DNA of 64,000 nucleotides, from assembly GCA_039621445.1 (NCBI GenBank), contig CP154954.1, forward strand, positions 1,798,001 through 1,862,000, written 5' to 3'. Position numbers and translations under genes: made by a program. The DNA comes from Euglena gracilis. Its lineage: Eukaryota. Under the pieces are notes generated by a model. It was given only the letters and a program-made list of their open reading frames with translations, was not told the origin of the DNA and did no database searches. Shown one piece after another: positions 1 through 64,000 of this stretch. The stretch's first letter is position 1. Each line of letters starts with the position of its first letter.

Positions 1-3878
<3,878 letters not shown>

Positions 3879-4004
3879 TTAAAATAATTTCGTTTTATCT
3901 CAAATTTTTTTGAATATTTTTTAGTATTTTTTAAATACGTTAAATTTTATAATTTTTAGAATAATGTTTAAATTTTTAAGTTCAAAAAGATCTTTTATTT
4001 TTTT

Positions 4005-4169
4005 ATGGCGGTTCCAAAAAAGAAAATGTCCAAATCTCGTAGAAACTCAAGGAAAAGTAACTGGAAAAAAAAGGTGCTTAAAAAAGTTCTTTTTGCTCTT
4101 TCTTTAGGAAAATCTTTTGAAGCGAATACTAATGTTAATTTTTCTTTTGGAGACAAATTACCACAATAG
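4005..4169 (+). CDS. rpl32: 50S ribosomal protein L32
   Basis: Manual translation MAVPKKKMSKSRRNSRKSNWKKK...DKLPQ*. Confidence 0.93.
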   Translation: MAVPKKKMSKSRRNSRKSNWKKKVLKKVLFALSLGKSFEANTNVNFSFGDKLPQ

Positions 4170-4203
4170 TGCTGTGATAATATGTAAAATTGTAATTATT
4201 TTT

Positions 4204-5160
<957 letters not shown>

Positions 5161-5271
5161 ATAAGGTTTTTCTTTGAGATAGGAAATTTCAAAGGACATA
5201 TTTATATTTTATTAAAAAAATTTTTTAATATAGAATTTTGTTTATTGTTAAATTTATTTTTAGTTATTTTT

Positions 5272-6973
5272 ATGAAATTAAATTCTATTGAAGTAATAGG
5301 TAAGTTATGGATTTCTTAAAAAATTTTTTATATTTATTTTAGATTTATTATGAATCATATAATTTTTTTAATTTAATTTTTTAAAAATTTTTTATTTAAC
5401 TAGAAAATCTTCTATTGCCAAAATAATTCTCTTCCTTCCTAAAGATGGTGGTGGTGAAATTTTGATTAATGGAGAAAAAGCTTTTAACTATTTGCAGTTG
5501 CGAGTTCTAAAAGTCTTTATTTAACATTTCCAAGTTAAGGGAAAAAAAATAATCTCGTTTATTTAAATTTTATTATTGATTTTTATTTAATAATTTTTAA
5601 GCATTTAATAGATTTATTATTTTTTAATTTAATCCTAAAGATGATAAATTTCGAGTTAATAATTGAATTTAAATTAAGTTTAAGATAACAGTTGAAATTT
5701 TTAATAAAGTTAAATCGATATTAATATAGTTGCACATATTAATATACTAATATACTTCTTGGATAGAAATTCTTTTTAATTTGAAATCAAAATATTCAAA
5801 TTTACCTTAGACGTAAGAACTAAATTTTTTTATAATTTTTATATTTTATTCGAAAGACTTTCTTTAAATTATGATATACAAATATAAAAAAGTAAATGAT
5901 AGATTATTAAACATTGTTATAAATTATCTTTATTGTTCATAAAATTTTAATTAAGGAAGTATTTATGAAAGTTATTCTATTTTATTTTAATAAACTTTTT
6001 ATGAGCTGGATACATTTATTGATGTTTGTCCAGTTCTTTTGAGGGAAATAATTTATCAATTTTATTTTCTATCAACTAATAACCTTCGTTGAGAAAAAGA
6101 ATTTTTAAAATGTTATTTTTAATTTTTGTTTGTTTAATAAACTATTTTTTTATATATTTTTTCAAGTATTTACAATCTAAATAACGTTGAAAGTTGTATT
6201 TGTGTTTTATTTGTATTTTTTAATTAGTTTAGTTTTTTCTATTGCAAAACATTTTTTTTGTTTTAAAAATTAGAAAGTTATATTTTTATTCTATTGTAGT
6301 CCGTTCGAACTTCTTAACATTAATAATTATAAAGTTCATGCTTATGTAAAAGGAGGAGGCCTTTCTGGTCAAGCAGATGCCATTTTATGATTTTTAAGCG
6401 TTATGACCGAGTAATACCAAAAATTTAAAAAAATTAAAGATTATATTTTTGTTTTATATTGTAGAAATTTTATTTTATGTAAAAAAACTTGCTATATCAA
6501 AATCATTAAGCGTTTTTATAGAAAAGGAAGACAAAAAAAAACTGAAAGTGAACGGTTTTTTAACACGAAATTCTTTGTGTAAAGAAAGAATAATTTTGTA
6601 TATTTAAGTCCTATTATTTTTTTGTATTAACTTTGTAACACTATTTACTATAAAGTTAATTCAAATATGTAATTTTTCATTAATTATTATTCATTTTATA
6701 AAAAATAGTTGTTTATATTATATAATTTCTTTTTAATTTTAAAAACAATTTTATTTTAATAATAGGGAAAGTATAGTTTTGTATAATCGTTACAATCTCT
6801 AACAATAGATTATTAATTAAAAAAAAGAAAATAGTATCATCTATTTCAAAAGCTTAATCTTACATTTTTTAATGAAATAAAAAAGATGTTTAGTTTTGTA
6901 ACAGAACTTTTTTCTAGTTTATTAATACGGTTTGAAAAAAGCGCGCAAAGCGCCACAATTCTCAAAAAGATAG
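5272..6973 (+). CDS. rps9: 30S ribosomal protein S9, split by several group II/III introns
   Basis: Exon pieces RKSSIAKIILLP...ILING, VHAYVKGGGLSGQADA, GFLTRNSLCKER, YGLKKARKAPQFSKR*; internal boundaries approximate. Confidence 0.9.
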
Positions 6974-7071
6974 AATCTTCTTATTTTTTAAGAATAACTT
7001 CTTAATAGGTATATGTAAAAATTTTTGTAGAAAAATTTTATTTTTTTTATTATTGAAGAATTATTTTTATT

Positions 7072-7571
7072 ATGTCAACAGAAACAGATGAAATTTTAGA
7101 AAGACTTAAAAAAATTACTTTACTAGAAGCTTACGAGCTAGTTAAACAAATTTTGGGGTTTTGTAAAAAAATTTTATTTTTTTTAGCTTTTATTATTATA
7201 TTTTACATAAAATAATATTTATAATTGTTTCTGATTTAGAATATTATTACTTTTTTGAAAATACCTTCGGTGTTGATGCTACTATTGCTTTGTCAGCTAG
7301 TAATACGAATCCATCAATTTTACCTTCAAAAGCGGATGAAACTGTAGTGGAGGAAAAAACTGAATTTGATGTTATCATCCAAGAAGTTCCAAGTGCAAAA
7401 AGAATTAATGTTATTAAAACTGTCCGTAGTTTAACAACATTAGGTCTTAAAGAAGCTAAAGATCTTATTGAATCTGTTCCAAAGGTTGTATGTGAGGCTG
7501 TATCAAAAGAAGTAGCAGAAGAAACTAAAAAACTTCTAGAAGAAGCAGGAGCTTCAATAATTATTAAATAA
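7072..7571 (+). CDS. rpl12: 50S ribosomal protein L7/L12, one ~100 nt group III intron (~7153-7256)
   Basis: [27 protein letters not shown] then [10 protein letters not shown]...[12 protein letters not shown]...LEEAGA. Confidence 0.95.
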
Positions 7572-7760
7572 GTTTATACATAACCTTTAAATAATATTTT
7601 TATTTATTCTATAATTATTAGTTGTTTTCTTTATTGATTTTTTTAATTATTTTTAAAAATTGTATAAAAGAAGTACAATTCTTTTTTATAAAAGTGATTT
7701 AGTATATATTTTAGTTTTTTATATTTGGTTTAAGTGTAAAATGTTTAACTTTTAGTTATT

Positions 7761-7958
7761 ATGCTTTTATTTACATTTACGTTTCAAGCTTTAGTTTTAG
7801 CTCTAATTATTTTCTCTTTTATATTGGTTCTTACGCTGCCAGTTATTTTTGCTTCTCCTAAAGGATGGGAAAATAACAAATCTCGTATTTGGTTGGCGTG
7901 TCGCTTCTGGTTTTTTTTATTTTTTTTAATAGGAATATTGTATGTTATTTTCTTATAA
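7761..7958 (+). CDS. psbZ: Photosystem II protein Z (ycf9)
   Basis: FQALVLALIIFSFILVLTLPVIFASPKGWENNK matches the PsbZ pattern. Confidence 0.92.
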   Translation: MLLFTFTFQALVLALIIFSFILVLTLPVIFASPKGWENNKSRIWLACRFWFFLFFLIGILYVIFL

Positions 7959-8123
7959 TTCATTTTTTTTCTTTTTTTTATTTTTGATGAATTTTGATCT
8001 AAGAATATAGTTTAAATTAATTTAAAAAATTATGTTTTGTTTAACAATAAATCCTTATTAATTTTAACAAAAATTATTTTTTTTCTTTTTTTATAGAACG
8101 TAATTATTTATTATGAATCTTTT

Positions 8124-8894
8124 ATGAAATATTTAAAAATATATGTTTTAAGAAGTAGGCTATTAAAAGATGGTAATTTGGCTTTTTTTAAAGTAAAAAA
8201 TCTACAATTTTTTGATAAAAACTTTTTTGTTACTGAAATTAGAAGGTATTTATTACTAGATTTGTTTAGATAATTTAATTAAATTTACAATATTTTAAGA
8301 TTGTTAATAAAAGAAATAAATTTTTCCTAATAAAAAATTTATATAAATATTCGTTATAATTGAAAGATTAAGATCTATTTTTTTGAGAGTTGGAACATTA
8401 CAAATGTTATGTTCTTTGTCACAAATAATTTAAAAAATACTAGTACTTTTCATGTTGTTCACAACTTTTTAGGTTTAGAAGAGTTAAAACAAAGTTTACT
8501 CGAAATAACTAAAAAATTCAAACTTCTACGTTTTAAATTATGTTCAAAATCCTACCAAGGTAATAAATTTTTTGCTGTTTTAAATGCTTTTGAAGTGAAA
8601 GATTTTTTATCAGGAGATATAATATTTCCTCCTCATTTAAAACTACTAAATTCACGAGAATTATTGTTTACTAAAATTTCCTTTAATATTACTTTAAAAA
8701 TTTTATTAAAAATAGAAGCAAAAAAAGCCAGTTTTCAAAAGCCTATTAAAAGATTAAATTTAATTATAGAAAAAGATGAATTTTTTGATAATTATATGAT
8801 TTTTGATCTGACTACAGATGGAAGTGTTACACCTTTCAATGCATTTATCAAAGCATTGCAATCTTCTAATTTAGTTACTTTAACTAATGCATAA
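8124..8894 (+). CDS. rpoA: Highly divergent plastid RNA polymerase alpha subunit, one group III intron (~8262-8360)
   Basis: Exon 1 ends TEIRRYLLLD (RpoA LRRxLL). Exon 2 has GLEELKQSLLEI, DIIFPPHLKLLN and FDLTTDGSVTPFNA (RpoA TDGSxxP). Confidence 0.8.
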
Positions 8895-9007
8895 ATTTTT
8901 TTAATATTTAAATTTAAATTAAGATCAAAATAATTTTATATTATTTATAATAAAATATTGTGATTTGTATTAAAAACGTCAAATTTATTTTAATTTTCAT
9001 TTTAATT

Positions 9008-9092
9008 CGGAGAAGGAGGGATTCGAACCCTCGGTAGCAAAAACTACGCTGGTTTTCAAGACCAGTACTTTAAACCACTCAGACACCTCTCC
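9008..9092 (-). tRNA. trnS: tRNA-Ser(UGA)
   Basis: Reverse complement folds as a cloverleaf with long variable arm; anticodon loop CT-TGA-AA; GGTTCGAATCC T-arm. Confidence 0.95.
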
Positions 9093-9102
9093 TTTCTGTT
9101 TT

Positions 9103-9176
9103 TCGGGATGACAGGATTCGAACCTGCGACCCTTGCATCCCAAATGCAATGCGCTACCAAACTGCGCTACATCCCG
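9103..9176 (-). tRNA. trnP: tRNA-Pro(UGG)
   Basis: Reverse complement CGGGATGTAGCGCAG...TT-TGG-GA...GGTTCGAATCC. Confidence 0.95.
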
Positions 9177-9271
9177 ATAAGGTTTTCTTTATTATTTATA
9201 ATAAATTTACAAAAATCGTTATAGATTTAATGAACGTATTTGTATGAAATTGAAAGGTAAATTTTATTTAG

Positions 9272-9403
<132 letters not shown>

Positions 9404-9431
9404 AAATTTGAAGTATTAAAACTAAAGAATA

Positions 9432-10162
9432 TTAAAAAAAATCTTTAGTTTTAAAAGGAAGTAAGCCTAAATAGCGTGCTTGTTTAACTTTTGAATATAC
9501 TTTTATTAAAATGTAGTCATAATATTAATCTTTAAAATGCGTATATTTTAATCTACTAAAGAAAATAATTTTAATTTTTAATTAAATAATTTAAATTATA
9601 TTTTAATTTTTAATTAATTTTTAATCTTACAATTTTGTAATTTTTAAAAAATAAGAACAATCATTTTACAAATTTATATTAAAAATAACTAAATGTTTTT
9701 CAAAATATAAAGAATTTTATAAAAAATATGTATTTGTTTTTAAAATTTTTGTGGAATACTCAATTTTATTGTTTTAATGTCACTATTATTTTTACTATTT
9801 TTTAATAATTTTAACGTGAAAACATAATATGTTTTTTCTTAGAAAGACAAAAAAATTTTTTATTGTTTGATTATTGATATTATTGTCATTTTAATTTTTT
9901 TAATATTTTAAATAAAATCAAAAAGATTTTCTTAGAAGACGGTGCTGTTTATATGTTAATTTAGGTTTGTTTAATCGTTTTGGAATTATTTTACCTTGAA
10001 AGTTTATGAATCTTCTAAGAATATTAACATTTTTATAATCAATAAGTGCTGGGTATATGATAAAAATTCTTTCTAAAATTTTGTTAAGATTTATATTAAA
10101 AATAATTTTATTTTATAATATTTTTATTTTAATTTATTTAAAAGTACAATCACAAATTTCAT
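9432..10162 (-). CDS. rps18: 30S ribosomal protein S18, two introns (second ~435 nt)
   Basis: [25 protein letters not shown]...KQHRLLRKS / [12 protein letters not shown]; the tiny first exon (ATG at 10162) is inferred. Confidence 0.9.
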
Positions 10163-10347
10163 AAAGTTAAAACATCTTATAACATAAATAAATTTAATAT
10201 AAATTTAGTTAAAATTTATTAAATTTGTTCCCATTATTAAGGGAAAAATTTTGTTTTTTATTTACTGAATTTTTTAAAGTTTTTCATTTATTCGGGCAAA
10301 TACATAGATATTATTGGCATATTTTTACTATTATAACTAATATCGAG

Positions 10348-13021
10348 TTATTTAATTCTTTTTTTGAAATTTTTTTTTAAATCAATAATAGTGAATTTAA
10401 GTAATAATTCTGCCTCTTGTGTAAAAGTTTTAGTTTTATTTATTATTTCTTTAAAAGTGGGTTTTTCATTATTGATGTGCTCTCGTAATTCTATAAGGAA
10501 TCCCCTAACATCTTCAAGATTTATATCGTCCAAGTATCCATTAATACCTGTATATATTGTTGCCACTTGATCTGCTACTGACAATGGTGAAGCTTGAGGT
10601 TGTTTTAATAATTCTCTTAATCTTGCACCACGAGCCAATTGATTTTGTGTAGCTTGATCTAAATCTGACGCAAATTGTGAAAAAGCCTCTAATTCTGCAA
10701 ATTGAGCTAGTTCTAATTTAAGTTTTCCTGCTACTTGTTTCATAGCTTTTATCTGCGCAGCAGATCCAACTCTTGACACGGAAATACCTACATTAATAGC
10801 TGGACGAATCCCCGAATTAAATATGTCGGCTGATAAAAAGACTTGTCCGTCCGTAATAGAAATAACATTTGTAGGTATGTATGCTGAAACATCTCCTGCT
10901 TGAGTTTCTACAATTGGTAAAGCTGTCATACTTCCTTGTCCTAATTCATCACTTAATTTAGCTGCTCGTTCTAATAATCTTGAATGTAAATAGAATACAT
11001 CTCCCGGATATGCTTCGCGTCCAGGTGGACGACGTAGTAATAATGACATTTGTCTATAAGCTTGTGCTTGTTTTCGTGATAGAAAATTTAAATATAACAA
11101 TTTCTTCATAAAGAATCGTGCATGCAAGTTTTAGTGCACACGGCTCAAATCAATAATTATAATAATAATATTTTTAGTTAATAATAATAATAATTCTTCA
11201 AGGTTTACTAGTAATAATATCCAAAAAACAATTTTAAATAGTACTTTCTTTTATTTGTAAATTAACTAATCTTGAAAGACTTTCATATCAAAGAATAAAT
11301 ATAAAAAATATTATTTTTAGCAATATATTTTTGTTAGTTGTTATACCCTTATTTTTAAGAATTATTATTAAAATTTTATAGAAAATAGAAAACATTAGTA
11401 AATTACGATTATATTATCTTTCAAAAAATTATAAAATTTTTAGTTTTTTGTGTTCAAAAAATTTTACTTAAATAATACTTACAATCAAAAAATAAGAGTT
11501 CAATTATTGACAAAATTTTAATAAAAGCTTAGTTCGTTTAATTTTGTGTTTTTAATGTTTATAAATCTTTCATCTAAATATTCTTTAGTATAAAAAATAA
11601 CAATAAGACTTTTACAACTCGCAATGAAAGATCATCATAAATAACTAACGTATGTTTTCCATTATACACGTTGGTAAATATAATAATTACTCAATATATT
11701 TCCTTTCAGAAACGTACATGAAGCTTTTACTTCATACGGCTCCTATCATATGAATAATTTCTTTTAAACAAATTATAAAGTCATATTTTGTTTACGAAAT
11801 TGCAAATGTTATCAAATTTTGGGTTTATTTTTTTAATTAATTAAAAATTTTAACATTAATTCAATTCGCTTTTATAATTTTATATTTAGCATTTTGTTAA
11901 CCTAAAATCCATATAATGGGAAAAAAATTATAACCTAACAAGTTTCTCTTTCTATTTTAATAAAAAGATTTTTTGTTTATAATAATTTAGTTAAAAAATT
12001 ATTAAATAATTTCATAATTCAATAATGAAATTAAGCATAATATTACAGACAAATAAAACAATTTTAAGACAATAATTCTATTTTAAATAACCTTTTTTAT
12101 TTCCATATAACTACTTTGCTTCATGCTTTAATGTATAATATAATTGAAGATTACAATTTAAATAAAAAATTTATAAGAATAAAAATTAATAATTTACTTA
12201 TAATAAAAAAGAGATTTAAAATTTTTAATTATGTTTTTTATAAAATTTGTTTTAAGACAACATGCCGCACTGAAATATTCCGCCAAAGCTGCACCTGTAT
12301 AAGGAGCTAAATATTGTAGTGTAGCAGATGAATCCGCATTTTCTGCAACTATTATTGTATATTCCATAGCCCCACGTTTTTCTAACGTAGTTACTATTTG
12401 TGAAACAGAAGACGCTTTCTGTCCAATAGCTACGTAAACACAAATAACCCCTTGTCCTTTTTGGTTTAAAATCGTATCTGTAGCAACAGCTGTTTTGCCT
12501 GTTTGGCGATCACCAATAATAAGTTCGCGTTGTCCTCTTCCTATTGGAATCATTGCATCTATCGCAATTAATCCTGTTTGCAAAGGTTCATGAACTGAAC
12601 GTCTTGAAACAATACCTGGAGCAGGAGACTCTATTAATCGTGTTGTAAATGATGCAATATCCCCTTTTCCATCTATAGGACGTGCCAAGGCATCAACAAC
12701 TCGACCTAAAAAACCTCTACCTACAGGAATTTGAGCAATCTTTCCTGTTGTTTTAACTGAAGCACCTTCTTTTAAATTAGTAGCTTCGCCCATTAAAACG
12801 GCTCCAACATTGTCAGCCTCTAAATTCAAAGCAATTCCAATAGTACCTTCATCAAATTCTACAAGTTCGCCCGCCATCACTTTTTCAAGCCCATAAATCC
12901 TAGCTATTCCGTCCCCTACTTGAAGCACAGTTCCTACGTTAACAATTTTTAATTCTTGACGATATTTCTTTACCTGTTGACGAATTATCCTAGTAACTTC
13001 ATTCGGGCGAACTCTGATCAT
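10348..13021 (-). CDS. atpA: ATP synthase CF1 alpha, two group II introns (~11071-11625, ~11668-12268)
   Basis: GDRQTGKT Walker [24 protein letters not shown]; short middle exon ([13 protein letters not shown]). Confidence 0.98.
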
Positions 13022-13125
13022 AGCTTGGGCCTGGGGCATATATAGACAATGCTAAACATATAAATACAAAATTAATAAGTCAAAATTTTCAACATAAACA
13101 ATACATATATGTATTTAGTTTTTTC

Positions 13126-15283
13126 TTAGTATTTAGGTTTTAATTTCTTAAGCGACATTTTTTCCATTTTTTTCAGAATAATTTTTTTATGAATTTTTGA
13201 ATTTAGACGTTTAATAATAGTCGCTTTAGCTTTTTGACAGGCTTGTGAATATAAATTTTTAAAAATTTCTCTAACAGATTTTTTATCTTCCGTTCTTAAT
13301 ATTAAACGCTTTGATTGCTTTAAACGTTTAATATCTTCATTAACGGAAGAACGAATTATATCAAAACTTTTAAGGCGATAAAGTAGTTTTTTAATACTCT
13401 TATCCGAAACCATACACGATTTATTTCCAATCATATGGCTATTCAATTAAAATTGTATTTTATTTGTTTTATTATAAGTTTGAAAATAATTTGAAACAAA
13501 TTTTATAAATTGAAATTGCGTTTGTAAATTAGTATTTTTTATAAACCAGCTTTTTTAGCAAAAAATTTACCTATAAGAATCGTCCTTTTATAATAATTTT
13601 TATTACTTCGTTATTTTTACTGATAATATATTACTAATAAATATGATTGTTCACCAAAAGTTTTAAGATAGTTAACATAATATAAAGTTGTTTTATTACA
13701 AATTTTTATATTATTTTCTTATAGTTATATTAATTTCTTCTCAATAACATAATATAACCTAACTTGATAAGCAAAATTATACTTAACGGTGATTGAAGAA
13801 ACATTTTGATTATCTATTTTATAAAATGTGAAATAAAAAATTAACAATGAAAAGTTTATAATCTTATTTTTCTCTTGCTTATAATATTTCTATAATTTTC
13901 ATGATAAGAGATAAATTATTCTTTTAAAAATATTTAGTAAAATACTAATTTTAGAAATTTCCTCTATTCCCATAAAAATAAATATAATTTTAAATAGACG
14001 AATCACACAAAATGTTGTACCATTAGAACGAATTAAAGAAGCTTTTTTAGCTGCATTTTCAAATTCAAGTTCAGCAAGATATAAAGAACTTTGCGAAGAA
14101 CGGATCTTTTCATCAATATCTAAAATATTTTTAATTATAGTTTTTTTTCGCGTTTTTAGTAAATCACTTAAATTAGATAAAAATAAAATTTTCCTTTCAA
14201 AAAGGTATGAGCAAAATTTTTTGCATACGTCTTAAATCTATATAATATTCATTAATATCTATTTCAAAATTATCGGAAATTGATCTTCTATCTTTAAAGA
14301 ATTTCTATAATTTTTAAGTTTAAAATTAATGATAAATATTTTAATGTTTTTAACATTACCGTTGTATTAAAAAATAAATGATTCTTACTTATAAAAAATT
14401 TAACTTATAATAATTATAACTGTTATCACAACAAAATTACATAAAAGCTTTTATATAAAATTATTTTTTAAAATATAATTTATATTAATTTTACTGAATT
14501 TGTAAAATTAAAATTAAAAATAATGACTAAAAAGTTAACTTTCCATAATAAAACAGGGTTCCAACTACTATCGCTAAATTTATAATATTCGTTTCAAAAA
14601 CATTTGTATTTATACCGAAAGTCTTAGCGTTAGAAATGATAGTGAAAATATTAAAATTATCAATTATTTAGATAGATATATAATGAGAAAATTCTCGATA
14701 TCCCCAAATACACCGTATTTGAACTTTTCAGATCATACAGCGTTTTAAAAATTTAAAAACAACACTTTACCTATTAAATTAAAATATTTTTTAAAATAGT
14801 TCTAGAATTATCTTTCAAGTTTAATAAGAAAAACAATAATACGAAATTCCAACTTTAATAAATATTTTTATATTTCATATAACAACGTATCTTAATTTTA
14901 ATGTTTTTTAATCATTAGGTTTAATATTATGTTCAAATTATAATAGAAGTGTTTAAAATTTTTAAAACATGATATTAAAAAAAATTTTTATTATAAAAAT
15001 TTAGTATATTTTAACTACAATTTATTATTAATATATTTGTAAATTATAATTTAAATAAATCTAACCTTTGAAATAACATGTATAAACTTAATCTACCGTT
15101 ATTCCGGCAAATATATTTATTCTAATTGAAAAATGAATAATATTTGTAAAAATAGATTAAAATTTTTTCGCAATGTAATCTTTTTCATGTAAAATTATTA
15201 AAATAAGATTAATAGCCAAACAGCCAAATTTAACTAAAAATTTTAGAAAAGTAATTTATTGTCATTAACGTTTCACACACCAC
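13126..15283 (-). CDS. atpF: ATP synthase CF0 subunit I (b), three group II introns, probable GTG start in a 5-nt exon
   Basis: FGINTNVFETNIINLAIVVG, LSDLLKTRKKTII, last exon ...KSFDIIRSSVNEDIKRL...; lies between atpH and atpA. Confidence 0.9.
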
Positions 15284-15398
15284 GATATTTTTTACACAAT
15301 AGTTGCTTTCATTTTAGGAAACCTCAAAATATAAACTATACAGTATTATACTCTCGATTAAATTTTAAAATTTTTTTATTAAAAATCTAATATTAAAA

Positions 15399-15662
<264 letters not shown>

Positions 15663-15776
15663 TTATTGCTTAAAAGTTAAATTTTGAACTTTTAATTTAA
15701 TTAAATTAAAGAATAAAGGATTGAATATTAAAAATTAATACTTGGGTAATAAAATGTTACTTAATATCACTTACTA

Positions 15777-17392
15777 TTAATGATGACCTTCCATTGCTTC
15801 ACCGATATAATTTAGATAAAAATAATCCTTCATAAACTAAAAAAAATAATAGTATTAATTAGTTCTATAATTGTCATTATAAAAAATACAAATTTTAATA
15901 AATGGGAAATCGCGTTGATCCAGACAAAGTTGCAAAAATTAAAGCTTGAATACCACTAGTAAATAAACCTAAAAAAATTAAAGGAACAGGAACAATTAGC
16001 GGTACCAAAGAAACCAATACCGCTACTACTAATTCATCTGCTAAAATATTACCAAAAAGTCTGAAACTTAAGGAAAGAGGTTTAGTAAAATCCTCCAAAA
16101 TATTAATGGGCAATAAAATTGGAGTAGGTTGAACATATTTTTTAAAATATGTTAAGTTTAATAGAATTTAAATTCTTTATTAAGTAATTAATAAAAAAAC
16201 TATAAAATTTATATAAATTAAAGTAAGCTTAGTAAATTTAAAATTCTTTAATAAAATATACGACAAAACCTTTTTTGTTAAGTCCAGCATAAAAATACGC
16301 TAAAGATGTCAATATAGCAAGTCCTGCCGTAGTATTAAATAGATAGAAAACATCCTCTTAAAATTTATACCTACATTACAAAACGTATATAACTTACAAT
16401 TATAAAAAAAAGATCTAACAACTACACTTTAATAAATGTTGAGTCTTATCTATAAATAAATAATAAAATTAATAAATACATATTTGTTTTATCAGAAATC
16501 TTTATCAACTATAAATGTTAAAAAAAAAAAAGGATATTTTATTGCAAATATTTAATAAATTAACCAAATTTTAGAGTTTCAGACAAATAAAATTACTTTA
16601 TTAATTCCATTGCTTTATAAACCATTTTGAATAAACTTTTTATGATAAATTCAAAACGCACATATCATTTGTAGGTGCTCCCAACTCTCCATTTGGAAGT
16701 TCAATAATTTTCCAAGGAATTAGTGCCCCTGACCAATTTGACACAAAGATAAATAAAAACATAGTTCCAATATAAGGAACCCATTTTGAATATTCTTTTT
16801 CACCTATTTGAGTTTTTGAAATGTCTGTTATAAATTCTGTGACAAGTTCTATAAAAATTTGTTTGTTTGCTGGTACTAAAGTAAGATTTTTTGTAGTATA
16901 AATACTTAAAAAACCTATTATTAATATAACAATCCAAGAATTAATTAATACTTGCCCGTGAATTTGAAAACCTAAAATTGACCAATAAAAGTGTTGCCCA
17001 ACTTCTTAAAAATAATAAAATATTTTTAAATATTCTTATAAATAGCAATAAATTTGAATTAAAGTTTCTACATCTGAACTTTTAAATGAAAATTATTTAA
17101 ATCGCAAAACATTAGCAATTTTTAAAAGTTAAAATTTTCTTAGGAAGTATTTAATCAAAATATTTATATTTATAAAAAATCCGAAAAAATTTTTATTGTT
17201 AAAAGAATGTTTAATTTTTAAAATCAACAGAAAAATGCCCGAAATAAACATGTTTACAGAAAAAATTTTTTAAAAAAGTTTTAACTAAAAGAAGAAGTCT
17301 TAAAAATTCAAAAAATTAAAAAATATAATTAAAACAAACTTCATATGAAAGGGATTGAAATCACAAAAATAATATAATAAAACAATCTTCAT
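15777..17392 (-). CDS. atpI: ATP synthase CF0 subunit IV (a), several introns
   Basis: EVGQHFYW...[56 protein letters not shown], ...EAMEGHH*. Confidence 0.95.
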
Positions 17393-17434
17393 TTCTCGAA
17401 AAATAAAAAATTATTATGAAAGTCACTGAAACCT

Positions 17435-18858
17435 TTAAGAAAGTTTTTTGAATTTTTTATACTTATCAAATTTTTGTCTTACTTTGTTGTTAACGCCCCG
17501 ATTTATGGAATTACAAAGAACACTCAAAATTAAAGAAACAGAAAGAATAGAATCATCATTTGAAGGAATAGGATATTTAGTAAGTGTGGGGTCACAATTG
17601 GTATCTAAATAAAATACGCATTTAATTTAAAAATTAATACGCTTCATCAAACTGAACAAGAAAACGATTTAAAGTTTCATACAGCTTTGAATAATTATTT
17701 ATTTAAAGTTATTAAAACTTGTTACAAAAAAACAAAACTTTTTCATTATTTAATTTTTAAAAATTATTCATAAACCTCAAAGGTAGTTTATTGTTATATT
17801 AAAAACTATATTACTAAATAACAAAATAAAATATCGAGAAATAATTTGTTACTATATTCATTCAAATTTAATTGTAATTATTTAATAATTAATTCTAATA
17901 ATTATTTTTAAAGAATTTTCATTTTATAAATTTTTTATTCTTTAATAAAAAAAATTCTACTATGGAAAAAAGAGATACTTAAAACATGAATAACGCACTA
18001 TAGTTATACTAGCAATACCTAACTTTTTACATTCACGTACAGCATTTATCTCCTTGTTTTGTCCTATTATAATAACAATTTCAGGACGTTCAGTCATATC
18101 TCTCATACCGGAAAAATATTTTTTAAGCTAATTAAATAGAATATTCTTTCGATTAATTATCTAGTTTGAAAATAAATATATTTATAAAAATTTTAAAATT
18201 TAGTTAAAAAATAAAAATTGAGTCACATTTAATTTTTTTTTTTTAGTACTAAACGTTCTTTTTTTGTTAATAAGTTGTGATGCTTTTCTTTTTGTTTTGA
18301 TTTTAGCATAAAATTTTATTGCAACAAAAATAAAATAATCCCAAAATTATTCTTAATTTTATAATTAAATGTAATTTAGTTATAAATAAAATTTATAATT
18401 TTTATTATCAAAAAATTGCTTTAATTTATTTATGCAATTTTTAATTGTTATCCAATTTGTCAATATACCGCCCAACCAACGTTTTGTTACAAAAAAAGAA
18501 TTACATTTTAAAGCGATTTTTTGTGTTAAAATAGAAAAAAAGCGTTTTGTACAAACAAAAAGAGCCATTAAGATTAAAAATTTTTCTAATAAATATTCAT
18601 AAAAAATTTATAAAGCTTTTTAAAAAATGCTAAAATCTAACAGATTGGTTTTCATAAAAAGTCACAACTTTTACCTTTACGTACAGAACGTATAAGGAAA
18701 TTGCAAGCTTTTTTTAAACAAACTATAGTCTGTAACAAATCGATAATATGAAGACCTTTGCGTTCTCCATAAATATAAATTCTCATTCTTGGATTCCATT
18801 GTTTAACCTTATGACCAAGATGAACACTAGAATTAAGCATTTTTTCTACAGTAATCAT
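17435..18858 (-). CDS. rps2: 30S ribosomal protein S2, four introns
   Basis: [54 protein letters not shown]. Confidence 0.95.
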
Positions 18859-19028
18859 ATTTAATTAAATTTAAAAAACGAGTAGCGTAACATACATATA
18901 AAGAAAATAATAGTTATAAAAGATATATAAAAATATTTCATAAAAAAAAATTTTCTTTATTATTTTAAGAAGTAAATACCGGAATCATCTATGTATTTTT
19001 TGTTTTATTGTTTCTTCAATTCTCTTAA

Positions 19029-19100
19029 AGACGACACCCAGAATCGAACTGGGGAATAAAAGATTTGCAATCTTCTGCCTTACCGCTTGGCCATGCCGCC
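19029..19100 (-). tRNA. trnC: tRNA-Cys(GCA)
   Basis: GGCGGCATGGCCAAGCGGTAAGGCAGAAGATT-GCA-AATC... Confidence 0.95.
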
Positions 19101-19101
19101 A

Positions 19102-19174
19102 TGCTAGGAACCAGATTTGAACTGGTGACACAAGGATTTTCAGTCCTCCGCTCTACCAACTGAGCTATCCCAGC
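19102..19174 (-). tRNA. trnF: tRNA-Phe(GAA)
   Basis: GCTGGGATAGCTCAGTTGGTAGAGCGGAGGACT-GAA-AATCC... Confidence 0.96.
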
Positions 19175-19226
19175 TATTATTATTATAAATTAATTTATAC
19201 TTATATTATTATAAGTAAATTTAAGT

Positions 19227-19635
19227 TTACCAACTCGCTTTGGTTACACCTGGAAGTAAACCATAATGAGCCATATCTCGAAGAATATGTCGTGATAATC
19301 CAAAAGTCCTAAAATATCCACGTGATCTCCCTGTTACGTAACAACGATTTCGAAAGAGTTAACAAATAAAAATACTCAAAAAAATAAATATAAAAATTTT
19401 ATAAATTTTTCAAATTATTAACAGCTATAAAATTTGAATGACAAATAGAAAATCAAATTAATCGGCAACGCAAACTATTTCTAGGTAATTTTTGCAAAAA
19501 AGAGTAAATCCGCAATTTTTTCTCAAAAGATTTTTCGTCTTTTCCATTTGTCCTGTATACATAACGGTTATGGGAATGTATTAATACTAATATTATTCGT
19601 TTTCTCTGTCTTGCTATAAGACTTTTTTTTGACAT
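19227..19635 (-). CDS. rps14: 30S ribosomal protein S14, one group III intron
   Basis: [13 protein letters not shown]...LPRNS / [22 protein letters not shown]...LPGVTKASW*. Confidence 0.95.
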
Positions 19636-19674
19636 AAATAAAAAATTTTTAGGTTAAATAATGCTCGAATAAGA

Positions 19675-19758
19675 TGCATTCAGCTGGATTCGAACCAGCG
19701 ACGTCCTTCCGGAGCGAGATTATGAGTCCCGTGCTATCGTCCACTCTGCCATAAATGC
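19675..19758 (-). tRNA. trnI: tRNA with CAU anticodon and long variable arm, probably tRNA-Ile(CAU)
   Basis: GCATTTATGGCAGAGTGG...ACT-CAT-AAT...GGTTCGAATCCAGCTGAATGCA; Ile assignment from its position in the known Euglena operon. Confidence 0.85.
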
Positions 19759-19786
19759 GCCTACAAATTATAGACGCAAAACAAGT

Positions 19787-19900
19787 TTAACCCTGTCGTT
19801 GTTTATGCTTGTTATTTATACAAACAACTAAAAGATTGTTTTTGCGACGAATCAAATAACATTTATTACAAATTTTTTTAACAGAAGAACGTATTTTCAT
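19787..19900 (-). CDS. rpl36: 50S ribosomal protein L36
   Basis: [37 protein letters not shown]. Confidence 0.96.
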
Positions 19901-19983
19901 AAAAATTAAGTCTAATTAAACAAAAATTATCAAACAACTTTTTAATAAAAAATAATAAAACAAAAGAGGTAATTTTAGTTTAT

Positions 19984-21106
19984 TTACCAAATATAAAACA
20001 GAATCTCCCCACCAATTTTATTAGATCTAGCCAATCGATCAGTCATTAATCCTTTAGAAGTAGACATGCAAAATTAAATTTTAAAATTTCTTTAAGAACA
20101 ATACAAGTTAATAATCAACATAAGGCTCAAATAAAAATAATAATAATAATACAAAAAATTACGTTAAAAAATATTTCAAAATAATTCACGAATAATAAGA
20201 ATTAAATTTTATGTTTTTCACAAAAACATGCATTAGAATACAAAAATAGAAATTCTTGCTAAATTATAATAAAGGAAATCATTATAAAAAATTTATTATT
20301 GCTTATAATTTTTATCTTATGAAACTCAAAAAACATATCGCACAAACAGTTAAACCAACGCCACCTGCTACTGATTGTAGTCTTTTATAACTACTATAAG
20401 TACGCAAACCAGGTTTGCTTACACGTTTTATTTTAGTTATATAAGAAACTTGTTTTGGACCTTTATATTTTAAAAAGATTGTAATATATTTTTTTATAAC
20501 ACCGTTTTCAGTTAAACACGTAGCGTCAGCCAATTCAAAAGAGTCAATAAATCCTTCTTTTTTTAAAATTTCGGCTATATTTACCGTAAGTTTTGTATTA
20601 ATAACATTAACTTTTCTAGCTTTTATTAAAAGAGAGTTTCTTATTCTTGTAAGCATATCGTATAAGGCTAAATAAAACCTAACAAAAGAATAAAAATATG
20701 TATATATATTAATAAAAATCAAAAATTAATTATACTTCTATAAAAAAAATCACACCTAATTACATTAAATTAAATTATAAATTTTTAAAACAATTTATTA
20801 ACAAACTCTACAGGAAACCATTAATCATAAAGTTTTGAAAATAAAAAATTTAAATATTTCAAGATTTACTAATATTTAACTAATTTAATTATGTAATATT
20901 AATATAGTAATAAAAATAAGTGATCTCCCAACTAATGAATAAATTTTACAAAACAATAATAAACGGTTTGTTAAAGAAAAATACTACTATCAAAATATTT
21001 AATAATGCTCTTATTTACCGAATTTCAACATATATATAGATAATAAATATAAAAAATTATTAATAATATATTATTACACTTAAACTCGCAAATCAATATT
21101 TGTCAT
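19984..21106 (-). CDS. rps8: 30S ribosomal protein S8, several introns
   Basis: DMLTRIRNS...RVSKPGLRTYS...GGVGL / STSKGLMTDRLAR...IGGEILFYIW*. Confidence 0.94.
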
Positions 21107-21190
21107 AAAATTCTAAAAATAAAACAATAAAATTACTATTAATAAAAAATAGATTTTGTACATCTTAACACGTAAAAAAAAGTATAAAAA

Positions 21191-21730
21191 TTAATCTCGG
21201 AACGGGATACCTAATTCTTTTAAAAGAAAGAAAGCTTCTTGATTCGTTTCAGCAGTTGTAACGATTGTTATATTCAAACCTTGTACTTTAATCATTTTAT
21301 CAAAGTTAATTTCAGGGAACATTGATTGTTCACTTAACCCAAAACTAAAGTTACCTGATCCATCAAAACAATTCTTGTTTATTCCTTGAAAATCTCTAAT
21401 TCTAGGTAAAGATAGATTAATTAACCGGTCTAAAAAACTGTACATCTTTTCACTACGCAAAGTCAAAAACATACCAACAGGCATCTTTTCTTTAAGTTTA
21501 AAGTTAGCAATAGCTTTTTTCGCCTTACTTATAATAGGCTTTTGACCAGAAATAATTTCTAATTCATTTAATAAAACTTCCAAAATTTTTGAATTTTGAC
21601 AAGATTCATCAAATCCTCGATTTATAACAATCTTTTTTAATTTAGGAACCCTATAAGAATTAACATAACCAAATTCTTCTTTAAGTTTGGGAATGATAGT
21701 TTCTAAATAAAACGATTTTAATCTTTGCAT
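21191..21730 (-). CDS. rpl5: 50S ribosomal protein L5
   Basis: VPKLKKIVINRG, ISGQKP, LPRIRDFQG, FDGSGNFSFG. Confidence 0.97.
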   Translation of the reverse strand: MQRLKSFYLETIIPKLKEEFGYVNSYRVPKLKKIVINRGFDESCQNSKILEVLLNELEIISGQKPIISKAKKAIANFKLKEKMPVGMFLTLRSEKMYSFLDRLINLSLPRIRDFQGINKNCFDGSGNFSFGLSEQSMFPEINFDKMIKVQGLNITIVTTAETNQEAFFLLKELGIPFRD

Positions 21731-21799
21731 TTTTTTATAAAATCCTTTTTAAATATTACTACTACACTAAATTTTAATAAAAATATTTTGGAACTATAA

Positions 21800-24700
21800 A
21801 TAGGAATGATAAAAGTAAAATTTATAATAAAAAAAAAAAAAAAAAAAAAATTAAGAAAAATAAGATATAAAAAATGAAAAACAACTTATTATGAGATCTT
21901 ATATTAAGCATTGGCGCTAAGGATTTTTTGATTTCTAATTCAAATTTAAAGTTCATTTAAAATTTAAAAAAAAAAAAAAAAATTAGTAAATTTTATTTTT
22001 AAAAGAAACAGCATAATTTTTTTAACTTAGGATTTTTTTTGATAATAATTTGATTTTAGATTAAAATTTTATAATATATAAGAAAACTTTTATTATATAA
22101 ATAAATGAAATTTTTTTAATAAAAAATTTTTTATTTAGGATTTTTTTTTTGATTTTTTTATTTTAGATTTATTTTTCTTATAAAAATTTAGATTTTTTTA
22201 GTGAATTATCTTTTTTAAGTTTTTTTTATATAACTTTCATTTTAATGGAAGATTTTGGAGATTTAAGAATTTTATTAGGATTTTAAAAATTAGAATTTTT
22301 ATTTTTTTTATTTGGATATTTTAATTTTTTTTTATTTATTAAGTAATTTTTTTTTAGTATTTTTAAACAAAAATAATTATTTGAAAAAATTTTTTTTTAG
22401 TAAATAAATTTGATATTTTTAACAATGAATTTTTTAGTTACATTTTTGTTTTTTTTTTTTATTTTTTATTATTTTTTATTTTTAGTGTTTTATTTTTAGA
22501 ATGTACAATTTTTATAAAGGAAGATAAGTTTTTTTTAAACAATTTTTTATTTTATTATATTGAAAATATAATATTGACTTTATTTATAAATTAAAATTTT
22601 AATTTTTTTATTTTGTTTTTTTTTTCTTTTTTCACTTCATTTTCATTATTTAATTACGAACATTTTTATTTATAAAACGTTATTTTTAATTTTTATTAAA
22701 CGATTTTTTTAATTTTATTTAAATTTTTAACGAAAGCTTTTATTTAATTTAAAATTATTTTCTTGTATTTTTATTGGATTTAAAATAAAATTAGATTAAT
22801 TTCTTTTAATGTATTATTTTAAATTTTTTTTATTATTTTTATTTTTATTCTATTTTAATAATTTTAAAGTATCTTTTTTTAAGACATTTACGTTTATACT
22901 TTCCTTATTTTATTTAATATTTTTTTTATTTTTTATTTATCTTTTTATTAGTTATTTTTTTTTTTTGTTTCATATTATTTTTTTTTTTTTTTATCGGACA
23001 AGTTTTTTATTTGTTATCGTTTGTTTTTTTTCTTTTTTAATTTTCTTTTCATTTTTATTAACTTTTTTATATTCTATGTATTTTTTTTTATTTTTTTATT
23101 ACAAATTGCTTAATTTTTTTTCTTTTTTTTTTTTTTTTAAAAATATTTAATTACAAAAAAACATAACGATTTTTATTTTTAAAATAGAAAAAGTTTTTTT
23201 TTACAAATCTAAAAAGATTCAAAAATAAATATTTTATAATTTACTTTTTCTATCTTTGTTTTCTTTTCACTTCTTTTTTGTTCTTTTTCTTTTTTTTTTT
23301 TTTTTAAACAAAAAAAATAAATAAAAAAACCTCGTATTAATATTCTCATTTTCTTTCCATTTTACTTTACATTATATTTTTTTTAAATTTAAAAAAAAAA
23401 TACAAAAAAGAAAACAATAAAAAATAAAAAAATCATAAAAAAACAATAAAGTAAAAAATATTTTTTTTAAACATAAAAAAAATACACTAAAAAAATATGC
23501 CTAAATTAAATCTAATAATAATAAAAATTTTTATTTTCTTTTATTATAAAATTTTTATTCTTAATTATTTAATATTATTAAATATTTTTTAATATATTCA
23601 ATTCGAAAAAAATAAAATAAAATAAAAAATTATAAATTTTTTTAATTTTTATTTTTTTAAATTTATTATTCTTAATGGACAAGAATTTTTTTTTTGCGGT
23701 TTTTTGATTTTTCTTTATTGTCTTTTTTTTTTTTTAAGGGTTTATTCATTGTTTTTTTACTTTTTTTTTTTTTTTTTCTTTTTTTTTTTTTTTTATTTAT
23801 GCTCGATTTTAGCTTTTAGATATGAGATTTCTAATTTAGATATGTCATTTTTTTATGTATTGATTTGATTTTTTTATTAACATTATTAATTTTTTATATA
23901 TTTTTTATATTTTCTAATTATTTTTTAATTTTTACAAATACTCTCCACCACAAAAAAGCCAATCCCTCTTTTAGAAACATGCAAAAAATTTTCTTAACAT
24001 CAAAAAAATAAAAAAAAACAAAAAATAAAAAAAAATAAAAACAAATATTTATTTTTATTATATATTTTTTAAGGATTTTTTTTATTATTTTATGTTTTTA
24101 TTTAGAATAAAAGTTATTATTGCTATTTTATTTATTTTTTATTTTTTTTTTTTATTATTCTTAATTATTTGTATTATTAAAATTTAATTAAAATTTTTTT
24201 TTTTTTAGTTATATATTTTTTTTTTATTTTATTTTTTTTAGTTTTGTTTATTTTTCTATTTCTTTAAATTTTTTTTTCTTTTTTTTTGTATTTAATATTT
24301 TTTATTTTTATTTAGTATTTTTCTTTTTCATTATATTTATTATACGTATTTTATTAGATTTATATTTTTTATTTTTATTAGGTTTTTTATTTTCTTTTTA
24401 TTTATTTAGATAGTTTATTTTTTATTATTTTTTTAGATTTGTATATTTTAGTAATTTTATTATACATTGAACTTTTTTATTTATTTATTAATTTTTTAAT
24501 TTTATATTATTAATAGGGATTTTGAATTTTTTAATATAATTTTTAATTAAATTATTTGTATTATTACAAGTATGTATATTTTCTATTAGAATGTTTTTAT
24601 ATTATTTATTTTAGTTATTATAATATTGGATTGTTATTTTTCTTATTTATTTAAGTTTTTACTGATATTTATGATTTTATTTTTTTCTTCTAATTTATTT

Positions 24701-24880
24701 TATTTTGTCATTTTTTTTTATTCCTTTTTTCTTTGTTAGTTTCTTTTTTCTTACTTTTCTTTTTTTTTTTTTTTTCCTTTTTTTTTGACATTTTTTTTTT
24801 TCTTTTTTTTTAAAAAAAATTAAAACAAATACCAAAAAAATAAAAATAAAAAAAAACATCAATAAAAAAATAACATATAT
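21800..24880. other. Extremely A/T- and homopolymer-rich low-complexity insert between rpl5 and rpl14; probable unpolished or fold-back read artefact
   Basis: Long poly-T and poly-A runs, no credible ORF, degraded echoes of the adjacent rpl14/rpl16 sequence. Confidence 0.6.
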
Positions 24881-24943
24881 TTATTTTTTTATACAAAATA
24901 TACACTTTCTTATAGATATACTTTCCTTATTTTCTTTATTGTA

Positions 24944-25417
24944 TCACACAACCTCTGGCGCTAAGGACATTATTTTTACGAATTCCTTTTCTCGCAATTC
25001 GCGAGCAATGGGGCCGAAAATTCTTGTACCTTTAGGTGAACGATCATTATTAATTATGACAGCAGCATTTTCGTCAAAACGAATTGCCATTCCACTTTCT
25101 CTACGTACTCCTTTAACAGTTCTAACAATAACAGCTTTAACAATATCTGATTTTTTAACAACCATGTTAGGAATAGCTTCTTTAAAATAGATAAAATCTT
25201 TATAAATTTATAAACAATATCAATATAAAAGAATAATAAAATAATAAAAACATAAAAAGATATATAAATTATTAACTCTAATACACAATTTTACAACCGC
25301 TATTATTATATCACCAATATTCGCATACTGACAATTTGGTCCTAATATACGAATACACATAATTTTTTGTGCTCCAGTATTATCCGCAATTTTCAAATAT
25401 GTTTGTGGTTTAATCAT
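24944..25417 (-). CDS. rpl14: 50S ribosomal protein L14, one group III intron (~25184-25289)
   Basis: [22 protein letters not shown]... / ...[11 protein letters not shown]...[13 protein letters not shown]...SLAPEVV*. Confidence 0.97.
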
Positions 25418-25512
25418 CTAAACTAAAAAATAAATTATAAAGAACGAAGAACTACCAAAATAAGAATTTTACCAAAAATATTATTAACAAAAACAATTAG
25501 CATTAAACAGTT

Positions 25513-26575
25513 TTAAATTTTAACAATAACACGAGTTTTAATAGGCATTTTATATCCTGCTATTTTTAAAGAATACTTTGCAATGGATTCTGAAATACCC
25601 AATACTTCGTAAAGAATTTTTCCAGGTTTTACAATTGCAACCCAATATTCTACATTTCCTTTCCCTGAACCCATGCGAGTTTCGGCTGCTCGAAATGTTA
25701 CAGGCTTATCGGGAAAAATTCTTATCCAAAGTTTGCCCCCACGTTTTGCATATCTTGTAATAACTCTACGAATTAAATAAAAAAATTTTTTTTTAGAAAA
25801 GAAAACAGTAAAAATTTATTTAAAATAAAACAATTAAGAAAAATCATCTTATAAGTAAATAAGTTAAAAAACCTTTTTTATCGAAAACCAAAAAAGTTTA
25901 TAAACAATAAAAATTTATTAAATAACTTTGAAAGCAAAAAATCTATATAAATTTATTAGAAATCACAAAAAACCACAAAGCAGCTTCAATTTGACGTGAA
26001 GTTATCCAACCAGGCTCTAATGATTGTAAAACAAGTACAATATGCCTTAAAAAATCCAAACAAGCAAAATGTAATGCATTTGGCTTTTAATTAATAAATT
26101 TAAAAAAAGTAAAATAAGTACAAAATCAAATTGTATATCATAATATAAAATAAAAAATTTTAATAATAATCTACTTAATTTTAGTAAAGATTAAATGTAT
26201 TTTTTATTATTTTAATTTTTATTAGCTCAAAAAAATATTTAATACTTAAAATTTAAAATTATTAAACATTTATTACGTTAAGAATAAAATGCTATTAAAG
26301 ATATTTAATTACAATAATTTAAAACTTAAACAAAAAATAATTAAATTTACTCATAATTAATTTTTTAAATTATTTAGATCGCACAAGCATAATTACCAAA
26401 AACAACTTTATCAATTAAATAAAAAAATTCACTTAAATCAAATCGAATAAAATAACTATCGTGGTAAAACGCAATAAAAATTTTATTTTTTACATAAAAA
26501 AAGTCTCATATAGATTTTACCTGTTAATCTACCTCTATGATATTTACGAAACTTCGTTCGCTTAGGACTTAACAT
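25513..26575 (-). CDS. rpl16: 50S ribosomal protein L16, three introns (third ~208 nt)
   Basis: [44 protein letters not shown]...RMGSGKG. Confidence 0.95.
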
Positions 26576-26631
26576 ATAAGACTATAAAAACAACGAAAAT
26601 AAAAGATAATAAATTTCTAAATTAGGTAAAT

Positions 26632-29405
26632 TCATTGCAACTGATTAAAATTATTACAATAAAAATAAATTAAAATCAAATTTTCAAAGAAACTAAAGTT
26701 CCACTTTTTTATGTTCAAAATTACAAAACGATTCGAATAAATCGATTTTTTACAAAAGAAACATAGTCCCCTCTGATTATTATATAAGACAATAAAATTA
26801 GGTGAAAATTTATATTTGAACTTTTCAAATATCATACGTTCTAATTTTCCTTTATTATATAAGTTGAATATATTTAAAGTATTAGATATTTTAAATTTCA
26901 TATTTCTATAACTATAAAAATATTTCGAAGAATACAAATGAGACTTTAAAAATAAAAAATTTCCTGTTTTTATATCAGTAATGAAAAATCTCCAAATTCC
27001 TGAAAAAAATTTCCAATATTTAGAGTAAATCCAAGTTCTAGTTTTTCTAGAATGAAGTTTTTTTATATATCTCCACAATAATCGGTAAAGATAAAGATCT
27101 AATTCTAAAAATAAAAAATTATTATAAAAACAAAAAAAACCTCTGTTTAAACAATCTAAAATTTTTTTATTCAATAAATTTACTAAAAAAAATACACTTT
27201 TTTTTAAAAACATTTTTACAATCATTTTTAAACTTAGTTTATAAAATTGTATATGTTTTTTATTAATATGCAATAAAATATTTGAACCAAATCTTAAAAA
27301 ATCGAAAATAAAAAAATTAAATACAAACGTCTCAAATCTATAAAAAGAATTAATATTAATATTCAAAATAATCCCTCGAAGACTAAAAAAAGATATAATA
27401 ATTTTTTTACAAATAAAAAAATCATAAGGAAACTTAAAAAAAAAATAAAATTTATCTATATAAAACAAATAATAAACTTTATAACTAATAAAAAAATTTT
27501 TAAATAGACTTTTAACAAGTTTTTTAACAAACCTAATCATACAAATCAAATTGTAATAGGCTTTTTATCTGAAACAATAAGTTCAAGATATAAAAATTTC
27601 ATTTTTAGAAACATAATTTCAAATGGAAAAATTACAATAAAAATTGCGTAGAATAATCCTAAACGTCTAATTTTGATTAAATCAATAGAATTAACTTTTA
27701 TTGTTTTTTTAGTTAAAATTTTTAATAGAACTTATTTTTAAATGAATAAATTTTAAACTTTTAAATTCAGATTTTTCAATTAAACTCAGAACAAAAATTT
27801 CTGAAAATTTTTCCAAATTATTTCTTATGTAATTTTTATTTTGAATAATTGAAAATAATTTATAAAAAAGAACCTATGAAAGAAACGAAAATATTAAGTT
27901 TTTAAATAAAACTTTTAAAAAGCAAACAATACGCACTTCTTGAAAAAAAAAATTAAAAAACTAAATATAAATATATTTGTATATAAACCATGCGTAAAAA
28001 TTACATAGCTTTAAAAAAAAGCTACAAAATCAATTTTAGAATACAGCATTATAGTTCACTACAAAAACGAAAAAAGGTGATTACGTAATTACTTATTAAC
28101 AAAAATATTCTTTTTTTATTATACAAATCTTGAAGAAATTGATAATTCATTAAAAAATTAATGATTTAATAATACAAAAATTTAATACCTGCAAAAAAAT
28201 TCTATTTCTAATGAATAACTTTATTAAAAATACAAGTTTAAGAATTCTCAAAAAACACATTAAATAGTAATTCGCAACAATCCATTAAATATAAAATTAA
28301 AAATTATTAAAAAAAGTGACTTAAAAAAAACCAAATTTTTACGGTCTAAAAAATTTTTTTTTTTTTTTACATCCAAAGGAAAATTTTTATAAATCCAAGA
28401 AAAACGAGCAAAATATAAAAACTTAAAATTTTCGACCTTAAAATAATAAGAGTACTTAAAAACATCTATTAAAATTTGTTCAAAATCAAAAAAGTTGCCT
28501 TCAACAAAAAAATAATAATCTTTTATAAAACAAGGATTAATATCATTAATATAAGGTAAAAGAGTACTTGTTAACAAAAGACTAAAAGATAATTTATATA
28601 GAAGAAAAAAATCATAAGAATAAAACAAAAACGCGTTTTTAATGTTATAAAAAAAACCATGGAGAAATAAATTTCTTTTCGAAGATAAAAGTGATACTAG
28701 AAAAAATTTATCCTTAGAAGAATAAAAATACGATTGTAAAGAAGGAAATTTTTCAAAGCAATTACGAACAGAAAAAATATGAGCATAAAAACTTTTAAAA
28801 AAACGCCGTTGTTTGTTTTTAACCAAAAATATATCTGATTTTTTAGATGCTAAATAAATTTTATGTTGTGTTAAGGAAACAGTATTATCAAAAAAAGTGC
28901 TGTTTTAAAACCTCATAAAAATAATCAAATAAGTATAAATAATAAAAATAAAATAAAATTTTTACAAAAAATGATGCAAATTCGTAAACTAATGAACTAA
29001 AACTTTTAATTAAAAATTTGTTCACAAACTGTAAAAAATATTTTCATATAGTACAGCTTTTCAATAAATGAATATAAAATATACATGTTTCGTTCAGGTA
29101 TTACTAATAATACTAATAATGCATGCTTTTATTAGAATATAAATGATTTATTAATAACAATTTCAGTTAATACTGTATATTATTGTTATTTTAACAAGTA
29201 AAAATAAATAAAAATTCCAAAATTTAGAAAAAAGTTAAATTTTATAAAATTAAATTTGATCTTTAAAATATTGAAGGATTATAAAGAAGGAATTTTTCAT
29301 AAAAAATATTTTAAAATAATACAAAATTAATGACGCAAAAAATTCCATTTAATAAAGTTCCAATTAAATCTATAAAAAAAAGAAAACAAAATGTTTTACA
29401 ATATA
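26632..29405 (-). CDS. roaA: roaA, a degenerate group II intron maturase-like gene, split by introns; boundaries approximate
   Basis: Lies between rps3 and rpl16. Maturase-like motifs FDFLRF, LDLYLYRLLWRYIKKLHSRKTRTWIYSKYW and LYNNQRGLCFFC; N-terminal WNFIKW. Confidence 0.8.
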
Positions 29406-29450
29406 GCGAAAAATAAAAATAATAAAAAAAAAAAAAAAAATTAAAAGACG

Positions 29451-30618
29451 CTAAACTTTATATACCCAAACCTTTATCCCTAAAACTCCATAAATCGTAT
29501 TATAAAATTAATAAAATTTATTTAAAATAAAACAAAAAATAAAAATAAAGAAAAATTTATAAAATTATACTAAATTTTATAAAAATAAAAGAAATATCTT
29601 ATGAGCTATATCATTAAAATAATCTATATCTGCCCTCAAAGTATGAAGAGGAACTCTTCCTTCCCTAAACCATTCCGTCCTAGCAATTTCTATACCATTT
29701 AAACGTCCAGAAACTTGAACCTTTATACCCTCTGCTCCTGCCTTCATTGCTTGCAACATTACAGTTTTCATAGCCCTTATAAAAGGTGTTCGTTTTTCTA
29801 ATTCTCGACGAACTGAGTCGGCAAGAAGTCTGGCATCTAAATTAGGAGAGGTCACTCCTACAACCTTACAAGTAATAATACGAGGAGTCTTACCCAACAG
29901 ATAATTCATCCTATCAATCAATATATCCCTAATACGAGATAATCCCTGGCCATCTCTTCCTATTACACGTTCTGGTCTGGCAACATGAATATAGACTATT
30001 GTGTTATTTCTTTGTTCACTAAATTCATATATTCTTTCTATCTTTATCAACGAAATTAAAGTCTCTAAAAGCTCTTTATTCATAAAATTACGGATAACGA
30101 TGTCTTCTTTTACAAAACTAGCGTAATGCCTCCTTTCCACATACCAAAATGAACTATGCGACTAAGAAAATAGAAAACTCTTTTTAAAGTTAAAAATAAA
30201 ATACTTTCAAAACAAAACAAGCTTATTAAAAGCATATAGCTAAAATAAAAACTCGGGTATAAAATCTCTAATTCTAATAAAATATAAATCAAATTATCCT
30301 CAAAATAAGAATAAAAACTTTTTCTACAAAAAAAATAAATAAGGAAAAATAAACATTAAAAACAACACTTAATAGAAAAATATAAAAAATCGACCTCAAA
30401 ATAATATTTAACGAATTGAAGCTATCTTATAAATTTTAAAGTAAATAAGACCAAAAAATTATAAAAATTAACTTTAGAACTTTAGTATCGCACTATAAAT
30501 ATTTTAGATAAAACACAAGTTAATAATAGAATAAAATATTTATTACGAAATAAATAATATTTTGTATCTCAATAGTAATACCTAGCCTAAACCCTAAAGG
30601 GTGAACTTTTTGACCCAT
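29451..30618 (-). CDS. rps3: 30S ribosomal protein S3, two introns (first ~409 nt)
   Basis: MGQKVHPLGFRLGIT / ...GIKVQVSGRLNGIEIARTEWFREGRVPLHTLRADIDY / TIYGVLGIKVWVYKV*. Confidence 0.96.
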
Positions 30619-30892
30619 AAAAAAAAAAACAACTAATGCTAAAATCTTAATTGAAAATAATATAAAAATAAATTATGAATAATAAATAAATATTAGTTAA
30701 ATTTAAAAAAGATTATTGTTTTGATTATTTATTAATAGAGATTTAATCTTTTTTCTATAAATTTAATCTTTCAAATTTTTTCAAAACAAAATGACCAGTT
30801 AATGTAAAAAATAAGTTTTTTCTGATTAATGAGGTTCCAACACTTAATAAAATAAATTACAAAAACAAAATGCAATAAGTTAACAAAAATTT

Positions 30893-31590
30893 TTATAAAA
30901 TGGATAATTTTAATTGAATAGAAATTATAATCCTTCTAAAATCTGTACAAGCGTTTACAACATACAGCTTCATTAATACAAATATACATTTAAAATACCT
31001 ATAAAACTATAAAAATTTTTGATAGTATTTCCAATCGCTTTTTAAACAAAAAAATGAATAAAATAAATCTGTTTTGAAATGAAAAATAAATTAAAATTTT
31101 TAAACCATAAACCAAATTCAACAAATAATAAAAACAAATAAACTTAAAATTCATCAAAAATAAAAAGTTATTTATCTTTTATTTAGAAAAACAAACTCAC
31201 TAAAACAACAATTAGAGTTGCAAAAGAAAACTACGAAATAATTCAAATTCAGACAATAATAGTTATATGACATGTTCGTTTTTTAATAGGAAAACCCCTA
31301 CCTTGTGCATGTGGACATAAACGTTTCAAGATAGGTCCAGCATCTGCTCTAGCTTCGAGAACACGCAAAACATTTGCATCTTCATCGTAATTTTTTATTG
31401 AATTAGAAACGGCGCTTTTAAGAAGCTTAAAAATAAGAGTACTAGGTTTATAAGGCATAAATTTTAAAATCATTAAAGCCTCTTTTGCAGAACGACCTTT
31501 AATTTGATTTAAAATTCTCCTAACTTTAAAAGGAGAAATTCTAACGTACTTTATTGAAGCTGAAGATTCTAAAGGTTTTTTTTGTTCCAT
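30893..31590 (-). CDS. rpl22: 50S ribosomal protein L22; a short terminal exon after a group II intron is inferred
   Basis: KYVRISPFKVRRILNQIKG...GPILKR..PHAQGRGFPIKKRTCHITII; domain V-like stem at ~30940-30975; 3' end less certain. Confidence 0.9.
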
Positions 31591-31700
31591 CAGTAAAAAA
31601 TAACATAAAATTATATAAAAACTGTATAAAAAGTATCCATACTAATATTTAAAAAGTTCTTAATACATGCAAAAATTACATAACATATAAAATAATTCTA

Positions 31701-32185
31701 CTATCTCTTAGTCTTAGTTTTTTTATCATGCTTTTTATGACCACGATAATTTCTAGTTTGCACAAATTCACCTAATTTTATAAGGTTTAATAAATCCATT
31801 TTATTAATAAAAAACCCACAATAATATAAGAAAATAAACTTTAAATTTTTTATTACAAAAATTATAAAATCAAAAGTGACCTATCATTTGATCGGAAACT
31901 AAAACGGGTATATGCTCCTTTCCATTATAAACGCCTATTGTATTTCCAATCATAATTGGAATAATAGTACAGGAACGGGACCAAGTTAATATTACAGATT
32001 TAAAAAAGATCTAAAGTTTTCATATAAAAAAAAAAAAATAAATAAATTAGTATTATATATGATTCTAAAATAAAAATTAATTAAAAACATAAGGTCAAAT
32101 CTCAAAAACGATTCGAATTCATTTGGTCAACTTTTTTTATTAATGAATAAAAAACAAAAGGACCTTTTTTTAAAGAACGAGACAT
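31701..32185 (-). CDS. rps19: 30S ribosomal protein S19, two group III introns
   Basis: [11 protein letters not shown] / [30 protein letters not shown] / KLGEF..TR. Confidence 0.95.
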
Positions 32186-32244
32186 AAATAAAAAATAAAC
32201 AAAATAAAAAATAAACAAAATAATAACAAGGAAAATAGTAGATA

Positions 32245-33078
32245 TTAAACCATTTTTCTAGAGCGAATTATATATTTATTACTAAATCGTTTAGGTGATC
32301 TTGTCTTTTTACCTAATGCTGGTTTACCCCAAGGCGTAACAGGCTTTGGTCTACCTATAGGACTTCTGCCTTCGCCTCCTCCATGAGGGTGATCGCAAGG
32401 ATTCATAGCTACACCACGAACTGTTGGTTTGTTTCCTAACCAGCGATTTCTTCCAGCTTTTCCTAAAACGACATTAGAATGATCAAGATTTCCAACTTGA
32501 CCAATAGTAGCCCAACAATAACGTCGTAATAAACGAACTTCTCCCGAAGGCATTGTTATAGTAACAAATTTTCCTTCATTGGCCAATATTTGTACAAAAG
32601 TTCCAGCAGCCCTTGCAATTTGACCACCTTTTCCAGGCTCAAACTCTACGTTATGAATAATAGTACCTAATGGTATTTTGCTTATGGGTAAAGAATTTCC
32701 TATTTTAATAGGAGAAAAAAAATCAGAAATAATATTATTACCAACGCACAAATCTTTTGGATGAATAATATAAGACTTATCACCATTTTTATAATAAATT
32801 AAAGCAATTCGAGCATTCCTATTAGGATCGTATTCAATAGAAATAACTTTTCCTAAAATACCTAGCTTATTACGTTTAAACTCTATTCTGCGATACAAGC
32901 GTTTGTGACCACCACCTAAAGTTCGGCAAGTAATCACACCACGGGAATTCCGTCCTTTTGACCTATGAACAAAAAATGTTAAATATTTTTCAGGATTAGA
33001 TTTTGTAATTTCTGAAAAATTACTAACAGAACGTTTACGAGTCCCTGATGTATATGGTTTGTAATAACGAATAATCAT
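32245..33078 (-). CDS. rpl2: 50S ribosomal protein L2
   Basis: [31 protein letters not shown]. Confidence 0.98.
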
Positions 33079-33232
33079 ATTAAAAAATTAGTAAACTATT
33101 AAAGTATATACTAAATACATCGAAAAAATTAAAATAAAAAAATTTTAGGTTAAAAATAAAAAACTAAATTATTTTTAAACAAATAAAGTAAAACTCACCT
33201 ATAAATGCCACTACTAAAACAATAAAAATTAA

Positions 33233-33838
33233 CTAGAGACAAGAAAAAAAAGGAATTGTTTCTAAGTCATTATATAAATTGATTAAAATCCTTAAAAGAA
33301 ATTAAACAAAAAAGAATTAATTGAAAACAAAAGTTATATTTATTTCCCAATATAATATAATAATATAATCTCACTAATAAACATTCTTTTATAATATTTT
33401 TTCATACCCTCAAAATTATTTGAACGATAATATTTACTAGATTTTACATAGCTATTAACTGAAGTAATTTTAACACTAAAAGCAGTTTCAATAAGATCTT
33501 TAAATTGCCTTTTACTTATGAAGTTATAAAATACTAAAAAAATAAAAGTAATTAATTAAAATTTTTATAATATAAAACTACAAACTAAAAATACAGCTAC
33601 TATAAACATTCAAAACATTTGTATATCAACATCAAAAGTATAAACATTATTTTTTAAAAGTTTATTAGTCTTATCGGTCAAAATTTGAGATTTAAAAAAA
33701 AATCAAAAGTATTTATAAATATTCAAAAAAAAATTAACATTAAAAAAAAAAATAAATAAATATATTATAAAAAAAAAATATAAGAACACACCCATACTTA
33801 AACTGATCATAAAATTTTCTAGAAATAAAATAAAACAT
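33233..33838 (-). CDS. rpl23: 50S ribosomal protein L23, three group III introns
   Basis: ILTDKTNKLLKNNVYTFDVD / SKRQFKDLIETAFSVKITSVNS; immediately upstream of rpl2. Confidence 0.88.
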
Positions 33839-33986
33839 ATAAAGTAAACAAAATACTAACAAAAAAAAAACAAGGAAATAATAACCTTTTTTAAATTATA
33901 AAAATTTAGAAAAATTTATTCGATAATATATTAATTACCGAATAAACTAAAATATATATTAAGAATATAAAAGTATTATAAAAAAC

Positions 33987-34115
33987 TTATAAAGAAGAAC
34001 CTAAACCCGAATAAGAGCCATAAAAAAAAAGAGCAAGAAGTGCAATCGCTGCTAAACCGATTATTGTAAGAACTAACCAAAGTGGAATTCTACCTGTATT
34101 TTCTGAATTAGACAT
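33987..34115 (-). CDS. psbJ: Photosystem II protein J
   Basis: [15 protein letters not shown]...[13 protein letters not shown]. Confidence 0.96.
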
Positions 34116-34203
34116 AAATATTTCTCCCAAAATAATAAAAAAATGTTAAAAAAAAATACTACAAAAATATTTGCTTCAAGAAGCAGACTTTAATTAATAA
34201 TAA

Positions 34204-34320
34204 CTAATTAAAGATATAACTAGAAAATAGAACAGCCAAAACAAAAATTAATAATAGTCCCCAGTATAAACTTGTCCTATTTAATTCGACTGTTTTTTTA
34301 TTTGAATTTGTTTGTGCCAT
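34204..34320 (-). CDS. psbL: Photosystem II protein L
   Basis: [38 protein letters not shown]. Confidence 0.96.
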
Positions 34321-34427
34321 AATAAATAATTTATAATAAAAAAATATGTTAAACCTTAGATTAAAAAATATAAAAAAGTATAACTTTAAACAAAACTTTA
34401 CACTTTATTTTAACAAAATTTTAAAGG

Positions 34428-35596
<1,169 letters not shown>

Positions 35597-35601
35597 AAAT
35601 T

Positions 35602-35694
35602 TTATTTAGTAAATTGATCCATTTGTTCTAAAGCATTGAAACGATCAGAAATTAAAGGAGCTTGTTGTCTTGTTTCTGTAAAATATTCGCTTGG
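35602..35694 (-). pseudogene. psbE: 3' fragment of cytochrome b559 alpha, cut off at the junction with GC-rich repeats
   Basis: [30 protein letters not shown]; the upstream sequence is replaced by repeat DNA. Confidence 0.93.
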
Positions 35695-36274
35695 GGGCCC
35701 GAAATGGCCAAAACTGGCCAAACTGGCCCAAAACCCCAAAACGGCCGTATCTCGGGCTAGGCGGGGAGTTGGCCCAAACCGCGCATACCGATCGATCGGG
35801 CGTCCCAAAGTTGAGGAATGACGTCCTCTTCACTTTTTCGCAACTCCCCGGCGTTTTCGAGATATTTTGAATTTTTCGATTTTTTGACCCCAAAATGACC
35901 CTGAAATTTTCCTGGAAAAAAAAAACGGTAGACAAGTGTTTTGGTCGGGCCATATCTACGGACTGGCGGGGAGTTGCCAGAAACTGAAGTGCTCTGGAGA
36001 ACCTAGGGAACCTCTCCTAACCTATAGGCTATTCACTTTGGGAGCCCGGAAATCCAATCACATCGATAATCCTCGGGTGCCCCGAACTACCCAAGGGGGT
36101 GGGGGGGGGGCGGGGGGGGGGCGGGGGGGGGGGCGGGGGGGGGCGGGGGGGGCGGGGGGTCCGAACCCCCCGTCGCCGGGGTGGTAAGCTTCGCTCTTAC
36201 TCTAAAGAGATAAGAGCTCAGCGACCAGGGTGTGACGTAGAGCTGAGCTCTTTGGGGGACCATTCCGGCTCGGC

Positions 36275-36720
36275 CGGCGAAAAACGCTCATTTTCAGCTC
36301 AAAAACATGTTTTCCGGGTCCAGGAGGCTCAAAAACATGGTTTTGGGCTGAAAAAAAATTTCAATTTTTTTCGACTTTTTTGACCCGGTTTTGACCCAAA
36401 ATCAATGGGTTGGCGGCCCAAAAAGGGGCGCTGGCGGGTCGAAAAACGCTCATTTTCAGCTCAAAAACGCTTTTTCCGGGTCCGGGAGGCCAAAAAACAT
36501 GGTTTTGGGCGAAAAAATTTTTTCGATTTTTTTCGACTTTTTTGACCCAGTTTTGACCCAAAGTCAATGGGTTGGCGAACCAAAACGGGGCGCTGGCGGG
36601 TCGAAAAACGCTCATTTTCAGCTCAAAAACACTTTTTCCGGGTCCGGGAGGCCAAAAAACATGGTTTTGGGCGAAAAAAAATTTTTCGATTTTTTTCGAC
36701 TTTTTGGCCCGAAAACGGCT
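36275..36720 (+). repeat. ~160-bp tandem subrepeat with regularly spaced A/T tracts (3 copies; related copies at 57320-57900, 59220-59660 and 62500-62940)
   Basis: GAAAAACGCTCATTTTCAGCTCAAAAAC recurs at ~36279, 36441 and 36603. Confidence 0.85.
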
Positions 36721-37135
36721 AAGTCGGACAGTGGGAAAAGTGCGCAAAACGGCCATTTGGACCGAAAAACGGCCGTATCTCGGGCTAGGCGGGGAGTTGG
36801 CCCAAACTGCGAATACCGGTGGATAGGGCGTCCCAAAGTTGTGGAATGAGGTACTCTTTAGTTTTTCTCAACTCCCCGGCGTTTTCGAGATATTTTGAAT
36901 TTTTCGATATTTTGACCCCAAAAATGACCCCCTGTTGCCGGTCCAACAAACTTTCTTTGAAAAAAAAAACGGTAGACAACTTTTTTGCTCCGGCCATATC
37001 TCCGGACTGGAGGGGAGTTGCGGGCAAAATGAGGGCTCTGGAGAAACTAGGGATCCTCTCCTAACCTATAGGCTATTAACTTCTCGGGTCCCGAAATCAG
37101 GTCACATCGATAATCCTCGGGTGGCCGGACCTACT

Positions 37136-37166
<31 letters not shown>

Positions 37167-37299
37167 GGGGGGGCAGGGCTGGGGGGTGTACGGGGGGCTT
37201 TTTCGGGGGGTTGGTAAGCTTCGCTCTTACTCTAAAGAGATAAGAGCTCAGCGACCAGGTTGTGACGTAGAGCTGAGCTCTTTGGGAGACCACCCCAGT

Positions 37300-37450
37300 C
37301 CGGCCCGGCGCCCGGCCGGCGGCCTGGCCGGCCCGGCCGGCGGACCGGCGGCCCGGCCCGGCGGCCCGGCCCGGCGGCCCGGCGGCCCGGCGGCCCGGCG
37401 GCCCGGCGGCCCGGCGGCCCGGCGGCCCGGCGGCCCGGCGGCCCGGCCCG
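37300..37450 (+). repeat. (GGCCCGGC)n almost pure-GC microsatellite; also at ~39975-40065, 57168-57315, 60205-60345 and 63720-63895
   Basis: Direct reading of the sequence. Confidence 0.95.
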
Positions 37451-37454
37451 ACCC

Positions 37455-39060
37455 GGATGCTCATGATGCTCATGATGGCCATCCGGGGTCATGATGGCCA
37501 TCATTGGTCATGATGGCCATCCGGGGTCACGATGGCCATCATTGGTCATGATGGCCATCCGGGGTCATGATGGCCATCATTCGTCATGATGGCCATCATT
37601 GGGCATGATGGCCATCATGGGTCATGATGGCCATCCGGGGTCATGATGGCCATCATTGGTCATGATGGCCATCCGGGGTCATGATGGCCATCATTGGTCA
37701 TGATGGCCATCCGGGGTCATGATGGACATCCGGGGTCATGATGGCCATCCGGGGTCATGATGGCCATCATTGGTCATGATGGCCATCCGGGGTCATGATG
37801 GCCATCATTGGTCATGATGGCCATCATTTGGCATGCTGGGCATCATGGGTCATGATGGCCATCCGGGGTCATGATGGCCATCATTCGTCATGATGGCCAT
37901 CATTGGGCATGATGGCCATCATTGGTCATGATGGCCATCCGGGGTCATGATGGCCATCATTGGTCATGATGGCCATCCGGGGTCATGATGGACATCCGGG
38001 GTCATGATGGACATCCGGGGTCATGATGGCCATCCGGGGTCATGATGGCCATCATTGGTCATGATGGCCATCCGGGGTCATGATGGCCATCATTCGTCAT
38101 GATGGCCATCATTGGGCATGATGGCCATCATGGGTCATGATGGCCATCCGGGGTCATGATGGCCATCATTGGTCATGATGGCCATCCGGGGTCATGATGG
38201 CCATCATTGGTCATGATGGCCATCCGGGGTCATGATGGCCATCCTGGGTCATGATGGCCATCCGGGGTCATGATGGACATCCGGGGTCATGAATGATCAT
38301 TTGTCAATGAGTCCATTGGTCATGATGGCCATCCGGAGGGTCCATGAGTGGCCAATCATGGGGGGCCCCAAATCCGGGGTCAATGATGGCCATCCGGGGA
38401 GGTCATGATGAGCCATCATTGGTCTGAGGCCATCCGGGGTCATGATGGCCATCATTGGTCATGATGGCCATCCGGGGTCATGATGGCCATCATTGGTCAT
38501 GATGGCCATCCAGGGTCATGATGGCCATCCGGGGTCATGATGGCCATCATTGGTCATGATGGCCATCCGGGGTGATGGCCATCATGGGTCATGATGGCCA
38601 TCCGGGGTCATGATGGCCATCATTGGTCATGATGGCCACCGGGGGGCATGATGGCCATCATTGGTCATGATGGCCATCCGGGGTCATGATGGCCATCCGG
38701 GGTCATGATGGCCATCCGGGGTCATGATGGCCATCATTGGTCATGATGGCCATCCGGGGTCATGATGGCCATCATTCGTCATGATGGCCATCATTGGGCA
38801 TGATGGCCATCATGGGTTATGATGGCCATCCGGGGTCATGATGGCCATCATTGGTCATGATGGCCATCCGGGGTCATGATGGCCATCATTGGTCATGATG
38901 GCCATCCGGGGTCATGATGGCCATCATTGGTCATGATGGCCATCCGGGGTCATGATGGCCATCATTGGTCATGATGGCCATCATTGGTCATGATGGCCAT
39001 CCGGGGTCATGATGGCCATCATTGGGCATGATGGCCATCATTGGGCATGATGCGCATCAT
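37455..39060 (+). repeat. 19-bp minisatellite with two main variants, CATGATGGCCATCCGGGGT and CATGATGGCCATCATTGGT
   Basis: Direct reading; contains the palindrome ATGATGGCCATCAT; error-rich patch at ~38290-38430. Confidence 0.97.
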
Positions 39061-39822
39061 GACCATGAGGGCCATGAGGGGCTGGCGGGTCGAAAAACGC
39101 CAATTTTCGGCTCGAAAACACTTTTTCCGGGTCCAGGAAGCCTAAAAACATGGTTTTGGGCAAAAAAATTTTTTTTCGATTTTTTTCGAATTTTTGGCCC
39201 GAAAACGGCTAAGTCGGACAGAGGGAAAAGTGTACAAAACGGCCATTTGGACCTGAAAACGGCCGTATCTACGGCTAGGCGGAGAGTTGCGGGGAAATCA
39301 AAATACTAGTAGATAGGGCGTTCCAAGGGCTTCAATTTAGGTCTCCGGACATTTTTTTCAACTCCCCACCATTTTGGAAATATTTTGCAAAAACTGGTTT
39401 TTTGGCCCGTTTTGGGCTCCAAATGGCAGAGTCCCCCCGTGGCGAACCCTCTAAACGGCCGTATCTCGGCCCAGGCGGGGAGTTGGCTCAAACCGCGCAT
39501 ACCGGTGGAAAGGGCGTCCCAAAGTTGTGGAATGAGGTACTCTTTACTTTTTCTCAACTCCCCGGCGTTTTCGAGATATTTTGAATTTTTCGATTTTTTG
39601 ACCCCCAAAATGACCCCCTGTTGCCGGTCCAACAAAAGTTCTTTGAAAAAAAAACGGTAGACAACTTTTTTGCTCGGGCCATATCTCCGGCCTGGCGCGG
39701 AGTTGCGGGCAAAGTGAGGGCTCTGGACAAACTAGGGACCGTCTCCTAACCTATAGGCTATTAACCTTTCGGGTCCCGAAATCAGGTCACATCGATAATC
39801 CGCGGGTGCCCGGGCCTACTCA

Positions 39823-39860
<38 letters not shown>

Positions 39861-40062
39861 GTGGGGGGGTTTTTGCGGCGGTGGTAAGCTTCGCTCTTAC
39901 TATAAAGAGATAAGAGCTCAGCGACCAGGGTGTGGTGTGACGTAGAGCTGAGCTCTTTGGGAGACCACCCCAGCCCGGCCCGGCGGCCCGGCCCGGCTGG
40001 CGGCCCGGCGGCCCGGCCCGGCCGGCGGCCGGCGGCCCGGCGGCCCGGCCCGGCCGGCGGCC

Positions 40063-40560
40063 CGGGGTCATGATGGCCATCCGGAGTCATGATGGCCATC
40101 ATTGGTCATGATGGCCATCCGGGGTCATGATGGCCATCATTGGTCATGATGGTCATCCGGGGTCATGATGGCCATCGGGGTTCATGATGGCCATCCGGGG
40201 TCATGATGGCCATCCGGGGTCATGATGGCCATCCGGGGTCATGATGGCCATCATTGGTCATGATGGCCATCCGGGGTCATGATGGCCATCATTGGTCATG
40301 ATGGCCATCCGGGGTCATGATGGCCATCATTGGTCATGATGGCCATCCGGGGTCATGATGGCCATCCGGGGTCATGATGGCCATCCGGGGTCATGATGGC
40401 CATCCGGGGTCATGATGGCCATCATTGGTCATGATGGCCATCCGGGGTCATGATGGCCATCCGGGTTCATGATGGCCATCCTGGGTCCTCATGGCCATCA
40501 TTGGTCATGATGGCCATCATTGGTCATGATGGCCATCTTTGGTCATTGGCCATCATTGGG
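40063..40560 (+). repeat. 19-bp CATGATGGCC minisatellite, second block
   Basis: Same units as 37455-39060. Confidence 0.97.
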
Positions 40561-42330
40561 CAGGATGCGCCTCATGACCATGAGGGCCATGAGCGGCTGG
40601 GGGGTCGAAAAACGCCAATTTTCGGCTCGAAAACACTTTTTCCGGGTCCAGGAAGCAAAAAAACATGGTTTTGGGCACAAAAAATTTTTTCGATTTTTTT
40701 CGACTTTTTGCCCCGAAAACGGCTAAGTCGGATAGAGGGAAAAGTGTACAAAACGGCCATTTGGACCTGAAAACGGCCGTATCTAGGGCCGGGCGGGGAG
40801 TTGCGGGGAAATCAAAATACCAGTAGATAGGGCGTTCCAAGGGCTCCAAATTAGGTCTCCGGACATTTTTTTCAACTCCCCACCATTTTGGAGATATTTT
40901 GCAAAAACTGGTTTTTGGGCCCATTTTGGGCTCCAAATGGCAGAGTCCCCCCCTGGCGAAACCCCAAAACGGCCATATCTCGGCCCAGGCGGGGAGTTGG
41001 CCCAAACCGCGCATACCGGTGGATAGGGCGTCCCAAAGTTGTGGAATGAGGTACTCTTTACTTTTTCTCAACTCCCCGCCGTTTTCGAGATATTTTGAAT
41101 TTTTCGATTTTTTGACCCCAAAATGACCCATTTTTGGCAGAGTCCCCCCCCCTGGCGAAACCACAAAACGGCCATATCTCGGCCCAGGCGGGGAGTTGGC
41201 CCAAACCGCGCATACCGGTGGACAGGGCGTCCCAAAGTTGTGGAATGAGGTACTCTTTAGTTTTTCTCAACTCCCCGGCGTTTTCGAGATATTTTGAATT
41301 TTTCGATTTTTTGACCCCAAAAATGACCCCCTGTTGCCGGTCCAACAAACTTTCTTTGGAAAAAAACAGTAGACAACTTTTTTGCTCGGGCCAGATCTCC
41401 GGCCTGGCGCGGAGTTGCGGGCAACCTAAGGGCTCTGGACAAACTAGGGACCGTCTCCTAACCTATAGGCTATTAACCTTTCGGGTCCCGAAATCAGGTC
41501 ACATCGATAATCCGCGGGTGCCCGGGCCTACTCAGGGGGGGGGGGGGGGGGGGGGGCGGGGGCGGGGGGGGGGGGTCAGGGGGGGTTTGGGGGGGGTGGT
41601 AAGCTTCGCTCTTACTCTAAAGAGATAAGAGCTCAGCGACCAGGGTGTGACGTAGAGCTGAGCTCTTTGGTAGGCCACTGCGGCCCGACCCGGCCGGCTA
41701 GCGGCCCGGCGGCCCGGCGGCCCTGTAGCACAGGTGGTGATGGGGTTAAAATGATATGTTGAAGAATTCAGGGAGCCCTTGTGGAGAAATGAAGAGCATT
41801 GGAGTTATGTAGTATGGTGTTTGCACATGCAAGTACAATTAATTGTGTGTGTGACTTTTTGGTCTTAAAAAGGGGGAAAGAGGGAGTCATTATTATTCGG
41901 GACGCCTCCGAACAGTTGATGCGGCCCAGGCGTGGTTACCCCGATTTCGCACCGCTCCCATCGTCGTTGCCCCTGAAGTGGGGTGACAATGACGGGATGT
42001 CATCGGCTTGGGTATCCCCGGCTATGGGTACCGGGGACCCGCACGGTTGCGGGCGGTTACCTACCTTGCTATCTTGCCGTGGGCAAGCGGTTAGAATTTG
42101 AGGTTTCGCCCTGGGTTGCTGGTGAGGGTTTAGTCGGTGTTTGGTTGTTAGGGTTAGTTAGTGTTAGGTGTGTTGGTGTTAGTTTGCCAGTTAGGAGAGT
42201 GGTCATGGGAGAGGGGATTGGGGAGAGGAGTTTTTTCGAAAGGGGATGTGGCTTTTCCCGTCAGCATGGGGACCGACGTTTGCCATTGGAAAAAGTGGAT
42301 GGTTAATGATGATTAGAGTTAGAGGTACTT

Positions 42331-42358
42331 ACACTTCCGGAGTGTCTATTTGTTTTCG
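42331..42358 (+). other. Degenerate Euglena spliced-leader exon sequence (relic SL)
   Basis: ACTTCCGGAGTGTCTATTTGTTTTCG (42333-42358) against the recalled E. gracilis SL ACTTTCTGAGTGTCTATTTTTTTTCG: 23/26 identical. Confidence 0.7.
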
Positions 42359-42689
42359 TCTGTGCGCAATGCATTGCAGAAGGAAGCATTTTCATTGACA
42401 AGATTCTCATTCAGAGCATTCTCATTGACACATGAACACAGGAAGCTGATTTGTCTTTTGGCTCTTAGGATGCAGCCTAAATTATCGCCTTGGCGAAGTA
42501 ACTTCGGATGGACGCTGGAATGTCATCGTTGTGCGGCATGTGTGCTTGGAGGCAGAAATTCTGAGATGTGTTGTATTTTACTTACTAATATGTGTGTTGC
42601 TGCTTGTGTGTCTCGCCCATTATCAACGTGTACTGCAATGTGGTTCCTTTGTGCAGCTCATGTACTGGCTCGTTGCATGCTTGCACTCG

Positions 42690-45600
42690 CGAAGTGCACA
42701 TTTGCATTTTCACGGTGCACATCGTGCACTCGCCTGGTGCACATCGTGCACTCGTGTGTAGGAAATGAAACGATGGCCACATAGGTGCACATGTTGGGGT
42801 AATGAAACGGTGGCCTCATAGTGGGAAATAAAAGAACCATTTGCATTTTCATGGTGCACATTTGCATTTTCACGGTGCACATCGTGCACTCGCTTGGTGC
42901 ACATCGTGCACTCATGGGTAGGCATTCATGGTGCACATCGTGCACTCGCCTGGTGCACATCGTGCACTCATGGGCAGGCACTGGAAATCTGGCCATGGTG
43001 CAGCTCCTTCACTCCTGGTGCACATCGTGCACTCATGGGTAGGCATTGGACATCTGGCCACGGGCATGACATTTTCTTTCTCCTGGTGCAGCTCCTGCAC
43101 TCGCCTGGTACACATCGTGCACTCATGTTGGGGTAATGAAACGGTGGCCTCGTAGTTGGAAAATATAAGAACCATTTGCATTTTCATGGTGCACATCGTG
43201 CACTCGCTTGGTGCACATCGTGCACTCATGGGTAGGCATTGGAAATCTGGCCACGGGCATGACATTTTCTTTCTCCTTGTGCAGCTCCTGCACTCGCCTG
43301 GTGCACATCGTGCACTCATGTTGGGGTAATGAAACGGTGGCCTCATAGTGGGAAATAAAAGAACCATTTGCATTTTCATGGTGCACATCGTGCACTCGCC
43401 TGGTGCACATCGTGCACTCATGGGTAGGCACTGGAAATCTGGCCATGGTGCAGCTCCTTCGCTCCTGGTGCACATCGTGCACTCATGGGTGGGCATTGGA
43501 CTTCTGGCCACGGGCATGACATTTCCTTTCTCTTGGTGCAGCTCCTGCACTCGCCTGGTGCACATCGTGCACTCACGTGTGGGAAACAAAATGATGGCCT
43601 CACAGTGGGAAATAAAAGAAGCAGTTGCATTTTCATGGTGCACATCGTGCACTCGCTTGGTGCACATCGTGCACTCATGGGTAGGCACTGGAAATCTGGC
43701 CATGGTGCAGCTCCTTCACTCCTGGTGCACATCGTGCACTCATGGGTAGACATTGGACATCTGGCCACGGGCATGCCATTTCCTTTCTCCTGGTGCAGCT
43801 CCTGCACTCGCCTGGTGCACATCGTGCACTCATGGGTAGGCACTGGAAATCTGGCCATGGTGCTGCTCCTTCGCTCTTGGTGCACATCGTGCACTCATGG
43901 GTGGGCATTGGACATCTGGCCACGGGCATGACATTTCCTTTCTCCTGGTGCAGCTCCTGCACTCGCCTGGTGCACATCGTGCACTCATGGGTTGGCACTG
44001 GAAATCTGGCCATGGTGCAGCTCCTTCGCTCCTGGTGCACATCGTGCACTCATGGGTAGGCATTGGAAATCTGGCCACGGGCATGACATTTCCTTTCTCC
44101 TGGTGCAGCTCCTGCACTCGCCTGGTGCACATCGTGCACTCATGTTGGGGTAATGAAACGGTGGCCTCATAGTGGGAAATAAAAGAAACATTTGCATTTT
44201 CATGGTGCACATCGTGCACTCGCCTGGTGCACATCGTGCACTCATGGGTAGGCACTGGAAATCTGGCCATGGTGCAGCTCCTTCGCTCCTGGTGCACATC
44301 GTGCACTCATGGGTGGGCATTGGACATCTGGCCACGGGCATGACATTTCCTTTCTCTTTGTGCAGCTCCTGCACTCGCCTGGTGCACATCGTGCACTCAC
44401 GTGTGGGAAACAAAATGATGGCCTCACAGTGGGAAATAAAAGAAGCAGTTGCATTTTCATGGTGCACATCGTGCACTCGCTTGGTGCACATCGTGCACTC
44501 ATGGGTAGGCACTGGAAATCTGGCCATGGTGCAGCTCCTTCACTCCTGGTGCACATCGTGCACTCATGGGTAGGCATTGGACATCTGGCCACGGGCATGA
44601 CATTTCCTTTCTCCTGGTGCAGCTCCTGCACTCGCCTGGTGCACATCGTGCACTCATGGGTAGGCACTGGAAATCTGGCCATGGTGCAGCTCCTTCGCTC
44701 TTGGTGCACATCGTGCAGTCATGGGTGGGCATTGGACATCTGGCCACGGGCATGACATTTCCTTTCTCCTGGTGCAGCTCCTGCACTCGCCTGGTGCACA
44801 TCGTGCACTCATGGGTAGGCACTGGAAATCTGGCCATGGTGCAGCTCCTTCGCTCCTGGTGCACATCGTGCACTCATGGGTAGGCACTGGAAATCTGGCC
44901 ATGGTGCAGCTCCTTGGCTCCTGGTGCACATCGTGCACTCATGGGTGGGCATTGGACATCTGGCCACGGGCATGACATTTCCTTTCTCCTGGTGCAGCTC
45001 CTGCACTCGCCTGGTGCACATCGTGCACTCATGTTGGGGTAATGAAACGGTGGCCTCATATTGGAAATAAAAGAACCATTTGCATTTTCATGGTGCACAT
45101 CGTGCACTCGCTTGGTGCACATCGTGCACTCATGGGTAGGCATTGGAAATCTGGCCACGGGCATGACATTTCCTTTCTCCTGGTGCAGCTCCTGCACTCG
45201 CCTGGTGCACATCGTGCACTCATGTTGGGGTAATGAAACGGTGGCCTCATAGTGGGAAATAAAAGAAACGTTTGCATATTCATGGTGCACATCGTGCACT
45301 CGCCTGGTGCACATCGTGCACTCATGGGTAGGCACTGGAAATCTGGCCATGGTGCAGCTCCTTCGCTCCTGGTGCACATCGTGCACTCATGGGTGGGCAT
45401 TGGACATCTGGCCACGGGCATGACATTTCCTTTCTCTTGGTGCAGCTCCTGCACTCGCCTGGTGCACATCGTGCACTCACGTGTGGGAAACAAATGATGG
45501 CCTCACAGTGGGAAATAAAAGAAGCAGTTGCATTTTCATGGTGCACATCGTGCACTCGCCTGGTGCACATCGTGCACTCATGGGTAGGCACTGGAAATCT

Positions 45601-46380
45601 GGTCATGGTGCAGCTCCTTCGCTCCTGGTGCACATCGTGCACTCATGGGTGGGCATTGGACATCTGGCCACGGGGGAGACATTTCCTTTCTCCTGGTGCA
45701 GCTGCTTCACTCGCTTGGTGCACATCGTGCACTCACGCGTGGGAAACAAAATGATGGCCTCACAGTGGGAAATTCAAGAACCATTTGCATTTTCATGGTG
45801 CACATCGTGCACTCGGTTGGTGCACATCGTGCACTCATGGGTAGGCACTGGAAATCAGGCCAGGGGCATGACGTTTCCTTTCTCCTGGTGCAGCTGGTGC
45901 ACTCGCCTGGTGCACATCGTGCACTCATGGGTAGGCACTGGAAATCTGGCCATGGTGCAGCTCCTTCGCTCCTGGTGCACATCGTGCACTCATGGGTGGG
46001 CATTGGACATCTGGCCACGGGCATGACATTTCCTTTCTCATGGTGCAGCTCCTGCACTCGCCTGGTGCACATCGTGCACTCATGTTGGGGTAATGAAACG
46101 GTGGCCTCACAGTGGGAAATTGAAGAACCATTTGTATTTTCATGGTGCACATCGTGCACTCGCCTGGTGCACATCGTGCACTCATGGGTAGGCACTGGAA
46201 ATCTGGCCATGGTGCAGCTCCTTCGCTCCTGGTGCACATCGTGCACTCATGGGTGGGCATTGGACATCTGGCCACGGGCATGACATTTCCTTTCTCTGGT
46301 GCAGCTCCTGCACTCGCCTGGTGCACATCGTGCACTCACGTGTGGGAAACAAAATGATGGTCTCAACAGTGCACTCAGTG
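42690..46380 (+). repeat. Modular tandem array of the palindromic core GGTGCACATCGTGCACTC joined by about five recurring linker types; ~824 bp higher-order repeat
   Basis: Dozens of cores. Near-identical spurious ORFs start at 43348 and 44172, and at 43742 and 44566 (offset 824). The array decays towards ~46680. Confidence 0.95.
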
Positions 46381-46776
46381 GGACAATGGCCAGGGGGGGG
46401 GGGCAACGCAGAATGCCATCTCCATAATCCTGGGACAACTGATGATCTGTTCGGTGTACGAAGTGCACTCCTGGTCCGGGTGATGGCCACATGGAGGGGG
46501 AACAACCCAGAATGACATGTCCATTATCCTGGGGCAAAGGGTGCACAATGGTGCACTCTTGGTGCACAACGGTGCACTCAGTGGGACGATGGTCACATGT
46601 GGGGACAACGCAGAATGCCGTGTCCATATTCCTGGGACAACCGCTTATCTGTGCGGTGCACGATGTGCACTCCTAATGCGGGTGATGGCCATGGATAAAA
46701 ACGGTGCAACCCCTACGCTCCTTTGACGAGATCTTTCTGTGGCACATCTTCACTCTGAAAAACCAGATGACTTGTG

Positions 46777-47800
46777 TCACTCAGTTGTTTTTCTCCTCTT
46801 GCTTTGCCGAGCAAGTAGTGGTTCCGGAGGAACTTGTGTAAGGACATCGTAATGTGGTGGATTTCGTTGATAAATCACCGAAAGGATTGGCCCTGCATTC
46901 CCGTATTGTGTGCACAGTCGCCAATGTTCAGCTGCCTCCAAAAATACGTTAATCCTAATGCCGAGCATGTGACATATCAAGACTATCTCGGGCTCTTCAG
47001 CCCAATGGTTGTGGTTTAATAGGGACGTGAGATACTGCTCACGGTGGTGACCAATCCCCATTAGAACATCCCCAACAGGAATGTCAAATCCTGGCACTGT
47101 GGAATTCCATTGGGCCGCAATGAAAGTAGCAAGTCTTTGGCGTAATTGTATTGCATCCCTGGGCTCATTTGAACCCAGAACGCAATAAAAAAAGCAAGAA
47201 CCATCCCCTTTTGCTTTCCAAATTTTCGCAGCCGTCTTTGGAATGCAATCTGATACAGTCATCAACTCAGAACAATCCATGGAAGCATCCATTTGCTCCC
47301 TGGTGCTTTGACGGACGGCATCCATTTGCTCCCTTGTATTTTGATCTCGTAGCGTGTTTTGAACATTTAGTTCCACAACAGCGCTCGCGTCAACATGATC
47401 GGATTCGGTCACTCGAGCATCTATATTGGCGGGATGGTTTGAACTTTTGCAATGTGGTTCATGCAGTTTCCGATGTGCATCCTTCTTCCATGTGCGCCCA
47501 CATCCCATGCGGCACGCATATAAAGCAGAATGTTGTGTTATTGTTGCACAACTTTTCTCGTGATCGTTCCGTGCAGTGTTTGAAGGGTACCTCTGTCCGC
47601 ATCCTTTTCTACACTGAAATTTCAAAACATTTTCCCCACCAGGCTTCAAAACTTTGTCTGCTCCCTTCCCATCATATGATATCCCCACCTGCAGATACAA
47701 GTTTTGCAAATGCTTGAAAGTGAGTGGCATGGACTTGTGCTGGCACATATAATTCACCAGCTGCGCACGGGGAAGTAAGGGAACGTAATCTTCGCACAAT
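46777..47800 (-). CDS. Zinc finger (2x C2HC-like) plus OTU cysteine protease; separate ORF or frameshifted C-terminus of Rep/Hel
   Basis: CRKGCGQRYPSNTARNDHEKSC, CRMGCGRTWKKDAHRKLHEPHC; OTU motifs KGDGSCFFYCV, WAEEPEI, PHYDVL; basic tail KRRK. Confidence 0.85.
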
Positions 47801-50800
47801 ACTGTAAAGGTCATCATTACTCCTGAGTTGAATGAGGCGTATGTCCTCTGTGCGTCTGACCCGACTGATACCAACATAGAACGCATTATATGATAGAGTG
47901 GGAGTGATCGGATGGTCCACACACAAAATAATTTTGTCCAATGTTCGACATTGGACACCATGAAAAGTTGTTCCAAACAACAAATTAAAAGGATGTGCCA
48001 TCACTGTCACAATCCCCCTTTTTTTGGACGAAAAATGTATGTAACGCGCGATGTTAACCTCCCGTGGGATGGAAAACAAAGGAATAATTCTTCCACCCTC
48101 CTCTGTGGTGCCGAGAGCAGCATTGTCGGCGATATCCCCTTGAACAATAACATTTATCACCCAAGGGGGGTATTCCAACGTTACAATTTCCCCAGGGCGT
48201 GCACGGAAAATTCTTTCCAACGTCTCCATTGGCTCACTTTCATTGAGCACAATGGAATGGACGGAAGCCCTTGTTCCATTTGACAACCCACGCTCCGGGC
48301 GTATGTTGTATGTCAAAGTGATAGGGCATCCTTGCACAACATGTGCCCACAAGTCCTTCACTTTGGCATACATAACATTTTGAACACCCTCACCAATGCA
48401 CGCGGCAAACTCATTTTTCAATGGCAACTTCCATTTTATTATGGGTTTTCTCGTGCTTTCGGCAAATAAACGAACCATGACTTCATTCACCATATGTACA
48501 CATTTTCGGTCTGTGGATACAATGAGTGCATTTGACCACGACCTGTCCCTATGAAAATCGGAAGGTGATATCATTCTCAACGACGACAGAAATTTGTCTC
48601 GTGCGAGTAGCCCTGGAAGAGAGAAATTTCGGTAAGCTGCCACTGCAGCCATGTGCTCGGGATCCTGAGCCCTATGTTGGGTATTGAGGCTGATCACTTT
48701 GAAGGATTGAAACAATGCATATCCTTCTAATGCATCTATCATTGCTACAGATTGTGTTTTAGGTTTGATGTATAGGTCTCCCCCACCAACTGGGGGGATT
48801 TGAACAAAGTCACCCATCAGAACGACACACATTCCCCCAAAGGGTTCACCGTTGTTGTCGCACACTTTGCGCATGCGTTTGTCAATGTCGCGCAACATTT
48901 TGCAAGTCAACATGGACATTTCGTCGATGAGAAGCACTTTGCAACCTGAAAATTGTGATCGTAAACGATACAATTTTTCCCTTCCTCCATCCTGGACAGT
49001 GTCATTGGCACCGTCGTCTCCATATACACTCAACCCCACCCCATGGTGACACACGTCGACCCACGATGCAGATTGCATGCAGCAACCCCAGAAGGGGCCA
49101 TAAAACGCAAAATGTTTGTCCCAAATGCTGTGGACAGTCGGTTATGCAATTCCCTTGCCATTGTGCTTTTTCCTGTTCCGGGTCCCGCATGTACGACGAC
49201 ACGAGGTGCAGTCGGTTTGCATGATGGATCTGCAATCAAAACGAATTGTACATACTCCGAAATCATTTTTATAAATTTTCTTGTTCCTCAGTCAAAACCA
49301 CGCTGCTCTGCACGCACAATCGTACCGTGGCTGGGTTTGTTCCCACCCCGGAGGCAAGTTGTAGGGGCTGAAAATCATCGCTTTTCAACGCTGCGTACGT
49401 CTTATTCAATGTCTCCGATAAAGGAGCCTTGACATCAAATGGGTTTGCACTATTAATATGCATTGCAAAGCACTCGTTGACATTTGGAGACATTGTCTGC
49501 TGCCCGTTTTCCTCCAAATGCCTGGAGAAAATTTTCAACAGTACGTTCACCAAATTTGGTTCCGCCTGCTCGCATTCTTTCAAACCATCGCTGCTGTACT
49601 TCTGCATGAAGATTGTGAAGGGTGTCGTGAAAATGCTGAATTTTCACGGAATGCCTGATTTCTTGCACGGCACTTCTTTCTGCCACAGCATTGAAACCTA
49701 TGTCGAGTGGGTGTGGCATGCCCCATTTCTTTTGGTTTCTGTTTCTGATAATGGCTGAAAGAATGGAATTTTTTTGTGCAACGGATGTTAGGTTTTTCAA
49801 CCTTTGAACATACGCAAAGCGCGCACGATCTAAATATCGTGCATCTTTTTTGCCTGCACACTCCTCCCATTGGCAAAAATCATCCCATGCTATTTTGGGT
49901 GGATTTTCAAAACTCCACGGAACTATGAAAGTCATCACGTATTGTGCCCAAATGTTTTGGACGCGCGATGGTCCATCCCCTCCTGGCCACTTGGGCAACT
50001 TTTTCCCCGACAAAACTGGGCATCGGAATTGATTCCCCATTTTTTGTACCCATGTTCCAGCCAACAAATGCATATCGTGCAAGTGAAAAGTTGTTCCTCT
50101 TGGACAACCTTCGGGTGGTTCACCATCGACGCTTTCATCATTGGCAGCACTTTGCAACGAAAAATGGGCAGCGTACTCCAGTGCACTTATGCTTTCCAAT
50201 TCACCTCCCCGTAAAGCATAATTGTATGCTGCAGGGATACCAACGATGATTGATTTTCCTTCATGCACAACGGAAACCAGTTCCGTTGCACCTCCCTCTT
50301 CCACAAAAGGGTCATCCAAATTGTCAATCCGACGCGAATGCATTAAGGTAGTAGTTGCATCCAACGTTCTCCTGTCCTTCCCCTTTCCCTTTTGTCCAGC
50401 CAAATGTTGTTGCCCAACTTTTCGTTGTAAACACTCATTTGCTAGATCGTCGTTGGACTCTCCGTCGCCATGCCCGATCTCCGATTCCTCCTGTTCATCC
50501 TCATTGTCATCCTCATCATCGTCATTGCCAATCCTGATTTCCTCGTCAGAATCATCTTCGTCATCACTTTGGCCATGTCCATCAACATCACATGGAAATC
50601 CCCCCTCTCCCCCTAAGTCTGCAGTGCAACAGACTGCTTCCTTATCCTTTGAACTCGTTTTTGAACACGAAATTTCGTTTTCATTTGACTTTCTGTCCCC
50701 TATTTCTGCCATAGCAGGGAAAAGAGCGGGCAAACTAGAGATGTAATGCCAAGGATTCACAATGACAAATTTATGGGATGCATGCCACGATGGATAACCT

Positions 50801-53800
50801 AATACTGCCGTGGCTGCCATTTGCGCTCCCACCTCAACCTTCCGATCCATGGCATTAACAACGCGTTTCAAAAGGAGAGCATAATCTTCCTTCTCTTGCA
50901 TTTTGTGTCCAAGCCGTTCCTCAACTTCACCCAGGACATGACGCAAGACCGATAAAACCCCACCCAATTTCACAGGGTTTTTTGTGCAATATCCAACGAC
51001 ATAATTTGCCAATGCCAGCACCCCCACCTCCCCTCCTAGAATTTGCGCATTTGAGTTGCAGGCCAGCACAAAAGATACAAGTTTGCTGCAATCGACGACG
51101 CGACCATCACATTTGTGTGGTCGCTTGGTTTCCCATACCACTAAGTGGCTATCAACTGTGGGATCCTGTGCAATAGTTGCCATGTGTTCCAATGGAATCT
51201 CCTGTAAATCATGCCCACCTGTTTCCATTTTACGTGCAACAAAAAGGTGGGGCCGTGTTTCGCCTAAGTGGGACCCGCATGCACGAGGCATGCCAAAACG
51301 GCAGCCAAACCGTCCGGCAGGTGGTTTGCCGCAGCTCGGTATGAAACAGCGGTGTATTTGCAGGGCCCCCATGACTTCCTCCGCAAATTCCATGATGGAC
51401 GCATATGCTTGTTCAACATTTTCAGGCAATGGAGGCCTTCGTCCTTTTTCTTCCAACATTCTGGGTGCTGGACAATGCTCTCTTTGCCTTTCCTCCCATT
51501 TTTCATGCACATCATTGGAGAGACTAGTGCAAACTTGGGAATCTAGAGCTCTTGCCGCGACCTTTATTGCTTCTTTATCGTGAACAATCGCATCCAGTAT
51601 GTGTGGTGGAATTCCCCCCCAGAACACCCCGTGCCCATGCAATGAACCTCGGGATTGAGCCTCGGTGCAAATGACTGCAGCTATTGGTGTCCCATGCATG
51701 CCAACTTTTCTGGACACATAGGTTCGTGTTTTCGGGTAGTCTGTGCATCTGGCACCCCTAATAACACTTTCATGAAGGCAAGCACTTGCCTCTCAAATAT
51801 CCGAGCGGCAGCCACGGGGTTGTTCGATATTGCGGAAAATTTTGCCGACGTTTCCGGCATTTCGAGTGACAGTTTTACCTTTCCCAAACATAAGGCGAGT
51901 GTCAACACATTATCCACCTCATTTGGTGCAAATGTGAAGAAAACGGATGGCATCCCGAACCACGCAAGCATTGCCTGCATTTTCCCCAGAGTGGCATATC
52001 TTTCGGAAGACCCAAATGGCACAATACTGTGACAAGTGCGGATGATGGGCAAAAACTCCATCAACAGTTTGGTAGCCAACAAACCCGTTGGATTCTTGAT
52101 TGCCTCTTCCAAGCGTTCTGTAAAATCAACGCTATTCACTGCATTTTCAAAACGACTTAAAAATGAAGGAGTCGCTTTGAGGCGACGACCTATGCTCCGG
52201 AGAGCCATGTGTCTTAACTTTTGATTGAAAATGAGAAGCACAAAATCCCGGCTCTCGGCAAACCTGTGGTCATGTTGATACAAAAGATGACGCACTGTCT
52301 CGGTATTCAACCCACTGTTTCTTTCAATCCCTTGATATGTCATGAACAAAGTTGGAAATGATCCCATCAGCAGATGGGCATTACGTGTGAACTCATTGAC
52401 AGGGGTTTCATCCCGATGAACAAACGTCGTTGCACGATTTTTACAAATGTCCTGAATGGATTGGACCAATACTGGGAGGTCATTACTTGCACAACCCACG
52501 ATGGTGCCATCCGCAACCAAAACCGCATCATCGATGCCATTTGTTTCTGCTTCATTGGAAGGGTTTGCAATATCCGCGGTCATGCGGGCATCACATACTA
52601 TTGCCTCACTTTCTTCCACAATTTCAACCCTTTCAAAAATAGTGGAAGAGAAAGCATGCACCTCAGAGGGTTCCTGTTGCAAAATTTCAATGGTTGCGTA
52701 CAATGGGTTAACGTGCTTCAGCACGACAAGCCATTGCATCAACTTTTCCCAATTGACCGTGAAAATTCGTTCGATTTTGGCCCTGCAGCGTTCAGTTGCC
52801 ATTACTTGATCCCATTGGGACTTTGTCCCCACAAATAAAACTTTGGTTTCTTTCAACCGAGCGACATTTGGAAGGGCCAAAATGGTTTGTTCCAACCCTT
52901 CATGGGGAAAAGAGATTGTGTGTCCCTTAATACCCCACCCCACACCATGACCACCCCCTATGGCCACCAGTTTAACTATTGTGATGCAGGTCCTGACAGG
53001 GGCAATGAGGCGTTCCTCCAGCGCTGTCAATTCAGGCAACCCTGACCTATTCCCAAAATGTTTTCCACTGGCAACAGATCGTGGTGGTCGAATTGGGCTT
53101 GGCCCAATTAGTGATTTCTGGCAGTGTTTGCAAACAGTCACATCTCCGGCTTTAGGGACACCATGCAACCAATACAAATTCACCCCATGCTGTACAATGC
53201 AAAGATGGCAATGGTACTGGGGAGGAATTTTGGCCAACCACTCTTGTTCGACCTCATTCAATTGCAGCACGTGCAAAGAATGCAGTGAAACAGGTTTCAC
53301 CTCAATGAAGTCTTCGACACCACACACTTGACAAATGTTTATGTTGTCAAGGATGCCAACACTTTCTTCCCATTCTTTCGCCATGAAAACAACCCTTTGC
53401 GGTGTTAGTTCTTCATTCTCCAACTTTTGCAAAACTTCATCCCTCTGGGTACTTGGAAATAGACATGGGCTTGCAGGCCACACATCCCACCCAGTTGAAT
53501 CCCACCATCCCCGTATGACCGCTGGTAACGATTTCCATCCACCCAGCGATCGAAATTCTGTTTCATTTGGGGGCTCGACACTCAGCAATTGTGCCAGTTG
53601 TTCATCACGCAATTTCAACGGGGGGCAATTTAACTGCGATGAAGCATGTAACTGTTCCCACACAAAGCTTCTCTGACCTCCGAATGTTGCTCCCAAAACC
53701 CCGTATGTTGCACTCTGTGCACCGTGCTCGGCACCTTCAATGGCATGCTCCATACCCTCCACCCCACTGCACCTGCCCTCCACGCCACGTGCAGCACTTT

Positions 53801-55004
53801 GTGCACCATGTTCTGCGCCTCGCATACCTCCCACGGCACCTTCGGCGGCATGCACGACACCCCCCACCCCACTGCACCCCCCCTCCACGCCACGTGCGGC
53901 ACCTTGTGCACCATGTTCTGCGCCTCGCATTCCACCGGCGGCACCTTCAATGGCATTTACCATACCCTGCACCCCACTGCACCCCCCCTCCACGCCACGT
54001 GCGGCACTTTGTGCACCATGTTCTGCACCTTGCAGTCCTCCCACGGCACCTTCAACAGCATGCACCATACCCTGAACCCCATAGGTGCCTGTGTCCATGC
54101 TCTCCTCATAGAACAAGCGCCTTCGGGACAAACTCCGAGTTGGTGCCTTGGCACAACCTAGAACGTGGCGCCGCATGTGTTGCACTCTTGAAAATTCTTC
54201 CTTGCAATAAGCGCACACGCGTGACGGGGTTCTTGGGACAGCAGAGTTACACCTTTCAAAATGGCGGTTAAAATTATTTCGATCACCAAATTGATCATTG
54301 CACTTGCTGCATGTGAATAATTTAGGACTGTGAACATTGGACGTGTCCGTGGAATGGTGGTCACGCATATGCCTTAGCAAATGCTGATTTGATGAAAATG
54401 TTTTTTCACATTGTGGACATTGTGGTCTATCACTCTCAATAGCTTGCACAACACATTCCCCACGAGGCGTGTCTTGGGCCAGCATAGTATCACCATCCCT
54501 TTCGGTGCTACCCGCGTGCACATTTCGAATATGCCGTAACAAATTTGGGCGTGTTGAAAACGTTTTCTTGCAGTACTTGCATTCCTGCCCTCTACAAATG
54601 CTTTCTTGCATTAAATTAGAACCACCAAGGCCAAATGCAATGCCTTCTTGCGATGAACTGTCACATTTTTGCACACGACTGTTAACACTATGAACACGTG
54701 TTTCATTGGTTGCATCCCAAGAGCCAAAAGAACTTTCATTTCGCATGGCCCGTTCCATTTCAATGTCTCCCCAACATTCAAAAGCATCAGGCAGAGGTCT
54801 GTCTTTTGCCAACATTGAGGGGTTGGAACAAGGCGCATTTTGCACACGTTGTTGAAACACTTTCATCAATGCAAACAAAAAACACCCCAAAGCAATGAAA
54901 AGAACGATAACATGCCGCAAAGTTGGCGATGAAACAAACTTTTCTTCCTCGGGATTCATTGAATGCATGAAAGAAACCAAAAAAAAGTTTGGAAAAACCT
55001 GCAC
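47672..55004 (-). CDS. Helitron-family Rep/Helicase: C2H2 zinc fingers, 35-aa repeats, Helitron N-terminal region, HUH Rep and Pif1 helicase; split by about four frameshifts (~51710, ~49600, ~49275, ~49050)
   Basis: HDHRFAESRDFVLLIFNQ; FGMPSVFFTFAP; NPVAAARIF; EAQSRGSLHGHGVFW; QIHRC...CRFGMP; YVVGYCTK; LTEEQ; AGPGTGKS; APSGVAA; LLIDEMSM; FGGMCVVLMGDFVQIPPV; GLSNGT; FYVGISRVR. Confidence 0.93.
53700..54080 (-). repeat. In-frame 105-bp (35-aa) coding tandem repeat, about 3.5 copies
   Basis: GAEHGAQSAARGVEGGCSGVQGMVNAIEGAAGGMR-like units; CCTCCACGCCACGTGC at ~53777, 53882 and 53987. Confidence 0.9.
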
Positions 55005-55056
55005 AGAGAAGAGAAGAGAGCAATAAGGGATTCAATGTCTTTTCGCGCCTTTATGA

Positions 55057-55445
55057 AATACACAAGCCTATATCCTCAATTCAAAATGCATCAGCCTAAA
55101 TCCCCAAAAGGAAAGCCAGCCCCTAATTGGAAATCGACCGTCTCCTAATTGATTGACATAACCCCCGTATTAGACAGTCCCCTCCCCCTAATTGCAACAC
55201 CACCGTTAACGCACAGTACCCCCTCCTAATTTGACAAACCTTTCACCAAATACACAAGCCTGTATCCTCAATTCAAAATGCATCAGCCTAAATCCCCCAA
55301 CGGAAAGCCACCCCTAATTGGAATTCCACTGTCTCCTAATTGATTGACATAACCCCCGTATTTGACATTCCCCCCCCCCTAATTGCAACACCACGCTCAA
55401 TGCACAGTGGCCCCTCGTAATTTGGCAACCTCCCCCCCCAATTGA
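55057..55445 (+). repeat. ~190-bp direct repeat (2 copies) just upstream of the Rep/Hel ORF
   Basis: AAATACACAAGCCT.TATCCTCAATTCAAAATGCATCAGCCTAAATCCCC at ~55057 and ~55248. Confidence 0.9.
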
Positions 55446-58109
55446 GAAGTGGAGACCAGAAGAGTGGTGATGAAACATGGTTTTAGGCCGAACAAAAACC
55501 CAAAAAAAATTTGATTTGTACTTTCTGACCGAAAAATGACTCGAAACTTTTCGGTTTCCGGCCCAGAACGAGGGGCTAGCAAATCAAAAAAAAAAACACT
55601 CATCGGCCCATAAACACTTTTGCCGGGGGAGGGAGGACCAAAAAACATGCATTTGTGAAAAAACATTTATTTTCGGCTCCAAAACAGTGTTTCCGGGAGG
55701 GCAAAAAAAACACGAATTCGGGCCAAAAAAAATCTCCAATTTTTTCGATTTTTTGACCCAGTTTTGAGCCGAAGTAAATGCGTTGGCGGCCTGAAACGGG
55801 ATCTTTGACCCTGGAACTTTGACCCTTGAAAAAGACAGAATTGACCATACAATGCCGTGAATACCGTGCAGCCCATGAAATATCATGCTTTGGTCTAAGT
55901 GCAATGGGTCACAAATGACAACACCCTACATTGACAAATGTTTCTTTTCCTCCTGGTGCGGGGCTAAATCAAGGGTTGGCATGCCTAACGGGGTCTCTTG
56001 AAGAACAGGGTGTGGTTGAGGTGCGCTTTGCCAAATACTGTATGACCTTCAAGAGGATTGTAAAAAATCTGGGTGTAAACCACCGTTCTCCTTCGCTTTG
56101 TATCAAAATTCAGCTGTGTTCCATCATATTATGTCCTAAAACGCCACCACAATGACGTTATTCCTGATGAAAACCTTTTGAAAAATATGCTTAAAGTAAC
56201 TGAGAATCAAATTGTTTGTTGCTATTGCCAAAAAGGTAATTCATATCACCCCTCCAACCACATGCATGAACGGGCCACATGGGTCACATTCGTGACAATT
56301 TGCGCGAAATTTGCGAAAAGTATTTGCTTATACAACCGCACCTCACATACCACTTTTTCCTTGCAGTCGGGTACGTTTGGGGGATCACCCCCCACGTTGT
56401 TATCCTTGGAAATTCTGTTGGGAGCTTTGTCAAGAAACAGTGACGATGATGGCGACGGTGATGATGAAAACGATGAAAGGAAAAGAAAATATTTCACATA
56501 CATCCAAAGAAGCATGTTCAAAACATCGTGGTGTGAGATTTATACGCAATCCATGCCGAATTTGATCCTGCATGCAACATGAGTGCTGATGGTGGTGGTA
56601 TCATTTGGCAGTGTGCTCGTCGATCATATCACACTCGCGGCAGTGAATACGGCCCAAAATCAGCAAACAACGCCCGTGTTTGCGATGAAGCGGGGGGGGG
56701 GGAGGGGTCGCCATGGGGTGCGGGACGAATTCAAAACAGATAGGTGTTCGTAGTAGGGGTTTTCTTAAGCCGTAGCGTACTCAATCGTGGTGGGGGTCTA
56801 GTCATGCAACAGCTCAAAGCAAACCACCAACTGAAAGTGGGGCTGGGAGCCCACGGCCCCCCTCCGGGGGGATCGAGTGACATACACTTGGGTCATGTCT
56901 AGCTGGCAAATTGGGCTGCGCAGTTCACGTATCCCTTCATTTTTCCCCTCATTACAGCTTCCTCCTTCACAGCCCCCCCAGCATTGACCCAGCTCCATGC
57001 ATCACAGTGTCGAAAATTAAAAAAAATGTTGGACAATGCTCGTTTTCATCAGTTTTTGTGGGTCCGGGAGGCCAAAAAACATCGTTTTGGGCAAAAAAAT
57101 TTTTTCGAATTTTTTCAACTTTTTTGACCGGTTCTGACCCTGAGCTCTTTGGGAGACCACCCCAGTCCGGCCCGGCGGCCCGGCCCGGTCCGGCCGGCGG
57201 CCCGGCGGCCCCGGCCGGCGGCCCGGCGGCCCGGCGGCCCGGCCCGGCCGGCGGCGCGGCGGCCCGGCGGCCCGGCCCGGCCGGCGGCGCGGCGGCCCGG
57301 CGGCCCGGCGGCCCATTTTGGGCTCAAAAACAGTTGTTCTGGGTCCGGGACGCAAAAAAAACATCGTTTTGGGGCAGAAAAAAGTTTTCGATTGTTCTCG
57401 ACTTTTTTGACCCGGTTTTGACTCAAAATCAATGGGTTGGCGGCCCAAAACGGCGCGCCGGCGGGTCGAAAAACGTTCATTTTTGGCTCGAAAACACTTT
57501 TTTTGGGTCCGGGAGGTCAAAAATCATGGTTTTGGGCAAAAAAATTTTTTCGATTTTTTCGAATTTTTCGAACAGATTTTGATCCAAAGTATATGGCTCG
57601 GCTGCACAAAATGGGGAGTTGGAGGGTCGAAAAACGCTCGTTTTAGGCAAAAAAACAGTTTTTCCGGGTCCGGGAGGCCAAACAACATCGTTTCGGGCAA
57701 AAAAAATTTTTCGATTTTTTTCGACTTTTTTGACCCGGTTTTGACCCAAAGTCAATGGGTCGGCGGCCCAAAACGGGGCGCCGGCGGGTCGAAAAACGTT
57801 CATTTTTGGCTCGAAAACACTTTTTTTGGGTCCGGGAGGTCAAAAATCATGGTTTTGGGCAAAAAAAAAATTTCCGATTTTTTTTGACTTTTTGACCCCA
57901 AAATGGCTAAGTCCACCGGCCAGGGGGGGGGGCATCCTGGGGGGGGGAGGGGGGGGGGTCCGGGTCGGAAAAATTTTTTTTCGCTCTAAAAACCTTTTTT
58001 TGATGTTCTGAAATGAAAAAAAGTGTTTTTTTTTTAAATAATTTTTTCAAAATTTTGGGTCCCGACCTGCCACCCGACCCCCCCTCGCCCAGCCGCCCTG
58101 AAGGCGCGC

Positions 58110-58870
58110 GATGGGGCCCCCGAACACCCAAAAACTGGCCAAAATCGCACAACCAGACCCCGGGAACCCCAAAAAACGGTCAAAAACCCCCCCTAAACCT
58201 AATGATTGACCCCCTGGTTTGGGTTCCAACTCCTCGTCTAGCCCGAGATACGGCCAATTTACGGTTTCGGGCCCTGAACGGGCCAGAACTGGCAAAACTG
58301 GCCCAAAACCCCCAAAACGGCCATATCTCGGGCTAGGCGGGGAGTTGTCCCAAACCGCGCATACCGATGGATAGGGCGTTCCAAGGTCGTCAAATAAGGT
58401 CGCCGTCACTTTTCCTCAACTCCGCAGCGTTTTCGAGATATTTTGAATTTTTCGATTTTTTGACCCCAGCCCGGCAGCCCTCGAACCCCTGCAGGGGTCC
58501 CCGAATACCCAAAAATGGCCCAAAATCGTACAACCAGACCCCGGGAACCCCAAAAAACGGTCAAAACCCCCCCCTAAACCTAATGATTGACCCCCTGGTT
58601 TGGGTTCCAACTCCCCGTCTAGCCCGAGATACGGTCAATTTACGGTTTCGGGCCCCGAACGGGCCCGAAATGGCCAAAACTGGCCCAACTGGCCCAAAAC
58701 CCCAAAACGGCCGTATCTCGGGCTAGGCGGGGAGTTGGCCCAAACCGCGCATACCGATCGATCGGGCGTCCCAAAGTTGTGGAACGAGGTCCTCTTCAAT
58801 TTTTCGCAACTCCCCGGCGTTTTCGAGATATTTTGAAATTATCGATTTTTTGACCCCAAAATGACCCTGC
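58110..58870 (+). repeat. ~380-bp direct repeat (2 copies)
   Basis: CAACCAGACCCCGGGAACCCCAAAAAACGGTCAAAA...CTAAACCTAATGATTGACCCCCTGG at ~58150 and ~58531. Confidence 0.88.
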
Positions 58871-59155
58871 AATTTCCCCGGAAAAAAAAACGGTACAACT
58901 TTTTAGCTCGGGCCATATCTCCGGACTGGCGGAGAGTTGCGGGTAACCGAAGGGCTCCGGAGGTACTAGGGAACCTCTCCTAACCTATAGGCTATTCACT
59001 TTGGGGGCCACAAAATCCAGTCACATCGATAATCCCGGGGTTTCACTACCTACCCAGGGGGGGCGGGGGGGGGGGGGGGGGGGCGGCGGGGGGGGGCGGG
59101 GGGGTCCGACCCCCCCGTCGCCGGGGTGGTAAGCTTCGCTCTTACTCTAAAGAGA

Positions 59156-62100
59156 TAAGAGCTCAGCGACCAGGGTGTGACGTAGAGCTGAGCTCTTTGG
59201 GGGACCATTCCGGCCCGGCCGGCGAAAAACGCTCATTTTCAGCTCAAAAACATGTTTTCCGGGTCCTGGAGGCCAAAAAACATGGTTTTGGGCGAAAAAA
59301 AATTTCGATATTTTTCGACTTTTTTGACCCGGTTTTGACCCAAAATCATTGGGTTGGCGGCCCAAAAAGGGGCCCTGGCGGTTCGAAAAACGCTCATTTT
59401 CAGCTCAAAAACACTTTTTCCGGGTCCGGGAGGCCAAAAAACATGGTTTTGGGCGAAAAAAAAATTTTCGATTTTTTTCGACTTTTTTGACCCGGGTTTG
59501 ACCCAAAGTCAATGGGTTGGCGAACCAAAACGGGGCGCTGGCGGGTCGAAAAACGCTCATTTTCTGCCCAAAAACACTTTTTCCGGGTCCGGGAGGCCAA
59601 AAAACAGGGTTTTGGGCGAAAAAATTTTTTTCGATTTTTTTCGACTTTTTGGCCCGAAAACGGCTAAGTCGGACAGTGGGAAAAGTGTACAAAACGGCCA
59701 TTTGGGCCGAAAAATGGCCATATCTCGGGCTAGGCGGGGAGTTGGCCCAAACTGCGAATACCGGTGGATAGGGCGTCCCAAAGTTGTGGAATGAGGTACT
59801 CTTTAGTTTTTCTCAACTCCCCAGCGTTTTCGAGATATTTTGAATTTTTCGATTTTTTGACCCCAAAAATGACCCCTTTTGCCGGTCCAACAAAATTTCT
59901 TTGGAAAAAAACGGTACGCAACTTTTTTGCTCGGGCCAGATCTCCGGCCTGGCGCGGAGTTGCGGGCAAAGTGAGGGCTCTGGACAAACTAGGGATCCTC
60001 TCCTAACCTATAGGCTATTCACTTTGGGGGCCCGGAAATCGGGTCACATCGATAATCCTCGGGTGTCTTTGCCTACTCAGGGGGGGGGGGGCGGGGGCGG
60101 GGGGGGGTCAGGGGGGGGTTTCGGGGGGGTGGTAAGCTTCGGGCTTCGTCTAAAGAGGTAAGAGCTCAGCGACCAAATTGTGACGTAGAGCTGAGCTTTT
60201 TGGGACCGGCGGCGGCGGCCTGGCCCGGCCGGCGGACCGGCGGCGGCCGGCGGCCCGGCCCGGCCGGCGGCCCGGCGGCCCGGCGGCCCGGCGGCCCGGC
60301 GGCCCGGCGGCCCGGCGGCCCGGCGGCCCGGCGGCCCGGCCCGACCCGGATGCTCATGATGCTCATGATGGCCATCCGGGGTCATGATGGCCATCATTGG
60401 TCATGATGGCCATCCGGGGTCATGATGGCCATCATTGGTCATGATGGCCATCCGGGGTCATGATGGCCATCATTCGTCATGATGGCCATCATTGGGCATG
60501 ATGGCCATCATGGGTCATGATGGCCATCCGGGGTCATGATGGCCATCATTGGTCATGATGGCCATCCGGGGTCATGATGGCCATCATTGGTCATGATGGC
60601 CATCCGGGGTCATGATGGACATCCGGGGTCATGATGGCCATCCGGGGTCATGATGGCCATCATTGGTCATGATGGCCATCCGGGGTCATGATGGCCATCA
60701 TTGGTCATGATGGCCATCCTTGGGCATGATGGCCATCATTGGTCATGATGGCCATCCGGGGTCATGATGGCCATCATTCGTCATGATGGCCATCATTGGG
60801 CATGATGGCCATCATTGGTCATGATGGCCATCCGGGGTCATGATGGCCATCATTGGTCATGATGGCCATCCGGGGTCATGATGGACATCCGGGGTCATGA
60901 TGGACATCCGGGGTCATGATGGCCATCCGGGGTCATGATGGCCATCATTGGTCATGATGGCCATCCGGGGTCATGATGGCCATCATTGGTCATGATGGCC
61001 ATCCGGGGTCATGATGGCCATCATTGGTCATGATGGCCATCCGGGGTCATGATGGCCATCCGGGGTCATGATGGCCATCATTGGTCATGATGGCCATCAT
61101 TGGGCATGATGGCCATCCGGGGTCATGATGGCCATCATTGGTCATGATGGCCATCCGGGGTCATGATGGCCATCATTGGTCATGAATGGCCATCCGGGGT
61201 CATGATGGCCATCATTGGTCATGATGGCCATCCGGGGTCATGATGGCCATCCGGGGTCATGATGGCCATCATTGGTCATGATGGCCATCCGGGGTCATGA
61301 TGGCCATCATTCGTCATGATGGCCATCATTGGGCATGATGGCCATCATGGGTCATGATGGCCATCCGGGGTCATGATGGCCATCATTGGTCATGATGGCC
61401 ATCCGGGGTCATGATGGCCATCATTGGTCATGATGGCCATCCGGGGTCATGATGGCCATCATTGGTCATGATGGCCATCCGGGGTCATGATGGCCATCAT
61501 TGGTCATGATGGCCATCATTGGTCATGATGGCCATCCGGGGTCATGATGGCCATCATTGGGCATGATGGCCATCATTGGGCATGATGCGCATCATGACCA
61601 TGAGGGCCATGAGGGGCTGGCGGGTCGAAAAACGCCAATTTTCGGCTCGAAAACACTTTTTCCGGGTCCAGGAAGCCTAAAAACGTGGTTTTGGGCAAAA
61701 AAAATTTTTTTGATTTTTTTCGAATTTTTGGCCCGAAAACGGCTAAGTCGGACAGAGGGAAAAGTGTACAAAACGGCCATTTGGACCTGAAAACGGCCGT
61801 ATCTACGGCTAGGCGGAGAGTTGCGGGGAAATCAAAATACTAGTAGATAGGGCGTTCCAAGGGCTTCAATTTAGGTCTCCGGACATTTTTTTCAACTCCC
61901 CACCATTTTGGAAATATTTTGCAAAAACTGGTTTTTTGGCCCGTTTTGGGCTCCAAATGGCAGAGTCCCCCCGTGGCGAACCCTCAAAACGGCCGTATCT
62001 CGGCCCAGGCGGGGAGTTGGCCCAAAACCGCGCATACCGGTGGAAAGGGCGTCCCAAAGTTGTGGAATGAGGTACTCTTTACTTTTTCTCAACTCCCCGG

Positions 62101-63572
62101 CGTTTTCGAGATTTTGAATTTTTCGATTTTTTGGCCCCAAAAATGACCCCCTGTTGCCGGTCCAACAAAAGTTCTTTGAAAAAAAAACGGTAGACAACTT
62201 TTTTGCTCGGGCCATATCTCCGGCCTGGCGCGGAGTTGCGGGCAAAGTGAGGGCTCTGGACAAACTAGGGACCGTCTCCTAACCTATAGGCTATTAACCT
62301 TTCGGGTCCCGAAATCAGGTCACATCGATAATCCGCGGGTGCCCGGGCCTACTCAGGGGGGGGGGGGGGGGGGGGCGGGGGGGGGGGAGGGGGGGTTTGG
62401 GGGGGGGGGGAAGCTTCGCTCTTACTCTAAAGAGATAAGAGCTCATCGACCAGGGTGTGACGTAGAGCTGAGCTCTTTGTGGGAGCACTCCGGCCTGCAC
62501 GGCGAAAAACGCTCATTTTCGGCTCAAAAACATGTTTTCCGGGTCCAGGAGGCCCAAAAAACATCGTTTCGGGCGAAAAAAATTTTTCGATATTTTTCGA
62601 CTTTTTTGACCCGGTTTTGACCCAAAATCAATGGGTTGGCGGCCCAAAACGGGGCGCTGGCGGGTCGAAAAACGCTCATTTTCAGCTCAAAAACGCTTTT
62701 TCCGGGTCCGGGAGGCCAAAAAACATGGTTTTGGGCAAAAAAATTTTTTTCGATTTTTTTCGACTTTTTTGACCCGGTTTTGACCCAAAGTCAATGGGTT
62801 GGCGAACCAAAACGGGGCGCTGGCGGGTCGAAAAACGCTCATTTTCAGCTCAAAACCACTTTTTCCGGGTCCGGGAGGCCAAAAAAACCTGGTTTTGGGC
62901 GAAAAAAATTTTCGATTTTTTCGCCTTTTTTGGCCGAAAACGGGTCAGTCGGACAGTGGGAAAAATGCACAAAACGGCCATTTGGACCGAAAAACGGCCG
63001 TATCTCGGGCCAGGCGGGGAGTTGGCCCAAACTGCGCATACCGGTGGATAGGGCGTCCCAAAGTTGTGGAATGAGGTACTCTTTAGTTTTTCTCAACTCC
63101 CCGGCGTTTTCGAGATATTTTGAATTTTTCGATTTTTTGACCCCAAAATGACCCCTTTTGGCAGAGCCCCCCCCCCTGGCAAAACCACAAAACGGCCGTA
63201 TCTCGGGCTAGGCGGGGAGTTGGCCCAAACCGCGCATACCGGTGGAAAGGGCGTCCCAAAGTTGTGGAATGAGGTACTCTTTGGTTTTTCTCAACTCCCC
63301 GGCGTTTTCGAGATATTTTGAATTTTTCGATTTTTTGACCCCAAAATGACCCCCTGTTGCCGGTCCAACAAAATTTCTTTGGAAAAAAAACGGTACGCAA
63401 CTTTTTTGCTCGGGCCAGATCTCCGGCCTGGCGCGGAGTTGCGGGCAAAGTGAGGGCTCTGGACAAACTAGGGACCGTCTCCTAACCTATAGGCTATTAA
63501 CCTTTCGGGTCCCGAAATCCAATCACATCGATAATCCTCGGGGGCCCGAGCCTACTCAGGGGGGGGGGGGGG

Positions 63573-63609
<37 letters not shown>

Positions 63610-64000
63610 GGGGGGGGTTTCGGGGGGGGTGGTAAGCTTCGCTCTTACTCTAAAGAGATAAGAGCTCAGCGACCAGGGTGTGACGTAGAGCTGAGCTCTT
63701 TGGGAGACCACCCCAGTCCGGCCCGGCCCGGCCGGCGTGGGGCCCGCGGCGGCCCGGCGGAAAGGGCGGGCGGCGGCGGCCCGGCCGGGGCCGGCGGCCC
63801 GGCGGCCGGCGGCCGGCGGGCCCGGCGGCCCGGCGGCCCGCCCGGCCCGGCCGGCGGCCCGGCCCGGCCCAGCCGGCGGCCCGGCGGCCCGCGACCGGAT
63901 CAATGATCATGATGGCCATCCGGGGTCATGATGGCCATCATTGGTCATGATGGCCATCCGGGGTCATGATGGCCATCAATTGGTCATGATGGCCATCGGC
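59156..64000 (+). mobile_element. Second head-to-tail array of the same putative non-autonomous units; unit starts at 59156, 60159, 62436 and 63659
   Basis: Same terminal module and internal blocks as 35695-41625. Confidence 0.6.
60345..61595 (+). repeat. 19-bp CATGATGGCC minisatellite, third block (a fourth starts at ~63903)
   Basis: Same units and same opening variant order as 37455-39060. Confidence 0.97.

Follow-up and report, generated by a model that had tools for sequence, protein, structure and literature searches.

A tandem array in Euglena gracilis best explained as units of a Helitron2/Helentron-group rolling-circle transposon

Organization of the repeat region

The Euglena gracilis DNA analysed here (the window, 64,000 nucleotides) begins with plastid DNA of 22% GC (positions 1-35695), which is followed by a GC-rich repeat region of nuclear type (35696-64000; 45-57% GC). 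A preliminary description of this DNA had suggested a euglenid setting, and this is borne out by the adjoining plastid genes, an intron-split rbcL and atpB, and by a 28-mer in the window that resembles the euglenoid spliced leader. The plastid-repeat join cuts psbE, the lumenal part of which keeps profile positions 11-39 of 39, and the assembly may be chimeric at this point (35695). An Rfam search of the window at the gathering threshold returned five plastid tRNAs only, with no matches in the GC-rich part. The GC-rich region contains head-to-tail units that meet at a conserved junction module, together with a gene encoding a Helitron-type RepHel protein.

Eight copies of the junction module are present (36181-36262, 37212-37292, 39881-39967, 41596-41670, 59126-59207, 60129-60204, 62408-62484 and 63629-63710), all assigned to the minus strand. 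This agrees with the preliminary description, which reported a ~70-bp module recurring eight times: TAAGAGC is found on the plus strand at 36211, 37241, 39911, 41626, 59156, 60159, 62436 and 63659, and the unit lengths given previously are likewise reproduced (1030, 2670, 1715, 17530, 1003, 2277 and 1223 bp). On both strands of the window together TAAGAGC has 20 matches, compared with 4.0 expected and a highest count of 8 in 100 shuffles. Its perfect inverted partner, GCTCTTA, lies 18 nt upstream at seven of the eight sites, the 60159 copy being degenerate there. Self-BLAST gives the module an extent of 75-87 nt, and the copy at 59126-59207 is identical to those at 36181-36262 (82/82 positions) and 41596-41670 (75/75). 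Each of the eight modules follows a tract rich in G (64-91% over 70 nt).

The 11-nt arm motif is found 17 times in the window (0.17 expected), as eight pairs and one solo arm. The latter (CCTGAGCTCTT; 57139-57149, minus strand) constitutes a ninth, partial module with the right arm only, in which the 3' arm of unit D is fused to a partial 162-bp repeat, and the hairpin, spacer and G tract are missing. At the one junction tested the 11-nt arms are perfectly complementary and spaced 19 nt apart; in the first module they lie at 36212-36222 and 36242-36252. In the orientation of RepHel (minus strand), the junction opens with a short hairpin, to which CTGG|TC follows after 10 nt, and the 5' arm is contained in a second hairpin; the joint proposed for the first module is at 36225|36224. 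When the minus strand is folded as single-stranded DNA, the structure of lowest energy places the 3' arm in a 5-bp hairpin and the 5' arm in an extended one of 7+3 bp (z -2.5 to -3.0), and in the centroid fold the 11-nt arms pair with each other and leave a 19-nt loop. CTGG|TC sits 10 nt past the 3' hairpin at seven of the eight junctions. This joint was spotted after the fact, and by our own estimate CTGG|TC has a probability of about 1-2% of arising by chance in a 19-nt spacer.

Individual modules vary. The third has a 5-nt duplication in its spacer, the sixth is degenerate, with a mutated left hairpin arm and TTGG in place of CTGG, and the seventh has one uncompensated change in one arm; no covariation was found for the hairpins, changes among the module copies being uncompensated. 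The module is nonetheless the best-conserved part of the unit, with mean pairwise identities of 91-93%, whereas the tail reaches 75-78% and the head 45%. A search with the module pattern CTGAGCTCTTTGGGRGACCA gave no matches in the metagenome_contigs, viral_contigs and genome_contigs collections. The boundary suggested previously, AGAGA|TAAGAGC, falls in the middle of a hairpin, and the two visible breakpoints are displaced from it to the right, by 15-16 nt and by 30 nt. Judged by its sequence organization, the junction module looks like joined ends of the Helitron2 or proto-Helentron kind, in which a 3' end would directly abut the next 5' end.

On the minus strand the proposed unit begins with TC and an 11-nt arm (GCTGAGCTCTT) nested in the 7+3-bp hairpin, followed by a C-rich tract. 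Its middle part has, in 5' to 3' order, a conserved region of ~450 nt, 162-bp repeats and a variable 'cargo slot', and its 3' part consists of a GGCCGGGC-type run (GGCCCGGC on the plus strand), the inverted arm (AAGAGCTCAGC) in the 5-bp hairpin, 10 nt and CTGG-3'. Units differ in length solely at this slot, which is bounded by the GGCCCGGC run and the 162-bp repeats; some units have nothing in it, others have a 19-bp satellite there, and a single unit has 15 kb including RepHel. The central repeats vary among units, and include the 162-bp repeat arrays (57314-57898 in unit D, and 36278-36705, 59212-59650 and 62503-62932), the 19-bp palindromic satellite (37470-39061 in unit B, 40062-40537 in unit C and 60363-61596 in unit B2) and the GGCCCGGC run. 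The earlier statement that there is no foreign spacer is confirmed, in that the DNA between modules in the short units is composed of these shared parts and a ~450-nt tail.

The 17.5 kb unit had been described as the only one with Rep and Pif1, and these are indeed confined to 46777-55031, but the unit is composite, with the half module at 57139 splitting off a unit of 2.0 kb. The RepHel-bearing unit shares its 3' module and head (41596-41724) with the short units, and its 3' end appears to be joined at the fourth module to the 5' end of unit C; there is no module at its 5' side, which is a non-canonical fusion to the solo arm at 57139. Downstream of the gene is a tandem array (42700-46670) with the palindromic motif GTGCACATCGTGCAC and periods of 65-448 bp, and directly upstream of its start is a 191-bp repeat in 1.9 copies (55056-55428), which is scarce in reads. 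Diverged relics of the 162-bp repeat are located at 55659-55791 and 57054-57140, one relic of 78% identity adjoining the RepHel start. No inverted pairs of at least 11 nt bound the 15-kb RepHel segment at plausible ends (41670-46800 compared with 54950-57140), which is compatible with the module forming its termini, and not proof of it. A 24-nt inverted match (42454-42477 and 54708-54731) was considered as a partial inverted copy of the gene and rejected, as it does not extend.

The RepHel gene and its relatives

RepHel is on the minus strand, opposite to the direction in which the preliminary description reads the DNA. Its first piece (51681-55031) contains C2H2 zinc fingers, a DUF6570 domain (PF20209, residues 649-785, E = 7.2e-17) and the start of Helitron_like_N (E = 8.9e-14), as well as an internal coding repeat (105 bp x 3.4; 53729-54081). 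The second (49453-51792) has the Rep core, with HGHGVFW and YVVGY, and then an acidic linker, and is followed by a frame-broken stretch (49142-49452) with the helicase N-terminus and the Walker A motif GPGTGKST. The third piece (47672-49141) is a Pif1-type helicase (PIF1, PF05970, E = 5.8e-14), C-terminal to Rep, and the fourth (46777-48000) carries a C-terminal OTU cysteine-protease domain (E = 5e-5) and shares the helicase reading frame in copies that are one base shorter at 47779/47780. All of these domains are on one strand. The translation reads HGHGVFW, the HUH motif, NYVVGYCTK, in which YVVGY matches the two-tyrosine (YxxxY) catalytic motif of Rep, and Walker A.

An autonomous Helentron-type element had been proposed for this unit, and the Helitron-type RepHel and its DUF6570 marker fit that assignment, but with at least five frame breaks (near 51713, at about 49460-49600, and at 49272, 49050 and 47779) and with the 5' end of its unit lost, the RepHel copy in the window is dead. 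Four of the five listed breaks coincide with indels in other copies, namely an additional A at 51713 and at 49272, loss of two bases at 49050 and loss of one at 47779/47780; by frame arithmetic each of these would restore the frame, giving a single ORF of ~2750 aa. The additional A at 51713 accounts for a depth of 1327 out of 3761 in the public run X1 and 26.6 out of 41 in X7. The frameshifted states also recur in the public runs, with a depth of ~2434 out of 3761 at 51713 lacking the extra A.

The helicase matches 19 PDB sequences, with Pif1 helicases the best, and has a weak match to Helraiser (E = 2.7e-4); the Rep piece has no PDB matches by sequence. There are 618 relatives at E <= 1e-3, the best full-length ones having 26-32% identity, and a word-indexed protein search gave two relatives of near length and two longer ones (25-49% identity). 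Related loci for the Rep piece were sought in metagenome_contigs, where none of 465 pattern matches was confirmed. DUF6570 is present in nine of the 12 long relatives scanned, and the other three start within the Rep domain. An endonuclease family (AP-endonuclease was sought) is absent from the RepHel pieces and 35 further ORFs, a scan that covered 42 of the 60 ORFs of at least 100 aa in 41670-57140, and from all 12 of the relatives. DUF6570 is described as almost exclusive to HLE2, separating it from HLE1 (PMC11417382, available text), and this marker supports placing RepHel, by its predicted domains, in the Helitron2/Helentron group (HLE2).

Growth and abundance of the array

Much of the array is accounted for by duplication of a block of ~5-6 kb. 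In the first copy (35696-41698) a cut unit contributes its tail, and units A, B and C follow, up to and including the next junction; in the second (58662-63732) the tail is that of unit D and the units are A2, B2 and C2, again with the junction that comes next. The two are colinear and 83-93% identical, with tail identities of 89% between the cut unit preceding A and the large unit, 93% for A and A2, 99% for B and B2, and 94% for C and C2. The duplicated block indicates local growth by tandem or segmental duplication and not by seven transpositions. The units are not seven independent events; the preliminary proposal of HINE-like concatemers is supported in that the non-coding units are head-to-tail, meet at a common hairpin-rich junction and contain internal tandem repeats, like HINE/DINE-1 elements. 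The possibility that RepHel recurs with a strict higher-order period of 23 kb was rejected, as the unit beginning after 63659 is of B type, with 78-79% identity to the heads of B and B2 and 47% to that of the RepHel unit.

In public reads from the same organism the short-unit repeat is ~100-1000 times commoner than RepHel, with summed depths in X1 of 0.8-5.5 million for short-unit sequences and 5,000-12,000 for RepHel. Only reads at least 90% alike were mapped, and the RepHel coding part is mostly 90-95% alike across the family. The region upstream of RepHel (55020-56743) is 10-30 times rarer than the coding region among these reads, but diverged noncoding flanks would drop out at this cut-off, which limits depth as evidence on the linkage of RepHel to the module. 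None of the records listed spans a whole unit, and the order of units is that of the assembly. Low-copy parts are matched exactly by contigs of other public runs (four listed X1 pieces within 55137-56668, with no other letters). Joints at 55480>57668 and 55693>57070 were set aside as too weak, each being present in a single contig whose sides measure 24-30 nt.

Among the loose ends close to a junction, the one with the most support follows 59171, in the fifth module, where other copies often break; it is seen in three of four runs (209 records in X1, 33 in X7 and 19 in X24). This breakpoint and that of the solo arm at 57139 are at outer arm edges, within or at the 19-nt spacer, and 16 nt apart. 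Past 59171 the other copies turn C-rich and resemble the reverse complement of the G tract, such that this breakpoint may represent an inverted (palindromic) junction variant instead of a transposon end.

Interpretation and comparison with known elements

The best explanation of the GC-rich region is a tandem array of units from a Helitron2/Helentron-group (HLE2) rolling-circle transposon in euglenid nuclear-type DNA. We infer that the module represents the RepHel family's own termini, a reading supported by the arms, the hairpins, CTGG|TC, the slot-like variation in length, and the 162-bp relic near RepHel. An HLE2 family with HINE-like derivatives that has spread mainly as a satellite is the account to which we lean, with moderate confidence. 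In such a family an intact RepHel from another copy (a two-tyrosine HUH nuclease fused to a Pif1 helicase) would nick at the ends, peel off one strand and reinsert it, and the gene-less units would be mobilised in trans. Head-to-tail chains could begin by read-through of a 3' end, by insertion beside an existing end, or by integration of a concatemer, and the array would then enlarge like any satellite, through unequal exchange and segmental duplication. The 5' end of the RepHel unit was probably lost by one deletion that also took the terminal ~17 nt from the unit next to it. The presence of a module solely at the 3' side of the RepHel unit, local growth by block duplication, the short distance of the 3' arm from the proposed end, the uncompensated changes in the hairpins and the possible palindromic nature of the 59171 breakpoint count against the HLE2-satellite account.

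In the main rival reading the array would be an ordinary complex euglenid satellite, rich in palindromes at its junctions and with micro- and minisatellites inside, in which a Helitron-type element or fragment is carried along in one unit and the likeness of the module to Helitron ends is coincidental, which we consider unlikely, although by no means negligible. The great excess of short-unit sequences over RepHel, the scarcity of the RepHel upstream flank relative to the coding part, the growth by block duplication and the restriction of RepHel to one unit without a canonical 5' junction all suit a plain satellite, and palindromes are frequent in satellites, with the 19-bp satellite and a GTGCAC array present here too. 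Coincidence would have to explain, however, why the module unites 11-nt inverted arms, two hairpins and CTGG|TC at the canonical distance and in the RepHel orientation, why no terminal inverted repeats or hairpin ends of its own flank the RepHel segment, why this segment occupies exactly the slot that varies among units, and why a diverged 162-bp relic lies beside the RepHel start.

A stronger form of the HLE2 reading is improbable on present evidence, in which the module would be a working RepHel recognition and nick site and the organism's most abundant tandem repeat would be made by rolling-circle copying, through concatemers or through unit circles that are released between adjacent modules and reintegrated. 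If true, a transposase would both create and sustain the satellite, which might also exist as extrachromosomal circles, and the G-tract, hairpin and C-tract variants in the reads would be by-products of hairpin-primed synthesis.

It is very unlikely that the array is in part an assembly artefact, with mis-joined long reads of abundant molecules giving an unreal unit order, unit number or link between RepHel and the array. The joining of 35.7 kb of plastid DNA to the repeat within psbE, the error-prone appearance of G tracts with scattered C, and the extreme abundance of the repeat are what mis-joining would produce, but the block copies differ by 1-17% and are hence not one sequence assembled twice, and both the low-copy parts and the frameshifted states of the window are found in other public data. 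Very unlikely as well is that the module is an origin-like stem-loop (11-bp stem, 19-nt loop) whose loop is nicked in the manner of rolling-circle plasmids and CRESS-type replicons, with units released and copied as circles and the array a replicon store: the centroid fold, the position of the 59171 breakpoint in the loop, the strong conservation of the module and the joined-end amplicons suggesting circular intermediates of a fungal Helitron2-type element (PMC5148889, available text) would fit, but the lowest-energy fold favours two separate hairpins, and breaks 16 nt apart do not define a single nick site.

HLE2 elements have terminal inverted repeats of about 11-18 nt and insert between T and T with no duplication of the target. 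Compared with described elements, the HLE2 reading finds its closest parallels in Helitron2, which has asymmetric terminal inverted repeats and in some members hairpins at both ends (PMC5148889), and in FoHeli1/2. In common with these, as far as the available text of the sources goes, are a RepHel that carries DUF6570 and in which an endonuclease domain was not found, terminal inverted repeats that are asymmetric and ~11-12 nt long (the ends in the array being putative), a 5' end opening with TC within a hairpin, a subterminal 3' repeat in a hairpin, and tandem copies (PMC5148889, PMC11417382). The 3' repeat of FoHeli1/2 is inside a hairpin 38-51 bp from the end (PMC5148889), whereas the 3' arm here is 15-19 nt from the proposed end (20-60 nt in described families), and the proposed 3' end is CTGG and not ATTTT. 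The long C/G homopolymer-like tract ~45 nt inside the 5' end, the OTU domain fused at the C-terminus and the euglenid host are further differences. The proto-Helentron of Phytophthora infestans also has a Rep/helicase that groups with Helentrons, no endonuclease, and Helitron-like ends (3' CTAG, compared with CTGG here), and OTU and other extra domains occur in its group (PMC4067079, PMC11417382). Its 5' terminus is TT, and its A/T target has been confirmed from empty sites, whereas the array has 5' TC and putative ends, and satellite-like arrays of derivatives are not described for it in the available text (PMC4067079).

The gene-less units resemble DINE-1/HINE elements, in which an inverted repeat is nested in the 5' subterminal repeat and central repeats are present (PMC4067079). 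Subterminal inverted repeats, one nested in the 5' arm, and central micro- or minisatellites of variable length are shared (PMC4067079), as are very high copy number and the emergence of satellites, including in oyster elements with satellite-like arrays (PMC4067079, PMC7492417). DINE-1/HINE elements are described as dispersed, with a TT target and partners that encode an endonuclease, whereas the units in the window are only in tandem, head-to-tail, and an endonuclease was not found. The proposed joint resembles canonical Helitrons (HLE1), which have a hairpin 10-12 nt from the 3' end and an A/T target, in its 5'-TC, its 3'-CTRR and the hairpin that precedes CTRR by 10 nt, and head-to-tail arrays of HLE1 are known from bat, maize and rice and from the centromeres of plants (PMC5148889, available text). 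Unlike HLE1, RepHel has the DUF6570 marker and matches Helraiser weakly and in the helicase only, and the putative ends have inverted arms.

Repeats make up a very large part of euglenid nuclear genomes, and most of them are unclassified. In E. gracilis repeats constitute 58.84% of the genome, unclassified repeats alone 32.7%, and Helitrons are not mentioned in the available part of the genome paper (PMC11252322). Euglenozoa are represented by a trypanosomatid only in a broad survey, and for Diplonema merely Helitron-like ORFs are stated. The arrangement looks familiar in kind, and the group of organisms in which it is seen is new. If the family is as it looks, part of the unclassified repeat fraction of E. 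gracilis is Helitron2-type, and its gene-less derivatives would be among the most abundant repeats of the organism, paralleling Drosophila DINE-1 and the satellites that Helentrons carry in oysters. Euglenida would then be added to the range of HLE2 elements, here with ends that combine features of Helitron and Helitron2; the module offers repeat annotators a concrete search pattern, and the junction would be a tractable substrate for tests of HLE2 end recognition.

Organization of the array and its junctions

The repeat array is punctuated by a junction module of about 70 bp, and TAAGAGC is indeed found on the plus strand at all eight sites where the preliminary description had placed it; the unit lengths reported there were also reproduced. 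TAAGAGC has 20 matches on both strands of the window, against 4.0 expected from shuffling. The order within the module is common to all sites: a G-rich tract, GGTAAGCTTC, a hairpin, TCAGCGACC, about 15 nt, and GCTGAGCTCTTTGG. The two arms, AAGAGCTCAGC and GCTGAGCTCTT, are 11 nt each, perfectly complementary and 19 nt apart, and the arm motif has 17 matches in the window (eight pairs and a solo arm) where 0.17 would be expected. No other part of the unit is as well conserved as the module, whose copies have mean pairwise identities of 91-93%, compared with 75-78% in the tail and 45% in the head; the copies at 36181-36262 and 59126-59207 do not differ over 82 nt, and the copy at 60159 is degenerate.

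As minus-strand single-stranded DNA, the lowest-energy fold of the junction has two hairpins, one per arm (z-scores -2.5 to -3.0). One has 5 bp over its arm (AGAGC-TCA-GCTCT), and the other extends over its arm with GCTCTTA/TAAGAGC, TCT/AGA and outer pairs. The centroid fold differs from this in that the two arms pair with each other. Read on the minus strand, the sense strand of the Helitron-type Rep/Pif1 gene (RepHel), the order is the 3' arm in a hairpin, 10 nt, CTGG, TC, the 5' arm nested in a hairpin, and a C tract, with CTGG|TC (spotted after the fact) present in seven of the eight junctions. The boundary proposed previously, AGAGA|TAAGAGC, falls within the 5' hairpin.

The same components, in plus orientation, make up every short unit. 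The module and head may be followed by a GGCCCGGC run and by a 19-bp palindromic satellite, both optional; next come 1-3.6 copies of a 162-bp repeat, a tail of about 450 nt whose first 170 nt are doubled in some units, and a G tract leading into the next module. All variation in length falls in a single slot that has the GGCCCGGC run on one side and the 162-bp repeats on the other. The 19-bp satellite, TCATGATGGCCATCATGGG, lies at 37470-39061, 40062-40537 and 60363-61596 and, being near-palindromic, forms arrays with a reverse self-match of about 70%. A 34-nt tail piece (58704-58737) turns up in many other contexts in reads of both DNA and RNA and has loose ends to its left and right in each of the four mapped runs; inverted copies lie near 58216-58255 and 58597-58634, and the piece may be a separate small repeat.

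What had been taken for a single unit of 17.5 kb is in fact two, split at 57139-57149, where a solo right arm, lacking G tract, hairpin and spacer, is fused straight to part of a 162-bp repeat. The segment 57141-59156 is therefore a separate 2.0-kb unit, and the RepHel-bearing unit is 41626-57140; one of its ends has the normal complement of module, head and GGCCCGGC run, and the other has just a fragment of the 162-bp repeat. The fusion at 57139 would be accounted for by a single deletion that took away the 5' part of the RepHel unit together with the final ~17 nt of the unit next to it. The units are not independent of one another. Tail identities pair up, with 89% between the cut first unit and the original 17.5-kb unit and 93%, 99% and 94% for the three pairs that follow (A/A2, B/B2 and C/C2), and 35696-41698 is colinear with 58662-63732; a block of 5-6 kb has thus been duplicated and flanks the RepHel segment on both sides. 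The unit beyond 63659 is of the satellite-bearing rather than the RepHel type, and a regular 23-kb period is not borne out in the window.

The RepHel gene and its copies in sequencing reads

The minus strand from 55031 to 46777 codes for C2H2 fingers, DUF6570, Helitron_like_N, PIF1 and OTU, and the translation contains HGHGVFW, YVVGY and GPGTGKST; the reading frame of the copy in the window contains at least five breaks. Of the 60 ORFs of at least 100 aa at 41670-57140, 42 were scanned, and none matched an endonuclease or RPA family. For the Rep piece, a search of 1.84 billion representatives yields 618 relatives at E≤1e-3 and only 16 at E≤1e-30, the best full-length ones being 26-32% identical. 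DUF6570 is present in nine of the 12 long relatives scanned, the other three starting inside Rep, and at E≤1e-5 neither an endonuclease nor OTU is seen in any of the 12. In the accessible text of the HELIANO paper (PMC11417382), DUF6570 is almost exclusive to the Helitron2/Helentron group (HLE2) and serves as its marker. The helicase matches Pif1 structures, with Helraiser at E 2.7e-4 only, and the Rep piece has no match to solved structures by sequence.

Several repeats are associated with the gene. A 105-bp tandem repeat (3.4 copies; 53729-54081, minus strand) within the N-terminal coding region specifies repeated peptides, rich in glycine and alanine, that lie between the zinc fingers and DUF6570. 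Directly downstream of the stop, a nested tandem array of 3.5-4 kb (42700-46670; periods 65-448 bp) is based on the palindromic 15-mer GTGCACATCGTGCAC; the edge of this array nearest the gene is covered by reads to the same depth as the coding region. An inverted match of 24 nt (92%) without further extension links 42454-42477, near a spliced-leader-like sequence, to 54708-54731 in the N-terminal coding region.

Twenty sequencing runs of one organism contain 28-50% of the sampled words of 46500-56400, and four were mapped to 46400-59300 at ≥90% likeness. Summed contig depths are not copy numbers and serve as ratios alone; in run X1 they are 4,700-12,900 over the coding region (46400-55019), 370-2,500 over the stretch beyond it (55020-56743), and 0.8-5.5 million from 56744 onward, in the 162-bp repeat, tail and module. 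Indels in other copies coincide with the frame breaks of the window: +A at 51713 (1327/3761 in X1; 26.6/41 in X7), +A at 49272 (1921/2595), -2 at 49050 (3021/5431) and -1 at 47779/47780. By frame arithmetic each puts the next piece back in frame, so that a single long ORF of about 2750 aa is present in some members of the family.

Near the junction, the loose end with the best support follows 59171, 4 nt outside the arm (209 records in X1, 33 in X7 and 19 in X24), and is also compatible with a break at CTGG|TC since the alternative flank starts with C. In many reads, sequence ending in TCAGCGACC (59171/59172) is followed by a C-rich stretch that looks like the G tract in reverse complement. 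The end at 59171 may therefore mark an inverted junction variant instead; the reads suggest such variants, consisting of G tract, hairpin and C tract.

RNA run X21 has essentially no RepHel reads (0-0.54 in two bins). In X24, depth at 46831-49416 is 1.6-5.6-fold with the first mate on the plus strand and 0-0.95 with it on the minus strand; these would be sense transcripts, provided that the library is of the usual stranded kind. As 804 of 1026 mapped X24 reads are just 90-95% alike, they are mostly from other copies. X21 reads at 56940-56978 cover that 39-nt piece only, with unlike sequence on both sides, and it is probably a short motif common to transcripts from elsewhere.

The plastid segment and the euglenid context

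The window is bipartite, with 11-27% GC at 1-35695 and 45-57% from 35696, and plastid DNA (22% GC) abuts the GC-rich repeat. The left part encodes five tRNAs, rpl2, rpl22, rps3, rpl5, rps8, and rbcL and atpB in separated pieces, a content that we take to be as expected for a euglenid plastid. The rbcL and atpB ORF pieces are at 548-2844, 10348-13039 and 26632-27549, and this splitting implies introns; one plastid ORF has a weak match to a group II intron maturase domain (GIIM), below cutoff at E 7e-4. The join (35690-35700) truncates psbE (35605-35694, minus strand), leaving only its last 30 codons (profile positions 11-39 of 39 for the lumenal part), and is placed at an arbitrary point within a repeat unit. 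It may reflect either the chimeric assembly of two highly abundant DNAs into one contig or a recent, large insertion of plastid DNA.

A 28-mer at 42331-42358 (plus strand) shares 25 of 28 bases with the euglenoid spliced leader (PMC3621762), which favours an origin in euglenid nuclear DNA. The 28-mer is antisense to RepHel and the sequence after it is not intron-like, suggesting a retro-copied, trans-spliced transcript fragment within the RepHel unit.

Affinities of the array

We lean towards the array being an HLE2 family with non-coding, satellite-carrying derivatives arranged head to tail, the module being a 3' end joined to a 5' end. The protein class fits, the arms and hairpins match the orientation of the gene, and the module is conserved; the single variable slot also houses RepHel, the gene start is adjoined by a relic of the 162-bp repeat (78% identity), and two breakpoints fall at arm edges. 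Against this, the copies seen are all head to tail with no independent insertion, the RepHel unit has no 5' end, local growth of the array is by block duplication, and abundance in the reads gives no link between RepHel and the module. The main alternative, an unrelated satellite containing a Helitron, is possible, though distinctly less probable. An assembly artefact is improbable, and the frame states of the window also occur in reads and so are not simply errors of assembly. Marginally less probable still is an origin-like stem-loop with unit circles.

The nearest described elements are the fungal Helitron2-type and the Phytophthora proto-Helentron. In the available portions of the sources, the former have asymmetric terminal inverted repeats, a 5' TC, in some cases a hairpin at each end, and an ORF orientation that can flip, tandem Helitron insertions being known from other hosts (PMC5148889); the latter has a Helentron-like protein without endonuclease and Helitron-like ends (PMC4067079). 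The short units are similar to HINE/DINE-1 elements, in which the 5' arm contains a nested inverted repeat and the centre carries repeats (PMC4067079), and to the Helentron-borne satellite arrays of oysters (PMC7492417). Repeats make up 58.84% of the Euglena gracilis genome, unclassified repeats accounting for 32.7% of the genome, and the portions available of that paper hold no mention of Helitrons (PMC11252322). The corresponding text on Diplonema mentions only Helitron-like ORFs, and the single euglenozoan in the available HELIANO supplement is one trypanosomatid (PMC11417382). As no account of euglenid Helitrons was found in the accessible literature on Euglena and Helitrons, the array would represent, in a lineage without earlier description there, an element of a known kind.

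Follow-up and report, generated by a model that had tools for sequence, protein, structure and literature searches.

Canonical Helitrons (HLE1; the Helraiser model) encode an HUH Y2 Rep and a PIF1 helicase and transpose by a rolling circle via a joined-end circle, with a 3′ hairpin, 10-12 nt from the 3′ end, as the termination signal. The 64,000-nucleotide stretch of DNA analysed here (the window) contains a long unit that also encodes an HUH Rep and a PIF1 helicase, but it differs from these elements in having no 5′-TC/3′-CTRR at its joint, a Rep that does not read RG-L-P-HxH, and a DUF6570 domain.

Helitron2 elements start with T and have a 5′ asymmetric terminal inverted repeat (5′-ATIR), placed 0-2 bp from the end, that folds into a 5′ hairpin; a second hairpin comes just after the 3′-ATIR, and the target is TTTT/T (Bao and Jurka, 2013, PMC3627910). 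Truncated copies commonly keep the 3′ end and lose the 5′ end (PMC3627910). Bao and Jurka proposed that when the two ATIRs pair, the 5′ hairpin is disrupted and the point where replication ends is thereby fixed, so the idea of competing hairpins is already published, as their hypothesis (PMC3627910). In DINE-1/HINE elements the subTIRs measure 12-15 bp, and an inverted repeat whose 5′ side is nested in the 5′ subTIR lies at a distance of 3-22 bp from it; a microsatellite and central repeats come next, and the 3′ end bears a short stem-loop (Thomas et al., 2014, PMC4067079). Oyster Cg_HINE elements have a subTIR of 11-12 bp, a complementary inverted repeat of 7-12 bp, a microsatellite, a tandem array, and a 3′ subTIR with a palindrome (Vojvoda Zeljko et al., 2020, PMC7492417). 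Reversed ORFs are documented for Helitron-2_CRe, Helitron-1_DR, Helentron-Da-40, FoHeli4/5 and 'HLE2-reverse' elements (PMC3627910, PMC4067079, PMC5148889, PMC11417382), and tandem or joined-end copies for the HLE2 group (PMC4067079, PMC5148889).

The principle seen at our locus, with asymmetric inverted repeats, competing hairpins, HINE-carried satellites, tandem copies and a reversed ORF, is therefore in print. We consider it probable, with a good deal of doubt remaining, that a module in the window is the head-to-tail joint of consecutive copies of a Helitron2-type (HLE2, endonuclease-less) rolling-circle transposon, in what is probably the nuclear genome of Euglena gracilis. The elements most likely form a new family of an already described kind; what is new is a family of known kind in an unusual host.

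Anatomy of the module

From base 1 to about 35690 the window is AT-rich (GC about 22%) and contains tRNA genes, split ATP-synthase exons, ribosomal protein genes and a fragment of a group II intron maturase. The uL2 protein encoded there (32245-33078) is 100% identical to the Euglena gracilis chloroplast protein. At about 35691 this plastid-type part breaks off within a fragment of psbE. The module is located in the DNA from 35695 on, which is GC-rich (2-kb windows range over about 45-57%) and consists almost entirely of repeats. The adjoining plastid DNA suggests that the module's host is probably the Euglena gracilis nuclear genome. The junction of plastid DNA and nuclear-type repeats inside psbE may itself be a chimeric assembly.

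The three arms, the mini-palindrome and the 19-nt spacing described in the original prediction are all present exactly where it had placed them (Table 1). Both pairings claimed for the middle arm were reported by a repeat finder, arm 1 with arm 2 over 12 nt at 83% (10/12) and arm 2 with arm 3 over 11 nt at 100% (11/11) with 19 nt between, and the two hairpins are mutually exclusive because arm 2 is common to both. In single-stranded DNA folds the downstream pairing is clearly beyond chance (-10.6 kcal/mol, z = -4.06, 0/200 shuffles as good). The upstream pairing, in which arms 1 and 2 with the mini-palindrome form a single imperfect 14-bp hairpin (fold of 36188-36222), is weak taken alone (-6.9 kcal/mol, z = -1.84, 10/200 shuffles as good). 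The caveat already attached to the 3′ hairpin holds: CTCT-AA-AGAG has 4 bp only, is not significant alone, and is altered in two of the eight copies. When the region 35695-64000 was shuffled 100 times with dinucleotides preserved, the three-arm arrangement arose in no shuffle, while a perfect 11-bp inverted repeat within 30 nt arose 0.41 times per shuffle. The real region contains 411 such pairs and 388 triples, a whole-region count that is not specific to the module; the GC microsatellite and the 19-bp satellite, itself palindromic, probably account for most of it.

Table 1. Features of the module, its copies and the surrounding units (positions in the window)
Feature	Position	Strand	Remarks
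Arm 1, GCTTCGCTCTTA	36188..36199	+	pairs with arm 2 at 10/12 positions; putative 3′ asymmetric/subterminal inverted repeat, at the right end of the unit upstream
Mini-palindrome, CTCT-AA-AGAG	36200..36209	+	proposed 3′ stem-loop following the right inverted repeat
Arm 2, TAAGAGCTCAGC	36211..36222	+	proposed 5′ inverted repeat, first base T; common to both competing pairings
19-nt spacer	36223..36241	none	loop of the 5′ hairpin
Arm 3, GCTGAGCTCTT	36242..36252	+	11/11 inverted-repeat partner of arm 2 in the 5′ hairpin
Module copy 2	37218..37282	+	followed by (CCGGCGGC)n and the 19-bp satellite
Module copy 3	39888..39957	+	C>A in mini-palindrome; 5-nt duplication in spacer
Module copy 4	41603..41667	+	left border of the ORF-bearing unit
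Module copy 5	59133..59197	+	right border of the ORF-bearing unit
Module copy 6, degenerate	60136..60200	+	8-10 differences from other copies, 0 compensatory
Module copy 7	62413..62477	+	G>T in arm 2, one pair lost in each pairing
Module copy 8	63636..63700	+	full copy
Solo arm 3, CCTGAGCTCTT	57139..57149	+	left side joined to 162-bp-type repeat; usual downstream sequence and GC microsatellite to the right
Conserved head (3′ region of unit)	35732..36094	+	precedes every module; two subtypes, 83-85% identical
G run, 65 nt, C-interrupted	36095..36159	+	arm 1 follows after about 30 nt
162-bp tandem repeats, 2.6 copies	36278..36705	+	central repeats of the short 162-type unit 36211-37240
(CCGGCGGC)n microsatellite	37316..37447	+	after the 5′ hairpin of the unit starting at 37241
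19-bp satellite, TCATGATGGCCATCATGGG, 83.9 copies	37470..39061	+	central repeats of a 19-type unit
ORF-bearing unit, 17.5 kb	41626..59155	+	runs from arm 2 of copy 4 to the copy 5 mini-palindrome
Broken Rep/helicase gene	46777..55004	-	four ORF pieces; frames -3/-2/-2/-1/-2

Read on the + strand, the left 22-23 nt of the module would be the right end of one unit, with a 3′ inverted repeat (arm 1) and the 4-bp palindrome. The remaining 42 nt would be the left end of the next unit, with a 5′ inverted repeat (arm 2) folding onto arm 3, 19 nt downstream. Arms 1 and 2 are separated by 11 nt only, and the joint sequence reads ...AAAGAG-A-TAAGAG.... After the 5′ hairpin each unit would then run through the GC microsatellite, the central repeats (19 bp or 162 bp), the conserved 3′ region and the G run. 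We prefer the + strand because it alone reproduces the order of a HINE and gives both hairpins.

The same kind of terminal joint might instead be read on the other strand or be joined at another position, although we think this unlikely. The core of arm 1, mini-palindrome and arm 2 is nearly symmetric, giving inverted repeat, palindrome and inverted repeat on either strand, and the join could also fall on the far side of the mini-palindrome (36199|36200). On the - strand the join would lie in the 19-nt spacer and the terminal inverted repeats would be the 11/11 pair (arms 3 and 2); the 5′ hairpin would have 10/12 pairs, with arm 1 as its downstream half, and the Rep would be in sense. This would make the stronger pair terminal. 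It would also place the join in the most variable part of the module, where copy 39888 has a 5-nt duplication and copies 37218 and 60136 have substitutions, and the break in the solo copy at 57139 coincides exactly with the first base of arm 3. However, the microsatellite and central repeats would be at the 3′ side, opposite to the HINEs described in PMC4067079 and PMC7492417, and the spacer, unpaired in all four single-stranded folds, has no palindrome that could form a 3′ hairpin. A hairpin loop would be expected to vary in any case, and on the + strand the solo copy has kept its 3′ end and lost its 5′ end, the common truncation of Helitron2 (PMC3627910).

With the + strand read as a head-to-tail joint, the module resembles Helitron2 ends in its short asymmetric terminal inverted repeats, the 5′ one terminal, beginning with T and forming a hairpin with downstream bases, and in a 3′ repeat just upstream of a small hairpin; the absence of an endonuclease and a sometimes reversed ORF are further likenesses (PMC3627910). 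Inverted repeats at the ends of HLE2 elements are short, about 8-16 nt, and arms 1 and 2, at the end and start of each unit, have 12 nt. It differs from Helitron2 in that the 3′ hairpin has so few base pairs, the ends are always joined and never free, and the 3′ inverted repeat lies no more than 11-12 nt from the presumed 3′ terminus. This last distance falls outside the published range of about 20-60 nt, which comprises 20-30 nt in Helitron2 (PMC3627910), 38-60 nt in a mite (PMC4067079) and about 20-51 nt in Fusarium (PMC5148889).

DINE-1/HINE elements share with these units the order of 5′ subTIR, nested inverted repeat, microsatellite, central repeats, 3′ subTIR and stem-loop, as well as ends common with a coding partner, clustering, and a partner (Helentron-Da-40) with a reversed ORF (PMC4067079). 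In contrast to them, the coding partner here has no AP endonuclease and a Rep with RG-S-L-HxH, not RG-S-P-HxH, and a long conserved 3′ region of about 450 bp, with a G run, is part of the unit (PMC4067079). The subTIR sequence of the module equals none of the 15 in Table S2 of Thomas et al. (PMC4067079). The Cg_HINE elements of the Pacific oyster are likewise non-coding HLE2 derivatives with satellite-like arrays between left and right flanks, and their related flanks with unrelated repeats inside recall the 19-bp and 162-bp types here (PMC7492417). The oyster elements, however, are dispersed with defined ends, whereas ours are at one locus and only head to tail, and their inverted repeats are spaced by 1-12 nt against 19 nt here (PMC7492417).

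Copies, arrays and conservation

The full module (65-66 nt) occurs eight times in the window, the first copy starting at 36188 and every copy on the + strand, with one additional solo arm 3. Its 35-nt left part occurs seven times with at most one mismatch, against 0 expected from 100 shuffles. The conserved 3′ region or head (about 450 bp) and then a G run of about 36-65 nt lie upstream of all eight modules. Downstream, (CCGGCGGC)n and then the 19-bp satellite follow five of the eight full copies and a 162-bp tandem array follows the other three; (CCGGCGGC)n also follows the solo arm, bearing out the earlier observation of a GC microsatellite in several units. Unit repeat length is 1.0-2.7 kb, apart from the 17.5-kb unit, and the lengths from arm 2 to the next arm 2 are 1030, 2670, 1715, 17530, 1003, 2277 and 1223 bp. 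The same module thus borders both the short units and the ORF-bearing unit.

The long unit lies between two arrays, 35695-41720 on the left and 58661-64000 on the right, which are segmental duplicates of each other at about 91-93% identity, so the eight module copies are not independent but make up four pairs. All eight full copies are joined head to tail; we found neither a free module end adjoining unique DNA nor an empty site in the window. The termini are accordingly putative, as is the T-T target into which HLE2 elements insert without target duplication. The solo arm 3 is either a 5′-truncated unit or a deletion joint, and as this partial 5′ region with its microsatellite lies inside the ORF-bearing unit, that unit is composite.

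The module is the best-conserved piece of the repeat unit. Pairwise identity among seven copies was 98.7% for the module and 89.6% for the head, and none of 310 head windows of 65 columns was as conserved as the module. The two head subtypes are 83-85% identical, yet their modules differ at only 0-1 of 66 nt, and this comparison survives the non-independence of the copies. The remaining copy, at 60136, is as diverged as its own flanks. The pattern suggests that the module is under constraint, or that only copies with an intact module propagate.

The 5′ hairpin is intact in six of the eight copies, with one mismatch in one of the others and a G-T pair in the other. Across the eight window copies there were no compensatory changes, at 0/14 and 0/11 pairs (0/25 in all); of nine changes at paired positions, eight break a pair and one makes a G-C pair into G-T. 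The eight copies are too alike for this covariation test to be informative.

It is very improbable that the module is a small structured RNA, or that the whole arrangement is an artefact of assembling repeat-rich DNA from long reads. The module does fold better than shuffles, but it shows no covariation and matches no Rfam family (window at gathering score; 35700-37500 at E <= 1), and the RNA-gene reading was dropped on the Rfam result. An artefact would fit with the possibly chimeric junction inside psbE and with the long G runs of variable length, which are error-prone. Against it, the module recurs in units that are 15% different and have large indels, which collapsed or duplicated reads would not yield.

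The Rep/helicase gene of the long unit

The gene in the long unit encodes C2H2 zinc fingers, DUF6570 (PF20209; E = 7.1e-17, residues 640-776 of a 1107-aa ORF), Helitron_like_N (E = 8.8e-14), a PIF1 helicase (E = 5.4e-14, with a further PIF1 N-terminal piece below the cut-off) and OTU. The HUH motif of the Rep is TEAQSRGSLHGH, with the core RGSLHGH, and its tyrosine motif is YVVGYCTKN. DUF6570 is described as a marker specific to HLE2 as opposed to HLE1 (HELIANO paper; Li et al., 2024, PMC11417382). Thomas et al. (2014, PMC4067079) give S, not L, between the G and P of ExQxRG-x-P-HxH as diagnostic of the Helitron2/Helentron group. At these residues the Rep reads RG-S-L-HGH, with the S present and L instead of P next to it. 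The 62 relatives with a readable motif have S-L in 30 cases, A-L in 17, T-L in nine, S-P in two and four other combinations once each; L-P occurs in none.

These relatives came from a full HMMER scan with 583 matches at E <= 0.001, where a word-index search for longer proteins gave three. The nearest database proteins are 37-43% identical over long stretches, and no solved structure matched the Rep-bearing ORF by sequence at E <= 0.01. Among 22 long relatives DUF6570 is present in 19 and OTU in one, and none has an AP-endonuclease domain. Neither was an AP endonuclease (Exo_endo_phos) found in the four large ORFs of the unit or in 15 others of the 105 stop-to-stop ORFs of at least 70 aa in 41700-57150; these 15 include all - strand ORFs of at least 70 aa at 46185-46672, downstream of the helicase. 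The strict sense of 'Helentron' includes that domain, so on sequence grounds Helitron2/HLE2 appears to be the right label. The original prediction had likened the module to a Helentron 3′-end/5′-end joint: the layout stands, with an HLE2-group Rep/helicase in the same array, but the Helentron label falls with the absent endonuclease.

Homology to two relatives continues without loss of residues across the frame changes and the stop at 49453, so that either the gene has no fewer than three frameshifts plus an in-frame stop, or there are indel errors in the assembly. The copy in the window is defective. It is antisense to the module's + strand reading and is linked to the module by position at one locus. 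The antisense ORF had been recorded as a caveat; the orientation is real, and a reversed ORF is a documented exception in this group (see above). The 17.5-kb unit would then be a coding copy of the 'HLE2-reverse' type, with its Rep/helicase reversed and defective. Seen in the direction of the ORF, such elements have their stem-loop before the left inverted repeat, exactly as in the window (PMC5148889; PMC11417382). The FoHeli elements of Fusarium oxysporum are also HLE2, with a DUF6570-bearing RepHel (Chellapan et al., 2016, PMC5148889; PMC11417382), and give joined-end (circle-type) products and occasional tandem copies (PMC5148889); they differ in that their ends are confirmed by empty sites, in having an inverted repeat 38-51 nt from the 3′ end and in having no internal satellites (PMC5148889).

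The gene region has no inverted repeats of its own beyond chance (one exact inverted 11-mer between its flanks against 0.78 expected), and degenerate 162-bp-type sequence lies within the ORF-bearing unit at about 55440-55800 and 57038-57138. Together these tie it to the short units, at one locus only. Outside the ORF-bearing region, none of the seven ORFs of at least 150 aa lying mainly there has a Pfam domain; most units are non-coding derivatives.

We also considered whether the module, with no link to transposition, might be a conserved motif within a satellite or higher-order repeat of the host, such as a palindrome bound by a protein or related to replication; the Helitron-like gene would then have landed in the array or been trapped by it. 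This seems distinctly unlikely. The region is indeed built of satellites, one of its two arrays is a segmental duplicate of the other, all copies lie inside an array, the window holds no evidence of mobility and the gene copy is dead, while homogenisation by gene conversion could explain the conservation. Such a reading would, however, make a coincidence of the element-by-element match to the HLE2/HINE layout beside an HLE2-type Rep gene, in a gene region that has no ends of its own and holds sequence related to the short units. Nor would conversion single out 66 nt and leave the adjoining head 15% diverged.

A model for the probable joint and its significance

We favour a joint between successive HLE2 units because its anatomy matches the published ends of HINE/DINE-1, Cg_HINE and Helitron2, because the module is a repeatedly recurring and the best-conserved part of the unit, and because an HLE2-type Rep/helicase with no L-P among its relatives lies in the same array. 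The gene region without inverted repeats of its own, its internal 162-bp-type sequence and the domain-free ORFs elsewhere argue in the same direction, as do the reversed ORFs and the tandem or joined-end copies documented for the group. The case is weakened because all the full copies are joined, the copies form non-independent pairs and compensatory changes are absent. It is weakened also because the pairing of arms 1 and 2 and the 3′ palindrome are slight, the 3′ inverted repeat is nearer the terminus than in published elements, and copy 60136 has diverged as far as its flanks. Finally, the gene is antisense, broken and tied to the module at a single locus, in a unit that is composite.

A mechanism can be proposed by analogy with the published Helitron2 model and the Helraiser-type rolling-circle scheme. 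The HUH Rep would nick the transferred strand beside the 5′ hairpin and the PIF1 helicase would unwind the nicked strand. Once single-stranded, the 3′ inverted repeat would compete with arm 3 for arm 2. This competition would open the 5′ hairpin and unite both ends for a second cleavage and joining, and the product would be a circle with the module itself as its joint. The arrays could have built up because rolling continued on joined-end circles or termination was missed, or could have formed later by unequal crossing-over. By the same analogy, the nick/termination site within the module would be a candidate position only.

A bolder version, which we put forward tentatively and with rather little confidence, is that the module is an unusually compact, naturally pre-joined HLE2 origin, in which the hairpin switch is the termination decision and the arrays with their satellites are the direct products of continued rolling on joined-end circles. 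If this is true, the terminal repeats are only an 11-nt mini-palindrome apart and an oligonucleotide of about 66 nt holds all the cis signals for nicking, termination and joining. The family would then generate satellite DNA in the Euglena genome, which is rich in repeats, and the module would be a minimal substrate for HLE2 Rep proteins, whose biochemistry is still unstudied.

A literature search on Euglena and Helitron found no description of euglenid elements of the Helitron2/Helentron kind. The text of the HELIANO survey consulted here does not mention euglenids or Discoba (PMC11417382), a Diplonema paper merely lists Helitron-like ORFs, and a preprint on Euglena eccDNA, checked for rolling-circle or satellite circles, held nothing relevant. 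None of the papers compared here reports a cleavage experiment with an HLE2 Rep on element ends. With both ends within 66 nt, the module offers a short substrate for studying how HLE2 Rep proteins recognise and cut ends. The locus adds to the Helitron2/Helentron group a family with defined candidate ends, in the euglenids, and offers a concrete explanation for part of the satellite-rich DNA in the Euglena genome.

Plastid DNA and its junction with the repeats

The first 35.7 kb of the window (1-35691) are plastid DNA, which directly abuts GC-rich repeats of nuclear type. The uL2 encoded there matches that of the Euglena gracilis chloroplast at 100% identity, and psbE is severed by the junction: of the 39 positions in the Pfam profile for its lumenal part, only the last 27 remain. 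Either plastid DNA entered the nuclear genome very recently, or the assembly is chimeric at this point. At 26632-27549 and in the neighbouring genes, the plastid part has genes broken into short exons and a weak match to a group II intron maturase. Short split exons and such a maturase are typical of intron-rich euglenid plastid genomes.

Coordinates of features in the plastid part and in the repeat units
Feature	Positions	Description
ATP-synthase alpha/beta family pieces	10348-11127, 12194-13039	short exons of split genes
Plastid/repeat junction	~35686-35695	
Arrays of 19-bp satellite TCATGATGGCCATCATGGG	37470-39061, 40062-40537, 60363-61596, 63907-63997	
G runs, units 1-4	36095-36159, 37138-37186, 39823-39869, 41535-41597	
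G runs, units 5-8	59057-59104, 60080-60118, 62356-62410, 63559-63631	

Tandem repeats in and around the Rep/helicase gene

A nested tandem array of 3.5 kb (42838-46366) separates the left module (the joint of inverted-repeat arms) of the long, ORF-bearing unit from the 3' end of its Rep/helicase gene. The array has periods of 22, 65, 90, 155, 257 and ~412 bp and abundant copies of the motif GGTGCACATCGTGCACTC. Within the N-terminal part of the ORF, 3.4 copies of a 105-bp tandem repeat (53729-54081) make up residues ~300-420 of the - strand reading frame, between the zinc fingers and DUF6570, and encode recurring segments of the GVQGMVHAxEGAxGG type. Upstream of the ORF start there is a 191-bp tandem duplication (55056-55428), beyond which the type of 162-bp repeat found at the centre of some short units occurs in two degenerate copies (55440-55800).

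Satellite, G runs and inverted pairs

The 19-bp satellite that occupies the centre of other short units reaches 84 copies in one of them. Its unit, TCATGATGGCCATCATGGG, is nearly palindromic in itself, and much of the inverted-repeat count, which pools all positions of 35695-64000, is expected to be due to it.

Upstream of the long unit's head, the conserved region that precedes its module, is a duplication of ~360 bp with 88.5% identity (58113-58468 versus 58494-58858), within which CCAACTCCCCGTCTAGCCCGAGATACGG (~58609-58636) is inverted relative to CCGTATCTCGGGCTAGGCGGGGAGTTGG (~58711-58738). The head of every unit carries a conserved inverted pair, GGCGGGGAGTTGG and CAACTCCCCGGCG.

All eight units also have a G run of ~36-65 nt, interrupted by single C or T bases, ~25-35 nt upstream of arm 1, the leftmost arm of the module. 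The length of the run differs from copy to copy, and sequencing error may be involved in this. The G runs could form G-quadruplexes on the + strand.
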